A DNA stretch of 64,000 nucleotides from a virus. Below, piece after piece: positions 1 through 64,000 of this stretch. The stretch is taken from IMG/VR virus record IMGVR_UViG_3300025889_000092, positions 17,808-81,807 of that record. One strand, 5' to 3'. Positions within the stretch are counted from its first letter, which is position 1, and the number at the start of each line of letters is the position of its first letter. Position numbers and translations under genes: made by a program. Below the pieces are notes generated by a model. The model ran no database searches, was not told the DNA's origin, and saw only the letters and a list, made by a program, of their open reading frames with translations.

Positions 1-240
1 CTCCCTTACGCAAGTGGTTTCGGCTGGGAACCCGCTACAGGTCGTGTTGATTTTCCCTCTTGTAGAGCAATCTTTATCGAAGCAAAATCTACTTCAGGTA
101 AAGACACCTTATCGGTCGAGCTTTCCGATGCTCCGGGCCAAGTCTCCACGGCTATTAACCTAGAAGGTAATACTCTTGTTCCTATTTCCTGTACTGCTCT
201 CATTAGCGGCACCGTTCAGGGTGTTTTTGTCTTGTTCTAA
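1..240 (+). CDS. 5'-truncated putative virion protein
   Basis: Frame 1 open from base 1 to TAA 238-240 (LPYASGFGWEP...ISGTVQGVFVLF); the stop overlaps the next ATG. Confidence 0.7.
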   Translation, partial: LPYASGFGWEPATGRVDFPSCRAIFIEAKSTSGKDTLSVELSDAPGQVSTAINLEGNTLVPISCTALISGTVQGVFVLF

Positions 241-464
241 TGGCTGACATCGCTAAGAAAAAAGATCCCGAGAAGTGGGCTAGAGCGAAAGCTAAAGCCC
301 GTAAAAAACTTGGGGGTCATAGTGCGCGAGCTATGCAGCTTGCGACTAAGTACTACAAGGAAATGGGAGGTAAATATGAAGGTAAAAAATCAAGTGATAA
401 CAGACTCTCTAAATGGTCTAAAGAAGATTGGCAAACTAGAGAGGAGTATGAAAAGGACAAATGA
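240..464 (+). CDS. Small basic phage protein
   Basis: K/R-rich; WARAKAKARK, YKEMGGKYEG and LSKWSKEDW motifs typical of small phage proteins. Confidence 0.75.
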   Translation: MADIAKKKDPEKWARAKAKARKKLGGHSARAMQLATKYYKEMGGKYEGKKSSDNRLSKWSKEDWQTREEYEKDK

Positions 465-571
465 ACGAGGATGATTTAGAAGAACTTAATGAGCGAGTCA
501 AGGAGATGAAGATCTCGGTTCTCTTTGAAGAACCTTGCCCCCTTTACGAAGAAGACGAGTCGGATGGCTGA
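461..571 (+). CDS. Small acidic protein (36 aa, not in ORF track)
   Basis: ATGA overlap with the upstream stop; MNEDDLEELNERVKEMKISVLFEEPCPLYEEDESDG. Confidence 0.55.
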   Translation: MNEDDLEELNERVKEMKISVLFEEPCPLYEEDESDG

Positions 572-779
572 TTTAGCACGCGAAAAAGGTAGGACTGAGC
601 GCTACCTACCCAAAGCAGCGTGGGCAGCACTCTCAAAAGAGGAGCGTCGCGCAACGGACGATAAGAAAAAAGAGGCTACACAAGGCGACAAACCTGTAAA
701 TACCCGTGTGCCCAACACGGAGAAAGCAAAAGCAGCACGTCGACGTGCAAGCAAGTATCTTAGTAATAAGGAAAAATAA
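564..779 (+). CDS. Small basic phage protein
   Basis: Likely start ATG 564 (MADLAREK); ERYLPKAAWAALS motif. Confidence 0.7.
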   Translation: MADLAREKGRTERYLPKAAWAALSKEERRATDDKKKEATQGDKPVNTRVPNTEKAKAARRRASKYLSNKEK

Positions 780-783
780 CCCT

Positions 784-1104
784 ATGGATTATTTCGCTAG
801 AAATTCAAATTATTTCACTAACGCTCTCAACGCACAGGAGCGAGCTGCTCGCGCACAGACGATGGCGCAGCAGTCTGATATGGCTTCGGATCAATATAGT
901 TCGCAGTTCGACCAACTGGCGTCTCAAGGTCCGGTCCCTCCTCAATACGGCTTTTACGGGGTGGAGGATGACGGCGAGAACCACACTGGAACCATCCCTT
1001 TGGATATCAAAGAGGACCTGCTAAATCGAGCTAAAGCTAAAAAACGAGAAAGTAACGGCTCTTTAAGGCTGCTTGCCGGTGGCGGTATCTTCCAGGGGAG
1101 TTAG
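784..1104 (+). CDS. Hypothetical protein
   Basis: Likely start ATG 784, just after the upstream stop. Confidence 0.65.
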   Translation: MDYFARNSNYFTNALNAQERAARAQTMAQQSDMASDQYSSQFDQLASQGPVPPQYGFYGVEDDGENHTGTIPLDIKEDLLNRAKAKKRESNGSLRLLAGGGIFQGS

Positions 1105-1129
1105 TATGCTGTCAGCTTCATAGGCTGAC

Positions 1130-1975
1130 ATGCTTTTTGATTGTTTTATGTATTTCGACGAAGCGGAGCTTTTAGAGCTTCGAGTCGAGATGCTTAAGGA
1201 TGTTGTAGACGGTTTCATAATCACTGACGCAGACAGGACGTTTAAGGGTGATAAGAAGTCGTTTTCCTGCGTGGAGACGATTAGAAAATTAGGTCTGCCT
1301 GAGGACCGAATTCAGGTTCTTCACTGTGAGCTGCCCACCCCGGAAACTCACCCAAATCCATGGGTTCGGGAATACGCCCAGCGTGACGCCCTTGGGGTTG
1401 GTATGCGTATGTGTCCTCCTGATTCAGTGTTTTTCTTTAGTGATGTAGATGAGATCCCTAAACCTTCGGCTCTGCTTGAAGCAATTGAGCTAGCCGAAGA
1501 TAACCCGGATCGGTGCGTCCGCCTCTCGATGCCTATGTTTTACGGGCGAGGGGATCTCCGCGTGATGGATCCGAACGGCGATCCAAGTAAGCCCCCGACA
1601 AATTGGACGTGCGGAACGGTCGTTTTATTCGAGCACCTCGTCGAAACACCGTCCCAGATTCGCATGAAGGACAATGGTCTCGTTCACGGAGACTGTGATG
1701 CCGGGTGGCACTTTTCCTGGATGGGTGATGCTGCTCGAATGAAGCGCAAGCTGACTTCCTTCTCCCATTGTTACGACGTTATTCCTAACGCACACGCTCC
1801 CGCTGATAGCCAGGAAATGCTTGATTTCCTGGATTCTTATAAGGCGTCCGCTGGGGGTACTGATCCTTTAGGTCGTTGTGACCACATTTTGACCGCGTAC
1901 CCTCATGACCTATTACCCGAAGAGGTGTTTAAACTAGAGAGAGTAAAGAAGTACCTCCTTCCTAACCATGTCTGA
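1130..1975 (+). CDS. Glycosyltransferase family 17 (GnT-III-like)
   Basis: DCFMYFDEAELLELR, RTFKG, REYAQRD, SDVDEIP (DxD) and GWHFSW motifs. Confidence 0.88.
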   Translation: MLFDCFMYFDEAELLELRVEMLKDVVDGFIITDADRTFKGDKKSFSCVETIRKLGLPEDRIQVLHCELPTPETHPNPWVREYAQRDALGVGMRMCPPDSVFFFSDVDEIPKPSALLEAIELAEDNPDRCVRLSMPMFYGRGDLRVMDPNGDPSKPPTNWTCGTVVLFEHLVETPSQIRMKDNGLVHGDCDAGWHFSWMGDAARMKRKLTSFSHCYDVIPNAHAPADSQEMLDFLDSYKASAGGTDPLGRCDHILTAYPHDLLPEEVFKLERVKKYLLPNHV

Positions 1976-2123
1976 CAAAATGCCTGAGGCTCTTCGTAAG
2001 CATTTTGAAAAGAAGGGTGAGAGCGGAGAGGAGGGAGGTAAAATGAAGAAACGGGGTGAAGCTCTCCGCAAAGCTAAGAAGGCAAAGTCCAAGCGTGAAG
2101 CTGAAAAAGAAGCTAAGCGCTGA
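1968..2123 (+). CDS. Small basic protein (51 aa, not in track)
   Basis: MSDKMPEALRKHFEKKG...ALRKAKKAKSKREAEKEAKR; fills the gap between GT17 and the portal. Confidence 0.65.
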   Translation: MSDKMPEALRKHFEKKGESGEEGGKMKKRGEALRKAKKAKSKREAEKEAKR

Positions 2124-2148
2124 TTCTTTTTAATAAATTGGGGTACTA

Positions 2149-4395
2149 ATGGCGGACACACTCGGCGTTAAGCAACGCTTCAATGAAATCGTAGAGGCCG
2201 CCCGGAACCAGACCAAAGGGAAACAGGCGGCCACGATGGTCGTTTTGAGTCATCTTCAGCAAATGACGCTGTTGATGATCAAGAAAGGACTGTTTTTTTA
2301 CTGTGAGCAGGATACTTTCCGTTCCCGAGCCAAGTTTATAAACAGTCTTTTAGAACTAAATAAAATCGACATCCGATTTCCGTCGATTATTAGGAACTTT
2401 TTAGTTGACGGATGCGGTCTTTTTTACTTCCGCCCCGACCCCAAGCTTAAATATCAGATTTATTTCTTCCCGAAGGATCAATACCGTGTTTTTCATGACG
2501 TAAATGGGAATATAAATGAAGTCGTAATCATTTACAGCTACAACGTACGTAACTCGACGCTAGGCCTGCCGTCCGATTCGTACGGTTTAAACAAAAGATA
2601 CGTTCGAATCTCTATTACTGAAGACACAATCTCTGAATATGAGGCGAATACAGAGCTCAGCTTCGAGTTAGAGCCCGGAGCGATCATTTCTCCGAAGAGT
2701 GCTAAGCCAAACACGCTTGGTTTTATACCTGCAGTTGAGGTTTTAAATAAACCCAATGCCAGTGGCACCGAAGGGGAGGGTGAATTCGACCCCTTCATGG
2801 AGCAAATTGTGCTTCATGACGAAATGATGCGTAATATCGCCAAAAATATTGAATTTTTTGGCAATCCGACGCTTATCAGCTCTCGTCCCCGGTCTGATCT
2901 GGTCGAAGCAGCAGATGCTGATCGGACTTTCCGCCCCACGATCAGCAGTCAAAGCGGTTTTGGCGGTCGAGACACTCCTTCAACCCGTGTTTCGGAGCCT
3001 TTTGGCGCAAATTCGTCTCTTGGCGGTCTCCGAGTCCCTCGTGTAATCGCAAACGTCGAACCGAGCGACCGTGTGGGCTACATGTCTCCCGACCCGATCA
3101 ACGGGGACATGAATCGTTACGCATTGTTACTGCGTGAGGAGATTCGGACTGCTTTAGGCGGTGTTGATGAACTTTCTGTCTCGGCAGGTGCCACCGCGAC
3201 GGAAATTAAGAGCTTGATGGGTCGCGCACAAGCGACTGCACTCCGTAAGAACAAGAGTTTCCTCACTTACGGCTTCTGTAAGTTGCTCGAGATGATTATT
3301 TATCATCAAGAGCAGGTCTTCCGAGAGAGTTTTGTTGCCGTCACTGGTTTAAAAGCTCCTAAATCACCTGAAGAGAAGACACTCGAAACTGAGAAAGAGT
3401 ATTCGCAAGCTCTTAACAAGTTCGAGTCGACTGTCGATCTCGCCATTCAAGATGCACTGAACAGCAACCAGCTGCCACCGGGTGTCTTTGGCCTTCCGCC
3501 TGACGGAGCTCGCGAAGTTTCTTATCGCTTCCAGGGTGATGTTTATGAGGATACGGCGTATGACATTAACCAGAAATCTATCGTCGTTCGTAACCTGCAA
3601 GAGCTAGGCGTGGACAGCGTTGAGGCTCTTAAATATCTTTTCCCTGATAAGACAGACGCAGAACGTTCTGAGATGTTGAAGGGGTTCCCTTTCCGAATGG
3701 TTCAACAAACACAGAGCGCATTCTCACAATTTTTAGTATTATTAACTCAGATGTTGCAAACGCCACATCCTTTATCACCGGATCAGCCTCTCGGGGCAGA
3801 CCCGCGTCTAAACCTAACGCCCCTGTTATACAGGACGTTTGACCACCTTGCGCAAGAACTGACTTACTCGGGCAGCTATGAGCCAGCAGATCCCAGCTTC
3901 GACCCCGAGCCCGGTCTCCCCGGCGGTAGCGGCCCCTCAGGCGGCGCCCTCGGACCAGGGCTCAACCGCCTACCCGCAGTGGGTGGCCTCTACCCAGGGG
4001 GTGCCTTCGGCAACTACAGCCCAAGCGCCGTCGCCGGTAACACCCCCTTCGGCCCCTTCTACCAGCAGCCAGTCCAACCAGTATCCGTCAACGTCCTCCC
4101 CGTCGAACCCGTGGGAAGCGGCGATGAGCAGCTTGGAGCGGGTGGTCTCCCGTATCTCTCCGTCCCCCAGCCAGGCAGCACAGTATCCGCAGTACCAAAC
4201 GGCGGCGCTGGATACTCAACAGCTCAGTCAGAATTTACAGGCCCAGCCTTGGCAAACCCAGGCCGCCTCGGATCCGCTGACCTTATCCAACAACGGATAT
4301 ACAACCCAGACTTCTTATCCGACTTCTACGGCGCAACAACCGCAAGCCCAAAACCAAACTCCGGTTCTAAGCGAGGCAAGCGCAGCCGTAGTTAA
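2149..4395 (+). CDS. Probable portal protein with low-complexity C-terminal extension
   Basis: Size and position upstream of scaffold/MCP; portal-like segments (LGFIPAVEVLN, NIEFFGNP, SAGATATEIK); call is mainly contextual. Confidence 0.55.
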   Translation: MADTLGVKQRFNEIVEAARNQTKGKQAATMVVLSHLQQMTLLMIKKGLFFYCEQDTFRSRAKFINSLLELNKIDIRFPSIIRNFLVDGCGLFYFRPDPKLKYQIYFFPKDQYRVFHDVNGNINEVVIIYSYNVRNSTLGLPSDSYGLNKRYVRISITEDTISEYEANTELSFELEPGAIISPKSAKPNTLGFIPAVEVLNKPNASGTEGEGEFDPFMEQIVLHDEMMRNIAKNIEFFGNPTLISSRPRSDLVEAADADRTFRPTISSQSGFGGRDTPSTRVSEPFGANSSLGGLRVPRVIANVEPSDRVGYMSPDPINGDMNRYALLLREEIRTALGGVDELSVSAGATATEIKSLMGRAQATALRKNKSFLTYGFCKLLEMIIYHQEQVFRESFVAVTGLKAPKSPEEKTLETEKEYSQALNKFESTVDLAIQDALNSNQLPPGVFGLPPDGAREVSYRFQGDVYEDTAYDINQKSIVVRNLQELGVDSVEALKYLFPDKTDAERSEMLKGFPFRMVQQTQSAFSQFLVLLTQMLQTPHPLSPDQPLGADPRLNLTPLLYRTFDHLAQELTYSGSYEPADPSFDPEPGLPGGSGPSGGALGPGLNRLPAVGGLYPGGAFGNYSPSAVAGNTPFGPFYQQPVQPVSVNVLPVEPVGSGDEQLGAGGLPYLSVPQPGSTVSAVPNGGAGYSTAQSEFTGPALANPGRLGSADLIQQRIYNPDFLSDFYGATTASPKPNSGSKRGKRSRS

Positions 4396-4810
4396 CCACT
4401 TCGGTATCGAAGCTCCTGCGGTTCTCAATCAGTACGCCACCACGCTGGAAGATGCTCTGATCCAGCAGGATCAAGCTCTGAACGCAATCGGTGCCCGTTC
4501 TCAGGCCATGGAAACGATCCTTACGGATCCCGATCACCTGGCTGATTACACCAACCGCTTCTTCACCGAAGTCTACCCCGTGGACATCGAAGCTCCTTCC
4601 CAGCCTCCCACGCAGTATCAGCCTCAGTACGATCAGATGCCTGCTGTCCCCGCAGCTTCTAGCTCTGCTTCTCGTCCCGCTGATCCTGACACCCAGTGGC
4701 AAGGCTTCAGCCAGACCATGAATCAGTCTCCTGATCAGGCTTGGCGTTATCTGTCTCAGATGTCTCCTGAAGCAATCCGTAGCAAGCTTCTCTTTATGGA
4801 TGCTGGCTGA
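3878..4810 (+). CDS. Probable capsid scaffolding protein
   Basis: P/Q/S/A-rich with helical core; high-expression codon usage; followed by a terminator; upstream of MCP. Confidence 0.5.
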   Translation: MSQQIPASTPSPVSPAVAAPQAAPSDQGSTAYPQWVASTQGVPSATTAQAPSPVTPPSAPSTSSQSNQYPSTSSPSNPWEAAMSSLERVVSRISPSPSQAAQYPQYQTAALDTQQLSQNLQAQPWQTQAASDPLTLSNNGYTTQTSYPTSTAQQPQAQNQTPVLSEASAAVVNHFGIEAPAVLNQYATTLEDALIQQDQALNAIGARSQAMETILTDPDHLADYTNRFFTEVYPVDIEAPSQPPTQYQPQYDQMPAVPAASSSASRPADPDTQWQGFSQTMNQSPDQAWRYLSQMSPEAIRSKLLFMDAG

Positions 4811-4838
4811 TCTGCCGAGACTACCATTGTGCAAGTTG

Positions 4839-4862
4839 AACCCTCCTTCGGGAGGGTTTTTT
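4839..4862 (+). terminator. Rho-independent terminator
   Basis: CCCTCC-TTCG-GGAGGG followed by a T tract. Confidence 0.9.
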
Positions 4863-4893
4863 ATTTAAACTAAAAACTAAAGAGACTCTTGCT

Positions 4894-5064
4894 ATGCCTT
4901 TTAGCAGCGAAGCTCAGCGTCGTAAGTTTTACGCGATGGCAGAGCGCGGTGAAATCTCTGAGGATAAAGTTCGTGAGTACGAAAAAGAAACTCACGGTAA
5001 TCTTCCTGAGAGGGTGAAAGCGAAAAAGAAGGCTAAGAAGTACACTGAATCTAAGAGCTCTTAA
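4894..5064 (+). CDS. Small basic protein (56 aa, not in track)
   Basis: MPFSSEAQRRKFYAMAERGEIS...LPERVKAKKKAKKY; common phage MPFxSxAQRR-type protein. Confidence 0.75.
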   Translation: MPFSSEAQRRKFYAMAERGEISEDKVREYEKETHGNLPERVKAKKKAKKYTESKSS

Positions 5065-5068
5065 TTCA

Positions 5069-5245
5069 ATGCCTAATCCAATTGGTCGTAAGCGTATTCC
5101 CTCTGCTTCTTCAGAGGTGGATACCCTGAAAAAGGAGCTGGAAGCACTCAAAGCTATGTACGTTCAAGACATGGCCAACATCAGTGCTGACATTCAAACC
5201 CTGGGTAACCAATCGCAGCCTGCTGATTCCCAACCAGCAAGCTGA
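5069..5245 (+). CDS. Small coiled-coil protein (58 aa, not in track)
   Basis: MPNPIGRKRIPS...LKKELEALKAMY. Confidence 0.6.
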   Translation: MPNPIGRKRIPSASSEVDTLKKELEALKAMYVQDMANISADIQTLGNQSQPADSQPAS

Positions 5246-5287
5246 GAATTTTTAAAAACTTATAATGGGTATAGCTGATCCACAAAT

Positions 5288-6037
5288 GTGGTCTATACCC
5301 CTCTTTCTAATTACAGATACGATTCGGGACCACATCGGATACAGAGCGGTCCTAATAGGGAAGCGTATCAAGTTGTAAGCTCTGGAATTGTAGATCTCGG
5401 GGCGGATTACGGTGTAGTTGTTCCTGGCCCCCCTAATAGTGGTATATACAGCACCGACGCGTGGCGGGCAGTACCAGCCGCTGTTTCTGGTTATTGGACT
5501 GATTACCAACACGTTGACTATCAACCAAGCGGTACTTTTTTAAGTGCTTACGAAGGTTATAGACCTCTTGGGTTCAGCACGATAGCCAATGCAAAAGTTC
5601 AGACTTCTTACGGACCCGAGTGGGGTGTAAGAGGCACGGGCAAGTACACGTATTTTGGTGGAACTGCGCCGGACAACCAGGCTTACAACCCATATAACAC
5701 TCCGGAAGGAAATACAGCCGCTCAAGGGCACACGGGAGGTCAGTCTCTACAGCAGCGTTATGCCACGACGCTTTTAACAAATCCAACGAACGACACTTCC
5801 GGAAGCAGAGCCTCGTGGGTTTACCATCCTCCTGTTTACTGTCAAACATTTACGGAGGTTTCAAGAAGTGAAACTCCTGGTCTGATGTCTACTGATTTGA
5901 GGTACGTGTATAGAGGTAGAGCAGGTAATTACGTCTCTAACTTTGCTTCTATCTACCATCAACTTCCGGAGGGTGTTCGTTCAATTGTGCGTACCTACAG
6001 TCCTACAGTTAACTCAAGTAATCAAAAAACTAATTAA
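5288..6037 (+). CDS. Putative virion protein
   Basis: Y/G/S/T-rich; head module; several SG motifs. Confidence 0.55.
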   Translation: MVYTPLSNYRYDSGPHRIQSGPNREAYQVVSSGIVDLGADYGVVVPGPPNSGIYSTDAWRAVPAAVSGYWTDYQHVDYQPSGTFLSAYEGYRPLGFSTIANAKVQTSYGPEWGVRGTGKYTYFGGTAPDNQAYNPYNTPEGNTAAQGHTGGQSLQQRYATTLLTNPTNDTSGSRASWVYHPPVYCQTFTEVSRSETPGLMSTDLRYVYRGRAGNYVSNFASIYHQLPEGVRSIVRTYSPTVNSSNQKTN

Positions 6038-6117
6038 CGCTAAAAACGCGACAGTCACTGTGTTGTCAGGCTTTCAAGTAGTTATATTTAGTAAGTAGTT
6101 CTTCGGGAGTTGACGCT

Positions 6118-7233
6118 TTGTTCGTCGACAATGATTTTCCGAAGCTGCTCGGTGCGGAATTATACCGTCCCCATCCTGCGTACGTCGTAGAGATGGCCGC
6201 TGAGCCGGTCGTTGTTCACGATTTCTCGAAACAACCCGGTCAGACCGTTCAGCTCGATCGTTACCGTTTCTGGGGCAATCCCGGCTCGAAAGAGTCTCGG
6301 GAGCGCACCGCTGAGCAGACCATTGGTACTGCTAATAGCCGGAACATCGTCAAGGACAAAGTGCTCGTGACTCTTCGCGAGTACACCGGTCCTGCCGATC
6401 CGAGTGACCCCACTCAGCCCAGCACCTTCAAGATTGCTCGCGAGACACTGATCACCGCGCAGCGTCTTCTGCTGGACACCGGCAACCTGACTGCTTTCCA
6501 CCAGTCCATCGGTTCTCTGACCCTGCTCGACGACTATCGTCGTTGGCGCGATCGGGTGTTCATCAACGAACTCCTGAAAGCTGTCTCTAAAGGTCAAGCC
6601 TCCGATAGCCAAGGTGGTTACTACTACCCCGGCGATCTCGCCGTCGGTAGTCTGACCTACGCGAACGCTGAACAAGCTAAGTTCGACGTTAAGGACGACC
6701 TGCTGCGCGTGGTCAAGAGCCTGCGCAAGCGTAACGTTCCTACCTACCAGGACGGTTTCTATCGCTGCGTTTGCGATCCGACCTTCCTGATGCACCTGCG
6801 TCAGAACAGCGACTTCCGTGAAGTTGCTCGTTATCCCGGCAACGGTCAGATCAACCCCCTCATGTCCGCGATGCAGCCCAACGCTGCCATCTACATGGGT
6901 CAGGGCTTTGGTCAAGCCACCTTCGTGGCTGGCGAGCCGATCATGCCGACCGGTTTCGTGTTCGAGGGCGTTCGCTTCTTCGAATCCACGAACATGCCTT
7001 CTCAAAATGCGTCCGCGACCATCGGTGGTTCCGCGTCTTCTTACGAGACCGCCATCGGTATGTTCTTCGGACCCCAGTCTGTTGGTGTGGGTATTGGCGG
7101 TAACAACGCCCAAGTCCTGCTCAACAACAATGACGACTTCAGCCGTTTCATCATGATGATTTGGAGCCTGTACGCAGGTTTCGAACTCCTGAATGCTGAT
7201 TTCGCCACCATCGCTTACTCCTTTAACGCCTGA
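6118..7233 (+). CDS. Major capsid protein (N4-gp56-like, HK97 fold)
   Basis: 371 aa; HDFSKQPGQTVQLDRY, VTLREY, FEGVRFFES motifs; strong codon bias; TTG start. Confidence 0.8.
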   Translation: MFVDNDFPKLLGAELYRPHPAYVVEMAAEPVVVHDFSKQPGQTVQLDRYRFWGNPGSKESRERTAEQTIGTANSRNIVKDKVLVTLREYTGPADPSDPTQPSTFKIARETLITAQRLLLDTGNLTAFHQSIGSLTLLDDYRRWRDRVFINELLKAVSKGQASDSQGGYYYPGDLAVGSLTYANAEQAKFDVKDDLLRVVKSLRKRNVPTYQDGFYRCVCDPTFLMHLRQNSDFREVARYPGNGQINPLMSAMQPNAAIYMGQGFGQATFVAGEPIMPTGFVFEGVRFFESTNMPSQNASATIGGSASSYETAIGMFFGPQSVGVGIGGNNAQVLLNNNDDFSRFIMMIWSLYAGFELLNADFATIAYSFNA

Positions 7234-7247
7234 GGAGGTAACTAACG

Positions 7248-8120
7248 ATGGCTATTAATCCTAACCAGCTCTCAGTTGCCAAGATCTATCCTGGTAACTA
7301 CACGAATGTTCTTCGTTACTGGCACGAAGAAAAGTCCGTTACTTATCTGAATGAGAACGGCACCAGCGAGACTCTCGCCAACCAACCTGTTGGCGGTCCC
7401 GTTGGCGTGGTCTTCCGTCCCGGTTGGATCGCTCAACAAGCCGTTGGCTACGTTGACCTGTCCTACCAGGCCGCTGGCACCACCAACCAGCTCGACTACT
7501 ACGCTCAAGCGTATTCGTCTGGTCTGAATGGCGCTAACGCCGCTTTCGTTAACGGCAGCGTCATTATTCCTTCTCCCGACTACCACAAGGATGTTCGGGC
7601 AGACATCACCAACGGTATCACTGTGCCTTCCGGCGCTTATGTGTACCGCGCTTCTATCCGTCTGGACGGTGGCGATGTGGTGTCGAGCGGTGTGGGCGGC
7701 GCTTCCGCAACTCCCACCCTGGGTCTTGGCCCCGCCCTGGGCGTTGGTCTGACCTCTGCTCCTACCCCCAGTGGCTTCTTCGCCACCGTGGTTGGTTCGA
7801 ACAGCCGCATTGAGAACGGTTCGTTCAGCTCCAGCAACGCCTGGAACTCTGCGAACATGCACGCCGTTAAGGCAGACACCACTTACAAACTGTGGACTGT
7901 CGGCAACCTCGGCGGTGTTGCTGCTTCCGGTCTGGCTCAAGCCTCCGGTGTGTACGACGCTCGTGCCACCAACGGCAAGCTCAACGGCAAGGACAAAGCC
8001 CTCGCTATCTGCGAAGTGTGCTGGTTGGTTCCCGATCAGCCCCCCGAGCGTAGCGACCTGGCTCTGCAGCCCGGCGGTGTGGTTGAGTCCAGCATCTACA
8101 CCAGCACTGTCCCTCAGTGA
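7248..8120 (+). CDS. Capsid decoration / second major structural protein
   Basis: Strong SD (GAGGAGG); MCP-like codon bias; followed by a terminator. Confidence 0.6.
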   Translation: MAINPNQLSVAKIYPGNYTNVLRYWHEEKSVTYLNENGTSETLANQPVGGPVGVVFRPGWIAQQAVGYVDLSYQAAGTTNQLDYYAQAYSSGLNGANAAFVNGSVIIPSPDYHKDVRADITNGITVPSGAYVYRASIRLDGGDVVSSGVGGASATPTLGLGPALGVGLTSAPTPSGFFATVVGSNSRIENGSFSSSNAWNSANMHAVKADTTYKLWTVGNLGGVAASGLAQASGVYDARATNGKLNGKDKALAICEVCWLVPDQPPERSDLALQPGGVVESSIYTSTVPQ

Positions 8121-8146
8121 TACACTGACACAGCGAAACCACGGCG

Positions 8147-8171
8147 ACCCCCTCTTCGGAGGGGGTTTTTT
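8147..8171 (+). terminator. Rho-independent terminator
   Basis: CCCCCTC-TTCG-GAGGGGG followed by a T tract. Confidence 0.9.
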
Positions 8172-8181
8172 CTTGGAAGAA

Positions 8182-8349
8182 CTACTCGGTTTCGATCTCT
8201 GTAAAGGGGTCAGTTTCTATATAGGTTTCAGTCTCTATATAGGTTTTCAGTGTTTCGAGAGCTTGCTGAAGAAGCTGTTCCTCTTCGGGAGTCAGTTCAG
8301 AAACTTCTGAATCGTTTTCGGAAGGCTCGGAAGAGGCGAAAGAAACCAT
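8182..8349 (-). CDS. Small acidic protein (55 aa, not in track)
   Basis: MVSFASSEPSE...TYIETETYIETDPF; contains an 18-bp tandem duplication at 8211-8246. Confidence 0.5.
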   Translation of the reverse strand: MVSFASSEPSENDSEVSELTPEEEQLLQQALETLKTYIETETYIETDPFTEIETE

Positions 8350-8351
8350 AG

Positions 8352-8870
8352 TTATTGTTGACCCAACCGCTGGCGCAGCTGCTCAAACCTTTTGTTTACG
8401 TCCAAAGAGTAACTCGTGTCACTGGTCTGTGGGTCAACGCGATCGACAATTGAGCGTGCGTGAGCTTCGCTATTGATGTAGTCCGCCACTCGGGCTGCAG
8501 CTTCGAGTGCTGCCGGATCTTGCCAGAACTGCCCCATTGCAATAGACGGAGCCATCCCGCTTAAGACTCTTGGGTCGGTGCCTCGTGTGATTGGAGCTCC
8601 CCAAGTTTTGCTGGGTTTGTTCTCGGGGTTGACTTTGCGTTCCCTCGCTGCTATCGCTCGGAGAACTTCAGGCCCTACGTTGGTTACTCCGAAGGGATCC
8701 ACGACGTTGGTGACCATTCCTGTAACACCGACAGGAATAGAACGAGCTAAAGCTTTAGGAGCACTAAAGCCAGCTTCTCGTTGGTCGCGATACTCTAAAG
8801 ATGTGTTGTAGATATCACCTAGGAAAGGCAGCGCTCGAAGGATCTGACCAGCGAACCTAGGAATCGGCAT
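8352..8870 (-). CDS. Hypothetical protein with N-terminal RFAGQ tag
   Basis: ORF track; inverted relative to the head operon. Confidence 0.7.
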   Translation of the reverse strand: MPIPRFAGQILRALPFLGDIYNTSLEYRDQREAGFSAPKALARSIPVGVTGMVTNVVDPFGVTNVGPEVLRAIAARERKVNPENKPSKTWGAPITRGTDPRVLSGMAPSIAMGQFWQDPAALEAAARVADYINSEAHARSIVDRVDPQTSDTSYSLDVNKRFEQLRQRLGQQ

Positions 8871-8926
8871 TTTAATAACGTGCTCTATTGACAGTTTAAT
8901 GTAAACTTATCCCAGATTCTGTTCAC

Positions 8927-9364
8927 ATGATGACGGTCACCCAGTCGAAAGAATTTACTTACACTCCTAATGGAGTCAAAATCGAAATTCTTAGCGAGCA
9001 CGACGAGGGTGAGTACAAAATGGTTCGGTCCCTGACTACAGGGAAAGTCTTTTTTGCTCACAAGAATCAAATCGCTGAGATCCTTAAAGAGGAAGATGAG
9101 GGGGAAAAACCCGTTAAGCAGCGCCGTGGGCGTCAGATTGTTAAGCCAGAGGTACCTGCTTACAACCGAGTCAACATCAACTCGGCAACTCCCCAGCTGC
9201 TGACTCAGGTTCTGAAAGGCGTTGGACTTAAAACTGCCACTGAGATCAAGGAACTTCAGCAGTCGATGCCCGGCGAGCGCTTCACCAAACTGGATCAGCT
9301 GCGGTCCATCACCCGTGTGGATTGGGATTCTGTTTTGGAAGGCGACACTGTTTATGTCGAGTGA
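8927..9364 (+). CDS. Helix-hairpin-helix (ComEA-like) DNA-binding protein
   Basis: RVNINSATPQLLTQVLKGVGLKTATEI...FTKLDQL. Confidence 0.75.
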   Translation: MMTVTQSKEFTYTPNGVKIEILSEHDEGEYKMVRSLTTGKVFFAHKNQIAEILKEEDEGEKPVKQRRGRQIVKPEVPAYNRVNINSATPQLLTQVLKGVGLKTATEIKELQQSMPGERFTKLDQLRSITRVDWDSVLEGDTVYVE

Positions 9365-9423
9365 GACGAATTTTTAACGATTAAATAAAGCGATAGAATA
9401 CGTTTATCGCTTGTAGTTAGATC

Positions 9424-10044
9424 GTGGCGCAGTTATCTCCACAAGAACTTGAGCAGATTCAAAGTTATCTGGCTCAACAGGGAGTTGTATTCCAACCGGA
9501 TACTACTGACGCCACTAAACGTGAGGTTGTATATGCTGCGATAAATCAGTTATCCAGAAACCCTGCGCAGGTTTTTGGTTACAGATTAGATGATTTTAAC
9601 TTCAGTCGCGTAGCATATCACCTCGGCTATAACATCGCTACAGTTCCTGCGGGCGATTATGCCCGTTTGATGGAAGCTTGCAACAGCGTCCCCAGCGAGT
9701 TTTACTACGACAAAATCGTTCAGCAAATTGAGCGTTGTGAAGAAGCTGAGCGTTTAACTGAACTTGCAACCGGTCGCGCCACGAGTCGTCAGGAGCTGAT
9801 TCAAGGTGACGTGAGTCGCTCCATCAACATTCAAGACAAACGCGAGACCGCGAAAATCTGGCGGGAGAACTACTTATATGAGTGCGATCGTCTTGCCCAC
9901 ATGCTTTATATTCCTAACTATCGAGACCCCGTGGCAGCTCGGTACCGCTTTGAAAGGAGCGGCGGAGAGTTTATCCAAGCTATACCTGGACCTCCTGATA
10001 CTTCCAGGGCAGATAGGTTATGGTTTAACGCAAATTGGCGATAA
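9424..10044 (+). CDS. Putative head-tail connector / virion protein
   Basis: Helical 206-aa protein downstream of the capsid genes; call is contextual. Confidence 0.4.
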   Translation: MAQLSPQELEQIQSYLAQQGVVFQPDTTDATKREVVYAAINQLSRNPAQVFGYRLDDFNFSRVAYHLGYNIATVPAGDYARLMEACNSVPSEFYYDKIVQQIERCEEAERLTELATGRATSRQELIQGDVSRSINIQDKRETAKIWRENYLYECDRLAHMLYIPNYRDPVAARYRFERSGGEFIQAIPGPPDTSRADRLWFNANWR

Positions 10045-10080
10045 AAGCTATAGTAGTTCTAGGAACTAGATCCATTTGTA

Positions 10081-11682
10081 ATGGCTGGGAAGCAAGGGTT
10101 TTTTAAGGACCTTGAGTCTATTCGTCAGGCTGTAACTACTTACGGTCCTCAGTTTTTAATGGGTCTGGGTGATGCAGGCGAAGCCATAATTCGAAGAGTT
10201 GGCCAGCAAGGTGGTCTCACTCAACCCGCAGCTCGGCAAGTCAGGCCTCCCGCCGCAAGACCGATCCCTACTCGAGCTGTCGAGTCCACTCAACTCCGTC
10301 TTCCCTTAACATCTCGAGAGAGCGGCAGATTTGTCTCTCCCTACGGGCCAAAAATTGACCCTGCGGATATCGATGCTCGGTTGGCGGTGCAGAATCGTCC
10401 AAGCATCATGGACGTTCCTGCCGTCCCACGTCGCTCTGTGCCTGTCCAAGGGCAGACGCAAATGAGCGTCTTCAGCGCTCCTGAGCCTGCGTTCAAGACA
10501 ACCCCTATGCAGGGACCCGTTTCGCGAACTGCCCAGGATCTGTACGCTAATGATCCTGGCACTTATCGCGCAATCGATGAGTTAGCACAACGTGCTTCGA
10601 CCTATTACGGCAAGCCCGTAACTGTTGACGATCTTGTCTCAGAGCGCGGCACCTTGATTCTTCAAGATCTGCAACGAGGTCAGGCTTTAGCTCCTCGTAC
10701 TCCCGGAGGCATGATCCCTCGTGGTCCTGGAGGAGCTGTCATGGAAGGCACCCCCGGCGGACGCATCACCCAATATCAGAGGGGTGCCATGACAAAGGAT
10801 ATGGGTGATGCTGGACGAGCATACCAAGGCGAACCCATCATCGATGTCGACGTTCGTGAGATCCAGAACGCTGCAGGCGGTCTCCGTACTCTTGACCTCA
10901 AAAAAATCGCTGCGCTGAGCGCGTTGGCAGGTCTGGGCGGGGTAGGCCTCGCTTCTCGACAGGGTCAACCCGATTTTGTTCCTGCCGATCGACGGAGCGC
11001 TATTGAAGGAGCTTTTGATCGGGAGCCTGATGTCGACGCAGATCGTTCCGGTCGCTATGTCGGAGAAAACTTCCCCGGCCCTGGGGCGGCTGCTGGACTG
11101 AATCAAGGAGCCGTCACGATTGGAGCTGGTTCGATCCCGATTGTCACTTCTCGAGGTCGTGCTCGTGACGAAGCCCTCAACGAAGCGATGCAGAATATTC
11201 AGCGACCCTCCGGTTTGACCAAACAACAAGCTGATTTGGCTCGTTATTACCAGCAACGCGAGGCGTACGCTCAGCACCCCACCACTAAGGCTCAGATTCT
11301 TGCAGATTTTGCAGCCCTTGGGGAGCGCTACGCTCAAGCTGATATGGCAGCGTGGGCTAGTAAAAACCCTGAGTTGGCTTACGAACTGACTCAGAAAATG
11401 AAGGGCAAACTGCCTAGCCAGCAAATGCCTCAAGCTCAGCAGATTGGCGCACCCACCGCTGAGATCGGTTCAGACGCTGGCCGGACTCTTGCAGGCAATG
11501 TCGATATGGCTGGGCAGGTCGCAGTAACGGACGCTATGGCTAATGCTGGTGCCCGAGACCTTCAACAAGCAACTACTCCCCGCATGCCTGTTCAGATCGG
11601 TAACCCCGGTCCTTATCCAGTTGGGACCGGCAACCCCGGCTACAACATGTACGGGTACCCCTTAATTAATCCCTACAACTGA
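10081..11682 (+). CDS. Putative internal virion protein
   Basis: 533 aa, A/G/Q/P-rich with one hydrophobic segment. Confidence 0.45.
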   Translation: MAGKQGFFKDLESIRQAVTTYGPQFLMGLGDAGEAIIRRVGQQGGLTQPAARQVRPPAARPIPTRAVESTQLRLPLTSRESGRFVSPYGPKIDPADIDARLAVQNRPSIMDVPAVPRRSVPVQGQTQMSVFSAPEPAFKTTPMQGPVSRTAQDLYANDPGTYRAIDELAQRASTYYGKPVTVDDLVSERGTLILQDLQRGQALAPRTPGGMIPRGPGGAVMEGTPGGRITQYQRGAMTKDMGDAGRAYQGEPIIDVDVREIQNAAGGLRTLDLKKIAALSALAGLGGVGLASRQGQPDFVPADRRSAIEGAFDREPDVDADRSGRYVGENFPGPGAAAGLNQGAVTIGAGSIPIVTSRGRARDEALNEAMQNIQRPSGLTKQQADLARYYQQREAYAQHPTTKAQILADFAALGERYAQADMAAWASKNPELAYELTQKMKGKLPSQQMPQAQQIGAPTAEIGSDAGRTLAGNVDMAGQVAVTDAMANAGARDLQQATTPRMPVQIGNPGPYPVGTGNPGYNMYGYPLINPYN

Positions 11683-12089
11683 TGCCTTACCAAGATATCC
11701 CAGGGTACGACCAGTATCCTTCTAGCGTTTCTCCGAAGGTTGTTCCCGACTCTTCGTATTGGGGTGGGGACCCCACTTTCACTAACCCCTCCTGGGGAAA
11801 TCCAACACCATACAACTTTAAAAGTAACTTCCAGCAACCTTCTATCTGGGACGCTCTGAAACAAGGCCTGTATGAAGGATTAACTCGAGGCATATCTGGA
11901 GGCCTCGGTACCGATCCTTATGGTCGAAATCCTTTCTCCGGGTATGTTCCGGAAGCTGGCCGCATGGCCGGAGACAACCAACGGGCTATTGGCGCTCTTC
12001 CTGATATCCTTAAATACGATGTCCAGCGTTTGCTAAACCCGAAACTGCAGGTACGTCCTACCTCGATTTATTCTGGTTTCCTTCGCTAA
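11682..12089 (+). CDS. Hypothetical protein with internal RMAGD tag
   Basis: TGATG coupling to the upstream gene. Confidence 0.6.
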   Translation: MPYQDIPGYDQYPSSVSPKVVPDSSYWGGDPTFTNPSWGNPTPYNFKSNFQQPSIWDALKQGLYEGLTRGISGGLGTDPYGRNPFSGYVPEAGRMAGDNQRAIGALPDILKYDVQRLLNPKLQVRPTSIYSGFLR

Positions 12090-12146
12090 TACTCTTAGCG
12101 AAATTTACGGTAACATACAGTAAGACCGGTCAATTAAGAGAAAACT

Positions 12147-12701
12147 GTGGCGTCTACTTCGACTAATAAGCAGCCCTGTCTGATTGACCGCCCATTCCTT
12201 CGCGGCGCACGGATCACCAGTTCCACTGGTACCTGTGATCCCACGAACCCTAATCTGACTGACTTAATCCAGCTAGTCCGAGTCGGTGATCTTCCTTCTG
12301 AAGACGCCGCTCTTGTTGAAGATATTACGATCGTCAGCAACGAAGATTATCCCGACAACTCTGGTATTCGGACCTGTGATATTGGTCTGTATGTGTATGC
12401 CCCCAACCAGTCTGCTCCCTCCACCTCAGCTGGTCTGATGGTCGGTCGGGTCGAGGTTGGTTTAAGTGGTGCAACTTTCGGTTACCCTCAGCAGATTCAA
12501 CTCTTCGCTGTTAACGCCCCCGTCCCCGCTGTGGGTGACACTGCCCTTCTGACCCCTATTCAGATTGGTAAAGGCGAAGGTCTTTACCTTGAAAAAGGTT
12601 ATATCTTGTGTGCGGGTTACATTGGTAATGGCCCGACCTCTGTTAGCGGTGGCCTTAGTCCTTCCGGCATCACGATCTGGGCGCAGGGCGGCTTCTATTA
12701 A
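12147..12701 (+). CDS. Putative virion structural protein
   Basis: MASTSTNKQP start, AQGGFY end; beta-rich composition. Confidence 0.55.
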   Translation: MASTSTNKQPCLIDRPFLRGARITSSTGTCDPTNPNLTDLIQLVRVGDLPSEDAALVEDITIVSNEDYPDNSGIRTCDIGLYVYAPNQSAPSTSAGLMVGRVEVGLSGATFGYPQQIQLFAVNAPVPAVGDTALLTPIQIGKGEGLYLEKGYILCAGYIGNGPTSVSGGLSPSGITIWAQGGFY

Positions 12702-12703
12702 TC

Positions 12704-14239
12704 GTGGGACGGACAAAGAGACCAGACGATTTTGGTTTCAAGTCTTTTAACAAAACTGATAGTTTCAAAGCCCCAAAAACCATAAGGGGCTCTGACAACC
12801 CTAAGGAGCTTCTTGAAGTCTTACCCTTCAAGAGGCGCTTCCGACCGCCGACGCAATCGAAGGAAAGATTTCTTCAAAGTGATTACGATTATGCGTCGCT
12901 CTGGTGCCGCTGGAGGCGTGGTTACGAGCTTGCGATGTACTCGCAGCAAGCTTATGACGGACTGAATTATTCATTCAAGTACTACCCAGTCGGAACTCCA
13001 GGGGTGGGAGTTTTCCTTCCTGGGGCTTGTTTTATGTACCCCACGACCCGCTCCGACATGCGGATGTGGATGGTTGGAGTTCGTCCTAGAGACTCATTTA
13101 ACTTCTTGAGTTTCGGTTACGCAATTGAGTCCGTAACCGCTTATAACTCCACCACCTACGCAGTCAAACTGAACACCCGTTTCGGAGCGCCCATATCCTT
13201 CTTCACGGGAGAAGTTGTCTCTAACAGGTTTAATTCAGATGGTTCTGAAAAAGCTTACGGGTACAACAATTACACAGTCACCGCCGTGGGATTCGATGGC
13301 GTCCCACTTCCGCCAGCTTACGCGCCAATTTTTAATACCCTTTTTATCTCGGTAGCTCAGGCAAATAGCTGGTCAGTTGTTGACCGAAATACTTTGGCTG
13401 CTCCAGCCAGTGGTCCGCCAGCTGTAGGCGAATACTTTGCCACTGAGATGAGAGCTCAGTGTACGTGCCCCGACTTCTTGAATCGTGAAGGGTACAACCT
13501 TTGGAATTCAAACCTTAAAAACCGCTATCCCACTTCAAGCATCTGGAACGTTGATCCTGCAACGTATGACGCCGGTCCAGACGCTTCTGTACGTCCTTTA
13601 CCAAGCCCCGATGATCCTGGCTACACACGAACGTTTGGCTTTATTTATCTGAATCAGATTTACAACATCCCTGAGTACCAGTACAACAACACTTACTCAG
13701 ACCCAAATCTTTACTACTACCAACCCAAGTGGTGTAAGCACATCTACGCCGCTATGTGGGATATGTACCTGAAGTATGGGCAGCAAGAATCAACGTCTCA
13801 GTGGATTCTTCATCAGCCGAACGACGAGCCGATGAATGAGTACTACCGGGAACGATTCGAAATCGATTTGAAAAAACAAACTGACTTCCTAAAGAGGGAA
13901 AAAGACCTCGTTTGGTGGCAGCGTTACAGCCCCCAGATTAATGGAATGCCTAACCGCATGATGCAGCCGGATATGTACAACATGATGGGTAAGACCCTGA
14001 ACTCTGGCGATCTGGATTCGTTAAATACGCTTGTAGCTACATCATTCGAAATGTTTACGTTTGATGAATATAATCCGTTTGATCCTGTTGAGCTTCAAAA
14101 TCTTGATGTATACGATGGGGGAACGTATGCTTATGGCTCACCCGTCCTTTCCCCTGTCAACATCCTTGACGGCTCCGTGTACGCCAATGGAACTCAGGGA
14201 CCTGTAACCTCCTATGCCCTTAACGGGGGTATTTACTAA
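12704..14239 (+). CDS. Protein with split SWIM-type zinc finger
   Basis: AQCTCPDF ... WCKHIYAA motifs. Confidence 0.55.
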   Translation: MGRTKRPDDFGFKSFNKTDSFKAPKTIRGSDNPKELLEVLPFKRRFRPPTQSKERFLQSDYDYASLWCRWRRGYELAMYSQQAYDGLNYSFKYYPVGTPGVGVFLPGACFMYPTTRSDMRMWMVGVRPRDSFNFLSFGYAIESVTAYNSTTYAVKLNTRFGAPISFFTGEVVSNRFNSDGSEKAYGYNNYTVTAVGFDGVPLPPAYAPIFNTLFISVAQANSWSVVDRNTLAAPASGPPAVGEYFATEMRAQCTCPDFLNREGYNLWNSNLKNRYPTSSIWNVDPATYDAGPDASVRPLPSPDDPGYTRTFGFIYLNQIYNIPEYQYNNTYSDPNLYYYQPKWCKHIYAAMWDMYLKYGQQESTSQWILHQPNDEPMNEYYRERFEIDLKKQTDFLKREKDLVWWQRYSPQINGMPNRMMQPDMYNMMGKTLNSGDLDSLNTLVATSFEMFTFDEYNPFDPVELQNLDVYDGGTYAYGSPVLSPVNILDGSVYANGTQGPVTSYALNGGIY

Positions 14240-14853
14240 TGACATCAACACCTGTTGTCTTTCTTTTAAAGCGTTCGGGTATTTCTTCCGACCGTCCCAG
14301 CGGTACGATCCTGCAAGCAGGTGAACCTGCTATGTGTTTTGGCGGGGCAGATCCCGGCCTTTATTTTGAAGATTCGGCTGGAGATGTCCGTAAGATCGGG
14401 CCTTCGGCTTATGGTACGACTGCGCCTAACTCAACTCCCGCAGGTCTCGCTGGCAACTCCGTAGGGGAACTTTGGACGGATAGCAGCGGACCGAATTATT
14501 ACTTAAAAGTTTGGACTGGAGGAGCGTGGCAGAAGGTTGGTGCTGGTTTTGCTGACAGCAGTACCACGGCGGGTTCTGCCACAACTGCGAATACAGCTAA
14601 TTTTGCTTCCGCTTCTGCGATTGCGTCTGGAGCAATAGTCGCGTCCGGGGCAATAGTCGCATCCGGAGCAATCGTTGCGTCTGGAGCAATTTTGGCTTCA
14701 GGAGCTGTTCAGACCTGTGCGATTGTCATCAGCGGTTTACCCGCTGTAGCCACAAGCCTCTCCGGCTCCCTTGTTTACCAAATCCAAAGCTCTGGTACAA
14801 CGCCCAGCGGTCTGTTTGTTCGGGTACTAGACGGTTGGGCGTTTACTAACTAA
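14239..14853 (+). CDS. Tail/fibre adaptor-like protein with ASGAIV repeats
   Basis: LLKRSG...LQAGE...LYFED N-terminus typical of phage fibre anchors; GELWTDS..LKVW. Confidence 0.6.
   Translation: MTSTPVVFLLKRSGISSDRPSGTILQAGEPAMCFGGADPGLYFEDSAGDVRKIGPSAYGTTAPNSTPAGLAGNSVGELWTDSSGPNYYLKVWTGGAWQKVGAGFADSSTTAGSATTANTANFASASAIASGAIVASGAIVASGAIVASGAILASGAVQTCAIVISGLPAVATSLSGSLVYQIQSSGTTPSGLFVRVLDGWAFTN
14623..14712 (+). repeat. Five 18-bp units encoding ASGA(I/V)x
   Basis: gcgtctggagcaatagtc-like tandem units. Confidence 0.85.
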
Positions 14854-15386
14854 CCCCGAAGCGTGGCTTTTAGGAACCAAGCCGCTTTGAACGACGCTCC
14901 GACATATTCGGCTAGGTAGTTCTCGATGTCAGGAGCGTCTACTTCTTTTGCGACTTTTTGCATATCCTTAGCCATCATTCCAGCTTTCTCGAGGTTGTTC
15001 AGGTAGGTCGTCAGCATGTCCCGCATTTCGTAGGACTTGACGTGCTTAAAGGATTTGTACGCCTGCTGCAGACCGCGAGCACACATCGGCATAAAAAAGT
15101 CTAAGGTCCGCACGAACTCCGACAGAGCGTCGAACTGCTCGATGTGGAGTTCGTACTGACCCTTTAAGTACTCGTGGATAGGCAGGAAAATAGGACCTTC
15201 AATGTTTAAGTGGATTAAATGTGATTGGGTGTACAACTGGTTTGTATACGAAGCAAGGCCCACGAGCTGAGAAGAAAGCTCCTCAACCGTAGGCCTAGCC
15301 ACCATCTCGGGAACTTCGGTGACGATTGTCTCTACCTGTTCGACTACAGGAATCGGACGATCAGCAAAAGTTTCCGAGTAAGTCAT
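14850..15386 (-). CDS. dps: Dps / ferritin-like protein
   Basis: HLIHLNIEGPIFLPIHEYL..QY......DALSE ferroxidase signature; AWFL C-terminus. Confidence 0.85.
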   Translation of the reverse strand: MTYSETFADRPIPVVEQVETIVTEVPEMVARPTVEELSSQLVGLASYTNQLYTQSHLIHLNIEGPIFLPIHEYLKGQYELHIEQFDALSEFVRTLDFFMPMCARGLQQAYKSFKHVKSYEMRDMLTTYLNNLEKAGMMAKDMQKVAKEVDAPDIENYLAEYVGASFKAAWFLKATLRG

Positions 15387-15387
15387 A

Positions 15388-15657
15388 TCAGAAAGGGCAA
15401 GCTGCGGTGCTCAGCTGTTGAACTTCCTCTTCCACTTTAACTGTAGAAGAACTACGAAGATACTCTTCAAGAGCGTTACGGTTTACGCGATAAAGAGACT
15501 TTGCGCCGTTGGGCTGAAGATTCACGTACACGGACTTAGGCCAGCCACCGGGTTGGTTAGCTTCAGACAAAGCGATGCGCTTCCGCACAAAACCAGAACT
15601 GCAGTTCAGAAGTTCAGCCGTTTCCGCGATAGTAAGAAGAGTCTTACTTTCCGACAT
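15388..15657 (-). CDS. Excisionase/MerR-like HTH protein
   Basis: LLTIAETAELLNCSSGFVRKRI. Confidence 0.75.
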   Translation of the reverse strand: MSESKTLLTIAETAELLNCSSGFVRKRIALSEANQPGGWPKSVYVNLQPNGAKSLYRVNRNALEEYLRSSSTVKVEEEVQQLSTAACPF

Positions 15658-15785
15658 TGTATATGCGGGAAATGAGTTACGGCTCTATGTTACATACGTT
15701 TCTTGTGTGCGCAACACAAGCTTCTTCTACCTCACAACTTCTTTATTATTCGGATGCTACTATTAAGGTGAGACTCGTGACCAAC

Positions 15786-16031
15786 ATGATTCGACTTGCC
15801 GGAGAAGTCTTTAAGTCATACAACAAACCAAAAAGAGACATCCAGGGAGGTAAACAGTTCGCTGTGGCCGCTAAAGAAGATGGTGAAGTTCGGTTAGTTC
15901 GTTTTGGAGATGCGAATATGGAAAACAAAAGTGACGACCCCGAACGCCGCAAGAACTTTAGAGCACGTCATAATTGTGATGAGCCCAAGAGTAAATTAAC
16001 AGCTGGATATTGGAGCTGTAAGGCTTGGTAA
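15786..16031 (+). CDS. Small basic phage protein with N-terminal RLAGE tag
   Basis: Likely start ATG 15786; VRFGDANM, RRKNFRARHNC, AGYWSCKAW motifs of a widespread phage family. Confidence 0.75.
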   Translation: MIRLAGEVFKSYNKPKRDIQGGKQFAVAAKEDGEVRLVRFGDANMENKSDDPERRKNFRARHNCDEPKSKLTAGYWSCKAW

Positions 16032-16116
16032 ACCGATTACTTAATAAAAGCTGTAAGTCATAAGCCCAACGAAAATTTCCGCTAGAGGTAGACTTTAAAT
16101 ATGCAGCTCTCTAACT

Positions 16117-16368
16117 ATGGGCTCCCGGAAGTCCGATGACGCTCAGAACGTCTCGTGCGGCTTAACTTTAGAAGACGAATTCGTTTTAACACGAATACGA
16201 GTCAAAGCTCACTCACTCAAGAATAAAGAAAGAGATCAGTATCTTTGGGAGACCGTTTTTAAGTTAGTTTGTCGCGAAAGAGCTTATAAGACGGTAATGA
16301 ATGAAGTAGGAATCGCTGTGGACACTAACATGGATCTTTTTGATGATGTTCTTGAAGACCAAGATTAA
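16117..16368 (+). CDS. nblA: NblA-like phycobilisome degradation adaptor
   Basis: LTLEDEF...YL.......LVCRERAY fits the NblA register LSLEQQF...FL......MVVREATY without gaps. Confidence 0.6.
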   Translation: MGSRKSDDAQNVSCGLTLEDEFVLTRIRVKAHSLKNKERDQYLWETVFKLVCRERAYKTVMNEVGIAVDTNMDLFDDVLEDQD

Positions 16369-16410
16369 TTGAGTTTAAACTATAAGTAAGTAACCGAAGT
16401 ACGCGTAGCA

Positions 16411-17538
16411 ATGAGCGAACGGCAGATACTCGAGCAGTTTCGTTCGACTCCTGAAGGCCAACGTCTGCTTCAGGCTATCCGTTTTGCTGAGGGGACCTCT
16501 GGACCTCAGGGGTACCGCACCATGTTTGGTGGCGGCACATTTTCAGATCTAAGTAGGCACCCAGATCGAGTTATATCCGCTGGCGGTTACAACAGTGCAG
16601 CTGCTGGCGCATACCAATTTATGCCTGGGACATGGAATCAACAGGCATCGAAGCTTGGGCTGTCGAGTTTTGGTCCTTACGAGCAAGATATAGCCGCTCT
16701 TGGTTTAGCTAGAGATCGGTTGATGCCTCTTGGAGGTTTATCAGTCTTAAAGACGGAGGGTTTAAGTCCGCGTGTATCAGCCGCACTTGCTCCTGAATGG
16801 GCGTCCTTCCCGACTCTTTCAGGTAAAAGCTATTACGGTCAGCCTGTAAAATCTCTTCAACAGATTCAAAGTGTGTATGGCGGTGAGGTTCGGAACGCCG
16901 CAGCTCCTGGTTCTCCAGCTGCAGCACCGGCTCAAAGAGACTTCAAGTCTGAAATGGCCGGTATTCTGTTCAAATATTTAGGTAATCGCAATCAAGCTTC
17001 TGATCCCTACTCCACTTTGATAAGTTCAAACGCAACTGCAGACTTATTAGAGCAAGAAGGGACTCTCGAAGCTCTTGAGAAAGCTGACGAACTACGCTCA
17101 GCGGGACTTATGAAGGCTTTTGAAAGTTCCTCTACTTCAGACGATTACTCAAAACTAGCTTCAGATTTACTTTCGGTTGTCCAGCAACGAGAGCTTGGTC
17201 AAGCAACGGCTAGCTCCACATCGCCTGGTTCACTTAGTGTAGTTCAATACATCACAGGTGATCCTCAACATCCAAACTTTGTGTCCGACCACGGTGGTTC
17301 TAATTATCACGACCATTTGGAATTTCCTACGGTCGAGCAAGCAAGAGTTGCTGCCGCAAAGTTAAACCAGGCTGGAATTAAAACCACGGAACTTAAAGGT
17401 ATCAACCCCGTGGGACAACACACAGCCGGGTCGGCCCACTATCGCGGCGTGGCCTTTGACGTTCCTGGGGCACAAGTTCCAGTTGGCCAGGAAAGGCAGC
17501 TTTCTTCTCGGGTCAGGAACGTTCTTGGTTTCGGGTAA
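16411..17538 (+). CDS. Virion-associated lysin: lambda-R/GH104-like muramidase plus LAS/M15-like peptidase domain
   Basis: IRFAEGT, AAGAYQFMPGTW, EQDIAA, EWASFP, YYGQP; C-terminal YHDHLEF and SAHYRGVAFD. Confidence 0.8.
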   Translation: MSERQILEQFRSTPEGQRLLQAIRFAEGTSGPQGYRTMFGGGTFSDLSRHPDRVISAGGYNSAAAGAYQFMPGTWNQQASKLGLSSFGPYEQDIAALGLARDRLMPLGGLSVLKTEGLSPRVSAALAPEWASFPTLSGKSYYGQPVKSLQQIQSVYGGEVRNAAAPGSPAAAPAQRDFKSEMAGILFKYLGNRNQASDPYSTLISSNATADLLEQEGTLEALEKADELRSAGLMKAFESSSTSDDYSKLASDLLSVVQQRELGQATASSTSPGSLSVVQYITGDPQHPNFVSDHGGSNYHDHLEFPTVEQARVAAAKLNQAGIKTTELKGINPVGQHTAGSAHYRGVAFDVPGAQVPVGQERQLSSRVRNVLGFG

Positions 17539-17608
17539 TTTCTTAGATGAGTTCGATTGATGTCTAAAACATCTACTAAACTAGAATGAAGAAAGATTAG
17601 AGCTAAAA

Positions 17609-18250
17609 ATGTCCGTTCCGCCAATTGACTGGGGCAAAGTTTTAACACCCGCCGCGACCAGTCTTGGCACAGGGCTTGGCGGATTTCTCGGAGGCAAACT
17701 TGGACAGGCTGTTGGCCTGACTCCTACCAGCTATCAAAGTGGGGTCACCCAAACAGCGATCAACGATCAAATAGAAAATATCAAAAAGTTAACCGAAGAA
17801 ATCCAAGCTCGCGCTGAGTACTATCGCGGTTTGGGTGAGCAGGCAACCGCAGACCTCGGAAAGATTTCAGGGATTTCAATTCCTGAGTACCGCACATCGG
17901 CGCTTGATCAATTTAATCAAGGTGTGGCCGCTGAACGAGCCCTGGGTCAAAGCACCCTGCAAAATTACGACCCCAATCTCTTACGTTCTGCAGCCGGTGG
18001 ACGTTTTCGGTCTGCGCTCTCCTCTTCGGCTGATGACTACCGAAGGGCTATCGGATCTTTAAGTAGCGAAGGATCCCAACGCTTTTTAACCGCAGCAACC
18101 GCTGTTCCCGTAGCAGCATTCAAGTCGATAGCCGACGATCGAGATTTCAATAATCTCCTCAATCCGGAATTCATGTCTCAAGCCACGAACCCCATGACCG
18201 TTAGTATGGATCTAACTAAATACAAGCCCTACATGACATATAATGTCTGA
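17609..18250 (+). CDS. Putative internal virion protein
   Basis: N-terminal glycine zipper (GTGLGGFLGGKLG) followed by coiled coil. Confidence 0.45.
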   Translation: MSVPPIDWGKVLTPAATSLGTGLGGFLGGKLGQAVGLTPTSYQSGVTQTAINDQIENIKKLTEEIQARAEYYRGLGEQATADLGKISGISIPEYRTSALDQFNQGVAAERALGQSTLQNYDPNLLRSAAGGRFRSALSSSADDYRRAIGSLSSEGSQRFLTAATAVPVAAFKSIADDRDFNNLLNPEFMSQATNPMTVSMDLTKYKPYMTYNV

Positions 18251-18548
18251 TCAGATTAGGGAACTTCCTCACGAAAGGAAACTTAGGTTTCATGGTGAGG
18301 CAGGTTTTGCTAAACATACTTATAGATTTCGCTCTAGACCCGACATCCGGTTTGCTGGAAAAGTTTGGTCTGAGAGTGAATTAGATAGGAGTCGTCGTCT
18401 AGCTCGCACACGCGACACTCGAAAGATGACGGAAACCCCCGTGGGACCAGGGTTTGGTACTAGAGATAATGTCGAGCCGGATAACACACCTGCATCGGTT
18501 GAGTTTCTCAACAAAAAACTCGACCAAATGAGCTATAAAGATCGATAA
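18243..18548 (+). CDS. Hypothetical basic protein with internal RFAGK tag
   Basis: ORF track; overlaps the upstream stop. Confidence 0.6.
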   Translation: MSDQIRELPHERKLRFHGEAGFAKHTYRFRSRPDIRFAGKVWSESELDRSRRLARTRDTRKMTETPVGPGFGTRDNVEPDNTPASVEFLNKKLDQMSYKDR

Positions 18549-19086
18549 AATCTCCGATCCTCTTGTCTGTATTTAAGGAAGATGGAAAGTAATACACAAA
18601 ACCAAAACATCTTGTTCTACCAAGTTTTGGTAAACCTGGAGCATCTATAAACAGCTCAGGTCTTTCTTTTGCGATACACAAAGGAAGGTCTAAACCTATT
18701 TTCTGAGTAGTCAAAAGAGCTACTTCGGAAGAAGTTAAAAATACGATTGCTTCGTCAAACTCGTTTTTTCTATATTTGGACAGGCAAGTTTCTAACCAAA
18801 CTCGCTGAGCAGATCTATGAAATCTTTTTCTCTTTTTAAATATGTAAGGATCTTTTGGTTGTTCGTCATTATTTAGAAAATCGCGTGGGGGATAGAGGTA
18901 AACAGACTTACCTTTCCAATTCTGTCTAAGTCCGTCTGTTTCTCGGGTAAAAAATCTATTGGCATTTATAAGCGTATTTGCTCGTTCACTTGATGCGGGA
19001 TCGAGATCGATTTCACCTCCGAAAAAGGAAGTCGTCAAACCTATGAGTTCCGGAGGTGAAACAAAATCAATCTGAGCTAGCGGCAT
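18508..19086 (-). CDS. Phage Dam-type N6-adenine methyltransferase homologue with altered catalytic motif
   Basis: IDLDPAS...FFT..DGL.Q.W.G.VYLYPPR (canonical VxxNPPY). Confidence 0.7.
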   Translation of the reverse strand: MPLAQIDFVSPPELIGLTTSFFGGEIDLDPASSERANTLINANRFFTRETDGLRQNWKGKSVYLYPPRDFLNNDEQPKDPYIFKKRKRFHRSAQRVWLETCLSKYRKNEFDEAIVFLTSSEVALLTTQKIGLDLPLCIAKERPELFIDAPGLPKLGRTRCFGFVYYFPSSLNTDKRIGDFIDLYSSFGRVFC

Positions 19087-19489
19087 CAGAGGTTTTATTC
19101 AAAAGTTCGTCAGCGGCATCGAGATCAATTAGGTGGACACTCATGCCTTTCTGATCGACCATAACAACGATAGGTTTATTGTTATCGCCTTCCTTGTCGA
19201 CTACTGAAAGAAGTTTACGTAAAAATGCTGCGAGATCTTCATCCATTATCTCCTCAGCCAGTGCGATATCCGTTTGGATATCAGTGACGCTCATGTATTG
19301 ACTGTAGTCAGGGTTAGAAGGATTAAAAAATAAGGCTCCTTTACCCTCAGCTTTTTTAAACTCATCGTAGAGCGTAACAATATCACCGATAATCATTTTC
19401 ACGGTGTTGAGCGCGATTCGATTTTGAACCTCGCTCTTACCAAACAATTTCTTGGCTAAGCCAGAAGCAGTGTTCTTGAAACTACCCAT
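19067..19489 (-). CDS. Hypothetical protein
   Basis: ORF track; overlaps neighbouring genes in an operon. Confidence 0.7.
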   Translation of the reverse strand: MGSFKNTASGLAKKLFGKSEVQNRIALNTVKMIIGDIVTLYDEFKKAEGKGALFFNPSNPDYSQYMSVTDIQTDIALAEEIMDEDLAAFLRKLLSVVDKEGDNNKPIVVMVDQKGMSVHLIDLDAADELLNKTSDAASSD

Positions 19490-19799
19490 TGCAATACCCT
19501 GAGAAAGAATTCCATGCGTCGCTTAGCACTTTAGCTGAATCAAAAAGAAAATTTGAGATGTTGGTTTCCGCCGGGTCTAATTTGCAGTAATGCCTACCCT
19601 CAACCAGACCGGACTCCCCTTTTGATGTAATACCTTGGTAAACGAGTTTATCTATGACAACAGGTTGCACACCAAGACGCGCAGCTACTGTTTTTTTGTT
19701 TACGAACGCTGTGGTGACCCCGCCAGACGAAGAGTTGGCAATGATCATCAAACTTGCGTCAATGTTCCTCAAAATTTGAAGTAAATCTTTGGTCAACAT
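19482..19799 (-). CDS. Excisionase-like winged-HTH protein
   Basis: Likely start ATG 19799; KTVAARLGV...LVEGRHY. Confidence 0.55.
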   Translation of the reverse strand: MLTKDLLQILRNIDASLMIIANSSSGGVTTAFVNKKTVAARLGVQPVVIDKLVYQGITSKGESGLVEGRHYCKLDPAETNISNFLFDSAKVLSDAWNSFSGYCNG

Positions 19800-19814
19800 G
19801 TTTAAGATTGTTAA

Positions 19815-19940
19815 AAAATGAGGGGCTGCCCCGGCACCTGATATCAGGCACAGGGGTTCAGTTACCACGATCAGGAAATGGCGAAAACTGATCGTACCCC
19901 GGAGGTTACTGGCACAGGGCCATTCTTACAAGTACCAGCG
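19815..19940 (-). ncRNA. Candidate structured RNA (hairpin plus three-way junction)
   Basis: Four intergenic stems; G-U pairs form only on the minus strand; ends in a U tract. Confidence 0.4.
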
Positions 19941-19948
19941 ATGTAATT

Positions 19949-20371
19949 TTAGGGTTGTTTAAGCCAATCTGAGTCAGATAAGTCGCTGAGTTTAGTGTTT
20001 TTTCGATTAAAACCAGAGCGAACGGTCTTTGAAATAGCCGGTTGCTCGAATCTTGACCTTAGATGTGCTGGATTTACGCAGCCGATAGTTCCGCATATCC
20101 TTTTTACGCAGAAATTACCGATATCTGCTTTATAAAACCCATAAAAAATGTTTTCTATATTTATTTTTTTACCTTGTATTGTTATCGTTTTATACTCTGT
20201 CTTCCAGCACTTACACATATCCCTGTTTTGAAGGGTTAATTGTGTAAAAAGTGCCCTGAGGTCAGGAGAAATTTGATTCAGATCGGGTTCTGAAGCTCCC
20301 TCGTTTATTGACTCGAGGCACTGTTGGCAGACTGTATCGGTGTTTAAGTGATCTTTGTTCCTTAAACACAT
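19949..20371 (-). CDS. HNH/His-Cys-box-derived zinc-binding protein
   Basis: CW...CVKRICGTIGCVNPAHL. Confidence 0.65.
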   Translation of the reverse strand: MCLRNKDHLNTDTVCQQCLESINEGASEPDLNQISPDLRALFTQLTLQNRDMCKCWKTEYKTITIQGKKINIENIFYGFYKADIGNFCVKRICGTIGCVNPAHLRSRFEQPAISKTVRSGFNRKNTKLSDLSDSDWLKQP

Positions 20372-20374
20372 GAC

Positions 20375-20800
20375 TCAAAGATCATTGAGTATGCACTCAA
20401 GTTTAGGAACGAAATCACTAGGTTCCTCAACCAGAAGCTCGACAAGATCTTTAAGTTTTCCCTTCAAATCAGGGCTTTCCTTAGGGTCGTTCAAGATCCC
20501 CCAGTACTTGTAGGCGTTGAGCAGATAAAGGTGCGTTTGCTTAGCTCGGAGAGCCTGGGTTTTCCATTTTTCAAAGTCAAAACTGCTTTGATGTCGGCTA
20601 CTACCGGTCTTAAGTTCAAGCTCTCGAATTTCAATTTGAAGCTCAATGTCCCGAATCGTGTATTCGATAGAAGAGATCTTGGCTTTGCACTCAGCGATGT
20701 TGTTGGGTTCCTCGGAATCGGAATAAATCCAGGGAGGAAGATTGTCGATGATGTACTTCTTATCCCAGAGACAGGGTTTTTGTTCCGGCGTGGAAATCAT
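20375..20800 (-). CDS. Coiled-coil hypothetical protein
   Basis: ORF track; ATGA overlap with the upstream gene. Confidence 0.7.
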   Translation of the reverse strand: MISTPEQKPCLWDKKYIIDNLPPWIYSDSEEPNNIAECKAKISSIEYTIRDIELQIEIRELELKTGSSRHQSSFDFEKWKTQALRAKQTHLYLLNAYKYWGILNDPKESPDLKGKLKDLVELLVEEPSDFVPKLECILNDL

Positions 20801-21018
20801 GAGCTCAAAATGGAGTGAATTAATGCGTTGTAATTGCCGTCGATCACATAAAGAACATGTGACTCAAAGCTTACCCTAACGATCAGCTTGTACTTTCTTA
20901 GCTGTTTTAAGTCCCGTAAGAGTTTTTGTTTTGACAGTCCTAACTCATCGAGGATTTCTTTAAGGGATAACGGCTGCCGACATAGTAACAGATAAATTAA
21001 ATTCGAGTGATGGCTCAC
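20797..21018 (-). CDS. Winged-helix (ArsR/MarR-like) regulator
   Basis: Likely GTG start at 21018 (GTGA overlap); PLSLKEILDELGLSKQKLLRDLKQL..YKLI. Confidence 0.7.
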   Translation of the reverse strand: MSHHSNLIYLLLCRQPLSLKEILDELGLSKQKLLRDLKQLRKYKLIVRVSFESHVLYVIDGNYNALIHSILSS

Positions 21019-21719
21019 ACAAGCACTGATTTTTTTAAATTCGTAATTGTTCGTAGAGAAAGCTGACAATTGTACTTCGCTTCGAGGAGCAGTTGAATCG
21101 TCTTGTTTGAAAACTTCTTGGTAAGCCATAGACGAACATCCTCCTTCATTTGAGGGGTAACTTTGGTTGCGGGACTCAGGGTCCGCATCATGTGATACGG
21201 ATTGACACAGTCTTCACATCCGCAGGTTGGCAGCACCTTGTCCCTGGTCGCCAACTCAATGTCATAAAACTTTGAGAAAACGAATCTTCTCGGGCGCATG
21301 ATCGTCCCATCCCTGTCGACAAGACGTTGAAACTGCTTAGGAAGAAACAAGTGGTCCTGAGCGTTTACGCGAATCCTGTTTTGGGCCAGCCAAGCGGAAA
21401 CCTGATCGGAGGGGCTTCTGGCGTCTCGGTCTTCTTGGATGCAGGTCGGGCATGCGAAGCGCCCGGAAACCCTGTGGGAACGCGCCAGGTCTTCAGTGGC
21501 TACCCATTCAGGGTCTGAGCGACCGCACGAGCAAGTCAGCCGGGCATACGAACCGAAGTCTTCAACGGTGTAAGCGTCGAGCTTGTACGTGTTTTCTGGG
21601 TCTCCGTCGGGTTTTTGGGCTGTTAAAGGCGTCTGAACGACAAGTCCAAAGACGGAAACCAACACAGGGTTGGTCACGATGTGATCTGGATTGACATGTT
21701 GATCACAGAAGGATAGCAC
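21015..21719 (-). CDS. Zn-ribbon + HNH-derived domain + HTH protein
   Basis: CSCG...CPTC; RRFVF...VLPTCGCEDCVNPYH; C-terminal LSLRTITNLK. Confidence 0.65.
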   Translation of the reverse strand: MLSFCDQHVNPDHIVTNPVLVSVFGLVVQTPLTAQKPDGDPENTYKLDAYTVEDFGSYARLTCSCGRSDPEWVATEDLARSHRVSGRFACPTCIQEDRDARSPSDQVSAWLAQNRIRVNAQDHLFLPKQFQRLVDRDGTIMRPRRFVFSKFYDIELATRDKVLPTCGCEDCVNPYHMMRTLSPATKVTPQMKEDVRLWLTKKFSNKTIQLLLEAKYNCQLSLRTITNLKKSVLV

Positions 21720-22040
21720 GGTCCGCTTTGCCCTTGGACTTAGTTTTTCTATTCAATGGTTTTCTTAACGAAATTTGCGTGTCGCTTGTGTCTCACTCGG
21801 TCTGAGCCCCATAGCTACCGCAAAAAGACGGAACTTTTGTTTTTGCTCATAGTATTATATAAATTAATTTTAAATACGTTTACAGAATCCAATTCTAAGG
21901 AACTTCTCGTTAAGCCCCGGTTCCACAGAACTTTTTTTGCTGCGAAGGGTAAGCGAGGGAAGCACCGTGGTAACACGATCTACAGATTTTCTTTGGCAAA
22001 CAGGTATTATGGAATCATTAAGCACTCTGGCTGAGCCCCA

Positions 22041-22196
22041 ATGGTTACCGTGCATCCTGCAACCTCGGAGTCTCCTGAAGTCGAGTATTGGCAAGAGTGT
22101 CGGCGACGTGCTCAAGAGCTGAACATCCCCGCCTGGCAGCTTGCGGAGTCTGAGTGGCATCACGAGCTACTAGACAACTCCAAGCGCAATCAATAA
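22041..22196 (+). CDS. Small hypothetical protein (51 aa, not in track)
   Basis: MVTVHPATSESPEVEYWQECRRRAQELNIPAWQLAE. Confidence 0.5.
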   Translation: MVTVHPATSESPEVEYWQECRRRAQELNIPAWQLAESEWHHELLDNSKRNQ

Positions 22197-22224
22197 CATC
22201 TAGGGGATTTCACATGAACTTCTC

Positions 22225-22569
22225 GTGAAGACCGAGCACTCTGAAGAATTGTTTCAAGATCGTTTTGTTCAGATGTACGAGATGTACCTCGATGGGGACT
22301 CGTACGAAAAGATCGGGAAGCGTTTCAAGCTCAGTAGAGAGCGTGTTCGTCAGATACTTAAAAACCGGAGCTCAGAGGACGAATACGAACAAATAAGAAA
22401 AAGAATCTTGAGCAAACGTGTAAACACTTGGCAAGTTAAAGAAATAGCTAACCTCATTAAAACGGGTCATTCCTGTCGTCAGATCGCTGAAGTTTTAGGT
22501 TGCAGCGTTGACTGTGTTAAACGGATTTCGTCGAAGTACAAATTTCAAGAGTTACGAAAAGTAAGCTAA
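22225..22569 (+). CDS. Double HTH (sigma-70 region 4-like) protein
   Basis: SYEKIGKRFKLSRERVRQI and SCRQIAEVLGCS. Confidence 0.8.
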   Translation: MKTEHSEELFQDRFVQMYEMYLDGDSYEKIGKRFKLSRERVRQILKNRSSEDEYEQIRKRILSKRVNTWQVKEIANLIKTGHSCRQIAEVLGCSVDCVKRISSKYKFQELRKVS

Positions 22570-22609
22570 TATTTAGTAAGGAGGGCCGTATTTACAAAGA
22601 GCATAATAG

Positions 22610-23443
22610 ATGCCCGCGTGCCCGCATTATCCCAGTCGACACAGTTTACACACTCCTAATTTTGGAGGCGCTATTGCAGCGCTTGTAGAATGTATCAATA
22701 CGATTAGCGGCGTGGGAACTACATCCTTTACGATTGACCCCTCGGGTTACGCCGCGAATTTCGAGGGTTTAGTTCAGGTTATTGAGGATTTGAACTTCAC
22801 CATGAGCGGTATTACCGCTGGAGGTGGAGGAGGCTCTTATAACGCAGGTTCTGGTTTATATCTAACAGGTGGCGACACCTTTAACGTTAACTTTGAAACT
22901 GTTTACCAGGAAGTTGTTTCTGGTCACTTCTTTGCTGAAGCTGATCTCGCTGTAACTTTCAGCGGTAACAATGTCGTTTATAGCGGCAGCCAAGGCGGCG
23001 GCGGTGGCGGCGGAGGAGGAGGCGCAACTGTCGGAACCAGTCCTGGTGTTGGCTTTACCGACGGTTCGCTTTGGTTTGATACTAATGAAGGCCGTCTCTT
23101 CGTTTACGCGTCTGGCGCTTCGGTCTCCGACCCAGATTGGTACCAAACTAACGCTGAAGCTCTTGCCTACAAGTCTGAAGAACCACCTTCCGGCGCTGGT
23201 TACAACGCGCCGCCGCGTGATGGCTCACTGTGGTTTAACACTTTAATAGGTAACCTGTTTGTATACGATGCCGTTTCGAGTGGGTGGTATGAAGCTGGTC
23301 CTTCTCGATCTTTCGCTTACGGTGCTGCTGCTCCCGCTCCCACTGTTGAAGGAGCAGGTTGGTTGGATTCGACTGTTAATCGTTTGAAGATCTGGAACGG
23401 AACCTCTTGGGCAGATATTGATATTGACGGAGGTGTCGTTTAA
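22610..23443 (+). CDS. Tail fibre-associated protein
   Basis: Three GxLWFxT..GxL.VY-type repeats; poly-Gly linkers. Confidence 0.7.
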   Translation: MPACPHYPSRHSLHTPNFGGAIAALVECINTISGVGTTSFTIDPSGYAANFEGLVQVIEDLNFTMSGITAGGGGGSYNAGSGLYLTGGDTFNVNFETVYQEVVSGHFFAEADLAVTFSGNNVVYSGSQGGGGGGGGGGATVGTSPGVGFTDGSLWFDTNEGRLFVYASGASVSDPDWYQTNAEALAYKSEEPPSGAGYNAPPRDGSLWFNTLIGNLFVYDAVSSGWYEAGPSRSFAYGAAAPAPTVEGAGWLDSTVNRLKIWNGTSWADIDIDGGVV

Positions 23444-24147
23444 TGGCTAATTATCAACGTTTAAAGCGGACTACTTCTACTGTCCAAACAGGCGATCCTG
23501 CTGTTGGAGAGCTGATTGTTAATACTCCCTCCGGTTATGTATATACGACTAGGGATGATGGTGCTCTTGTTTTACTAAATAACGGCATTCCTGGTCCGAT
23601 TGGCCCGAGCGGCGTGGTCGGGCCGTCCGGTGCAGTCGGTCCTAGCGGCGTTATAGGTCCAAGTGGAGCCATCGGACCTGCAGGTAGTGGACTCATACCG
23701 TATTACGGCTCTTTTTACAGCAATGCAAACCAGACAAACGCATCTGGTACTGCTGTAAATCATATGACGTACAACAATACAGCTGAGGTTAACGGAGTTT
23801 CCGTTGCTTCTGGCTATATTGTCCAGGTAGCTAATTCGGGTGTTTATAACGTCAAATTCACCGCTCAGATCCAGAAGTCGAATGCCAGTTCCGAAGATAT
23901 ACAGATTTGGATTGCGAAAAATAACGTCAATGTTGCTGACTCCAACACGAGTTTGACGATACAGGGGTCAAACAACCGAATCGTTGCAGCGTGGGGTTGG
24001 TTTATTGCTTTAGATCGTAACGAACATGTGGACCTCCGTTGGCATTCAACAGATACTTCAATGTTCTTATTAGCTTCTGGCGCTAATAATTTACCTACAA
24101 GACCCGCTATTCCTTCTGTTAGTTTAACAGTTAATAGAGTTGGTTGA
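23443..24147 (+). CDS. Collagen-like fibre protein with C1q/TNF-like head
   Basis: Gly-X-Y run GIPGPIGPSGVVGPSG...; YGSFY...SGVYNV.F..Q. Confidence 0.75.
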   Translation: MANYQRLKRTTSTVQTGDPAVGELIVNTPSGYVYTTRDDGALVLLNNGIPGPIGPSGVVGPSGAVGPSGVIGPSGAIGPAGSGLIPYYGSFYSNANQTNASGTAVNHMTYNNTAEVNGVSVASGYIVQVANSGVYNVKFTAQIQKSNASSEDIQIWIAKNNVNVADSNTSLTIQGSNNRIVAAWGWFIALDRNEHVDLRWHSTDTSMFLLASGANNLPTRPAIPSVSLTVNRVG

Positions 24148-24345
24148 CACGCACGGTTTGACCCGTATACTTGGTCCGCTTCACCCTCCTTATGGCCAAA
24201 CCCAAGTCCACTCTTAACAAAATTGAGTCCAAGCCTAAGAAGACCCGTCAAGGAGACGGTCAGCACTCAAAGGCTTCTCATGGAAGGAAAAAATATCGCG
24301 GACAGGGAAAATAAAAGTAGAATTAAAATAGTAAATACCCCGTAA

Positions 24346-24831
24346 ATGTCTTTTGCCACATTTTTGGCGGGGGAGACTTTAAGCCCCGGCGATCCCGTTG
24401 CTCTCACAAGTGGTGGAGTCGTTTATAAGTGCTGTGCTGTCGACCCCAACACCCACTTTTTAGCTGGTGTTTGTTTAGAAAGCGGCACAGCTAACGGTCA
24501 AGTCCGCGTGGGAACGGATAACGCCGGGAGCATTTATTCTGGTTTGACTCCAGGTTATCCCTATTATGTTGGTTTAGCTTCGGGTACTTTAGTTAATAGT
24601 TACGATCAATTTATTACCGATTTGGGTAACACTGGATATGGAAGTGCAGTACTTAATTACGTTGGTCGAGCTATTACTAGTTCGCGCATTTCTGTTGAGC
24701 GTTCCAATCCAATTACTATTACAAATCCGACAGCGGGAAGTTTCTTACTAGAGTCTTCTGTCAGTATTGTGACCCCATTTTTCATTCTTCAAGAAGATGG
24801 GTCTAAAATTACCTTAGAAGGTGCTTCCTAA
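24346..24831 (+). CDS. Virion structural protein (paralogue of 29686)
   Basis: AGETLSPGDPV, GLTPG.PYYV, VGRAI motifs. Confidence 0.65.
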   Translation: MSFATFLAGETLSPGDPVALTSGGVVYKCCAVDPNTHFLAGVCLESGTANGQVRVGTDNAGSIYSGLTPGYPYYVGLASGTLVNSYDQFITDLGNTGYGSAVLNYVGRAITSSRISVERSNPITITNPTAGSFLLESSVSIVTPFFILQEDGSKITLEGAS

Positions 24832-25583
24832 TGGCTAACGAGAAGATTTCGCAATTTACACCACTAACTACGTTAGCCAGTGGTGACTATTTACCTATTA
24901 TCGACATTTCTGAACCCGCTGCTGCGGATCAGAACAAACGAGTTGGCATTGATATTCTTGACGGTCGGTATTATGCCGCAGCTAGTGGGGATGCCGCACT
25001 AACCTTAGCTGTTTCCGCTCAAGCTTCAGGTAACGCCGCACTTGTTGATGCAGCAGTTGCGTCTGTTGCTCTCGCTTCCGGTAACGCCGCACTTGTTGAT
25101 GCAGCAGTTGCGTCTGTTGCTCTCGCTTCCGGTAACGCTGCTCTTGTAGATGCTGCTACCGCTCAAGCTTCAGGTAACGCAGCTTTAACTGACCTTAGCG
25201 GCAAGTACGACAAGACCGGTGGTCCTATCTCGGGTCCCGTAACCGTTCAGTCTCAGTCGATCGGTACGATCTCGACCTCGACTGTCTCTGGTGTCATATT
25301 CCTCGATTTCGGCAGCGGTAATAATTTTGATATCACCCTTAACGACGCTAACAACACTCTGGCGGCTCCTACCAGCGCCAGTGGCGGTCAGACTGGTCAG
25401 ATCGTTATCCGCCAAGACGGCGGGGGGAGTCGATTACTAAGTTACAGCGGCGGTTGGCAGTTTACCGGCGGTTCAGCACCTACCCTTTCGACTGCTGCTG
25501 GGTCTACCGATGCACTTACTTATTACTGCGCATCTTCTTCGGGCTTCTTAGCTATTCTTACCGCAAACTTCCAGGGAGTTTGA
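24831..25583 (+). CDS. Tail fibre protein with ASGNAAL repeats
   Basis: MANEKISQF start; KYDKTGG.ISG; GQTG.I..RQDGGGSR.L domain. Confidence 0.75.
   Translation: MANEKISQFTPLTTLASGDYLPIIDISEPAAADQNKRVGIDILDGRYYAAASGDAALTLAVSAQASGNAALVDAAVASVALASGNAALVDAAVASVALASGNAALVDAATAQASGNAALTDLSGKYDKTGGPISGPVTVQSQSIGTISTSTVSGVIFLDFGSGNNFDITLNDANNTLAAPTSASGGQTGQIVIRQDGGGSRLLSYSGGWQFTGGSAPTLSTAAGSTDALTYYCASSSGFLAILTANFQGV
25029..25130 (+). repeat. Perfect 51-bp tandem duplication
   Basis: ggtaacgccgcacttgttgatgcagcagttgcgtctgttgctctcgcttcc x2. Confidence 0.95.
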
Positions 25584-25586
25584 TAG

Positions 25587-28049
25587 ATGGCTTTAGGTTC
25601 TAAGCTCGCTCCCTTTTTTGGCGCTGCTGGAGCTGCCGGAGCTGGTGGCTACGAGATCGAACGTTCGCTGCGGTTCAACTCATCGGATAGCGCATCGCTT
25701 ACGAAAACTTTTAACGCAACTGGCAGTCAAACTACCTATGCATTTTCTTTTTGGCTAAAGAAGACCAACAACAGTAGTATTTACCAAAACATCCTTATTG
25801 ACAACGATTCAAGCAGCTCTCAGATAAGAATAAACGATACTACTGGTGGATTTGAGTTGCGCTTTGCTGCTGCAGGAGCCAGTGCCGCTTTAACAACAAA
25901 TAGAAAGTTTAGAGACCCTTCTGCGTGGTATCACATTGTCTGCGTCTACGACTCCACCAATGCAACGTCTAGCAACAGGATGCGAATCTATGTCAATGGC
26001 GTGCGTGAGACTAGCTTTTTAGGCGAGACACAACCGACACAAAACTTAGCTAGCGCGTTCATAACTAATGGGCACACATACACACTAGGTTATTTTGCCG
26101 CAAACACGGCTATCGACGGGTATTTAGCTGAGGTCAACTACCTGGATGGTCTCACCCCCGGCACTGCTACAGACGATGCCAACGGTTCTGTCACGGGTAT
26201 TCCCAACGCCCAGTACCTGACGGACTTCGGGGAGTTTGACGCCACCACTGGCGTGTGGAACCCCATCGAATATACCGGCAGCTATGGCACCAACGGCTTC
26301 CACCTGGATTTTGCGGATAACTCTTCTGCCGCTGCACTGGGCTACGACGCCGCTGGTTCTAATGATTGGACCGTCAACAATCTGAGTGTGACGGCTGGTG
26401 CAGGTAACGACTCCCTGCGCGACTCGCCCACGAACGGCGACCCGGCGAATGACACCGGACTTGGCGGAGAAGTGCCGGGGAACTATTGCACTTGGAATCC
26501 TATTGCATCTAACTCTATTTATTTTGCTACACTTTCCAACGGCAATTTAGATGCTGCAGCTAGCGGTAATGCGCGAATAGCATTTGGAACTATTGCTATT
26601 CCTTCATCCGGAAAGTGGTATTTTGAGGTTACAACCACTGGAAGCCCAAGCTATCCATATATCGGTGTTGCAAGTTATGGCGATACAAGCACCGCCTACC
26701 CCCAGGACAACATTTTTCCAAGTGTCACCTATTACGGCACGGACGGCACAAAAGATGTAGACGGAACTTATAGTGCTTATGGCGCTACATACAGCAACGC
26801 AACCATTGGCGTAGCCGTCAATGTTGACTCGTCTCAAGTCACTTTCTATAAAGACGGCGTTTCTCAAGGAGCAATCTCCAAAGCGGTTGTTGGAGCGTTT
26901 CCTTTTGTAAGCACTGCGGGCGGCAGCGGAACGTTTATAGCAAACTTCGGCCAACGCGCCTTCGCCTACAGCGCCCCCAGCGGCTTCAAGGCGCTATGCA
27001 CAGCCAACCTTCCGACGCCGACCATTGCAGACGGCAGCACCGCGATGGATGTGGCGCTTTATACGGGTAATGGAACGTCTGTCACGGTCGCGGATCTAGC
27101 TTTTAGTCCTGATTTTGTTTGGTTGAAAGGTCGTTCAGACCCGGACAGACATGGTTTGTATGACACTGTGCGTGGAGCTACCAAGCGCCTTCAGTCTTCG
27201 GAGACCAATGCAGAGGATACGCAAAACGGGGTAACTGCTTTTAATTCTGATGGTTTTGTTGTCGGAAATTACGCCGAAACGAATGGAAGTGGTAGGACGT
27301 ATGTCGGCTGGACCTGGGACGCCGGCACGAGCAACGCAACCAACACCAGCGGCACAATAACCAGCACCGTCCGCGCTAACATCTCGGCGGGATTCTCGAT
27401 TGTTACCCTAAGTTATTCGGAATTATCAGGTGCTGTAACCGTTGGGCATGGGTTAGGCGTGGCGCCAAAGATGATCATTGTCAAACGCAGAAATACCACC
27501 GGGAATTGGTATGTCGCTCATACTGGGCTTACGAATATGAGTGGCTACTACCTACTTCTAGAGTCCACAGCGGCTCAAGGTGCTGCAAGCTGGGGAAGCG
27601 CGCCAACTTCCACTGTTTTTGGGATGAGTGACAACATATTTGGAACTGGAGATTACGTCGCCTACTGCTTCGCCCCAGTCGCGGGCTACAGCGCCTTCGG
27701 CAGCTACACCGGCAACGGCAGCGCAACTGACGGTCCGTTTGTTTATACCGGGTTTAGACCAAGGTGGGTGATGATTAAGGGTTATGTTGGCGGTCAAGGT
27801 AGTTCCTCTCAGTGGTTAATTATTGACACTTCAAGAGATACCTATAATGTTGCTGGCAATAAGCTTGCAGCTAATTTATCTGATCTAGAAAACTCCGCAA
27901 ACGTTGGTACAGTTACGCAGAATACTTTAGACATATTAAGTAACGGGTTTAAGCCAAGAACTTCAAACGGAAGCAGTAACGACGGTACCACTTCGTATGT
28001 GTGGGCAGCTTTCGCCGAAAACCCCTTCAAGTACACCCGTGCGCGATAG
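25587..28049 (+). CDS. Receptor-binding tail fibre (ConA/LamG + SPRY-like domains)
   Basis: SLRFN, RDPSAWYHIV, GKWYFE, NFGQRAF.Y.APSGFKAL, YTGNG, FSPDFVWLK motifs of cyanophage fibres. Confidence 0.85.
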   Translation: MALGSKLAPFFGAAGAAGAGGYEIERSLRFNSSDSASLTKTFNATGSQTTYAFSFWLKKTNNSSIYQNILIDNDSSSSQIRINDTTGGFELRFAAAGASAALTTNRKFRDPSAWYHIVCVYDSTNATSSNRMRIYVNGVRETSFLGETQPTQNLASAFITNGHTYTLGYFAANTAIDGYLAEVNYLDGLTPGTATDDANGSVTGIPNAQYLTDFGEFDATTGVWNPIEYTGSYGTNGFHLDFADNSSAAALGYDAAGSNDWTVNNLSVTAGAGNDSLRDSPTNGDPANDTGLGGEVPGNYCTWNPIASNSIYFATLSNGNLDAAASGNARIAFGTIAIPSSGKWYFEVTTTGSPSYPYIGVASYGDTSTAYPQDNIFPSVTYYGTDGTKDVDGTYSAYGATYSNATIGVAVNVDSSQVTFYKDGVSQGAISKAVVGAFPFVSTAGGSGTFIANFGQRAFAYSAPSGFKALCTANLPTPTIADGSTAMDVALYTGNGTSVTVADLAFSPDFVWLKGRSDPDRHGLYDTVRGATKRLQSSETNAEDTQNGVTAFNSDGFVVGNYAETNGSGRTYVGWTWDAGTSNATNTSGTITSTVRANISAGFSIVTLSYSELSGAVTVGHGLGVAPKMIIVKRRNTTGNWYVAHTGLTNMSGYYLLLESTAAQGAASWGSAPTSTVFGMSDNIFGTGDYVAYCFAPVAGYSAFGSYTGNGSATDGPFVYTGFRPRWVMIKGYVGGQGSSSQWLIIDTSRDTYNVAGNKLAANLSDLENSANVGTVTQNTLDILSNGFKPRTSNGSSNDGTTSYVWAAFAENPFKYTRAR

Positions 28050-28120
28050 AGAAACTAATAAAGTCGGCATTTGCTCTACCGTCGACTTAACGGTTAGAAT
28101 TTAAAAAAATCCTCGCGTCG

Positions 28121-28696
28121 ATGTTTGTCTTAAACGGAAAACCGTTAGCCCTCGATAGGCCGTTTGAGGCAAACGGTACCCTTTATCCTGCTAATTGGCT
28201 GAGGTTATCTTCAACCGCAGCTCGTGAAGCCATTGGTATTACTTGGGTTCCGGACCCTCCTTCTTACGACCAACGTTTTTACTGGGGATATACAGCTAGC
28301 GGTACGTTGATCCCTAAAGATCATGACCAACTGGTCACCCAGTGGACCGACACGACGCGTCAGGCGGCAAATAGCTACCTCACTCCGACTGACTGGATGG
28401 TCATTCGTGAGGCTGACAACGGCACCGTGGTACCCAGTGGCCTTAAGGCTTGGCGTCAGGATATCCGCTACGCCTGCGAAGGCAAGGTGACTATGCTGTC
28501 ATTGACCACCGATACTTTCGGACTGGCTGAGTACGTCACTTACGTAAGTCCCTCTGGCGGTGCTCCTTCTGATTACAACTATTGGCCCCGTGATCCCAGT
28601 TCTACTCCTATTTTTATTAGCGACTCTGCTTCTGACGGGCTGGAGCCTCTTATCGATGTCGAAACTGCAGGACCAATTAGCGGAGAAGCAGTTTGA
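28121..28696 (+). CDS. Tail fibre assembly chaperone-like protein
   Basis: YPANWL, YDQRFYWG, L.PTDW.V.R..D, W.Q.IR motifs. Confidence 0.75.
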   Translation: MFVLNGKPLALDRPFEANGTLYPANWLRLSSTAAREAIGITWVPDPPSYDQRFYWGYTASGTLIPKDHDQLVTQWTDTTRQAANSYLTPTDWMVIREADNGTVVPSGLKAWRQDIRYACEGKVTMLSLTTDTFGLAEYVTYVSPSGGAPSDYNYWPRDPSSTPIFISDSASDGLEPLIDVETAGPISGEAV

Positions 28697-28705
28697 TAGT
28701 TTGCG

Positions 28706-29584
28706 TTAAATTCGCGTTATCAAGGTTCTGAACTTAGAGCGCCAGTCCTGTTTCCATTGGTTCCAGAACGAGATGCACTTTTCCTGCATCTCCGAGGAAC
28801 CTTCTTTTTTTATACGCTTTACAACATCTGCCCAGTCGTTTTCAATAACAAACGGTATTTTTTCGGTACCAAAAAACACTGCGTGCCAGTAAGAGGGTTC
28901 CACTTTTATTTGCTCTGTGTGTTTTAGAGTAATAGGTATCGCGCCTGCTTCTAGTGCCTCGTATATACGGAAGCTGTCCATACTATCCTGACCCTGGGGG
29001 CACAAGGCAAACTTAGAGTTATTAAGTAGTTCTCTGTACTCTTCAGTACTCAAACCATCCGCAGCGTTAAAGCCGCTGCAAAAATGTGTCTTGAAGTTTG
29101 TGCTGTAACTTTTTAATTGTTCGACGGCGCTTCTACGCATGTCGTCATGCAAACTACCGGCAAAGCACCAGTCGTATTTTCGATCCTCGAACTTTTTAAT
29201 TTCAGTACTGCACTCACTAAAACCCTTCTTGTAGCCAAGACCGAACACAGTCAGTTTTGGATGCCTGTGGTAGAACGGATGGAAATAGTTACGCGCAACG
29301 AAAGCACAGTTGGGATCATGGAGGTACTCCATTGGCTCTCTCAGATTTTCATCAGATAGCAGTATCACTCCGTAGCGTTTCCCGTTTTGTCGTAAAGCGT
29401 CTAAATAAGCTCGATAGTTTACGGCGTGATTACATACAACAACACAGTCTTCTAAAGGAGGTAGGTTATCAAACGTGTTAGTGACGATTACCTCAACTTC
29501 TGCATCTTTAAATAGCTCTGAGAGCCAGTCGTACTCCCATTTATCCAGGTTGACATCAAACCAAATGACTTTTGTTCTTGTCAT
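28706..29584 (-). CDS. Exostosin-like glycosyltransferase (GT47)
   Basis: FAGS...RR, SKFALCPQG...SFRIYEALEAGAIPI. Confidence 0.85.
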   Translation of the reverse strand: MTRTKVIWFDVNLDKWEYDWLSELFKDAEVEVIVTNTFDNLPPLEDCVVVCNHAVNYRAYLDALRQNGKRYGVILLSDENLREPMEYLHDPNCAFVARNYFHPFYHRHPKLTVFGLGYKKGFSECSTEIKKFEDRKYDWCFAGSLHDDMRRSAVEQLKSYSTNFKTHFCSGFNAADGLSTEEYRELLNNSKFALCPQGQDSMDSFRIYEALEAGAIPITLKHTEQIKVEPSYWHAVFFGTEKIPFVIENDWADVVKRIKKEGSSEMQEKCISFWNQWKQDWRSKFRTLITRI

Positions 29585-29685
29585 ACGTCGATTTTAATGC
29601 TTGGCTAGTTTAAACCAAAGTCCGTAGCCGCCAACAAAAAACTTAGGTGGTAGACTTAAAAATATAACCCTGCCGACAGGGATAA

Positions 29686-30195
29686 ATGACAGACCGGGCG
29701 ATTTTTAATCGGAAGTACACTTCCTTTACTTCTGGCAGTACGTCTGTCTTTCTCGTTAACGGAGCTGGGGTTACCACCCAGTTGTCTCCTACCGAGGACT
29801 TTACTGCTGGTGAAGATTTACTTCAAGGCGATTTTGTTTACGTAAGCGGCGTTTCTGTCTTTAAAGCAAGCGCCCTCAGCGGTCTTGCAGCTACTAACTA
29901 CGCTGCAATTGGCGCAACTGCGGCAGCGGCTTCTATTGGTGGCACCGTTTCCGTTAATTTAGACAGCATTGTTGTCCTGGGTGATGCCAACATTACGGCT
30001 GATTCCGCGCTTATTCCTGGTGAGTACTATTATCTTTCTAAGTATTCAGGGCAAGTTACAAGGTTCTCCACGGCGTCGGGTACTATTTCAAACTCCGGTA
30101 CCCTCCAGTATCAGGTCGTCGCCCCCGTGGGACAAGCCTTAAGCACTTCGGAGCTCGAGGTTGAGATTCAGCCCGTTACCATCATTTTTGATTAA
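29686..30195 (+). CDS. Virion structural protein (paralogue of 24346)
   Basis: AGEDLLQGDFV, LIPGEYYYL, VGQALS. Confidence 0.65.
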   Translation: MTDRAIFNRKYTSFTSGSTSVFLVNGAGVTTQLSPTEDFTAGEDLLQGDFVYVSGVSVFKASALSGLAATNYAAIGATAAAASIGGTVSVNLDSIVVLGDANITADSALIPGEYYYLSKYSGQVTRFSTASGTISNSGTLQYQVVAPVGQALSTSELEVEIQPVTIIFD

Positions 30196-30827
30196 TAGTT
30201 CTCACTTAGTGTTTTTATAAGAGTGTTCAGAAGCATTCGGGAGTCATTGTCTTCTCCCGTAGCCGTGTTTTTATCGAACTCAAGTTCTTGATTAAACGTG
30301 TAGTGAAGAAAAATTTGCTTGACCCACTTTTGCTGGCATTTTTCTCGCCAGTGTGGCAGCTCCATACCCATGTAGATGATTCCGTCACCTATTTCAGGTT
30401 TACCTGAATACGTGACTTCCTGCTGTTTGTTCTCGAAAAATATCTCCCAGGGTTGACTCTTATCGTGCATATCCAAGCATATAGAGATACTTAACTCACA
30501 TTCAGGTCTGTCTATATGTTTTTTTAAGTCTTGAAATTTATAGTATTTTCTGTAAAACCCGTATGTGCTGTAAATACTTTCTAATTCTAGTTTATTTTTA
30601 AGTTTTTCGAGAACTATACTGTTTGCTATTTTTGTTCCTACTGAGTTGTAGACTTCTCTGGAACCTTCAACTTGATTAGAGTTTGTTTTTACTGCTTTTA
30701 GTATATCTAACTCAGTTTGTATGCTGAGGTACTTACAAAGATCATAATCAAGAATGTTTTTTACTAGACAGCACCTGTTACTAGAGAAGTCTTTGATATT
30801 TTCAGATATTTGTGTGATGCCTGCCAT
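30192..30827 (-). CDS. 2OG-Fe(II) oxygenase
   Basis: LKKHIDRPECELSISI, GD.IIY.G.ELPHWRE, QIFLHY. Confidence 0.85.
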   Translation of the reverse strand: MAGITQISENIKDFSSNRCCLVKNILDYDLCKYLSIQTELDILKAVKTNSNQVEGSREVYNSVGTKIANSIVLEKLKNKLELESIYSTYGFYRKYYKFQDLKKHIDRPECELSISICLDMHDKSQPWEIFFENKQQEVTYSGKPEIGDGIIYMGMELPHWREKCQQKWVKQIFLHYTFNQELEFDKNTATGEDNDSRMLLNTLIKTLSENY

Positions 30828-30878
30828 AATCTTTTTAAGTAGATTTATAATGTAGCTACACAGGAGATTAGCGGCAAA

Positions 30879-31277
30879 GTGACGTTAAGAAAACCCCTCG
30901 TCATTATTAGTGGTTTATCTTCTCAGTTGCCTCCTGGCGACACCATCGAAGGGGCCGCTGTTTCAAGCACTGCAACAGCAGGCAGCGGCCTTTCTGGAGG
31001 GGGCGCGGTCGGAAGCGACTTTAGATATGACGTAGTTCTAGCGGCGAGTGCAAGCGGACTGATCTTTACTCCTGGCGCAAGCGGCCTAGGTATTGACGGT
31101 TCGGCAATTGCGTCCGGCAATGCTGCGCTTAGCCTCGGCAATACCGCTTTATCCTCAGGTAACGCAGCCCTTGTGGACGCTTCGACCGCCCAAGCATCGG
31201 GTAATGCCGCATTGGCTGCGGTAGCAACTAAACCGACGACCGCTTCTGTCGTTGGTTTGATTATTGCTCTCGGCTAA
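30879..31277 (+). CDS. Small fibre protein with ASGNAAL repeats
   Basis: TAGSGLSGGG; C-terminal IIALG. Confidence 0.65.
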   Translation: MTLRKPLVIISGLSSQLPPGDTIEGAAVSSTATAGSGLSGGGAVGSDFRYDVVLAASASGLIFTPGASGLGIDGSAIASGNAALSLGNTALSSGNAALVDASTAQASGNAALAAVATKPTTASVVGLIIALG

Positions 31278-31318
31278 TTGTTCTGAAGCTGCTATAATTT
31301 TTGTAAGGAGGCCACATC

Positions 31319-31642
31319 ATGTCAGCTTTTGTCGCTTCGGGTGTTGACTTACCTGGAACGGAGCCTTTAACCGTCTTAAGGAACGCCAACTACGATCAAG
31401 TAGTTCTTAGTATTCTTGGGGCAAATACTGGCGCTAGTCCCGTTAACTTAGATCTTACTGTTTCCGGTTCTACTACCGGTTACAAATATCTTTTTAAGAA
31501 TAATCAGGTCGCTGCCGGTAACTCGACAGATTACGTCGCAAATAAATATATACTTCCCTCGGGCTGTGAGCTTCAAAGTCGTGCTTCTGCAAGCGGCACA
31601 GTTACTATGTTTACGAGCTCGTATTTGGTCGATTACCCCTAA
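31319..31642 (+). CDS. Small virion protein
   Basis: Beta-rich 107 aa following an IALG-ending fibre gene, a common phage gene pair. Confidence 0.6.
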   Translation: MSAFVASGVDLPGTEPLTVLRNANYDQVVLSILGANTGASPVNLDLTVSGSTTGYKYLFKNNQVAAGNSTDYVANKYILPSGCELQSRASASGTVTMFTSSYLVDYP

Positions 31643-32733
31643 TGTCTAACCGTTGGGAACGCGGTCAATCACCGCCGTATACGCTTTCTCGGCTTACGAC
31701 CGGGGGCACTGTAATTGCGAGTAGCACCGCTCTCGAGAGTTCCCAAACGGGTAATTCTCAACTTTCTATTGCCGGTCAAATTGTTCCTTATTTCAACTCT
31801 GTTTTCCATCAAGGTGACGGTGAAGCGGCTGTCTCTGGTTATGTTACCCCTAGTGGCCAAACTTTAAGCCGCACTAATTACGCAGCGCTATACGGACGCA
31901 TTTCGACTACTTGGGGAGTAGGGGACGGAGTCAATACCTTTAATGTTCCCAAAGTTGATGGCGGCGTAAGTTTGCAATGCGCTACAGCTCCTTCAGTTCC
32001 TAAACCTGTCGGTACTGTTTCTTCTGGCACCTTCCCGGTTCATACTCATAACATTCTTATAGCGCCTAGTCCTGCATACAATTGCCCCTATATACCTAAT
32101 TTTGGCGGCCCTAATGGGTTCGATCCGACTGGAAACAACGAAATTTACCCCTCGACTAGAACCGTTAATCCTATTCCCGTCAGCAACCCGAACCCACTAT
32201 CAATAAATGCAAACTCCCGCATGATCGGGACCCTTTCGGCTACCGCACTGGCTGTTCAGGATTCTAATGTTCTTCCGATAGGAACGATCATTGGTTACAT
32301 AGGTACGTCTACTAACTGGGATAATACTGTTTACCCTTGGCTTCTTTGCGACGGTTCCGCGTATCAACGCGCTGATTATCCAGCTCTTTATGCACTGTGG
32401 GGAACTACGTTCGGCTCCTCTTCATCTACAAATTTTTTAGTTCCTAATTTACAAGGAAGATTTATATACCACGGTAACCAGTACACTGGTCAGTATGAAA
32501 GTTTGTCAATTAATCCATCTACGATATTTCAAAATATTGGCGAGATGATGCCCCAGCATATTCACGCTCTCAGTAGCCCTCGTAGTATTGCAGCTAACGA
32601 TACTCGACAGAAAAACCCAGCTAGCACTGGTTCTGACGGTGCCCCTGTGCTTGTTAGTACCGTAAGCACTGGACCGGGAACCCAGTCTGTACCCGGTAAT
32701 GCTTCTGTTCTTTGGCTGGTGAAGGCGTCATGA
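31642..32733 (+). CDS. Protein with two phage tail-collar domains
   Basis: GQTLSRTNYAALY..I...WG.GDG..TFNVP and WLLCDGS.Y....YPALY...F.VPNLQGRF. Confidence 0.85.
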   Translation: MSNRWERGQSPPYTLSRLTTGGTVIASSTALESSQTGNSQLSIAGQIVPYFNSVFHQGDGEAAVSGYVTPSGQTLSRTNYAALYGRISTTWGVGDGVNTFNVPKVDGGVSLQCATAPSVPKPVGTVSSGTFPVHTHNILIAPSPAYNCPYIPNFGGPNGFDPTGNNEIYPSTRTVNPIPVSNPNPLSINANSRMIGTLSATALAVQDSNVLPIGTIIGYIGTSTNWDNTVYPWLLCDGSAYQRADYPALYALWGTTFGSSSSTNFLVPNLQGRFIYHGNQYTGQYESLSINPSTIFQNIGEMMPQHIHALSSPRSIAANDTRQKNPASTGSDGAPVLVSTVSTGPGTQSVPGNASVLWLVKAS

Positions 32734-33269
32734 TTATTGGAGCCCTTATTACAGTTGCCTGGGACACAGGCGGCAACATTTTTACCGATGCTTTGGGTCG
32801 ATTGTGGAAACGACCTGACGGGTCTTCTCTTTTAATTGCGGATTATCCTGATCTCTATGCCGTTATTGGAACTCGTTATGGTAGCGCTACAGCTTTAGAT
32901 TTTAAGCTCCCTAATTTCACCACACGTTTTGTACGTGGCTGGGATCCAGCAGCATCAATTGATGTTGATGCCGCATCAAGGACGATTCCTGGCCCAGGAG
33001 CCACAAGTGCGGACGCTGGTACTGTACAACCTGAGATCGTACGGACACACTCTCACTATGGTTTTGATGCGGGTCGGTTTGTTAGGACTGACATTCCCGG
33101 CACCTGGGCCGACCCAGGAGCCGTTAATGTATATGGTTCAGGACCCAATTTTCCGAGTCCTACAACCGCTACAACTATTAGCGGGTATACAACCAACCGT
33201 GTGAATTACACCCCTGACGGCTTCAAGCCTTATCATATGGTTGTAGACTTCTTAATCAGAATAAAGTAA
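32730..33269 (+). CDS. Tail-collar domain protein
   Basis: Likely ATG 32730 (ATGA overlap); DGS.L...DYPDLYAVIGTRYG...FKLPN...FVRGWD. Confidence 0.85.
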   Translation: MIIGALITVAWDTGGNIFTDALGRLWKRPDGSSLLIADYPDLYAVIGTRYGSATALDFKLPNFTTRFVRGWDPAASIDVDAASRTIPGPGATSADAGTVQPEIVRTHSHYGFDAGRFVRTDIPGTWADPGAVNVYGSGPNFPSPTTATTISGYTTNRVNYTPDGFKPYHMVVDFLIRIK

Positions 33270-33796
33270 TGACTACTTTTTTCCGCAAAGGAGAGCAACC
33301 GAGTCCTCTTCCGGATGTCTATACCGATGATTCCGGCACAAGCTATACCAACCTCTATAGCTTATCCGAGGCACAGCTTAATTTATTAGGTTTTTATAAG
33401 GGCGCTGATGCACCTATTTTGAGTGATTTATTCCACTCTTTTGCCGAGTGGAGTTTACAAGATGAACAGTGGGAAATTCGTGATCGTATTTATGACGATC
33501 GTTTGAATATTTTTACCGGCATGATTAACGATCACGTTAATCAGTGGCGTAAAATTATGCGTACATTTGAACTTCAAGTACTTACAGGGGATTATGAAAC
33601 CGAAGCAGATCTCCAAAAGCTTAAAGATTCTATTACCTGGGTTAAACAAAAAATAGTTTCTTTAGAAAACATAACGTACAGGAACTGGCAGGAACCCAGC
33701 GTGGCTGGCTTTGCTTCTGACCAGGACTATAATCCAGAAGCATTCAACTTCATGGATAATGAGCCTGAACCCTCCTTCAGTAGAGTTGGAAGCTGA
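33269..33796 (+). CDS. Putative tail fibre assembly protein
   Basis: Follows the collar genes; P.PLP...T....L...GF motif. Confidence 0.5.
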   Translation: MTTFFRKGEQPSPLPDVYTDDSGTSYTNLYSLSEAQLNLLGFYKGADAPILSDLFHSFAEWSLQDEQWEIRDRIYDDRLNIFTGMINDHVNQWRKIMRTFELQVLTGDYETEADLQKLKDSITWVKQKIVSLENITYRNWQEPSVAGFASDQDYNPEAFNFMDNEPEPSFSRVGS

Positions 33797-34385
33797 GCTT
33801 GAGGAGCTTTACGAAGCATTTATAAATTCTTATTTTTTTTCTGACGGTAAAGACAATTTCTTAGGTTATAGGAGTATGGATGTGGCTCCGTTTGTCTTGG
33901 AGCCACGTTCTTCTTTTTTACTTGAAATTCCTATAAAGTGCCCGATTTTATCTAATTTTTTGCAGGTCTATAAAAACCGCTATATGTGGTTTCAAGGGTC
34001 GTCTTGCGAACGTATTACTGCTGAGGACAGAAAGAGCTCGAAGTATAAACCTTTTTGGACAATTCTTGATAATTTTTTTGAAGATTCGGCTAGGCAGTAT
34101 CAACGTTTTTATAATTTACCTGATTTATACGGGATGTTTGAAACCTTTGACGTTTGTTCCACAGCTCAATCTCTAAATTTTACCTTTAATGGCATAATTG
34201 ATAACTATAAAATTGCCTGTTTAGTTAATTTCGGGAGTAGTGATCTATCTAACGTATTTATTAATTATCCCGACGTACAAATTAAGTCCAATTTTTTATA
34301 CTTATTTCCTTCTTCTTTTACACACAGTTTAAGCTCTAGTTTTTGTGCTGAAGAGATTTTTACATTATTAGGAGGGTTCGCATGA
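33759..34385 (+). CDS. Degenerate 2OG-Fe(II) oxygenase-like protein
   Basis: Retains LFPSSFTH; no HxD motif seen. Confidence 0.45.
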   Translation: MSLNPPSVELEAELEELYEAFINSYFFSDGKDNFLGYRSMDVAPFVLEPRSSFLLEIPIKCPILSNFLQVYKNRYMWFQGSSCERITAEDRKSSKYKPFWTILDNFFEDSARQYQRFYNLPDLYGMFETFDVCSTAQSLNFTFNGIIDNYKIACLVNFGSSDLSNVFINYPDVQIKSNFLYLFPSSFTHSLSSSFCAEEIFTLLGGFA

Positions 34386-34996
34386 AAAGTTTAAATTTGA
34401 CTCGATTAAAACAAGCCCCTAATTTAAAATCCTACATTCGCTATTCTGAAAACTTTTGTTCGCTACATTTTTGTGAAAAATTAATTAAAGAAAGTAAGCA
34501 CAGACGAGATAATCACTCTGTCGTGGGAGGGAATGTAAAAAACACAAATATTCGTGATGCATGCGACATTAGTTTTTCCTTTGAAGATCCTCTACGGAAT
34601 GAACTTGAACAGTACTTTACTGAACAGATGCTGGCTTATGTAGAAGCTTATGAGTTTACGGCTTTGAACACCGATCAACTTTTTCCAGAAATTTGTATTG
34701 TATCGTATAACAATCAGAGGGGCTACATACCTCATGTAGACGCTAATAGACCTTTTAACGAAAAAAAACAAACTCGTTTTATAAGTATTGTTGCGTACTT
34801 TAATGATGACTACACAGGAGGCGATGTTTATTTTCCAAATATCGGTGTTTCTTTTAAACCTAAACAGGGTTCTTGTTTAATTTTTCCGAGTGACGACCTC
34901 TTTGTTCACGGAGTGAAACCTGTGAGGGGGTTTAAACTTATATCACCTTGTTGGTTTCACAGTAAAGTTACTGGTATCAATCCATTCGGCTTTTGA
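34382..34996 (+). CDS. 2OG-Fe(II) oxygenase (prolyl-hydroxylase-like)
   Basis: HVD, YFNDDYTGGD..F, KPKQG..LIFP, HGVKPV. Confidence 0.9.
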   Translation: MKSLNLTRLKQAPNLKSYIRYSENFCSLHFCEKLIKESKHRRDNHSVVGGNVKNTNIRDACDISFSFEDPLRNELEQYFTEQMLAYVEAYEFTALNTDQLFPEICIVSYNNQRGYIPHVDANRPFNEKKQTRFISIVAYFNDDYTGGDVYFPNIGVSFKPKQGSCLIFPSDDLFVHGVKPVRGFKLISPCWFHSKVTGINPFGF

Positions 34997-35461
34997 GCAG
35001 AACTTAAGTTCAAACATAAGTATATTTTGCGGCGTATCAGGCTTTAATTTTAAACCTTTTTTACATAAGATTAAGTCTCCTGCAGAGTACTGTATTGCTG
35101 CGTCGTCTTCAAGATTATTATCTATTACTATAGTTGCTTTACTTGTTTCGCATTTAGTTCTGGTTCTTAGAATTACAAATCCGGTGTAATCGTATTCTGC
35201 CTCCAATACTGCAGCTTTACAGTGCGTAAGTTTATTGATTTTTACAGTAGTTTCTGTTAAAGAATATATATTCATAGACGCAATGTTTGACACTATATTT
35301 TTCTCTTCTTCTGTTAGGTCTAAGTCGTCTTTTCTAAGAGATATAAATTGACACAATTGCCTATCTAGTAGACGGTTGTACGTAATATAAGGTTCGGATT
35401 CGAGCTTATCGAATTCGAGCTCCGAGCTTACAAACGGAATACAAGCTCCCGACCAGGGCAT
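34943..35461 (-). CDS. Hypothetical protein (possible degenerate oxygenase)
   Basis: N-terminus resembles 30192; AT-rich. Confidence 0.4.
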   Translation of the reverse strand: MPWSGACIPFVSSELEFDKLESEPYITYNRLLDRQLCQFISLRKDDLDLTEEEKNIVSNIASMNIYSLTETTVKINKLTHCKAAVLEAEYDYTGFVILRTRTKCETSKATIVIDNNLEDDAAIQYSAGDLILCKKGLKLKPDTPQNILMFELKFCSKAEWIDTSNFTVKPTR

Positions 35462-35478
35462 CTGTTCTTAGTTGCACT

Positions 35479-36024
35479 ATGGAAATTCTAACCTTAGGTA
35501 CTCAAAAAATAGGACATCAAAATTTAACTATTGAGGAGAGCGACGCTCTTTTGAGCTTGTGCTTAAATGACGAGGACCAGTGGGACAACAGCCCTTTTCT
35601 TGCGGGGGTAGTTACTTCGCAAATAGCCCTTAGTGATTGTGACGCTATTTTGTCTCTCCTGAAGAATAAGATAAGCGTTTATGCGCGTTCCCAAGGAATG
35701 CCTTTAACTTTTTCTTTAAAAAAATGCTGGTATAACGTTATGAGACCAGGGGATTTTAATCCCCTGCACGATCACTCGGGTGATCTCTCTTTTATAGTTA
35801 CTTTTGAAGCTTCACAGGAGCTCCGTGAAGAGCAAAAACAAAACGATCACCCAGGACAGCTGTGGTTTTACGCACCTTCTTTTTATGGCACGATTGTAGG
35901 GCTAAAAGCTTCGACTGAAGGATCAAATTTTTACATATTTAACTCGACATTGGATCATGCTGTATACCCCTTTAGAAGCGAGACCTTACGTTATTCTTTA
36001 GCAGGTAATTTAGTCTTTAATTAG
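35479..36024 (+). CDS. 2OG-Fe(II) oxygenase (TIGR02466-like)
   Basis: WYN...GDFNPLHDH, LSF, L.HAVYPF...R.S..GN. Confidence 0.85.
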   Translation: MEILTLGTQKIGHQNLTIEESDALLSLCLNDEDQWDNSPFLAGVVTSQIALSDCDAILSLLKNKISVYARSQGMPLTFSLKKCWYNVMRPGDFNPLHDHSGDLSFIVTFEASQELREEQKQNDHPGQLWFYAPSFYGTIVGLKASTEGSNFYIFNSTLDHAVYPFRSETLRYSLAGNLVFN

Positions 36025-36082
36025 CGTTTTTCTCATTTAAATTTTCGCGACTAAACTTAATTGGATTTTATGACTTACCTCG

Positions 36083-36424
36083 TTGGACCTCAAGCACTTT
36101 ACTTTAGATCTTATTGGTGCTGATAAAACCTTGTTAGATGATGAGGACTATATACGTTCAATCTTAAAAAAAGCAATCGGAAAAGCCAACGCTTCACTTA
36201 TACAGTTACGAAGCCATAAATTCGATCCTCAAGGTCTCACTGCTTTTGCGATTCTTGCAGAATCTCACGTATCTATACACACATGGCCCGAAATTAATTT
36301 TGCCGCCGTGGACTTTTTTACTTGCGGAGAGCACACCAAACCAGAGGAAGCGTGTGAGTATATTTCATCAGCATTGAAAGCTAAGTCGCACAGTATATTC
36401 TTTGTCGAAAGATTTTCTCCATAA
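36083..36424 (+). CDS. speD: S-adenosylmethionine decarboxylase proenzyme
   Basis: HKFDPQGLT...LAESHVSIHTWPE...AAVDFFTCG. Confidence 0.95.
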   Translation: MDLKHFTLDLIGADKTLLDDEDYIRSILKKAIGKANASLIQLRSHKFDPQGLTAFAILAESHVSIHTWPEINFAAVDFFTCGEHTKPEEACEYISSALKAKSHSIFFVERFSP

Positions 36425-36482
36425 TTCCTTCTTATTTACGTATTGCATCTGACTAAAATAAAATAAACTTGCGCACAGATTT

Positions 36483-36914
36483 GTGAGCGAGTCTGATTTA
36501 GTCTTTAACCTTCAGTGTCTCCAGAGACGTACTGCAAGGAAACGTTTCCGTAAAGATATTCTCGACGCTTGGAATAATTTTTGCGCCTATTGCGGTTCAG
36601 ATCGCGCTTACACCCTCGATCATATAGTACCAAGGGCCAAGGGCGGTTCGACCAAGCGAGGTAATCTGCTTGCATGCTGCCCTACCTGTAACCTTCAAAA
36701 GTCCGACACCGAGTGGCTCCTCTGGTTTAGATCGCAGACTTTTTGGGATCACGAACGTGAGCTCACTATCTGGAACTGGCTGAGCTACAACCACGAAAGT
36801 AATATTGCTGCTCGCGAATACGAAGAAGCGTGCCGAGAGCCCTTAAAACTCCCGGCACACGACGAGATTGAAGAGGAATCAACGCTTAGCGAGCTTGGAG
36901 ATGATGCCAGCTAA
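36483..36914 (+). CDS. HNH endonuclease
   Basis: CAYCG..TLDHIVPRAKGG....NL..CC..CN..K. Confidence 0.9.
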   Translation: MSESDLVFNLQCLQRRTARKRFRKDILDAWNNFCAYCGSDRAYTLDHIVPRAKGGSTKRGNLLACCPTCNLQKSDTEWLLWFRSQTFWDHERELTIWNWLSYNHESNIAAREYEEACREPLKLPAHDEIEEESTLSELGDDAS

Positions 36915-37067
36915 CATCTCGATGATTCGATAGTACTTAGCGACAGCCTCGTCGTCCTTGGGGGTAGGAGTCAAGTTCACGATGGTGAGTGCGAGTGCAT
37001 GCACCGCAAACATGATCGCGAGGATTTGTTGAGCGTGGGCAATAAATTGATCCATGGTGTCTAACAC
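36879..37067 (-). CDS. Holin-like small membrane protein
   Basis: TM helix followed by LTPTPKDD motif. Confidence 0.55.
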   Translation of the reverse strand: MLDTMDQFIAHAQQILAIMFAVHALALTIVNLTPTPKDDEAVAKYYRIIEMLAGIISKLAKR

Positions 37068-37076
37068 CTTCTGGAT

Positions 37077-37400
37077 TTAGTTTAAAGGATCCCGTTTGAA
37101 ATTACTTTTTATTTCTATCGCTCCACCTAGAAGTTCTTGTGCCTTGGATCCGTCTGGCTCGTGCTCGACTACTAAGAATTTGGGAAGCTCTTGTCCCTCC
37201 CAGTACTTTTTTAGCTGTTCTGCTTCTCTATCTACATCTTTTAAAGTAAGCTCGACCTTCCAAAGTATCCAGTCGTGCCTACAGTAGTTTAAAACCATCC
37301 TTACAATTTTATTGTTTTTTATGCTCTTAAATTTATTTCTTAAAGTATATAAAACTTCGTACAATAAAGCGAACCAGATGTTGTACTCAGAATTTTCCAT
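37077..37400 (-). CDS. Hypothetical protein (lysis region)
   Basis: ORF track. Confidence 0.6.
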   Translation of the reverse strand: MENSEYNIWFALLYEVLYTLRNKFKSIKNNKIVRMVLNYCRHDWILWKVELTLKDVDREAEQLKKYWEGQELPKFLVVEHEPDGSKAQELLGGAIEIKSNFKRDPLN

Positions 37401-37656
37401 TTACTTTACTCATTATTAGTTGATCTAGTTTGTCATCAATATGATTTAATCGATCTTTGATTTCACTTAATCCTGTATTTAAGTCGTTCTTAGAAGCGTA
37501 AGTTAAGGGGATTGCGTTTATATCCTGTTCAATACAGTCTATTCTTCTATTTATGTTTTTAAATCTGTCGTTTAGAACGCCCTGACGCTGTTGGTGAGAC
37601 CACGTCATAAGCCCAATAGCCGTTGCCAGAATAGCTACTACAGCTTCAGCACCCAC
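37387..37656 (-). CDS. Membrane-anchored coiled-coil (holin-like) protein
   Basis: N-terminal TM; YASK.DL...I.DRL..ID.KLDQL. Confidence 0.6.
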   Translation of the reverse strand: MGAEAVVAILATAIGLMTWSHQQRQGVLNDRFKNINRRIDCIEQDINAIPLTYASKNDLNTGLSEIKDRLNHIDDKLDQLIMSKVNGKF

Positions 37657-37749
37657 AGTCGTTTTGTCTCTCTTGTAATTTTAATAGAGCCCATAACTAA
37701 TCAGTAGGAATTTTTCGTTTAAACTAAAGATATCTAACAGCCGCACATC

Positions 37750-38148
37750 ATGGCACAAACTACTTTTAACCGTGAATTAGGTGCTGCGCCTGCGGGTATA
37801 AGTCGGTTTGGGCAGGTTCGCACTGAGGATGGTTTGAACGTAACTGTTGATAGCTACCGAGCTTTTGCTGGTGATGGTAAATATCCCCTCTCGGATGTTT
37901 ACACCATCACTTACGGCGCAACTGGAACTGCCACTTTCCTCTTGGACGCGGAAGCTTTCGGTGTGACGGGCTTTACCATCGTGGGCTCTGATGGCGTTTC
38001 TGACGGTTCATATACCGCTCCGAAAACCAGCCGTCGCCAAAGTGGCGGGGTGGGCATCTCGGCTTCTTCCGGCGATACAGCAACTCTTTATGTGCATCGC
38101 TCCGACCGTAGTGCATCTGAGTATCGCATGACCATGTTGGTCGCTTAA
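37750..38148 (+). CDS. Putative virion protein
   Basis: G/S/T-rich; own -10 box. Confidence 0.5.
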   Translation: MAQTTFNRELGAAPAGISRFGQVRTEDGLNVTVDSYRAFAGDGKYPLSDVYTITYGATGTATFLLDAEAFGVTGFTIVGSDGVSDGSYTAPKTSRRQSGGVGISASSGDTATLYVHRSDRSASEYRMTMLVA

Positions 38149-38212
38149 TTTATAAAGTTTTCACCCATTTTTGATCGGTTTTTGCCAAAGTAATTGAGGT
38201 TAAAGCCGATCA

Positions 38213-39445
38213 ATGGGGCTCTCGCAGCGCGGACTTGATTTAATAAAACACTTCGAAGGTTTGCGCCTTACTGCTTATAAATGCAGTGCGGGTGTCGACA
38301 CGATCGGTTACGGACACACTGGTCCTGACGTTAAACCGGGCTTACGGATTACGCAGGAAGAAGCAGAAAAATTGCTGTGGAAGGACACCGAGAGCGCACA
38401 GCAAGCTGTAAATAGTTTCGTAAATATTAGATTAAATCAGAATGAGTACGATGCTTTAGTTTCCTTCGTTTTCAACGTAGGCCCTAGTGCGTTTGTAAGC
38501 AGCACACTCCTCAGACTTTTAAATTCGGGTGCGGAGCGTAATATCGTTGCGGGCGAGTTTGCGCGATGGGTTAAAGCCGGTGGCGATAAAGCAGTTCCAG
38601 GACTGGTTAGGAGACGCCAGAAAGAAAAGGAGCTATTTTTGGAACAAATTAAACACCCTCTCTTGGGCAAGTCCATCCTGGCCAATAGGGACACTTGGTT
38701 GAAACGCCAACCGATTGACTCTGGCAAGCTTCCGGCTGAGCAAAAACTCTTTGTGCCGAAAGGTGCTGCCTGGCAGTGGACTGAGATTCGTATGTACGCT
38801 GGTGAGGCTCATCAAAGAGTCTTCCTGCAACAGCAACCAGATAAAGAATGGTGGTTTTATCCTGATCACTGGAAAATAATTAATGATGCGTCTACGGAAA
38901 CAGAGGTAACAGCCCCCTCTAAAGATATAAAACTTGATGTTCCCTATTACTCTCAGCGAGATAATTACAGAGATGCCAACCGCACCTGTTTTTCCAGCAG
39001 TTGTGCGATGTTGCTTAGCGGGCTGGACAAAAATGCCATCCGTAATGACGACGACTACATACGTGAAGTTTTTAAATTAGGGGACACTACAGATGCTTCA
39101 GTACAAATAGAAACCTTAGCTCATTTTGGAGTCGAGGCTAAATTCCTTACCTCAGGCAATTGGTCTAGCGTCGAGGATCAGCTCAAAAAAGGCGTACCTG
39201 TTCCTATTGGCATTCTTCATCACGGTTCCGTCAGTAACCCCAGCGGCGGAGGGCACTGGATCTGCGTGGTCGGCATCACTGCCGATCGCTCAAAATTATT
39301 AGTTCACGATCCTTGGGGTGAGCTTGACCTTGTTTCAGGGTCCTATGTGAGCCAGAACGGCAAATACAAGCTCTATTCGAAGAAAAATCTCGGTCCTCGA
39401 TGGATGGTCGAGGGAGAGGGGTCGGGTTGGCTCATAAAAGCTTGA
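38213..39445 (+). CDS. Endolysin: GH24 lysozyme + C39-like peptidase
   Basis: LIKHFEGLRL.AY.CSAG..TIGYGH...GLVRRR; VPYYSQRDN..CFSSSCAM..GGGHW..HDPWG. Confidence 0.92.
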   Translation: MGLSQRGLDLIKHFEGLRLTAYKCSAGVDTIGYGHTGPDVKPGLRITQEEAEKLLWKDTESAQQAVNSFVNIRLNQNEYDALVSFVFNVGPSAFVSSTLLRLLNSGAERNIVAGEFARWVKAGGDKAVPGLVRRRQKEKELFLEQIKHPLLGKSILANRDTWLKRQPIDSGKLPAEQKLFVPKGAAWQWTEIRMYAGEAHQRVFLQQQPDKEWWFYPDHWKIINDASTETEVTAPSKDIKLDVPYYSQRDNYRDANRTCFSSSCAMLLSGLDKNAIRNDDDYIREVFKLGDTTDASVQIETLAHFGVEAKFLTSGNWSSVEDQLKKGVPVPIGILHHGSVSNPSGGGHWICVVGITADRSKLLVHDPWGELDLVSGSYVSQNGKYKLYSKKNLGPRWMVEGEGSGWLIKA

Positions 39446-39480
39446 ATCTGCCTTAAAATCATTTTCCCAGCCTTGCTCCG

Positions 39481-39717
39481 ATGGCGTTCAATTTAGAGGA
39501 CATCCTTCTCACATGGGACACCCAGTGGGAACAAGACAAAGCTGATTTCTTAGAGGAACTTTATGAGTTTTATTCCCCCGCAGACCACTGCTATACAGGG
39601 CTGTTTCAAAAATACCAGAAAGACCTTTGTCTATTTATACGGGATTGGCATCGGCTGCCTCCCGAAGATCTGCGATTTGGTAAGCCGTGGCTATTCCCTG
39701 TACCTACAATTATTTAA
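39481..39717 (+). CDS. Hypothetical protein
   Basis: ORF track. Confidence 0.55.
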   Translation: MAFNLEDILLTWDTQWEQDKADFLEELYEFYSPADHCYTGLFQKYQKDLCLFIRDWHRLPPEDLRFGKPWLFPVPTII

Positions 39718-39731
39718 GAAGAAGTAACGCA

Positions 39732-39956
39732 ATGTCTGCTCGGGATTACAGAAAGGAATACGATGATTATCAAGGTAAACCTGAGCAGATAAAGCGTCGC
39801 TCGGCTCGCAACAAAGCTCGACGCCACCTAGAAAAACAAGGTCGTGTCAGTAAGGGGGACGGAAAGGAAGTAGATCACAAAGATCACAATCCCCTAAATA
39901 ATAGTGCTGCTAATATAAGAGTAAGATCCCGTTCTGCTAACCGGAGCGATCAATAG
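39732..39956 (+). CDS. Small HNH protein
   Basis: Likely ATG 39732; RDYRKEY...DGKEVDHKDHNP.NN...N.R......NR. Confidence 0.8.
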   Translation: MSARDYRKEYDDYQGKPEQIKRRSARNKARRHLEKQGRVSKGDGKEVDHKDHNPLNNSAANIRVRSRSANRSDQ

Positions 39957-40459
39957 TGGCAATTATCCCTGGTTCTGACGCTTCCGGTAAGACACCAGAA
40001 GGTCTTACTCAAGGTCTTCAGTTCCCTCCTGGTCTGGGTGGGTACAACCGTCAGCCCGGTCTCGGCATCCGGCGAGCAATGATGCTCGATAACGGTAACC
40101 GGATTGCCTCTCAGCTCGAACACGATCGAGGAGTTTACGTTCGCCCTCCCGTTGGCCCCGTGGAGTATGCGGAGGGAAACATTAAAAAAAGCACTGAGCT
40201 GACTGGTGTTGCGGGGTATAACCAGCGGGCAATCCCTTTAAAGGACAGTGCTGATGACATGAGTCAGATGGAGTATCTCAGTGCTCTTCGTCAAGCTGAT
40301 CCCGCTCAGCGCCTCCGCATGCAGCAGGGTCTTTTAATGTCTAAGCAGAATTTCCTGAACACTCCGACTGTTCAGGCTGAGTATCCGTCCATGAGCAGCA
40401 ACATGGTCGATAACCTCATGATGCTGGCCAAAGCCAAACTCTCCGCGAAAAAATCGTGA
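39956..40459 (+). CDS. Hypothetical protein with basic C-terminal tail
   Basis: ORF track; ends LAKAKLSAKKS. Confidence 0.65.
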   Translation: MAIIPGSDASGKTPEGLTQGLQFPPGLGGYNRQPGLGIRRAMMLDNGNRIASQLEHDRGVYVRPPVGPVEYAEGNIKKSTELTGVAGYNQRAIPLKDSADDMSQMEYLSALRQADPAQRLRMQQGLLMSKQNFLNTPTVQAEYPSMSSNMVDNLMMLAKAKLSAKKS

Positions 40460-40587
40460 CCGACAACGACTTCCCTATCCGGATGGCTGGGCAGCGTTTA
40501 GGACTTGAAGCCTATAAGCTCTCTGGTCTGACCCCCACTGAAATTACCCGTAGACTGCGGTACCAAGAAGCATTCCCCAGAACCTGA
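40456..40587 (+). CDS. 43-aa protein with RMAGQ tag (not in track)
   Basis: GTGA overlap; MTDNDFPIRMAGQRLGLEAYKLSGLTPTEITRRLRYQEAFPRT; exactly fills the gap to thyX. Confidence 0.65.
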   Translation: MTDNDFPIRMAGQRLGLEAYKLSGLTPTEITRRLRYQEAFPRT

Positions 40588-40589
40588 GC

Positions 40590-41306
40590 GTGGCTTTATC
40601 TGATCAGCACAAGGTACAGCTCGATTGGATCACACCCGAACCTGAGAGGGTTCTTGCTAAACATGCTCGGGTATCAACCAAGAACCCTGAGCGTGAAGAG
40701 TACTTAAAGCTTCTTCAGTACTGTTTAAAGCACGGCCACGTAAGTGTCTTTGAACAGGTTTGCGCTTCATTTGAGATTATTACGACTCGTAGTATCTCTC
40801 CGCAGATACTCAGGCACCGTTCCTTCTGCTTCCAAGAGGCGAGTCAACGGTACTGCAATCCATTAGAGGTTCTCGAAGAAGAGACCTCCCATATAGATGC
40901 TTTTGAACTACGCGGTCAGGACATTAAAAACAGGCAAAACAGCATCGTCTATACGGACGGGGACATCGAGGAGAAGTTCAGGGGTCGTATCCAGGACGTT
41001 GTATCTGAAATCAATAGTCTTTACCGGGACCTCGTTGCTGCTGGGGTGGCACGGGAATGCGCTCGAAACATTCTTCCTCTCGGCACTCCTACAAAACTCC
41101 ATATGCAAGGCAACCTCAGGAATTGGTTGTTTTATGTCGGTCTGAGGAGCGCTCCAGGTACTCAGAAGGAACATAAATTCATCTCCAGCTTGATCGGACG
41201 GGAACTACAGCTACAGATGCCGGACCTGATCCAAGCGGTAATTGAAGCTGCAGAAGGTGACGAGAGCCTTGGCTTGCGTGGGTGGAAATTTATCCATAAC
41301 ACATAA
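40590..41306 (+). CDS. thyX: FAD-dependent thymidylate synthase
   Basis: HVSVFE, QILRHRSF.FQE.SQRY, RECAR.ILP, QKEH. Confidence 0.95.
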   Translation: MALSDQHKVQLDWITPEPERVLAKHARVSTKNPEREEYLKLLQYCLKHGHVSVFEQVCASFEIITTRSISPQILRHRSFCFQEASQRYCNPLEVLEEETSHIDAFELRGQDIKNRQNSIVYTDGDIEEKFRGRIQDVVSEINSLYRDLVAAGVARECARNILPLGTPTKLHMQGNLRNWLFYVGLRSAPGTQKEHKFISSLIGRELQLQMPDLIQAVIEAAEGDESLGLRGWKFIHNT

Positions 41307-41361
41307 AGCGAAACCGGGGCTTGAATTAGGCCCCGGTCTTTTCGCCTCACGCGTTTCTTAA

Positions 41362-41985
41362 CTATAAGAGATTTCCCCAAGGGTTTTCAGTTGTTTTATC
41401 TTTTCTTAAGGATGTCTGTGCGTTGCTCGTAGCTTGGTCTTTACCTGAGTTTGCTCCTACCTGAGTTTGCATTCTTATCATGTTTTGAAACGCCACAACA
41501 GTTTGCTTCAACTTTGCGTTTTCCCTTAAGGCCTCATCCGTTTGCTGATCAGCCCATTGCGCTGCACGCATTGTCAACGTATCAATTACGTTTTGAGGGT
41601 GAGGGAAAGAAAAAACATCCCCGTTCTCGTTCGGGATTTGCTTACCCCCTTGCTGCGCGGCAAGGGCAACAAGGAAGTTAGTTGCTTTTTCAAGAGTTAT
41701 ATCAGCGTGGTAACCCAGCTGAACGGGAGATACTATCCCTTTATTGCTCTCGTATAAAACCGTAAAGACCTTACCAACTTTGAAGGCTTCTTCAGTTTTT
41801 TTGTTTTTGGCAATCCTTCGTTCCAGTGCCAGATGAGCACCCACCATCACACCCCCTGTAGCCGCTAGCGCAGGCGCGTAAAACTTTGGGGCAATCGCGG
41901 CGGCAGCTGCTGCTCCCGCAACTCCCAGAGCCATCAGAGGGGCGACATACGCTGTCCATGGTTCAATCGCTGGATTTCGGGTCAT
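41362..41985 (-). CDS. Membrane protein with wHTH-like domain
   Basis: Likely ATG 41985; two N-terminal hydrophobic helices. Confidence 0.55.
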   Translation of the reverse strand: MTRNPAIEPWTAYVAPLMALGVAGAAAAAAIAPKFYAPALAATGGVMVGAHLALERRIAKNKKTEEAFKVGKVFTVLYESNKGIVSPVQLGYHADITLEKATNFLVALAAQQGGKQIPNENGDVFSFPHPQNVIDTLTMRAAQWADQQTDEALRENAKLKQTVVAFQNMIRMQTQVGANSGKDQATSNAQTSLRKDKTTENPWGNLL

Positions 41986-44749
41986 GTTCTTCGAAGGCTT
42001 TTTGCCAGTGAGGGTCTGCTGGGTTTGATGCCCACTCAACAGGGCTGGGCAGCCGGTTAGTTCCGGCACAAGCTCTGTCAGTGGAGGGGTCGAACGGCTT
42101 CAATTTTAGGCCTGTGAATACCGCTTTACCATCAATGAAGCGGGGCTCAACTCCGGAGACTTTAAGGACATTCCTTATCGTTTCTTTTAAACGATCGACA
42201 AAGCGTGGTTTGGCCGAGTGTTTGTAACCGTTCGACTTACAGAAGTTGACGTAAGAGGAGTAGAGCTCCGAGTATGCGTTTTTAACAAATAAACCTCGTT
42301 CCGACTCGTCGGTGCTGGGACGAAAAGCACCCATACCAATAACGCTTTGACTGTTGGGTGCGTACATAGTGCATTCAGCAAGCCACGCAACATAAGGGTT
42401 ATTGAAGATCAACGCCTCGAGGTTAGTCGAGTTCAACGTAGGCACATGCTTAACTGGATTCGCAAGCACGTCACGCATCACGTCAAAAGGTAGCGAGAGT
42501 GCCCAGCTGACTACGCCCGATAGCTCCGGCGCCAGTTCCCCATCCACCCGATCAGCGTGGACATTCAAGAGGTCACGCCGTTTTGAGGCAGGCACTACCT
42601 TGTCCATAATTATCGTCAGTCGACGACGCTCGAGACCGCTGCTGATATCGCTACTGCTGATGTGCTCGTTCGAAGCGATGCAGACTAGAACTTCGGGTTT
42701 GAAGTTGATTACCTCTTTCCCGTATTTCCGTTCTGCGCGAAGAGTGTCTGATGCGGAGGTGATCTTCTTAAGGACATCGAGACGCTTGTTGAAGTTAGCC
42801 TCGTCAGTGAGCAGGAGGAGGCGTTTTCCTATGAGGTTATGACACTCAAATTTGTTCGTCTCAATGATCTCGAGGTTGCTTGTGTGCGTTCCAGAAAAGC
42901 CAGCGAGGGCAATAAGCATCTGCTGCAGCGTGGACTTACCTGTACCGCCAGGACCGACAAGGTGTAGAAAGCGTTCGCCCGTTGTATAACCTGTAAGAAG
43001 AGCTCTGCAGAAAGCTTGAATAATTATTACTTTGTCCTTTCCGACTGAGGATTCAAGCCAGCTTAAAAAGTTGGGACACTTGGCTTTGTCGTTGTAGTCA
43101 AAGGAAAGCTTCGTTCTGAGGTACAGAGTTTTATCGTTGCCTGGAGTGAACTCAAGGTTCTGAGATTTAAGAACACCGTTTTTGAAGGGGATGAATTCCC
43201 TGTTCTTACTCCAGATGGAGACTCGTCCACCGCTGACAGATTTAAGGAGCTTGGCTTTTAGGATGTGAAATACTGAGCCTACAGTCGCAGAGTTGTAACG
43301 CTGCAGAACACCAGCAGCAACAAAGGTATCGAGTGTCTTAACGATGCGCCTCTTAATGTGTTGTTCGTCTTGTATGTACCACACGCCTTCTTCTTTATCG
43401 TATGTAAAGAACTCGTCTAAAGAGGAATCAAATAAAAAATCCTCTCCATAGTTGTTTACAATAATATCCGCAACATCATTTTCAGAGAAGTTTTTCGTAT
43501 CTTTCTGCAGTTTTATCAGCTGCGTGGGGCTCTTGGGAGTAGAGTCCATGGTTTCCGGGTCCTCTGGTGTTGTTTTTGTTGTTTTTGTGTGTTGGGGTTT
43601 TTGACCCCTTTCAAACTCAAGCGTCAGGATCGAGCTGACAGGCTTTGGTTTCTGCTTACTAAGCTCGCTCTTCAACTCCTCAGGACATTTGTCGTCGAAG
43701 ATTTTCTTGTTGAAGTACTTGAGTTTTTTCCATACGGCGGTCTCACCGTCCTCTGATGCGATGACCAGAGCAGGTTTCAGCTCACCGCTGTCGGAGACGC
43801 TGTTCAGGATCCGATCAAACTTTCCATCGAGTAGAGGGCTGTAGTCGTATATATTCTCGAATACAAGCTGTGCGGTTGTCAAGGGGTCGATAAGTACCGC
43901 AATATCCCTCTCGTTTAGCCAGTTGCACCAACCGATGATCTCCTTAAAAGCCATGGCCATGGCAAAGGAGCGGTCCTCTACGGAAGATCCGTTAAGGATT
44001 TCTCTGACTGAATTACTTAAAAGTTTTTCTAGATTTATACCTTCTTCTGAGATTGTCGCTTTTAGATAATCAAAACCGGAGCCCTTGCTCGTTTGCTCCT
44101 TAGGAAGCTTTAAAAAATATCTATATGCCTCGTTAATTTTTTCGGAGGGAATGTAGTTTTCACTTACGTAAAAAAGTTCTTCGTTTGGGGCGTCACCTTT
44201 TGTCCCGTAAAAAAGGTTCGGCACCGTCGTGGCCCTGATGTCTGACCCCGGAATTTGCCCTGAGAGATGGCGAGTAAACCATTGGTAAAAATCGGTATCG
44301 ATAATTGGTGTTTCAAGCCCGAAGACTAAACGGAATCGGGGCCAATCTTGTGAGTAGCTTGGTGACCTATATGCAAAGGAGCAGTACTTTTTAACTATTT
44401 CAAGTTCAAGTGACTCAGCTTCTGAAAGTTCTTGCTTTTGTATTTTGTTTCCGTCTTTATCCTTACCGTCATCTTGGTTATCAATATCGATAATAATCAA
44501 GCCCGCTTTTATACATTCTGTCGCGTCTTTCGAGCGTCTTCCATTAAGAAGGTGCCACGCGCAAAGACCCTGTCCCTCCGCAACATAGTCAGCGATATCT
44601 TTTATAGCTTTATTTTCACTAATCCAGTTTTCGTTAAATGCCTTAAAGTTTCCACCCGGCATGATCTTGCCGGTTTTCTTGCTCACATGCTTTTTTACCT
44701 CTTCGTTCCGGCTGTAAAAAAACTGCATCGGTCCCCTCAGTCCTGCCAT
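41963..44749 (-). CDS. Primase + D5-like SF3 helicase
   Basis: IIIDIDN and PRFRLVF primase motifs; IPFKNGVL, Walker A GPGGTGKST, Walker B LLTDE, RRL. Confidence 0.9.
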   Translation of the reverse strand: MAGLRGPMQFFYSRNEEVKKHVSKKTGKIMPGGNFKAFNENWISENKAIKDIADYVAEGQGLCAWHLLNGRRSKDATECIKAGLIIIDIDNQDDGKDKDGNKIQKQELSEAESLELEIVKKYCSFAYRSPSYSQDWPRFRLVFGLETPIIDTDFYQWFTRHLSGQIPGSDIRATTVPNLFYGTKGDAPNEELFYVSENYIPSEKINEAYRYFLKLPKEQTSKGSGFDYLKATISEEGINLEKLLSNSVREILNGSSVEDRSFAMAMAFKEIIGWCNWLNERDIAVLIDPLTTAQLVFENIYDYSPLLDGKFDRILNSVSDSGELKPALVIASEDGETAVWKKLKYFNKKIFDDKCPEELKSELSKQKPKPVSSILTLEFERGQKPQHTKTTKTTPEDPETMDSTPKSPTQLIKLQKDTKNFSENDVADIIVNNYGEDFLFDSSLDEFFTYDKEEGVWYIQDEQHIKRRIVKTLDTFVAAGVLQRYNSATVGSVFHILKAKLLKSVSGGRVSIWSKNREFIPFKNGVLKSQNLEFTPGNDKTLYLRTKLSFDYNDKAKCPNFLSWLESSVGKDKVIIIQAFCRALLTGYTTGERFLHLVGPGGTGKSTLQQMLIALAGFSGTHTSNLEIIETNKFECHNLIGKRLLLLTDEANFNKRLDVLKKITSASDTLRAERKYGKEVINFKPEVLVCIASNEHISSSDISSGLERRRLTIIMDKVVPASKRRDLLNVHADRVDGELAPELSGVVSWALSLPFDVMRDVLANPVKHVPTLNSTNLEALIFNNPYVAWLAECTMYAPNSQSVIGMGAFRPSTDESERGLFVKNAYSELYSSYVNFCKSNGYKHSAKPRFVDRLKETIRNVLKVSGVEPRFIDGKAVFTGLKLKPFDPSTDRACAGTNRLPSPVEWASNPADPHWQKAFEEHDPKSSD

Positions 44750-44788
44750 TTTGGCACGACTCCAGCACCGTGGCTACGGAAAGCAAGC

Positions 44789-45568
44789 TTAAGTCGCCTT
44801 AAGGTCTTCGTAAAATTTTCGTACGATCTGGAGCCACTGCTCTTCATTCTTTTCTACTTCCTTCTGCCCGAATGTGAATACTTGAACTGAGTAACCAGGG
44901 ACGGCAGTAGAAACAATAATTTGGGTTTTATTGATCTTTATGCCTAAGCAACTCTCTGCAGCAATTTTATAAGCAGCGAGTTGCAATTGTGTCTTTTTAA
45001 GTTTAAATACTCCTGAGATGAGTGCTTTTTTAGTTTTTTCGTCTATTCCCGCATTTGCTTTGGGGAACCTGGCACTGTAAGGTCCGTTCGACGTTTTGAA
45101 GTCGCCTAGGATTATCTCACCGTTTGTGTCCTTATAAATTATATCGCAGCATCCTGCCCATCCTTCTTTAGTCTTTTCATCGAAATAGTGAATTCTGCCT
45201 ACACCATCCTCACCTACGTAGCGCGACCACTGAGGTTGGTTGTAGGGTTTTTCGCTCCACAGTACTTTTCCTCCTTCGAGAAGGTCATCGAGTCTTTCTG
45301 GCATGTCTACCCAGTACGGCTCGTACTCTCTGGGCGGACGAACGTCAAAACCACGAATGTAATTCTCAACAGCGTTGTGGATCCACGTCCCACGCTCTGC
45401 CGCCTTATCGGCAGCTCCGGGGTTTAACAGATTCCAATGGGCCAACTTTTTACGCGTTTCCTCTGTCTGTGTGGCAGAGAGAATACTTGTTACGGAAGCT
45501 AGCGGAACAGGAACTCCGGAGCAGTTGTAGTGCCTTAAGCCGTTAAGGGTTAATCGTGTTTGGGACAC
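44789..45568 (-). CDS. PD-(D/E)XK exonuclease (MGME1/Cas4-like superfamily)
   Basis: SVTSIL, AAERGT.IH, AG..D.I......GDFKTS, QLAAY. Confidence 0.85.
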   Translation of the reverse strand: MSQTRLTLNGLRHYNCSGVPVPLASVTSILSATQTEETRKKLAHWNLLNPGAADKAAERGTWIHNAVENYIRGFDVRPPREYEPYWVDMPERLDDLLEGGKVLWSEKPYNQPQWSRYVGEDGVGRIHYFDEKTKEGWAGCCDIIYKDTNGEIILGDFKTSNGPYSARFPKANAGIDEKTKKALISGVFKLKKTQLQLAAYKIAAESCLGIKINKTQIIVSTAVPGYSVQVFTFGQKEVEKNEEQWLQIVRKFYEDLKAT

Positions 45569-45606
45569 AAACCTGTGTCAAATTAACCCAAGTTTAGTGT
45601 CTTTAT

Positions 45607-45969
45607 TCAGAATTTCATAGACACTGACCTCCGAGTATCGGGTTCGTCGTCATCATCATTTTCGTCTATATCATCTGAATATTCTTCATCTTCCTCTGTT
45701 TCAATAAAGAATTCAGATTTTTGATACTCAAACTCTTTTGATCGAGCATTGAGCTCCTCCGACAGACACATACCTGCGCAGTAGCTTTCGTTGACAATGT
45801 CGGCACATTCTTCGGCAGTACGTGTCTGCCCTTCGGGGGACACACATTCCTGAAGGAGCTGAGTCGACACGAGGAGAGCGCAGACCTTGTCGAGTTTTTC
45901 GTTGACCGCATGAAGTTGCTCTACCACAGAGCGCTGGAAGTCTTCAAACTTCTGAGATTTAGATTTCAT
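45607..45969 (-). CDS. Hypothetical protein with acidic tail
   Basis: ORF track. Confidence 0.65.
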   Translation of the reverse strand: MKSKSQKFEDFQRSVVEQLHAVNEKLDKVCALLVSTQLLQECVSPEGQTRTAEECADIVNESYCAGMCLSEELNARSKEFEYQKSEFFIETEEDEEYSDDIDENDDDDEPDTRRSVSMKF

Positions 45970-46508
45970 AGGGGTAAGGAAGGAAGCTGATCAACGCGGT
46001 CCCAATTTAATCCGAAAGAGATCTGTGTGTTATCCCGCCATTTATCGGGGTGCTGGAAGAGGAACCAGCAACTTGTAACGGAGTCTTTAGTTGATCCAAT
46101 AGCACGAAATTTAGGCCGTGGGCTCAAAACAACCATATTGGACATCCTATGCTTCAGGAGAAAGTTCCTGCGTTTAGCGACAGGTTCGATAAAAGATAAT
46201 CTATCTAAAACCGCTATACCCTCTAGAGCAATCTGCATTCCGTATTCAAGTATATACTCACTCAAGTCACTTAAACCCATTGTAGACGCTACTACCCAGT
46301 CGTAGTTTTTCTGCTTTTCGGATACCCACCACACAGGATCGGTTAGGTTCTCAACATCTTCGTTTCTTGTAACCTTGAAGTTGTGACTTCTTAATTGATC
46401 AGACAAGACGCCCAGAGGATCGTAAGGAACCAAGATGGAGCCAGTCATGTAGGTGTGCTTGACAAGTGCATGAGTCACCCCTTTGGGGATGCTGTAAAAA
46501 TCGTCCAC
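45966..46508 (-). CDS. DNA methyltransferase-like protein with degenerate motifs
   Basis: DFY..P, LDRLSFIEP...R, PRPKF...DSVT.CWF retained; EPxxGxG and NPPF positions replaced. Confidence 0.6.
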   Translation of the reverse strand: MDDFYSIPKGVTHALVKHTYMTGSILVPYDPLGVLSDQLRSHNFKVTRNEDVENLTDPVWWVSEKQKNYDWVVASTMGLSDLSEYILEYGMQIALEGIAVLDRLSFIEPVAKRRNFLLKHRMSNMVVLSPRPKFRAIGSTKDSVTSCWFLFQHPDKWRDNTQISFGLNWDRVDQLPSLPL

Positions 46509-46602
46509 TAATGATCATGGCGAGATCGAACAGAGCTTAGCGGTTTTCTTTAGGTTGTCGATGTGTCCTGCACCTAAAGTGGTGTTGTTGCATCTGAAGA
46601 TT

Positions 46603-46857
46603 ATGTTAAATCTTGGATGGCTTGGGACCGAACAGAGCTTTTTACATCAACGCGTAATGCTTGATGCGAAGAAGCTTGACAAGGAGCAACTACTTGAAGT
46701 CTTCGAAGCCACCCATCAGCAGTACCTTTTACGGAGCAAGCTCTTCACTAATTTAATTTCTTGGTGCGCTCGTAATGGTGTGCTCCTTCCTCCTCTGACG
46801 GATCTTTTTGAAGACCGTCCTGTTGATCACCCTTTGGAGAGTGAAAGGGAAGCTTGA
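46603..46857 (+). CDS. nblA: Second NblA-like protein
   Basis: Likely ATG 46603; LGTEQSF...LDKEQL.......QQYLLRSKLF in NblA register; lone plus-strand gene. Confidence 0.55.
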   Translation: MLNLGWLGTEQSFLHQRVMLDAKKLDKEQLLEVFEATHQQYLLRSKLFTNLISWCARNGVLLPPLTDLFEDRPVDHPLESEREA

Positions 46858-46860
46858 GAT

Positions 46861-46886
46861 AAAAAAAAACGGCCCTTTCGGGCCGC
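46861..46886 (-). terminator. Rho-independent terminator
   Basis: CGGCCC-GAAA-GGGCCG + T9 on the minus strand. Confidence 0.85.
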
Positions 46887-46907
46887 GTGTGTCCCTTCGA
46901 CAGGACG

Positions 46908-47726
46908 TTAGAAGTCTATACCAAGAGCTTTTGCTTGCTCCTCGCTTAGTTGTACCGTCTTCTTAGGTTCGGGTACGGGAGGTGCCTCTTCCGTCTTGGG
47001 TTCCTCCACAGAAGCAGACTTAAGAGTCTTAGGAGCAGGAGCTGAGGCCAATGAAGCCTGTGGTCCGGATGGATGCGAGTCTGCGAAACGCGCTTTGATC
47101 TCTGCATGATCTGAGCCAAGAGGGAGTTCGACGAGATCTGATCCCGGAATATGTGACTTGAGCGCCGAAGCGACAAGATTTGTTCCTGCGTCAGTGATCC
47201 AGTCATTTACATCTTGAATGAGTTTTTTCTCTTCGTCAGAAGCAGCAGGTCTATCGGAGAACTCGAGAGCGTTGAAATTAATTTTCGCCCCGTCAGCACC
47301 CGTCACAGGGTCCCGTTCGTTAAAACTACGAGTCACAAACTTTGTGCTAGTAACAACAGAAGCACAGTTAATTCTGTTGTTATATAACGTTTGAAAGTAT
47401 GCGATGAAGTTTTTCTGAGAAGACTTACCCGAAATCATCGAGGTTGTCACACAGCGAGGAGGTAGAAGCCTGTGGTTTGGGCTTACTCCGATGTAAGCAA
47501 TTCGGAGAAACTCTTCTTGATTCCTCATTCCCAGGTTCCCGAAAAAGGGCGAGAACCCAAGAAGAACGAACTCAATAGGAATTCCGTTCTCGTTTTTGTC
47601 GACAATTGCGCTTTCAGGATCAACGTCAGATTTCCATCGACGTGCCTGGAGGTCTATTCGAAGAGTATGCGGAGGGACATTACAGAGAATTTCGTCTTCC
47701 GAAAATTGGCCAGCGATAAATACCAT
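46908..47726 (-). CDS. Conserved replication-module protein (possible ssDNA-binding/annealing protein)
   Basis: Next to SSB; disordered tail ending LGIDF; function inferred. Confidence 0.4.
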   Translation of the reverse strand: MVFIAGQFSEDEILCNVPPHTLRIDLQARRWKSDVDPESAIVDKNENGIPIEFVLLGFSPFFGNLGMRNQEEFLRIAYIGVSPNHRLLPPRCVTTSMISGKSSQKNFIAYFQTLYNNRINCASVVTSTKFVTRSFNERDPVTGADGAKINFNALEFSDRPAASDEEKKLIQDVNDWITDAGTNLVASALKSHIPGSDLVELPLGSDHAEIKARFADSHPSGPQASLASAPAPKTLKSASVEEPKTEEAPPVPEPKKTVQLSEEQAKALGIDF

Positions 47727-47741
47727 GAGTCAGCTCCTAAA

Positions 47742-48386
47742 TCAAAGAGAAAAATCGATCGAACCGAGAGCGGCAGCAGCAACCTTGCCTTTTTCAGGAT
47801 CGGCAGCTTTTTTGGGGGCAGCTTTAGAGGTCTTAGGTAGGTAAAGGACTTTGTCGACGACGTAGTTGAGGTAGCTCTTGTCGTCTTTCTCACTGGTTGA
47901 AACTTTCCCTACAGCGATTGTTGGAGTTCCGGGAGAAAGCTCGGCAAGTTGTGCCGATAATTCAGCCCAAGCAGTGAGCTTGAACCAAGCGGTTTCTTTC
48001 TCTTCTGTTTGCCAGGCCAGCGAACGGTTGGTAACCGTCGTGTCGCCGAGCTCGACCTCCTCGCTTTTGGGACCAAGACCCCCCGTGGCAATAAACAAAT
48101 TTATTGCAAGTAGGTCTTCGAAATTTTCTTTTGTCACAGCCAGCATCGGCTGCATCTGAAGAACTCCGTCAGGAGTAGCTCGAGTCGGACCGATTGCGAG
48201 AACTGTGTCGTTTTTTTTCAGCCCCAACAAGAGTTTACCCACATAGTGGGACTTATTTTGGAGGAGTTGGACTTTGGTTGGGACTCGTTTGTCGTTCGAC
48301 GGGAGACTCTCCGTTAGGACGTTGAGAACATCGTCGGTTTCGAGTGCTTCGTCAGTCACCCTCAATCCGAGAAGAAAGACGTTCAT
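47742..48386 (-). CDS. ssb: Single-stranded DNA-binding protein, probably tandem OB folds
   Basis: ETAWFKLTAW..L...L..L..G....AVG.V typical of SSB; N-half has a similar pattern. Confidence 0.65.
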   Translation of the reverse strand: MNVFLLGLRVTDEALETDDVLNVLTESLPSNDKRVPTKVQLLQNKSHYVGKLLLGLKKNDTVLAIGPTRATPDGVLQMQPMLAVTKENFEDLLAINLFIATGGLGPKSEEVELGDTTVTNRSLAWQTEEKETAWFKLTAWAELSAQLAELSPGTPTIAVGKVSTSEKDDKSYLNYVVDKVLYLPKTSKAAPKKAADPEKGKVAAAALGSIDFSL

Positions 48387-48927
48387 AATTAAGGTGTCTG
48401 TAAATGGTTGAGCGATGGACCTTTAGTGCCTCGGCTATTTGCCCCACTGGAGCGCCTTGGCCACGGTACGCTAGGAGCAGTTTCCTGTCGCCGCAAGAAA
48501 GTTTGGCATTTTTTCCATTTACATAGGTGAAATGATATGGGTTGACGCATTTGGCACATTTACAAGTGCTCTTGGTTGTCAGATCATCTTTGGGTATATC
48601 TAAATACTTCAACTGGAGCGTCCGGACATATATCCTTGTTCCAAACAAGTACACACACGGAGATTCATTTGCTGACGGACCGTCCCATAAAAAACACTCC
48701 TTCGGGCTGAAATCGTTAAAAGCTAATCGTTTGAAAAGTTCGGAAATGTAACAACTCTTTTTTTCCTTATAACTAAGACTGAAACTTTCCCCTCCCAAAG
48801 CCCGACAAATATCCGCAGCCTGAGCTTGCGCGTGGTTTGAGTCGAGGGAAGAAACTGAAAGCTCGACCTTTCTTCCTTTTCGGGTTACCGCGAGGCAGTG
48901 TTCTTCAATAGATGTCGTTTGGCTCAA
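48352..48927 (-). CDS. HNH-derived domain + C-terminal HTH
   Basis: ECFLWDG...STCKCAKCVNPYHF; QIAEALKVHRSTIYRHL. Confidence 0.7.
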   Translation of the reverse strand: MSQTTSIEEHCLAVTRKGRKVELSVSSLDSNHAQAQAADICRALGGESFSLSYKEKKSCYISELFKRLAFNDFSPKECFLWDGPSANESPCVYLFGTRIYVRTLQLKYLDIPKDDLTTKSTCKCAKCVNPYHFTYVNGKNAKLSCGDRKLLLAYRGQGAPVGQIAEALKVHRSTIYRHLNYERLSSRIEGD

Positions 48928-49025
48928 ATTCTTCCGCCGCTTCTAGTAGGAGAAAGCGTAGGTTATTTTTGCCTGTAACGGCTTTAGACAGCCTTAAAAG
49001 TTTTGTGCCGATTTTAAGCCTGAGT

Positions 49026-49247
49026 CTATCGACCTGAAGTGCTAGAACTTTCATCGGTCTTCTCAGCTTGTTGCTGTACCGCCTTAAGTGTACTGAGATA
49101 TTGCTCTTGGAACGATTTTTGTTTCGGCGTGAACATCGTACGTAGATCTGCGAATCGGCGTTTTAATTCCGACTCTCCAAGATATTCGCGTTGCTCCTCA
49201 GAAACTAAAGGGCGATAAAAGATATCGCCCGCATAGCGTGCTGCCAT
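49026..49247 (-). CDS. Small protein with N-terminal RYAGD tag
   Basis: TAATG coupling to the upstream gene. Confidence 0.65.
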   Translation of the reverse strand: MAARYAGDIFYRPLVSEEQREYLGESELKRRFADLRTMFTPKQKSFQEQYLSTLKAVQQQAEKTDESSSTSGR

Positions 49248-50107
49248 TACATACCTTTCAGGTAAGATTCGTAGTAAGCGCGGAAGGGATCGCTCTTGTT
49301 AACGAAGCTTGCAGCTCGGTAACCGCCACCGTACTCAGGCGTTTGTTTGCCGTAGAACTGACCACGACCACCCGCGATTTCGTTCGCGACCTGACCGATT
49401 GCGGTCAGATTGGTAGCTTCGCCGCCGGGACGATAGAAAGCTTTAGCTTCGATGATGCGACGACCAAAGTCAGCCGGATCATAGAAAGCTTCGCCGAACT
49501 TCTGGTTCACAAAAGCCGAGTAATCCGCGACGTTATCTGCTCCTTTTTTGATATCAGTCCCGGTGGTGGCGTAGGGTTCGAAACCTGCTCCTCGAGCCGC
49601 AGTGTAGAAGCGCTCGATATCTTTACCGTAGTCGTTTCCGGTTTGCAGATCCTGATACAGGGGCTCAAAAAGCTTGTTATAGGTTGTTTGATCTTTGACT
49701 TGCACGTCGCCAATAGCCCGTGCCAGGAGCTGGTTAGCCTTACCGACTGCTTCCTGTGAGGTCAGGTTTGCAAACGGATCTTCCTGGTAAGTGACTTTAT
49801 GAGGGACGTAACTAGCACGAGGAGTCAGTGTGGGCTCAGTCGGTGTGGTCGGTTCGGGGGTAGTGGTTTCTCCGCCAGTCGTCGCGCCGACGCCGCCGAT
49901 GTTGCCCATAGTGCCGGTGTTAGCAACTGCACCGGTTACGGTCTGGATGGGGTTGTTTTCAATATTCACATAGTTACCCATACCGTATCCGCCGCCATAC
50001 ACTTCTTCTCCCATCTCGGACTCTCTGCCTAAGCGACCCCCTCGAGAACCCTTTGCGCTACGCACATATCCCGTCAAGGGGAGTTCACCAGCAAAACGAA
50101 AAGCCAC
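49247..50107 (-). CDS. Hypothetical protein with N-terminal RFAGE tag
   Basis: G/T/Y-rich, late-gene-like composition; own TATAAAAT box upstream. Confidence 0.7.
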   Translation of the reverse strand: MAFRFAGELPLTGYVRSAKGSRGGRLGRESEMGEEVYGGGYGMGNYVNIENNPIQTVTGAVANTGTMGNIGGVGATTGGETTTPEPTTPTEPTLTPRASYVPHKVTYQEDPFANLTSQEAVGKANQLLARAIGDVQVKDQTTYNKLFEPLYQDLQTGNDYGKDIERFYTAARGAGFEPYATTGTDIKKGADNVADYSAFVNQKFGEAFYDPADFGRRIIEAKAFYRPGGEATNLTAIGQVANEIAGGRGQFYGKQTPEYGGGYRAASFVNKSDPFRAYYESYLKGM

Positions 50108-50144
50108 GGGATTGGATCTAAGTCTGTTCTTATTTTATAGCAGT

Positions 50145-50654
50145 TTATTTATTGAACGCATTAGCTTCTACAAAAAATCTTTGAAGCGAATGACCGCGTT
50201 TTATGACCATGTCCAGGGTCTTTAAACGCAGGTTTGCCTCTTCGTACGAAGGATAAATTTTTGCTTGCTCTCTTTGTTTTACGTAGTCTGTAATGCTACC
50301 AGGGCTTTTTGCGTCTGCGACAAAACACCCCGTGGGACTGATGATAACCCACGCTTCTCGAAACCTTAAGTTGGTTATCGAGGCCATTTCGGCTTCGGTG
50401 TACAAACGGACATTTCGAACTATTTTAAATGGTTTATTGTTTTTCTCACGCTTTTCGGATTTCTTAATGTACGCTTCGATTTTATGTTTTTTCTTGAGCG
50501 CTCGTGCGCTATTACTGGCTTTTAAAGGGGATTCAAAGCTTTCAGAGGTCAGATAAATCTCATTCTCACCTGTTACGGCACCGTGATAGGTCCCGTTTAT
50601 TCGGATAGCAAAGACCTCTTTGTCCGGATCTTTCAGAATGCTTACAAAGTCCAT
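50145..50654 (-). CDS. Hypothetical protein
   Basis: ORF track; directly after polA. Confidence 0.65.
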   Translation of the reverse strand: MDFVSILKDPDKEVFAIRINGTYHGAVTGENEIYLTSESFESPLKASNSARALKKKHKIEAYIKKSEKREKNNKPFKIVRNVRLYTEAEMASITNLRFREAWVIISPTGCFVADAKSPGSITDYVKQREQAKIYPSYEEANLRLKTLDMVIKRGHSLQRFFVEANAFNK

Positions 50655-50657
50655 TAG

Positions 50658-52553
50658 TTACTTAGACGCCCATGAACTACCTACGCTTGCATCAGCTGAT
50701 GCTGGGACAGACTTTAACACGACTTCAGCAGCACTGATCATTGCGTCCTCGAGAATTTTTTTATAGTCTTCTGCGAGATCTTCACGGACCTCAAGGACGA
50801 TCTCATCATGCACACAAGCTACTAAATGAACATCTTCTTTAAGGTGTTCGTTTAAACGCGCTATCGCGATTTTAAGGATATCTGCGCCTGATCCTTGAAT
50901 AAGAGTGTTTGCGCTGCACATCATGGTTGCGTCGTCGTAACTAAGAAGTCTTCTTCGCCCGCAAGCCGTGCGCGTGTATGCCCAACCGTCGTTTACAAGG
51001 GCAGCTCGTTCCTGGTGCCACCCACGCAGTCTCGGATAGGCACTGTGGAAAGCAGCGTGGGCAACCTTAGCTTCTGAGAGAGTCAGCATCTTGCCGCTCT
51101 GGGCAGCGTACGTCTTGTATTTCCTAAACCCCATTCCGTACAGCAACGCAAAGTTCAGAGTCTTTCCGTCTTGACGTTCCTCTTTCGTGACTTCGGACAA
51201 ATCTTTTTTGTAAATCAAACTCGCTGTCATTGTGTGTAAGTCGATGCCGTTTATAAACGCCTGTTTCATTTGAGGTATGTTAATTAGCTCTGCACCAAGC
51301 CTTAGCTCAATCTGCGCCCAGTCGCAGATAACTAACTTGTAGCCTTCGGCAGCAACAAAGCACTCCCTAAAATCTTTTGAACGAGGAATCTGTTGGATGT
51401 TGACTGCAAAAACTGTTTTTTGCTTCGTCTTGCCTGTCTTAGGGGCACCACTGCTCGTGAAGCGACCTGAGTTCGCACCAAACTGGTTGTATCCCGAGTG
51501 GATACGGCAGGTTACTGGGTTGATGTTGTCGATGAGTTTCGTAACATGCTCTAAACGAGTCTCGATCTTTGCTCGCTCTCGATAAAGACGTAGGGTCTCA
51601 TCGTCGCTATCGAACTCGGATAGAGCAATTTGATTCAGCGTGGATTTCCCGGTGTTCGGATCTTCTGGGAGCGCAACGCCTATGGCGGTGAAGGCACTAA
51701 CCACTTGGGTTGGGGAGCCAGGGTTGAAATCCTTTTTAGGTCTTTTGCCTACAGAGATTGCACCGTTTGGATCACGAGGAAGTTTTTGTTCCTCGGGCAA
51801 CCTCGAATCCAACTGACTTACAAACTGGTGGGTTTTGCTGTTGAGGTTCTCTTGGATAGCATTTTTCAACGCTTTGAGTTTCTCGATGTCTACCCCGAAA
51901 CCTCTGTAGCACATTCGTGCTACTGGCCTAACGCATTGAGATTCAATACTGTAAAGCTCTAAAAGACTTTCTTCTTTCAGCTCAGCCAGTTGTGCTGCGG
52001 CGATTCGAGGAAGAATGTCAACGTCGATTGCTGCATACTCGATTTGCTCTTCCGTGAGATCCTCTATGCTCCAGTCTGTAAGGCGCTGCTCCTTACTAAG
52101 ATCTACATCTAACCACCGCTTTACAGCAGCCTGAAGCGAGCAGGAAACGTCTGCAAAGTAAATCTTTTTTGCCTGTGGAGATACACGCTTCTCCTTGAAT
52201 CCAGCGCGTAGGACACGTTCTGCTATGTAGGTGTCGAAGATTTTCCCTTTGAAATCAATGTCCAGATAGAGCAGGAACTGCAGGTCGAAGTTAAGATTAT
52301 GCCCCACGATCATTTCGCGGGTTTCTATCAACTCTTTAAGTTTGATTTTTTCGTTGTACTTAAATAAATCGAAAACATAAACTGTTCGATCTTCGACAGT
52401 GGGGTCCGCTGTGCAGAGCTGAAGCAGCCTTGGCTTGGCGATCCCGGCTTGAAGCCCAGTGGTTTCGAAGTCTAGACAGACTTTTGGGAACTCCTGAAGT
52501 TCTTTAACAGCGCCTCTGAACTCGGTCTCGTTCTTGATGTAGAAGATATTCAT
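50658..52553 (-). CDS. polA: Family A DNA polymerase with 3'-5' exonuclease
   Basis: Exo I DFETTG, II NLNFD, III YAAID; motif A DWAQIELR, B KTLNFALLYG, C VHDEI. Confidence 0.96.
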   Translation of the reverse strand: MNIFYIKNETEFRGAVKELQEFPKVCLDFETTGLQAGIAKPRLLQLCTADPTVEDRTVYVFDLFKYNEKIKLKELIETREMIVGHNLNFDLQFLLYLDIDFKGKIFDTYIAERVLRAGFKEKRVSPQAKKIYFADVSCSLQAAVKRWLDVDLSKEQRLTDWSIEDLTEEQIEYAAIDVDILPRIAAAQLAELKEESLLELYSIESQCVRPVARMCYRGFGVDIEKLKALKNAIQENLNSKTHQFVSQLDSRLPEEQKLPRDPNGAISVGKRPKKDFNPGSPTQVVSAFTAIGVALPEDPNTGKSTLNQIALSEFDSDDETLRLYRERAKIETRLEHVTKLIDNINPVTCRIHSGYNQFGANSGRFTSSGAPKTGKTKQKTVFAVNIQQIPRSKDFRECFVAAEGYKLVICDWAQIELRLGAELINIPQMKQAFINGIDLHTMTASLIYKKDLSEVTKEERQDGKTLNFALLYGMGFRKYKTYAAQSGKMLTLSEAKVAHAAFHSAYPRLRGWHQERAALVNDGWAYTRTACGRRRLLSYDDATMMCSANTLIQGSGADILKIAIARLNEHLKEDVHLVACVHDEIVLEVREDLAEDYKKILEDAMISAAEVVLKSVPASADASVGSSWASK

Positions 52554-52555
52554 GG

Positions 52556-52582
52556 AAAAAAAAGGCCTTCCTTTCGGAAGGC
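52556..52582 (-). terminator. Terminator-like hairpin directly upstream of polA start
   Basis: GCCTTCC-GAAA-GGAAGGC + T8, then CC-ATG. Confidence 0.75.
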
Positions 52583-52612
52583 TGGATCATCCGTGGAGGT
52601 AGTGTAACAGCG

Positions 52613-53398
52613 TTACGCTGCGCGTCGACTGCGATAGAACGTTTCGATGTAGTTGGGCAGGTCAGCCCACAACGAAACAACCGCCGTGGCATTCTCAGTA
52701 GCCCGAATGCGGTAGAAGATCCGGCTCATAGTACCTTTATTACTGTTTTCGTTCGTCGGGCTCACGGATACCAGACTTTTTTGTTCGATCAAGTTGTTCT
52801 GTACACACCAAATCAGACCCTGACGGAGTCCTATGTACAGAGGCGAAACGTGGAAAGTATCTTTCCGTTCAACATCTTTTGAATTGTCTACAGGTTCCAG
52901 ACCCTCGCGAGTTCGAATAAAGCCCTTGAATACCACCGAGTCTTTAGGAATTGCTTTCTGTTTGTCGAGCTCGTTTACTAACCGTACGGCAAGCTCTCGC
53001 ATTGTTGTCCACTCGTGTTCACTTGTTTCCATAAGCAGAGCAGCAGCTCCTACAGCCCAGTACGAGGAGCTCTTGTTCAGAGTCTCGATAATGTCCTCAG
53101 CCTCGAGAACTTTTACTGGCTTCTGTGTTTTGTAGCCCCTCTTAATTTTCCGAGAGTTGTCTACACTCGATTTTTTGGGAGTCGGGTTGGAGATTTTGAA
53201 AGCCAGGGAAGCCAAATCGGGGATTCGCTTTTCGACGGCCAGTTCAAACAGCGTTCGTCCGTCAAGGACCTTAAGGTCGATGACCTTCTCGAGGTCAATT
53301 GGGAAGCACTCTTTGTCGGAACCTTTGGTTGCTTTCAGAAGAGCGGCAGCTTCTTCCTTCTCAATGGGTGTTCCTTGGAGTAAAAATTGGAAGTTCAT
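52613..53398 (-). CDS. Hypothetical protein
   Basis: Likely ATG 53398. Confidence 0.65.
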   Translation of the reverse strand: MNFQFLLQGTPIEKEEAAALLKATKGSDKECFPIDLEKVIDLKVLDGRTLFELAVEKRIPDLASLAFKISNPTPKKSSVDNSRKIKRGYKTQKPVKVLEAEDIIETLNKSSSYWAVGAAALLMETSEHEWTTMRELAVRLVNELDKQKAIPKDSVVFKGFIRTREGLEPVDNSKDVERKDTFHVSPLYIGLRQGLIWCVQNNLIEQKSLVSVSPTNENSNKGTMSRIFYRIRATENATAVVSLWADLPNYIETFYRSRRAA

Positions 53399-53505
53399 CT
53401 TTAAAAGATGTGTGCATGTCAAGGGTACCGAGACCTCATTGAGAAGCAATACGCGTATATTTTTATTTAAGGTTTCTGTCCCCTCTGCTCTCTACCTCGG
53501 TTCAA

Positions 53506-53925
53506 TCATCGAACAACGAGGTGGACATTGCTGCACCACTCAGAGATGTCGTAGCTTATCTCCTGGCAAAGGTCATAAATATCAGTGTCAGAGAAGAACA
53601 GCTCTTTTTGTAAAGATGCCACAGGGGTATCACCGAAGTTGTGCTTGAGATAAGCGGATACCCATAGCCCAACTTCGTAAAATTCTGTCTCCATAAACAA
53701 ATCCTTACTGTTGTGCTTAGCTTTGATTACGGAGAAGACCATAGTTTTTGGTATGTATAAGATGCGCGACCCGTAAAAAGTGTAAGTATCTTTTACTCTT
53801 GCGCTTACATGATTATCCAGAGATTTCTTTAAACACCTAAATACCCATCCCGCAAGGCGTTCAAAATCAGTATCGTCTTCGCAATACTCCTTTAAAAGTT
53901 CTTGCAGGACTGTATCTACACCCAT
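53506..53925 (-). CDS. Hypothetical protein
   Basis: Likely ATG 53925, just after the upstream stop. Confidence 0.6.
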   Translation of the reverse strand: MGVDTVLQELLKEYCEDDTDFERLAGWVFRCLKKSLDNHVSARVKDTYTFYGSRILYIPKTMVFSVIKAKHNSKDLFMETEFYEVGLWVSAYLKHNFGDTPVASLQKELFFSDTDIYDLCQEISYDISEWCSNVHLVVR

Positions 53926-53926
53926 T

Positions 53927-54154
53927 TTATACCCACACCCCCTGTGGGCTAACTCGGGTCCACTTGGCTTCTCCGTTAATTCTGCCGTTGCATACAAACA
54001 TTTCGTTTGTGTCCGGGCTCATCCAGATTGAACCTATAAGACTGTCTTTAGGTAAATGGCTTAGGTCTTCAGTTGGACTTTGCCGTTGTTCGTATTCGTT
54101 TTGAATACGTCTAATTTCGTCGCCGGGGTCAGCGGGTTTCTCGTTGTTAATCAT
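53927..54154 (-). CDS. Hypothetical protein
   Basis: ATGA overlap with the vWA gene. Confidence 0.55.
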   Translation of the reverse strand: MINNEKPADPGDEIRRIQNEYEQRQSPTEDLSHLPKDSLIGSIWMSPDTNEMFVCNGRINGEAKWTRVSPQGVWV

Positions 54155-55695
54155 CTGATGCTCTTCTGAACAGCCTCTACGGTAGCTTCGGGGTTTGAGA
54201 GATTCACAGAAAAAACTTCATCGCTAATTTTTGTACATACAAGGGGGACCGCAGAGTTAATGCAGATCGTCGACCATTGTAAACCGTGCTCACGTTTGTA
54301 GACGTTCAACCGCTTTACAAAGTTATCGTGTATTTCGGCATTACCGTCTGTTATTAAAAGGACATCGGCGTTGGGTTCGATTCGAGCGTGATCGAGCGCG
54401 TGGGCGATGACTGCATTAAAACTTGTGCCTCCCCCCAACGTCCAGCATGCGACGAAGTCAAGTAACTCGGAGTTGTTTTTACGACTTTTGTCGAGACTTA
54501 CAGACATGTCGATCTTGGTGTCGAACAGATGAATCTCAATATCTCTGTTCTCTTTCATAGCATGTTCAGCAACTACAAAGGTAATCGCTTTACTCCAGAG
54601 CTCGCTCTCCCCTCCCATAGAACCTGAAGCGTCGACATAGAGGATTATCGGACCTTTACCTACGTCCTTTCTGTGTGCTTTAAAGTCCTTTGTTAATAGA
54701 GACTTCTGAGTGTACTTTAGGGCGAAAAGAGCTTTTCCTTCTTCCGATCCAGCTAAAGCTAACTCTGCGGGAAAAGTCTTTGTGACATCATCGCTGAAAA
54801 TTGCTCCACTAATACTCTCGTAATTAGATCTTATTTTCCGGGCTTTCTTACGTTCCTCCCATATTCTGCGAAGAGCCCCGAGTTTCTTTACGAGACTTTT
54901 TAAGCTCTTGTTGCTTTCAAGTTTTTTAGCGAGAGTTTTCTTTTGTTCTAAATCAAGTTTCTTCTCTTTTGTTCCTGGGGTGGAGCCCCACAGTGAGGAG
55001 ATAGCATCCTGAATAGAGTCGCTCTGCTTCACCGTGGAGTCCACGATCCTGTGAGAATGTACTTGAAGGTTTTCCTTGGCGTTCTTTATCGCTTCGTTAA
55101 TCGCGTTTACTAGCTCTTTGCCCTTCCTTCTGGCTTCGGTAGCCGCCGATGAGTCACCATTAGCCTGAGCTTTCTTGTATTCCTCTCGGAGTGCTTGGAG
55201 AGCTTGGGCTGAATTAGTCAAAAGCTCAACATCAAAACTTTCATCAAGAATCGAATCCTCGATGACTTTAGATAATTCGTTGAGGATATTTACTGCATTG
55301 TTGCCTGCATTGAACTGATCACCGACGCTTCTTTTTAGAAGCTCGAACCAAGCTGCTGACTGCGTCAGATCGTTCATGATCGAATACCATATTCCGTTCT
55401 CGGGTTTGTACCCTTCAGGAATAGCCGTGGTATCTCCGTCACATATTTTCCTGAAGTAATCTTCATAGGCTTCTTCTGATACTAACCATTTAACGTTGTC
55501 TGCATTGTATAGACGATCAAAGAGTTCCTTGCCAAAGCGAGAAAGCTGTCTGATGTTATACGCATCTACTAAATATTTAACGGTTGGCTTAGCGTCCCGG
55601 ATGAAGTCGTCCCACAAAAAATCAGCAAGGGCTGAACAAGCCAAGGTCAAAGGTTGGTTGTCGAGAATGCGGACAAAGTCAACTTCGGTGTTCAT
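54151..55695 (-). CDS. von Willebrand factor A domain protein (ViaA-like)
   Basis: MIDAS DASGS, GGGTSF, LLITDG. Confidence 0.88.
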   Translation of the reverse strand: MNTEVDFVRILDNQPLTLACSALADFLWDDFIRDAKPTVKYLVDAYNIRQLSRFGKELFDRLYNADNVKWLVSEEAYEDYFRKICDGDTTAIPEGYKPENGIWYSIMNDLTQSAAWFELLKRSVGDQFNAGNNAVNILNELSKVIEDSILDESFDVELLTNSAQALQALREEYKKAQANGDSSAATEARRKGKELVNAINEAIKNAKENLQVHSHRIVDSTVKQSDSIQDAISSLWGSTPGTKEKKLDLEQKKTLAKKLESNKSLKSLVKKLGALRRIWEERKKARKIRSNYESISGAIFSDDVTKTFPAELALAGSEEGKALFALKYTQKSLLTKDFKAHRKDVGKGPIILYVDASGSMGGESELWSKAITFVVAEHAMKENRDIEIHLFDTKIDMSVSLDKSRKNNSELLDFVACWTLGGGTSFNAVIAHALDHARIEPNADVLLITDGNAEIHDNFVKRLNVYKREHGLQWSTICINSAVPLVCTKISDEVFSVNLSNPEATVEAVQKSIR

Positions 55696-55696
55696 T

Positions 55697-56884
55697 TCAG
55701 TTACTAATTTCGTTGATTGCCTGAGCAAGGCTTTCGCATTGCTGTTGAATGTTCTGCACTATTTTTACGCCGTTTGCTCTTGTTGTAGCGGAAATTTTAT
55801 ATTGACCTCCGTCCAAAACCTCGGTCGCTTTGTCTCGCACAGTAGAAATATCTCTGTGCCACTTCCTGAGTTGAATGACGTATTCATTCAGGTCGCTGAG
55901 GCCACCCGAGCGGTGCCTGTGGGTAAAAGAGTTTGCTTCCGCCATGATCCCTGCTGCAGCACGCTTGGCATCGCTCAGAGTCTTTTCAGCCGTAGGGACA
56001 ATTTGTTCGAGAACTTCCCGAATCGCTTCTTGATCTTCCCTTTCCTGATACACAATGTGAATCAAGCTCCCGTGCATGTGGGATGGGTGCAGTTCATCAT
56101 CACCTTGAACGAGTGCCCAGGCCCTCAAAAATTTAAGTATTTGTGACCTTCTCCGATCGCTTACGGTGATGTTTCTGCTGCTCAGCATGTCCCAGACTGA
56201 ACCGTAATCATCGAGGAAGCTCTCCGCTACCTTGACTTTATTTACAGCCTCTTGTAGATCCTCAAGATCCTTTAGCGTCAAGTGCTCACCAACCTTTGGT
56301 CGTTCCTCGATCCCCAGGGACCACTGATCGAGTACTCTCTTAGACACGGGCTTGCGGAGCAGCTCAACCGTGGGCCTGAAGAGAAAGCGATCCGCAAAAG
56401 CCTGAAGGGACTCCTCCTCCGGCCAACTGTTTGTCGCGGCAATAATTGATTGGATTGGTGTTTGTATATTCTCCTTACCGTTGTTGAAAGTCCGCTCATT
56501 GAGCAGCGTAAGAAGGGAGTTGAGAATTGCCGAACTTCCCCGGAACAGTTCGTCAAGAAATCCGATGTGAGCAGATGGAAGATACCCCGAGATATCTCGT
56601 GTGTATTCGTCCTTAAGAAGTTTTGTCACTGCGACCGGGCCGAATACTTCGGACGGATCGGTAGTGGGAGTCAGGAGATAACCAAAATAGTTCGCGTTTT
56701 TAATTCCACCACACAAGTTTCGAACTAGATCCGACTTACCTGTACCTGGAACGCCAAGAAGAAAGGCATTCTGCTTACTGAGAAGGGTCGCTAAGAGCCC
56801 ATCAATCACACTTTCCCTTTCCAGCGTGGCAGAGTTTAGAGAGCTTCGGAAGCCTTGAAGCTTTTGAAACAGTTGATCGTTCAT
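55697..56884 (-). CDS. MoxR-family AAA+ ATPase (RavA-like)
   Basis: GVPGTGKS, EVFGP, FLDELF, ILNSLLTLLNER.F, AFADRF, SDRR. Confidence 0.9.
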   Translation of the reverse strand: MNDQLFQKLQGFRSSLNSATLERESVIDGLLATLLSKQNAFLLGVPGTGKSDLVRNLCGGIKNANYFGYLLTPTTDPSEVFGPVAVTKLLKDEYTRDISGYLPSAHIGFLDELFRGSSAILNSLLTLLNERTFNNGKENIQTPIQSIIAATNSWPEEESLQAFADRFLFRPTVELLRKPVSKRVLDQWSLGIEERPKVGEHLTLKDLEDLQEAVNKVKVAESFLDDYGSVWDMLSSRNITVSDRRRSQILKFLRAWALVQGDDELHPSHMHGSLIHIVYQEREDQEAIREVLEQIVPTAEKTLSDAKRAAAGIMAEANSFTHRHRSGGLSDLNEYVIQLRKWHRDISTVRDKATEVLDGGQYKISATTRANGVKIVQNIQQQCESLAQAINEISN

Positions 56885-56931
56885 GGTTTCGAAACGGTGG
56901 TTGGGAAACTTTTGTTCTGTTTGGAGGAAGT

Positions 56932-58137
56932 TTAAAAGTCGGCTTCAAGACTTTCGTCAGCCGAGCCTCCTTGTTTAACTTCTGAAATTAAACCATCGAG
57001 GTTTGCACGACCGATGGTGATGAGTTCCGTTCGTTGGTTGATTAATTTTGTAAGATGTTTCGATCGCATCGCATAAATATCCTTTTCGAGATCGACTTCT
57101 TTGATCAAAAGATCGAGAGAAGATTGATCTTCGACCGTCTTAACTCGTTCGCACAGAGTTTTATATTTGCTTGAGAGAGCTAGGGACTCCTGCAATTTCT
57201 TCAGTCCAGCTGATTCATTTCTGGTGTTGCATATGTTTTCTAGTTCCTCCTTTATCTCTTCTTGGACTTCAAAGAACATCTTTGATGCGCTTTGTCTTAC
57301 CTGACGTGCAGGAGATTGCATATCGTTAGCGGTCTCTAGCAACTTTTCGGCGAGCTGAGACAGGTTTTCAAACCCCGCGACACTGTCGCTTATTAGTTTG
57401 AGTTTGTTAGCTGTTATTTGCCAGGAACCTCTCTTCTTATCGCTACCGGTCTGTTGCTTTCCAATCTTGGTGACGCTTCGACAGTCGAGGTCATCGAGAA
57501 GCTCAGCCGACATTAAAAGAGCTCTGTCAGCCGCATTGTTTCGTGCGGCACTCAGAATTTGTTCCGTGTTGATTTGGTTCTCATAAGCAATAATCGAATC
57601 AAGGTCGTCCTCAATCGGTTTGTCGACCTTATAAAGGGATACTGGGAGAGGACCAAGAACATGCACTCTGATAGGTGCGCTGTATGCTTGTTTAGTGGGG
57701 AAAAATTTCATATAAGCGTCAAGTGCTAGCTTATACTCCATATCATCAGTAAAGAGAGGACGGAGTATATTCTCGGCAGTATTTTGCCAAGAGATAAACT
57801 CGCTTTCCCAGACTTCTTTTAGACGTTCGTTGGCTTCTTGCGCCGTGGATTTAATCCTGCTGATAAGTTCTTTCGCTTCTGCAAAATAAGACTTGGTTAC
57901 AAAATGTGTTTCTCCAAAGTGAATGCAGTAGTTGTCGTACAGTTCTCTTTGCATAACTCTTAAAGCATCAAGTTCTGCTTTCAGAGCGTTCGAAAGATTT
58001 GGTCTGATGCCGACTGTGTTGTTTTGTTCGAGAGTGTCTATGACACTTTGAGGCAGTTTTAGATCATCAAACTTGATCTGGACTGACTGCCGAACATCTG
58101 CAGAAATCGAGCAAGCCAGAAGATAGTGTTCCGTCAT
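56932..58137 (-). CDS. DUF3150-like helical protein
   Basis: About 400 aa helical protein upstream of MoxR-vWA; context matches mobile-element triads. Confidence 0.5.
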   Translation of the reverse strand: MTEHYLLACSISADVRQSVQIKFDDLKLPQSVIDTLEQNNTVGIRPNLSNALKAELDALRVMQRELYDNYCIHFGETHFVTKSYFAEAKELISRIKSTAQEANERLKEVWESEFISWQNTAENILRPLFTDDMEYKLALDAYMKFFPTKQAYSAPIRVHVLGPLPVSLYKVDKPIEDDLDSIIAYENQINTEQILSAARNNAADRALLMSAELLDDLDCRSVTKIGKQQTGSDKKRGSWQITANKLKLISDSVAGFENLSQLAEKLLETANDMQSPARQVRQSASKMFFEVQEEIKEELENICNTRNESAGLKKLQESLALSSKYKTLCERVKTVEDQSSLDLLIKEVDLEKDIYAMRSKHLTKLINQRTELITIGRANLDGLISEVKQGGSADESLEADF

Positions 58138-58175
58138 TTGGGTTAGTTACAGAGGCTGTTGTGTTACACAGAATG

Positions 58176-58205
58176 AAAAAACCCTCTTTCTCACAAGAGG
58201 GTTTT
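58176..58205. terminator. Bidirectional terminator-like hairpin
   Basis: AAAAACCCTCTT-tctcac-AAGAGGGTTTT. Confidence 0.8.
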
Positions 58206-58247
58206 GTGTCGTCCCCCGACGCTGAGGGTTTTAAACCCCGATCAAGG

Positions 58248-58418
58248 TTAACGCCTTTCGCAAGGAACGCTCGGTACTTTATGATCTTTACTGATTTCCT
58301 CAGTGTCCCATGATACGAATGGATCGATACCAAGAGCACCAAAGACTGCCACGGTAGCGATGGCTGATCCCAAAAGAAAGGTTGTCAGCCCTGTCGCCAA
58401 GGTTTTTAGGTCTCTCAT
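58248..58418 (-). CDS. Small membrane protein (56 aa, not in track)
   Basis: MRDLKTLATGLTTFLLGSAIATVAVFGALG...; ATGA overlap. Confidence 0.55.
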   Translation of the reverse strand: MRDLKTLATGLTTFLLGSAIATVAVFGALGIDPFVSWDTEEISKDHKVPSVPCERR

Positions 58419-58837
58419 TTGATGCGACCGAAAGCGAGGACAACTTTATCCGTCACGTTATCGCACTCACCCGAGTGGATCAGCTGCTCCGCTTCGTGCT
58501 TTAGTTTCAGCTTCAGTGCTTTTAGCTCATGTTCTAGCTTCTCGATACGCTGTGCGATCTTTTCCAGCTTTGTATGCGGCGTGGGCTTTCGGTGTATGCG
58601 TACGACAATGTTGGTGTTGTACTGTTTGAATTTAAACCGGCTGTGCTCTCCGGAAAACACTGAAAGATCCAAACCTTCGTGCTCAGCGAGTTTTACGTCA
58701 CGCAAAAGGTTGTCTCTTGCACATTCGTAAGGCTTCCCAAAACTCTCGTCGAGTTCTCCGAGTGCTACATCGCATTCATCCCATGCTTGGGCTGCGATCT
58801 CACCGAGGTCTACCAGATCAGAAGTTTTCATGTTCAT
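58415..58837 (-). CDS. Hypothetical coiled-coil protein
   Basis: ORF track; downstream of a sigma70 promoter. Confidence 0.7.
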   Translation of the reverse strand: MNMKTSDLVDLGEIAAQAWDECDVALGELDESFGKPYECARDNLLRDVKLAEHEGLDLSVFSGEHSRFKFKQYNTNIVVRIHRKPTPHTKLEKIAQRIEKLEHELKALKLKLKHEAEQLIHSGECDNVTDKVVLAFGRIK

Positions 58838-58895
58838 GATGGAAGTTAGTGTAACCGCGCCACGTTTGGTCAGGGCGGTGCCCCCTGTGAGCTAC

Positions 58896-58924
58896 AGAGT
58901 ACCGTAGCTAAATGTGGATGTCAA
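58896..58924 (-). promoter_or_regulatory. Sigma70-type promoter
   Basis: TTGACA-17 nt-TACTCT. Confidence 0.75.
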
Positions 58925-58926
58925 TA

Positions 58927-58994
58927 TCGGAACCGAGGGAATCGAACCCTACCCGTACCGCACGAGACATTTGCGGTAGTCTCCAGACGTTCCG
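58927..58994 (-). ncRNA. tRNA-like RNA lacking a canonical D arm
   Basis: Acceptor CGGAAC/GTTCCG; T arm AGGG-TTCGATT-CCCT; 7-bp stem TACCGCA/TGCGGTA. Confidence 0.6.
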
Positions 58995-59000
58995 TTACCC

Positions 59001-59180
59001 TTAGCGACGAGGGTAGACAGAAACCCTCTGCGGGTTCGTTATCCCCAGTTCCCTCATCCCTTTCATTTTAGCCTCTTGCGCCGAGCAAGCTTCTACAACA
59101 CAGTCGAACTTCCAGCCTTCTTTGCCTTTCTTAGCAAAAACGTCAAACTTTTTCACTGCCTGTGCCGCGTGGACGATCAC
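59001..59180 (-). CDS. Small early protein (not in track)
   Basis: ...KKFDVFAKKGKEGWKFDCVVEACSAQEAKMKG... Confidence 0.55.
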   Translation of the reverse strand: MIVHAAQAVKKFDVFAKKGKEGWKFDCVVEACSAQEAKMKGMRELGITNPQRVSVYPRR

Positions 59181-59375
59181 CTTATTAAAGGGTTGAGAGT
59201 TGTGAGTTTAAATCATACTCGTTGAGGCTTCACGAGTACAACAATTCTTTTATGCTTAGGTTTTAGCTTACAGTTTTATCTGTATGTGTTTAAAGCGACA
59301 GCTCAGTCGACTAAACACTTATTTAAAACTTTTTTAATAAGCTCACAACTTAACGAAATTTTCGCTCTTTATGTA

Positions 59376-59624
59376 TTACATACTCTTTGTGAGTTTGTTG
59401 TCAGTTTCTCTCTGAATTACGGCGACGACATCTCCTCCTCGAGGCTTCAACTGCACCTTGTCTCCACAGACCTTACGGTCGCACCTAACTCCATTCCAGC
59501 CAAGCTCACGCTTGACCCTACGCATTACGTTGGCTTCGGTAGCCTCTACGCAGTATTTCTCAGTCCAGCTGTAATTCGCCTTGCCGTTGATCGTGTCGGT
59601 GACTTCGATGAAGTAGTAAGCCAT
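59376..59624 (-). CDS. Small early protein
   Basis: YFIEVTDT..G.ANYSW...VKRELGWNG. Confidence 0.7.
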   Translation of the reverse strand: MAYYFIEVTDTINGKANYSWTEKYCVEATEANVMRRVKRELGWNGVRCDRKVCGDKVQLKPRGGDVVAVIQRETDNKLTKSM

Positions 59625-59659
59625 GTCAATTAGAATTCCTTAAAGGTGAATAGTTTCAA

Positions 59660-59968
59660 GTGGACCCCACACTGAGTGAGTTCTCAATGCGTCTTGCTGG
59701 CGAAGCTGAGCTTCCCGGCGAACTCAATGTGCTGAAGAATTTGCTCCTACGTGGCCAGATTGTTGACGAAGAAGGTAACTCAGTGACCGTTACTCCAAGA
59801 GGTGAAGTGGAGTTCAGAGGATCTGAGTCACCATTCACGTTTAGAGGTTCCTTTGGGCAGGATCCCTCTTTCGCCGTTAACTACCAGTCGAGGAGACCGG
59901 AGTTTGCAGGACGTTCTCCCCAAGCTGCACTTGATGAGGCTCTGCTGAGATTCTCACAAGCATACTGA
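59660..59968 (+). CDS. Lone plus-strand gene with RLAGE tag
   Basis: Start GTG 59660 or ATG 59687; lies within the minus-strand early cluster. Confidence 0.6.
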   Translation: MDPTLSEFSMRLAGEAELPGELNVLKNLLLRGQIVDEEGNSVTVTPRGEVEFRGSESPFTFRGSFGQDPSFAVNYQSRRPEFAGRSPQAALDEALLRFSQAY

Positions 59969-60099
59969 GTAGACGACCGGCTACAGTAGACCACACCAGA
60001 CGCAGTATCAGTTAGGTATGCGTTCGCTGTGTTGATGTAACTGGCGCTGACTCCTGTAAACATCTGCACACAAGTTATGGTCGAGCAGAGGAAGTTCAT
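59881..60099 (-). CDS. Small Cys-containing early protein
   Basis: ATG directly after the RlpA-like stop; 3' end overlaps the convergent gene. Confidence 0.4.
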   Translation of the reverse strand: MNFLCSTITCVQMFTGVSASYINTANAYLTDTASGVVYCSRSSTQYACENLSRASSSAAWGERPANSGLLDW

Positions 60100-60100
60100 T

Positions 60101-60418
60101 TCAATAGTGGATAGAGACCCGAGCGATACCGTCAATCGGCACACCTAATTTGTAGGCCGCACCAGCCGACAGATCTATCGAATTGCAGTCGCACCGGTCA
60201 GTTATCGGCACAACTAAAGATCTACCAGCGTGGCTAACAGTAACTTTTGTGCCACAGGGTAACCATGGATGAGCAGCTGAGATACCCCAATGTTGGTAGG
60301 TTTGACCGCAGTAAGTGACACGGGAGTGATACCACTCGTGATAAACAGTGGCTGTAACCGGGCGAGCCGTTACAGGGTTAGTGAACATCAAAGGCAGCAG
60401 AAGAAGTAGGCGTTTCAT
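60101..60418 (-). CDS. RlpA-like double-psi beta-barrel protein with signal peptide
   Basis: SAAHPWLPCGT.V.V.......V.ITDR.....IDLS..AA..LG. Confidence 0.8.
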   Translation of the reverse strand: MKRLLLLLPLMFTNPVTARPVTATVYHEWYHSRVTYCGQTYQHWGISAAHPWLPCGTKVTVSHAGRSLVVPITDRCDCNSIDLSAGAAYKLGVPIDGIARVSIHY

Positions 60419-60460
60419 GTGATGTTGATGTGATTGTGTGATTTGGCCCCGCGTTAGCGG

Positions 60461-60634
60461 CTACGACTCACCTTTTCGCCAGAGTTTGCACGCCCTTCTC
60501 ACCACATAGTGATGCGCCGTGGGAAACTCGGCGTTGTATTTAGCCACAGCCTTAAAGGCTTCTCTCGAGTCGTTGTACTCAGCGATTGTTTCTATAGGCT
60601 TACCTATGGTTCGCCGCTGAATAAAGTAAGGCAT
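60461..60634 (-). CDS. Small early protein (57 aa, not in track)
   Basis: MPYFIQRRTIGKPIETIAEY...; TGATG overlap. Confidence 0.6.
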   Translation of the reverse strand: MPYFIQRRTIGKPIETIAEYNDSREAFKAVAKYNAEFPTAHHYVVRRACKLWRKGES

Positions 60635-60840
60635 CAAACTTTTGAGAGCTGAATTAGTTTTTGCAATTTGTCGATCCTTTCGTCGATCTGCATGGCGCTA
60701 AACCAATGGCTGGCGTTTTTCCTAGCAGCTTTAAGCTCAGCTAAAGTCTGTTCGGCGTCCGCCACTGTAAGGAACGTGTCAATTGCGTACAGGTTCCCGT
60801 ACTCATCAACCGACTGCAGCTCGATCATGGCTGTGCTCAC
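60634..60840 (-). CDS. Small early protein
   Basis: ORF track. Confidence 0.6.
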   Translation of the reverse strand: MSTAMIELQSVDEYGNLYAIDTFLTVADAEQTLAELKAARKNASHWFSAMQIDERIDKLQKLIQLSKV

Positions 60841-60888
60841 AGTGTTGTCCTTGATACTATGTGCGTTTGTTGAGTTGGCAACGGATCC

Positions 60889-61107
60889 TTACAAACCGTC
60901 ATGCCATTTGGTTCCGAACGACGCGAGCATGTCGGAATCGGAGGGCTCCCATCCCTCGATGTAGTCAAGAGCGGGAAGGATTTCATCCTCAATTTTCTCC
61001 GCAATGTCTGCAGGCATCTCGGGGTGGCTCCTTACCAGCTGCCGGAAACGAGCAGCAGCGTGATAGGACAGAGCGTGCTCTGAGAGTTCGTAGATGTTGT
61101 AGCTCAT
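60889..61107 (-). CDS. Small early protein
   Basis: ORF track. Confidence 0.6.
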   Translation of the reverse strand: MSYNIYELSEHALSYHAAARFRQLVRSHPEMPADIAEKIEDEILPALDYIEGWEPSDSDMLASFGTKWHDGL

Positions 61108-61132
61108 GATGATGTCTGAGTAATTGTGTGAT

Positions 61133-61681
61133 TCAGGAAGCGGCGGTTGTCCTTATGCAGCCGTCTGGTAGTTCTCCCTGCTTTAGGAGTTCGAAGTCCT
61201 CCGGGAGCATAATGCCAAGACCGGGATCCACCATGCGTTTGCAGACGCTTAGATCTTCTGGGATCATGTTGTGTCTTAAAGAGAGACACTCGCGCAGATC
61301 ATCCCACACCCACAGAGGTAGATCCTCAGCTGAATCGTAATCGTCACTGCCTAGTGGGCGATAATGCCAAGCTGTCCGTGTTCCGCTGCTATCAACCTCC
61401 ACAAGTTCATAGCCATGCTCATAGAGAATGTGCTCGTTGAACTTGTCGATGAAACTCCAGAAGCTACGGTCAAAGATCAAAGCGATAACCGGTCGATCTT
61501 TCTTAGGCAGCGTGGGCTTCTCCAGCAGATATTCGCATTTATCTGCCCATTTGCCACAGTCAGCGCACTGGCTCGCTGTCCAAGCGAAGTGAAAGACCCG
61601 ATGCTGAGAACCACAGTGCGGACAATAGATAAACTTTCCCTTGGTCCTTGAAGCTCTAGTCTTGTTAGTTACTTTAGTCAT
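61133..61681 (-). CDS. Zn-ribbon early protein
   Basis: YCPHCG...HFAW.A.QC..C. Confidence 0.6.
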   Translation of the reverse strand: MTKVTNKTRASRTKGKFIYCPHCGSQHRVFHFAWTASQCADCGKWADKCEYLLEKPTLPKKDRPVIALIFDRSFWSFIDKFNEHILYEHGYELVEVDSSGTRTAWHYRPLGSDDYDSAEDLPLWVWDDLRECLSLRHNMIPEDLSVCKRMVDPGLGIMLPEDFELLKQGELPDGCIRTTAAS

Positions 61682-62384
61682 GATTGTTTGCTGTGACATA
61701 CTTAGCGCCTGTACCGTGAGCCTCTACAAAGATGTCAGCCTTAGCGCCGTCGCACAGCTTGCAGGTTGCACAGGTAGCCTGTGAGTTTGCTGCTGTTGCA
61801 GGGCACAGCTTACCACTGTATGCCTGAGCTCCTTTAGGGATAACGGCAAAGGTTTTCCAGCCATGCGCCGTGGCGTCCATGTAGTCAGCCATGCCATCGC
61901 AGGATGCTTGAAACACACCCTTGCACCATTGTGCAAACGGTTGACGCCACTGATGTGTGTAGCCAGTGTGCGCAGCTGCGTGCTCATTGATGGTTGCGAA
62001 CAGCACTGGGGAGATGATCGATGGATCGCCATAGGCACCCCATCGGATCTTGCGGCCCTGAAGCATCTCAGGAGTAAGGTCGCTCAACTTACCGTAGCTG
62101 TTACGCTTGTATGCCTTCCAGATACTATTAGGCGCTTGACCTACATTGACGTAGCAAGAACGTGAGCCGTCAGCTTGCTTACGATGGGGACAATCGCCGC
62201 AGATGGAATAGTCATCCCCCGTGGCAATAGCCTCCACAGGATTAACATCTTCGCGGAGAATCCAGACCTGAAGCATGTTGCCGGTCTTGCGATTGCTAGT
62301 GTTCATAGTCATGATGACTACGAAAGGTTTGCCATCAATGGGAGACAAACCGCGCTGAAGAACGTAGCCGTTGTAGTTAGTCAT
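61674..62384 (-). CDS. Cys-rich radical-SAM-like phage protein (Gp88-like)
   Basis: NRKTG, ICGDCPHR..CYV, IRWGAYGDP, GYTHQW, CPA..C..C.LC, HG. Confidence 0.65.
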   Translation of the reverse strand: MTNYNGYVLQRGLSPIDGKPFVVIMTMNTSNRKTGNMLQVWILREDVNPVEAIATGDDYSICGDCPHRKQADGSRSCYVNVGQAPNSIWKAYKRNSYGKLSDLTPEMLQGRKIRWGAYGDPSIISPVLFATINEHAAAHTGYTHQWRQPFAQWCKGVFQASCDGMADYMDATAHGWKTFAVIPKGAQAYSGKLCPATAANSQATCATCKLCDGAKADIFVEAHGTGAKYVTANNHD

Positions 62385-62391
62385 GAGAGAA

Positions 62392-62613
62392 TCAGTTGGT
62401 GTGGTTGATTACTTTGGCGACAAGATCGTTAGCAGTTTCCTCGTCATACATCTCAGCAATCTCTGCGATTAACTGTTCCTGATCCACATGCATCAGCTCG
62501 TTAGCTATCTGGACTGCACAAGATTCCATAAGATCACGTACATCCATGTCGTCAACAATCTTCCATGCGTAAGAGTCACGCAGGAGATCAACTTGTTCTT
62601 TGGTTAGTGTCAT
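62392..62613 (-). CDS. Small acidic early protein
   Basis: ORF track; TGATCATG junction. Confidence 0.7.
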   Translation of the reverse strand: MTLTKEQVDLLRDSYAWKIVDDMDVRDLMESCAVQIANELMHVDQEQLIAEIAEMYDEETANDLVAKVINHTN

Positions 62614-62615
62614 GA

Positions 62616-62804
62616 TCAGAACTCGATGTGTTGTAGGAATGGATCGAAACTCATCTCCCTGATGTCTTCACAAAGCATCAGATCTTTTGCAGCCCAGTCA
62701 CCACCAGGATGCTCCGGCGTGGTGTTAATTAACTGGATCAAATCTTGTTCATAAGCACGAACGAGACGACGAACAAATTCTCTGGATAGTTTCATGGTTG
62801 GCAT
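62616..62804 (-). CDS. Small early protein
   Basis: ORF track; TGATCATG junctions. Confidence 0.65.
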   Translation of the reverse strand: MPTMKLSREFVRRLVRAYEQDLIQLINTTPEHPGGDWAAKDLMLCEDIREMSFDPFLQHIEF

Positions 62805-62806
62805 GA

Positions 62807-63043
62807 TCAGTGCATGAATGAGTTACGTTGTGAAGCAGTTAGGCATTCATCGCCCCAACTGTTGTCATCTTCGTTGTACATCTCCTGCTCTACCTGAGAG
62901 CACCACGTCTCAAGTTCTTCCTCCAAAAGATCAAGCATGGTGATGAACCTCTGTGGGGAATCAAGATCAGCGAGAGACTCACGCACCCTGCATAGTTCTT
63001 GCACGGCAGAGCATGCATCGTTGAAGCGGTCTGTAGTGTTCAT
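62807..63043 (-). CDS. Small acidic early protein
   Basis: ORF track; TGATCATG junctions. Confidence 0.7.
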   Translation of the reverse strand: MNTTDRFNDACSAVQELCRVRESLADLDSPQRFITMLDLLEEELETWCSQVEQEMYNEDDNSWGDECLTASQRNSFMH

Positions 63044-63045
63044 GA

Positions 63046-63237
63046 TCAGATAACTTTGTGAAGGTCAATGTGATTGTGAACGTTAAAGTTACGAGCGACC
63101 CGTACAGCTAAGTTGTACAAGTAACGGCTCTCATCTTCAGTTAGTTCTTCACCAAGAATCTCGTCGCCGTAGTGATAAAGATCGAAGATACGATCTACAA
63201 CTGTCCAGCGAAGTTCTTGTGCTCGTTTGTGTTGCAT
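63046..63237 (-). CDS. Small early protein
   Basis: ORF track; TGATCATG junctions. Confidence 0.65.
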   Translation of the reverse strand: MQHKRAQELRWTVVDRIFDLYHYGDEILGEELTEDESRYLYNLAVRVARNFNVHNHIDLHKVI

Positions 63238-63239
63238 GA

Positions 63240-63596
63240 TCAGTAAAGTTGAGCGACGTTGTTGTCATCAACCCAGACATCTATCGGGCTGTAATCTTTA
63301 CAGAGAGCGGTTAGTTTCTCACCCCAAGGTTCGTGCCATCGACCATCCCAGAAACCAGTACCGTGACCGTTGCGGGTGAGGATAAAGTCATGGGCTGCAT
63401 AGTCCCACTCATCACCCTCTGCTGAGTTAATCATCGTGGCGCGGTGCTCGTAAGCATCGAAGCCTAGTTCCTCTGCTCTCTCCCTGAAGTCTTCCCACTC
63501 TTCAGTTATACGTTCGACCAGTTCTTCACTGGGTTCAAAGTCATCGAAGTTGCTTGACCAAAGGAGAGCGTCGATGGCATGCTGTGCAGAAGTCAT
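63240..63596 (-). CDS. Acidic early protein
   Basis: ALLWSS...HDF.LTRNGHG.GFWD conserved phage motif. Confidence 0.75.
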   Translation of the reverse strand: MTSAQHAIDALLWSSNFDDFEPSEELVERITEEWEDFRERAEELGFDAYEHRATMINSAEGDEWDYAAHDFILTRNGHGTGFWDGRWHEPWGEKLTALCKDYSPIDVWVDDNNVAQLY

Positions 63597-63598
63597 GA

Positions 63599-63748
63599 TC
63601 ATTCTGTGATGAGATTGTGCTGTTTAAGTAGAATCATGTGATCTAATACATCACCAAGTGTTGACCTGATGTACTCATCTTTGAGTGCAGCTTGTTCATA
63701 AGCTTCGTAAACAGTTGTATAAAGATTGTCGAAGTCAGTTTTAGTCAT
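63599..63748 (-). CDS. Small early protein (49 aa, not in track)
   Basis: MTKTDFDNLYTTVYEAYE...NLITE; TGATCATG on both sides. Confidence 0.65.
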   Translation of the reverse strand: MTKTDFDNLYTTVYEAYEQAALKDEYIRSTLGDVLDHMILLKQHNLITE

Positions 63749-63750
63749 GA

Positions 63751-63999
63751 TCAGGCAAAGGTAAGTTCTTCGTAGGGGCGGAAGTAACGATCCTGCAGAT
63801 ACTCAATCTCTGCGTGAGTTAGTGACTTCGATGCACTGTGAAATACGTTCACACAACGCTTGCAGTGTAAGCACGTGTCGCTGTATTCTTGCGGCCACTG
63901 TTCAGAGTTAGCTTGAACGTGAACTTCAGTGCAGTTAGTTAAGCGAGCGACGTGGACATTGATGCACCTACCTGACGGCAGTTGTACATACTCTGTACA
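63751..63999 (-). CDS. 5'-truncated early protein
   Basis: Open frame from the window edge to TGA 63751. Confidence 0.55.
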   Translation of the reverse strand, partial: CTEYVQLPSGRCINVHVARLTNCTEVHVQANSEQWPQEYSDTCLHCKRCVNVFHSASKSLTHAEIEYLQDRYFRPYEELTFA

Positions 64000-64000
64000 T

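Follow-up and report, generated by a model that had tools for sequence, protein, structure and literature searches.

A short peptide, R-hydrophobic-A-G (R-h-A-G), after which a polar and then one or two hydrophobic residues usually follow, constitutes a module specific to a single clade of uncultured freshwater cyanophages that are related to S-EIV1 and whose major capsid proteins (MCPs) are 92–98% identical to that of the present phage. It is carried by about seven families of proteins that are unrelated in other respects, in most cases among the first dozen residues. The position of the motif is significant, not its count. The best reading, to which we give an even chance, is that of a clade-specific, portable docking peptide. 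As such, it would be added as a small hairpin or strand onto a partner's surface, and phage proteins built from different modules would contact one common partner through it.

Number and position of the motif instances

A six-frame scan of the window (the whole stretch of DNA analysed, 64,000 nucleotides of an 81,807-base record) for R[FLMY]AG[EQDK] yielded ten matches. Eight of them had been listed in a sequence-only reading of this DNA; all are present with exact coordinates and strands, and all lie in frame within plausible ORFs of a coding-potential gene call. Their carriers are the following.

8352..8870, minus strand: family B, 172-aa orphan; starts MPIPRFAGQ, motif 8844–8858 (residue 5)
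11682..12089, plus strand: 135-aa orphan; internal RMAGD 11961–11975 (residue 94)
15786..16031, plus strand: 81-aa basic protein, phrog_7595; starts MIRLAGE, motif 15792–15806
18243..18548, plus strand: 101-aa orphan; internal RFAGK 18348–18362 (residue 36)
40456..40587, plus strand: 43-aa ORF; RMAGQ 40480–40494 (residue 9)
49026..49247, minus strand: 73-aa orphan; starts MAARYAGD, motif 49224–49238 (residue 4)
49247..50107, minus strand: family A, 286-aa protein; starts (GTG)AFRFAGE, motif 50084–50098 (residue 4)
59660..59968, plus strand: 102-aa orphan; RLAGE 59690–59704 (residue 11; residue 2 from an internal ATG at 59687)

The two unlisted matches are RMAGK at 61853–61867 (minus strand), which is out of frame inside the gene at 61674–62384, and RLAGE at 50954–50968 (minus strand), which belongs to a frame of 23 codons within the gene for DNA polymerase. 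A ninth in-frame match lies outside the window in a 240-aa ORF (genome positions 10676–11398). The claim that six of the eight motifs fall within about the first 15 residues also holds, the longest ORFs giving residues 5, 9, 4, 4 and 11, and the 81-aa protein residue 3 when counted from ATG 15786. PHROG and homologue alignments indicate that this ATG is probably the true start and that the longest-ORF start at 15657 is an overcall. The two other motifs are internal. Several further points made in the same reading were borne out. By Pfam and PHROGs the carriers are orphans, except for the phrog_7595 protein, and they share nothing else (best pair E 0.078 in an all-against-all BLAST of ten R-h-A-G carriers); codons differ between the instances, and neither the annotated enzymes nor the MCP contain a match. 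In addition, the flanking DNA was found to have no common motif.

Enrichment was assessed on 125 ORFs (23,259 aa) called over the whole record by a rough coding-potential and codon-usage heuristic. With the residue sets of the sequence-only reading, which were picked post hoc, nine matches were counted where 0.30 would be expected; none of 5000 shuffles gave more than three. An unbiased search, in which 5-residue patterns were composed of residue classes fixed a priori, placed R-h-A-G-[DENQ] second (8 proteins, log10 P −7.37), the best pattern of the real proteome being pASsT (8 proteins). Eighteen of 150 shuffled proteomes reached log10 P −7.37, and 57 of 150 reached −6.87. Thus, the proposed excess over shuffled proteomes does not stand for the overall count, which alone is not significant after post-hoc correction, but it does for the N-terminal clustering, which survives correction. 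About 2.3 R-h-A-G matches are expected in the proteome by chance, so that the internal instances could be chance matches.

Clustering at the N-terminus played no part in defining the pattern. R-h-A-G starts within residues 1–12 in 6 of the 125 ORFs, or in seven with the corrected start at 15786, versus 0.15 expected. An unbiased scan of the first 15 residues returned R-hydrophobic-A-G as the top 4-residue pattern (six proteins; three for the runner-up), and control sets reached six proteins in 0 of 500, 2 of 1000 and 1 of 1000 cases. After many analytic choices, the family-wise significance is about 0.001–0.002 for the N-terminal test and 0.12 for the count.

By genome, N-terminal matches (expected numbers in brackets) amounted to 6 (0.15) in the present phage (G000) and, among the relatives, to 5 (0.18) in G002, 3 (0.16) in G001, 2 (0.14) in G003 and 1 (0.15) each in G004 and S-EIV1. 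Replication in the relatives is not independent, since it comes mostly from orthologues within the families already counted. In unrelated phages none was found in 468 ORFs (0.51 expected), which argues against a general N-terminal preference. Chance, combined with post-hoc choice among the many 5-residue patterns of a 23,000-residue proteome, is already disfavoured and appears very unlikely. The equally extreme patterns in shuffled proteomes and the first rank of pASsT would fit such an origin, as would the lack of the strict motif in all six frames of S-EIV1. It is contradicted by the extreme clustering at a position not used in the definition, by the recurrence of the excess in G001–G003, and by conservation of the motif in orthologues of 40–60% identity with synonymous codon drift.

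Conservation, structure and reuse of the motif

Family A, a conserved member of the replication module, is encoded one gene away from DNA polymerase and keeps this place beside the polymerase gene in all relatives examined, distant ones included. An alignment of 32 sequences, the most distant at 39% identity, shows a nearly invariant motif, R4, A6 and G7 being kept by 90% or more. Since the second (hydrophobic) and the fifth position vary, the common core across families is R-x-A-G. In the AF2 model, pLDDT is below 50 for residues 1–87 and 89–95, and a confident helical domain extends from about residue 110 to 286. The motif is thus located at the tip of a Gly/Pro/Thr-rich, disordered arm of 95 residues, and it is the only conserved island in this otherwise variable arm. 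A fold and PDB search with family A gave no match. Start and stop overlap where the 73-aa gene follows the 286-aa gene; in relatives the 73-aa gene adjoins family A on either side. In its family, RYAGD-x-F turns up in nine different DNA contexts, and five Arg codons are in use.

The 43-aa ORF, whose GTG start overlaps the stop of the upstream gene, keeps R-[ML]-A-G-x-R-L-G/N in four of four genomes (G001, G002, G003 and L004). For the 101-aa ORF the motif is present in three of three genomes, both orthologues found having retained it (IRMAGKVWSE in G002, FRFAGELF in G001). The 102-aa orphan, encoded on the plus strand among small minus-strand genes, has no relative in IMG/VR, G001–G004 or S-EIV1. 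In families A and B and in the 43-aa, 101-aa and 73-aa families the motif is kept while codons drift; Arg, Ala and Gly codons change synonymously within families, from AGR to CGN included. Selection acts on the motif at the protein level.

The module is also portable in that it is found on different protein bodies. In G002, the slot beside the polymerase gene is occupied by a 283-aa protein which starts with MRRRFAGQ and has no BLAST similarity to family A; the two have only a C-terminal 57-residue module in common (hhalign probability 52%, E 1.4e-4). R-h-A-G also occurs near the N-termini of the 240-aa protein and of its G002 orthologue (25% identity), at positions that do not align. A VWA protein of distant relatives starts with ...LLRLAGS.

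The 81-aa family presents a different picture. Of 39 aligned members, the 10 of the close clade have IR[LIV]AGE, and the other 29 are devoid of R-h-A-G and have I-x-Y-R-G-E-x-F or A-A-K-I-x-K-D. Absent from distant homologues, the motif is, by this alignment, evidently not ancestral in the family. The AF2 model of the 81-aa protein (pLDDT 86 over residues 1–10) predicts strands at residues 2–4 and 7–9. In this one case with a confident model, the motif thus consists of a strand, an A-G turn and a second strand. Given the 29 members without R-h-A-G, the motif appears here to be a lineage-specific version of a structural hairpin and not an added tag. The features of a short linear motif on a disordered tether (disorder, conserved island) are therefore present in one of the two families modelled, family A, and absent from the other, the 81-aa family. 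A simple tag is further opposed by relatives that lack the motif in family-B-like, 66-aa and 135-aa-type genes; the sole orthologue of the 66-aa gene, which encodes a protein with MRIAGS, has no N-terminal segment.

One DNA element is common to two carrier genes:

8885..8900, minus strand: 16-nt element ATTAAACTGTCAATAG, 29 nt upstream of the 8870 start

A 15-nt core of this element recurs 24 nt upstream of the 66-aa gene, outside the window, a hint that the 5′ end of a gene was copied. This hint is one argument for the possibility that the carriers have no common function, R-h-A-G-x-h-h being a good strand-turn-strand or helix start which several families of the lineage happen to have, partly by shared ancestry or exchange of short 5′ segments, and which was conserved in each family for structural reasons of its own. 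The 81-aa hairpin, in which A-G forms the turn and which distant homologues keep with other residues, fits this explanation, as do the restriction of the common residues to R, A and G, the orthologues without motif and the modest family-wise significance. Even so we regard it as doubtful: the family A motif is the sole conserved island of a disordered arm in which no predicted structure is there to be stabilised, the motif is kept on a replaced protein body in G002, and the DNA around the motifs has no common sequence.

Carriers near the head genes and the capsid reading

Family B is encoded in opposite orientation between the terminator of the MCP operon and the next plus-strand unit. The terminator corresponds to the following feature.

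8146..8177, plus strand: strong intrinsic-terminator-like hairpin (9-bp stem, T run)

This hairpin ends the unit of portal, MCP and 290-aa genes and faces the end of the opposite-strand cassette at 8182–8870. As to the proposal that several carriers have their own −10 box, a weak check gave one promoter-like site, upstream of the 8870 start of family B (8979–8952, minus strand, 9/12 matches), and none for the 59660 gene. RFAGQ is invariant in eight of eight aligned family B homologues (59–90% identity). In the wider, hypervariable family at MCP-linked loci many variants keep R-h-A-G but not all; family-B-like genes of some relatives have RLPG or RFAQ, or lack the segment. The 135-aa orphan gene comes after a 533-aa gene of the structural region. 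Its syntenic counterpart is hypervariable, R-h-A-G being kept in 5 of 24 related loci and replaced at the corresponding place by RPAGSRL or GMATRAL in others. The 240-aa carrier belongs to the pre-terminase cluster.

The sequence-only reading had interpreted the motif as a tag for capsid-cargo sorting or maturation. A short portable motif at the protein level on unrelated proteins is indeed what we find; sorting into the capsid or marking for a protease is not supported. Loading of the capsid by an R-h-A-G peptide is possible. In such a scheme, the N-terminal peptide would bind the scaffold or inner capsid so that diverse cargo enters the prohead, as do the internal proteins of T4; a prohead protease might or might not remove the peptide afterwards. 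The T4 capsid targeting sequence (CTS) is marked by just this arrangement, a short N-terminal peptide common to unrelated phage proteins. According to a review of the T4 head (PMC3012670), the internal proteins of T-even phages vary greatly and have conserved only the CTS, which encapsidates them into the scaffolding core, and the CTS takes foreign proteins such as GFP into heads. The present motif resembles the CTS of IPI, IPII, IPIII and Alt, as described there, in being a peptide of at most about 10 residues at the extreme N-terminus of unrelated, fast-evolving proteins, in having carrier genes that are not all in the head-gene cluster and in being portable onto other bodies, a likeness of position, sharing and portability (PMC3012670). 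Compatible with capsid loading are also the location of the 8352–8870, 11682–12089 and 240-aa carriers in or beside the structural region, the small size and very basic character of the 81-aa carrier, the long Gly/Pro/Thr-rich arm of family A, and the conservation of the MCP, which exceeds that of every other protein in the clade (98, 93 and 92% identity in relatives).

Nevertheless, we consider capsid loading unlikely. Unlike in T4, neither a gp21-type prohead protease nor a scaffolding core protein was detected in the present phage by comparison with PHROGs (83 + 28 + 8 proteins) and Pfam (61 + 8 proteins), many orphans remaining. Moreover, the best-conserved carrier belongs to the core of the replication module, family A and the 73-aa gene being fixed next to DNA polymerase in distant relatives too; small genes of early type surround the 59660 and 66-aa carriers; the 81-aa family folds the motif into its domain; and two motifs are internal. 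A literature search for a virion proteome of this clade found nothing relevant.

Encapsulin cargo-loading peptides are another system of short peptides on unrelated cargo. In them, small residues stand between hydrophobic ones, and a flexible tether links the peptide to its cargo; they bind the inner face of an HK97-type shell, and are mostly C-terminal with a different consensus. The likeness lies in the short conserved peptide of this make on unrelated proteins, and the MCP of the phage belongs to the major head protein family phrog_1357. By contrast, the present peptide is mostly N-terminal, and nothing points to such a docking pocket in the capsid of the phage.

Candidate partners of the proposed docking peptide

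The carriers are distributed over structural, lysis-proximal, replication and early regions, and a partner present throughout infection fits this spread better than one confined to the prohead. Such a partner might be a host hub, for example a chaperone or an adaptor of an AAA+ protease, docking to which would serve folding, timed degradation or inhibition. The extreme N-terminal position and the disordered tether of family A are typical of recognition peptides, and several carriers are small, fast-evolving orphans, a kind of phage protein usually assigned to host takeover. ClpXP-type proteases use N-terminal signals, and the core of the co-chaperonin mobile loop resembles the order basic, x, A, G, x, aliphatic, aliphatic; the present phage encodes no Cpn10. 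These likenesses cover only three or four residues, and clade specificity would require a host-specific feature. We rate a host hub as the explanation quite unlikely.

Returning to the clade-specific docking peptide, if the tag is real, its partner may be a component of the procapsid or virion, a host hub (chaperone or protease), or a phage component of replication or of a MoxR-VWA system, three kinds which we take to be about equally probable. R-h-A-G matches no docking consensus known to us. In its general design the module is reminiscent of the N-terminal anchors of receptor-binding proteins, the tails of SSB and clamp-binding motifs, in all of which a few conserved terminal residues join variable bodies to one common platform. 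The present carriers differ from receptor-binding proteins in that they are not tail fibre-like by Pfam and PHROGs. The disordered linker of family A adds to the likeness with tethered docking motifs.

Occurrence and distribution of the R-h-A-G peptide

Our data favour the view that the Arg-hydrophobic-Ala-Gly peptide (R-h-A-G) of this phage is a real, clade-specific module which is defined at the protein level, is mostly N-terminal and is able to sit on unrelated protein bodies. All eight instances of the strict form R[FLMY]AG[EQDK] listed in the sequence-only reading proved correct in coordinates and strand, and each lies in frame in an ORF kept by a codon-usage gene call, a heuristic that gave 125 rough ORFs in the whole record. 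As had been claimed, the codons differ between instances; so does the flanking DNA, and a cause at the DNA level (a shared promoter, a repeat or an RNA element beneath the motif) is thereby ruled out. Six of the eight are N-terminal, given ATG 15786 as the start of the 15657 ORF, which PHROG and homologue alignments back. The carriers are orphans without other mutual similarity (best BLAST pair, E 0.078).

Proteins carrying the strict motif
8352-8870, minus strand: 172-aa protein, family B
11682-12089: 135-aa protein
15786-16031: 81-aa protein
18243-18548: 101-aa protein
40456-40587: 43-aa protein
49026-49247, minus strand: 73-aa protein
49247-50107, minus strand: 286-aa protein, family A
59660-59968: 102-aa protein

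Two extra six-frame matches, at 61853 and 50954, are out of frame within real genes. A ninth in-frame match lies outside the window, as does the sixth N-terminal R-h-A-G carrier of the ORF set, a 66-aa ORF starting with MRIAGS.

With the original residue sets, 9 matches were counted versus 0.30 expected (maximum 3 in 5000 shuffles). Because these sets had been fitted to the data, we searched instead all 5-residue patterns in which three or more residues were fixed and no more than two positions were filled by a-priori residue classes. Among the patterns of the actual proteome, R-h-A-G-[DENQ] (8 proteins, log10 P -7.37) ranked second and R-h-A-G-[polar] (10 proteins, log10 P -6.87) third, behind an unrelated, S/T/A-rich pattern. 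Patterns at least as extreme occurred in 18 of 150 shuffled proteomes at -7.37 and in 57 of 150 at -6.87, and thus the motif is not established by count alone. What does establish it is N-terminal position. R-h-A-G beginning at residues 1-12 was present in 6 ORFs versus 0.15 expected, and when 4-residue patterns in residues 2-15 were scanned without bias in all 125 ORFs, it ranked first (6 proteins; runner-up, 3). Six proteins were reached by none of 500 control sets of random internal segments, by 2 of 1000 sets in which each N-terminus was shuffled internally and by 1 of 1000 pooled reshuffles, in tests that came after many analytic choices. Enrichment over chance, which the sequence-only reading had named as its check, thus holds for N-terminal position and not for total count. 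In unrelated phages (468 distinct ORFs, 68 loci) R-h-A-G occurred 6 times overall (8.6 expected) and never at the N-terminus (0.51 expected), so that the excess is no general property of phage N-termini. Our literature search, whose basis is thin, did not find an RxAG peptide in print in connection with phages.

The source is an IMG/VR virus record of 81,807 bases rated complete, whose bases 17808-81807 form the window. A megablast search with 12 kb from the window found no near-identical GenBank phage among 50,697 phage records. Its MCP (6118-7233) is about 68-69% identical to that of Synechococcus phage S-EIV1, which is described as a polar freshwater cyanophage of a separate lineage (PMC8790148). 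S-EIV1 is a distant relative, with a tblastn match for only 26 of the 125 rough ORFs. Much closer relatives are abundant in IMG/VR, where at least 594 contigs match this MCP, the best 80 being 94-98% identical. For comparison, four complete or large records (G001-G004) were fetched in addition to S-EIV1.

N-terminal R-h-A-G in this phage and its relatives (MCP identity; observed; expected)
This phage (G000): 6; 0.15
G002: 97%; 5; 0.18
G001: 92%; 3; 0.16
G003: 93%; 2; 0.14
G004: 71%; 1; 0.15
S-EIV1: about 68-69%; 1; 0.15

These counts, together with the absence of the strict motif from all six frames of S-EIV1, assign the excess to the clade with more than 90% MCP identity. Recurrence in relatives is mostly through orthologues of the same families, and the genomes are therefore non-independent replicates.

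Conservation within families and the replication-module slot

The protein-level conservation proposed in the sequence-only reading extended to orthologues of family A, the 43-aa ORF and the 101-aa gene and to the eight aligned homologues of family B, but not to the 66-aa orthologue, 19 of 24 loci of the 135-aa type or 29 of 39 members of the 81-aa family. In family A, R4, A6 and G7 are each present in at least 90% of 32 sequences at identities down to 39%, the hydrophobic and fifth motif positions being variable; the consensus of distant members is M-T-S-T-x-F-R-x-A-G-x-L-F-G-I-D-L. Family B keeps RFAGQ unchanged in 8 of 8 homologues. In MCP-linked loci the family B gene is hypervariable (132-, 139-, 141-, 172-, 212- and 219-aa types), and several types in this slot are mutually without BLAST similarity, yet share the N-terminus M-P-x(1-5)-R-h-A-G; other variants have RLPG or RFAQ, or are missing the segment. 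The 73-aa gene carries RYAGD-x-F in 9 distinct DNA contexts, family A always adjoining. R-[ML]-A-G-x-R-L is found in all four genomes having the 43-aa ORF and in a further relative (L004), and the internal motif of the 101-aa gene is present in 3 of 3 genomes. The syntenic, hypervariable counterpart of the 135-aa gene has R-h-A-G in 5 of 24 loci, and elsewhere R-P-A-G-S-R-L or G-M-A-T-R-A-L. Within the 81-aa family, IR[LIV]AGE is confined to 10 of 39 aligned members, namely the close clade, the others having I-x-Y-R-G-E-x-F or A-A-K-I-x-K-D. The single orthologue of the 66-aa gene is without the N-terminal segment, and the 102-aa gene had no relatives in IMG/VR, G001-G004 or S-EIV1. Finally, R-h-A-G lies close to the N-terminus of a 240-aa protein and of its 25%-identical G002 orthologue, the two occurrences being non-aligned.

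Within families, the codons for Arg, Ala and Gly undergo synonymous drift, exchanges between AGR and CGN included. This shows that protein-level selection acts where the motif is kept; since the sequences were picked by a motif-requiring pattern, the drift is no measure of how often it is retained.

The basic 81-aa family (phrog_7595) is itself very widespread, with at least 598 IMG/VR matches. Over the C-terminal two thirds, its members from diverse phages share 60-90% identity, R-F-G-D, R-H-x-C-D and Y-W-x-C being invariant.

Gene content according to PHROGs and Pfam
Just upstream of the window: terminase
2149-4395: portal
6118-7233: MCP
Up to about 33.8 kb: tail and fibre genes
After the tail and fibre region: lysis genes and auxiliary metabolic genes
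41963-44749, minus strand: primase-helicase, replication module
Minus strand: exonuclease, replication module
50658-52553, minus strand: DNA polymerase, replication module
54151-56884, minus strand: MoxR/VWA pair, replication module
Right end of the window: small early-type genes

Family A has a constant place in the replication module, and the gene order in distant relatives is DNA polymerase, a ~170-aa gene, family A and a 184-195-aa gene. By our reading of shared sequence, the counterpart of the latter in this phage is probably the 191-aa ORF 48352-48927. The slot between the polymerase-side ~170-aa gene and this ORF is variable among close relatives: it holds the 286- and 73-aa proteins here (49026-50107), a 283-aa protein starting with MRRRFAGQ plus a 409-aa protein in G002, and a 620-aa protein without the motif in G003. 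No relation of the G002 283-aa protein to the helical domain of family A was detectable, and with longer family A members it has only a 57-residue C-terminal module in common (hhalign probability 52%, E 1.4e-4). No other single observation argues as strongly as this protein that the peptide moves on its own, apart from the body that carries it.

The C-terminal module spans about 45-57 residues (consensus ...G-G-F-G-L-x-D-V-x-A-L-L-D-x-G-A-T...G-L-N-V-G...) and is a repeated one: it occurs once or twice in longer family A homologues (P0012-P0032) as well as in the G002 protein, is missing from the family A copy of this phage and is without a Pfam match.

Structural models and candidate partners

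The structural picture comes from two models. In the AlphaFold2 model of family A, pLDDT is below 50 at residues 1-87 and 89-95, followed by a helical domain (about 110-286) that is modelled with confidence. The motif thus stands out as a conserved spot near the end of a long arm predicted to be disordered. By contrast, the 81-aa model has a mean pLDDT of 82.8 (86 over residues 1-10) with strands at residues 2-4 and 7-9; at such confidence I-R-L, the A-G turn and E-V-F are predicted to belong to the fold. The family A model had no PDB or BFVD fold match at E <= 0.001, and Foldseek of the 81-aa model against PDB gave nothing at that threshold (best VIA-align Z, 2.1). PDB sequence-profile searches with three carrier-family alignments (A1, A2 and A4) yielded nothing below E 0.1, and ESM Atlas returned unnamed viral clusters only (best score 0.88).

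Our best mechanistic guess, which we hold to have about an even chance, is that a small strand-turn-strand docking element contacts one common partner. Such a tag would offer an entry point to about seven orphan families of a widespread, barely known freshwater cyanophage lineage; the partner could be named by one pull-down, and reporters could be sent there. Very few portable targeting peptides are known in phages, and this one would form a second sequence class among them. A substantial rival, though distinctly the less probable, is that the carriers have no common function and that R-h-A-G is merely a recurrent hairpin-forming N-terminal sequence, in which case it would serve as a caution on motif-spotting in small proteomes.

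Capsid loading or protease marking, as proposed in the sequence-only reading, is possible, the capsid targeting sequence of T4 (PMC3012670) being the analogy. It gained no direct support, and four findings speak against it: PHROGs and Pfam detected neither a prohead protease nor a scaffold family among the phage proteins, the best-conserved carriers are replication-module genes, early-region genes are also among the carriers, and in one family (81-aa) the motif is predicted to be folded into a domain. A predicted complex of the MCP (23-row alignment) with family B residues 1-45 gave no verdict (score 0.02 in both runs) and speaks neither for nor against binding. A literature search for published S-EIV1 virion mass spectrometry found nothing relevant. 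Partners at least as likely as the capsid are a host hub and, on the phage side, a component of replication or of the MoxR-VWA pair.

A rather remote idea is that the peptide serves as an address code that has nothing to do with the capsid, by which one host or phage machine handles the tagged proteins as a set. The strand-turn-strand handle would then sit on about 5% of the proteins of this one lineage, from early, replication, structural-region and lysis-proximal modules, and a chaperone, an AAA+ unfoldase or the phage MoxR-VWA pair could recognise, fold, time or destroy them. The handle could shift from gene to gene along with an upstream element of 15 nt. If true, the tagged set would amount to a regulon that the virus encodes and that operates on proteins.

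Three further candidates were dropped: a Tat or prepilin-type signal, as no hydrophobic stretch follows the motif; a MIDAS ligand for the phage VWA protein, as the fifth position is inconsistently acidic; and a clamp-binding motif, as the peptide is unlike the consensus of such motifs.

Upstream elements and gene context

The 15-nt element, TTAAAC-N-G-N-CAATAG, has exactly two copies in the 81.8-kb genome; each precedes a gene with N-terminal R-h-A-G, 24-29 nt ahead of its start codon.

Copies of the 15-nt element
Window 8885-8900, minus strand: family B gene
L213 (the coordinate set that includes the 66-aa gene) about 3332-3346, minus strand: 66-aa gene
G002 about 84286-84300, minus strand: one-mismatch copy, 34 nt upstream of the family B gene

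The element may be a promoter or operator common to these genes, or may have been copied as part of the 5' end of a gene. One upstream promoter for all carriers is ruled out, the element being present in only two of them. The family B gene and a 55-aa neighbour form an opposite-strand cassette between the portal-MCP terminator and the next plus-strand unit. Of the individual -10 boxes claimed earlier, one promoter-like site was found upstream of this cassette and none for the 59660 gene.

A strong terminator at 8146-8177 (plus strand; 9-bp stem with 6 G-C pairs, T run) follows the 7248-8120 gene and lies between convergent units. The MCP is 92-98% identical across relatives, versus about 30% to 90% for adjoining genes; hypervariable slots near it are the 533-aa gene (10081-11682), the 135-aa gene and the opposite-strand gene. 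Scattered in or beside structural regions are glycosyltransferase-like genes, at least four in number (GT17-like, GT47/RXYLT1-like, galactosyltransferase-like and group-1-like) (window 1130-1975 and 28706-29584; L213 7751-8548 and 13726-14898). The minus-strand cluster 54151-58137, kept in G001-G003 and in distant relatives, comprises a MoxR-type AAA+ ATPase (55697-56884; PF20030 bpMoxR), a VWA protein (54151-55728) and a 401-aa orphan; the VWA protein of distant relatives begins ...LLRLAGS. The GTG start of the 43-aa ORF overlaps, in a different frame, the stop codon of the 167-aa gene before it, and the ORF may encode a micro-protein in its own right or be an extension reached by frameshifting. 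Judged by eye, the second half of the ORF (S-G-L-T-P-T-E-I-T-R-R-L) resembles a helix-turn-helix segment.
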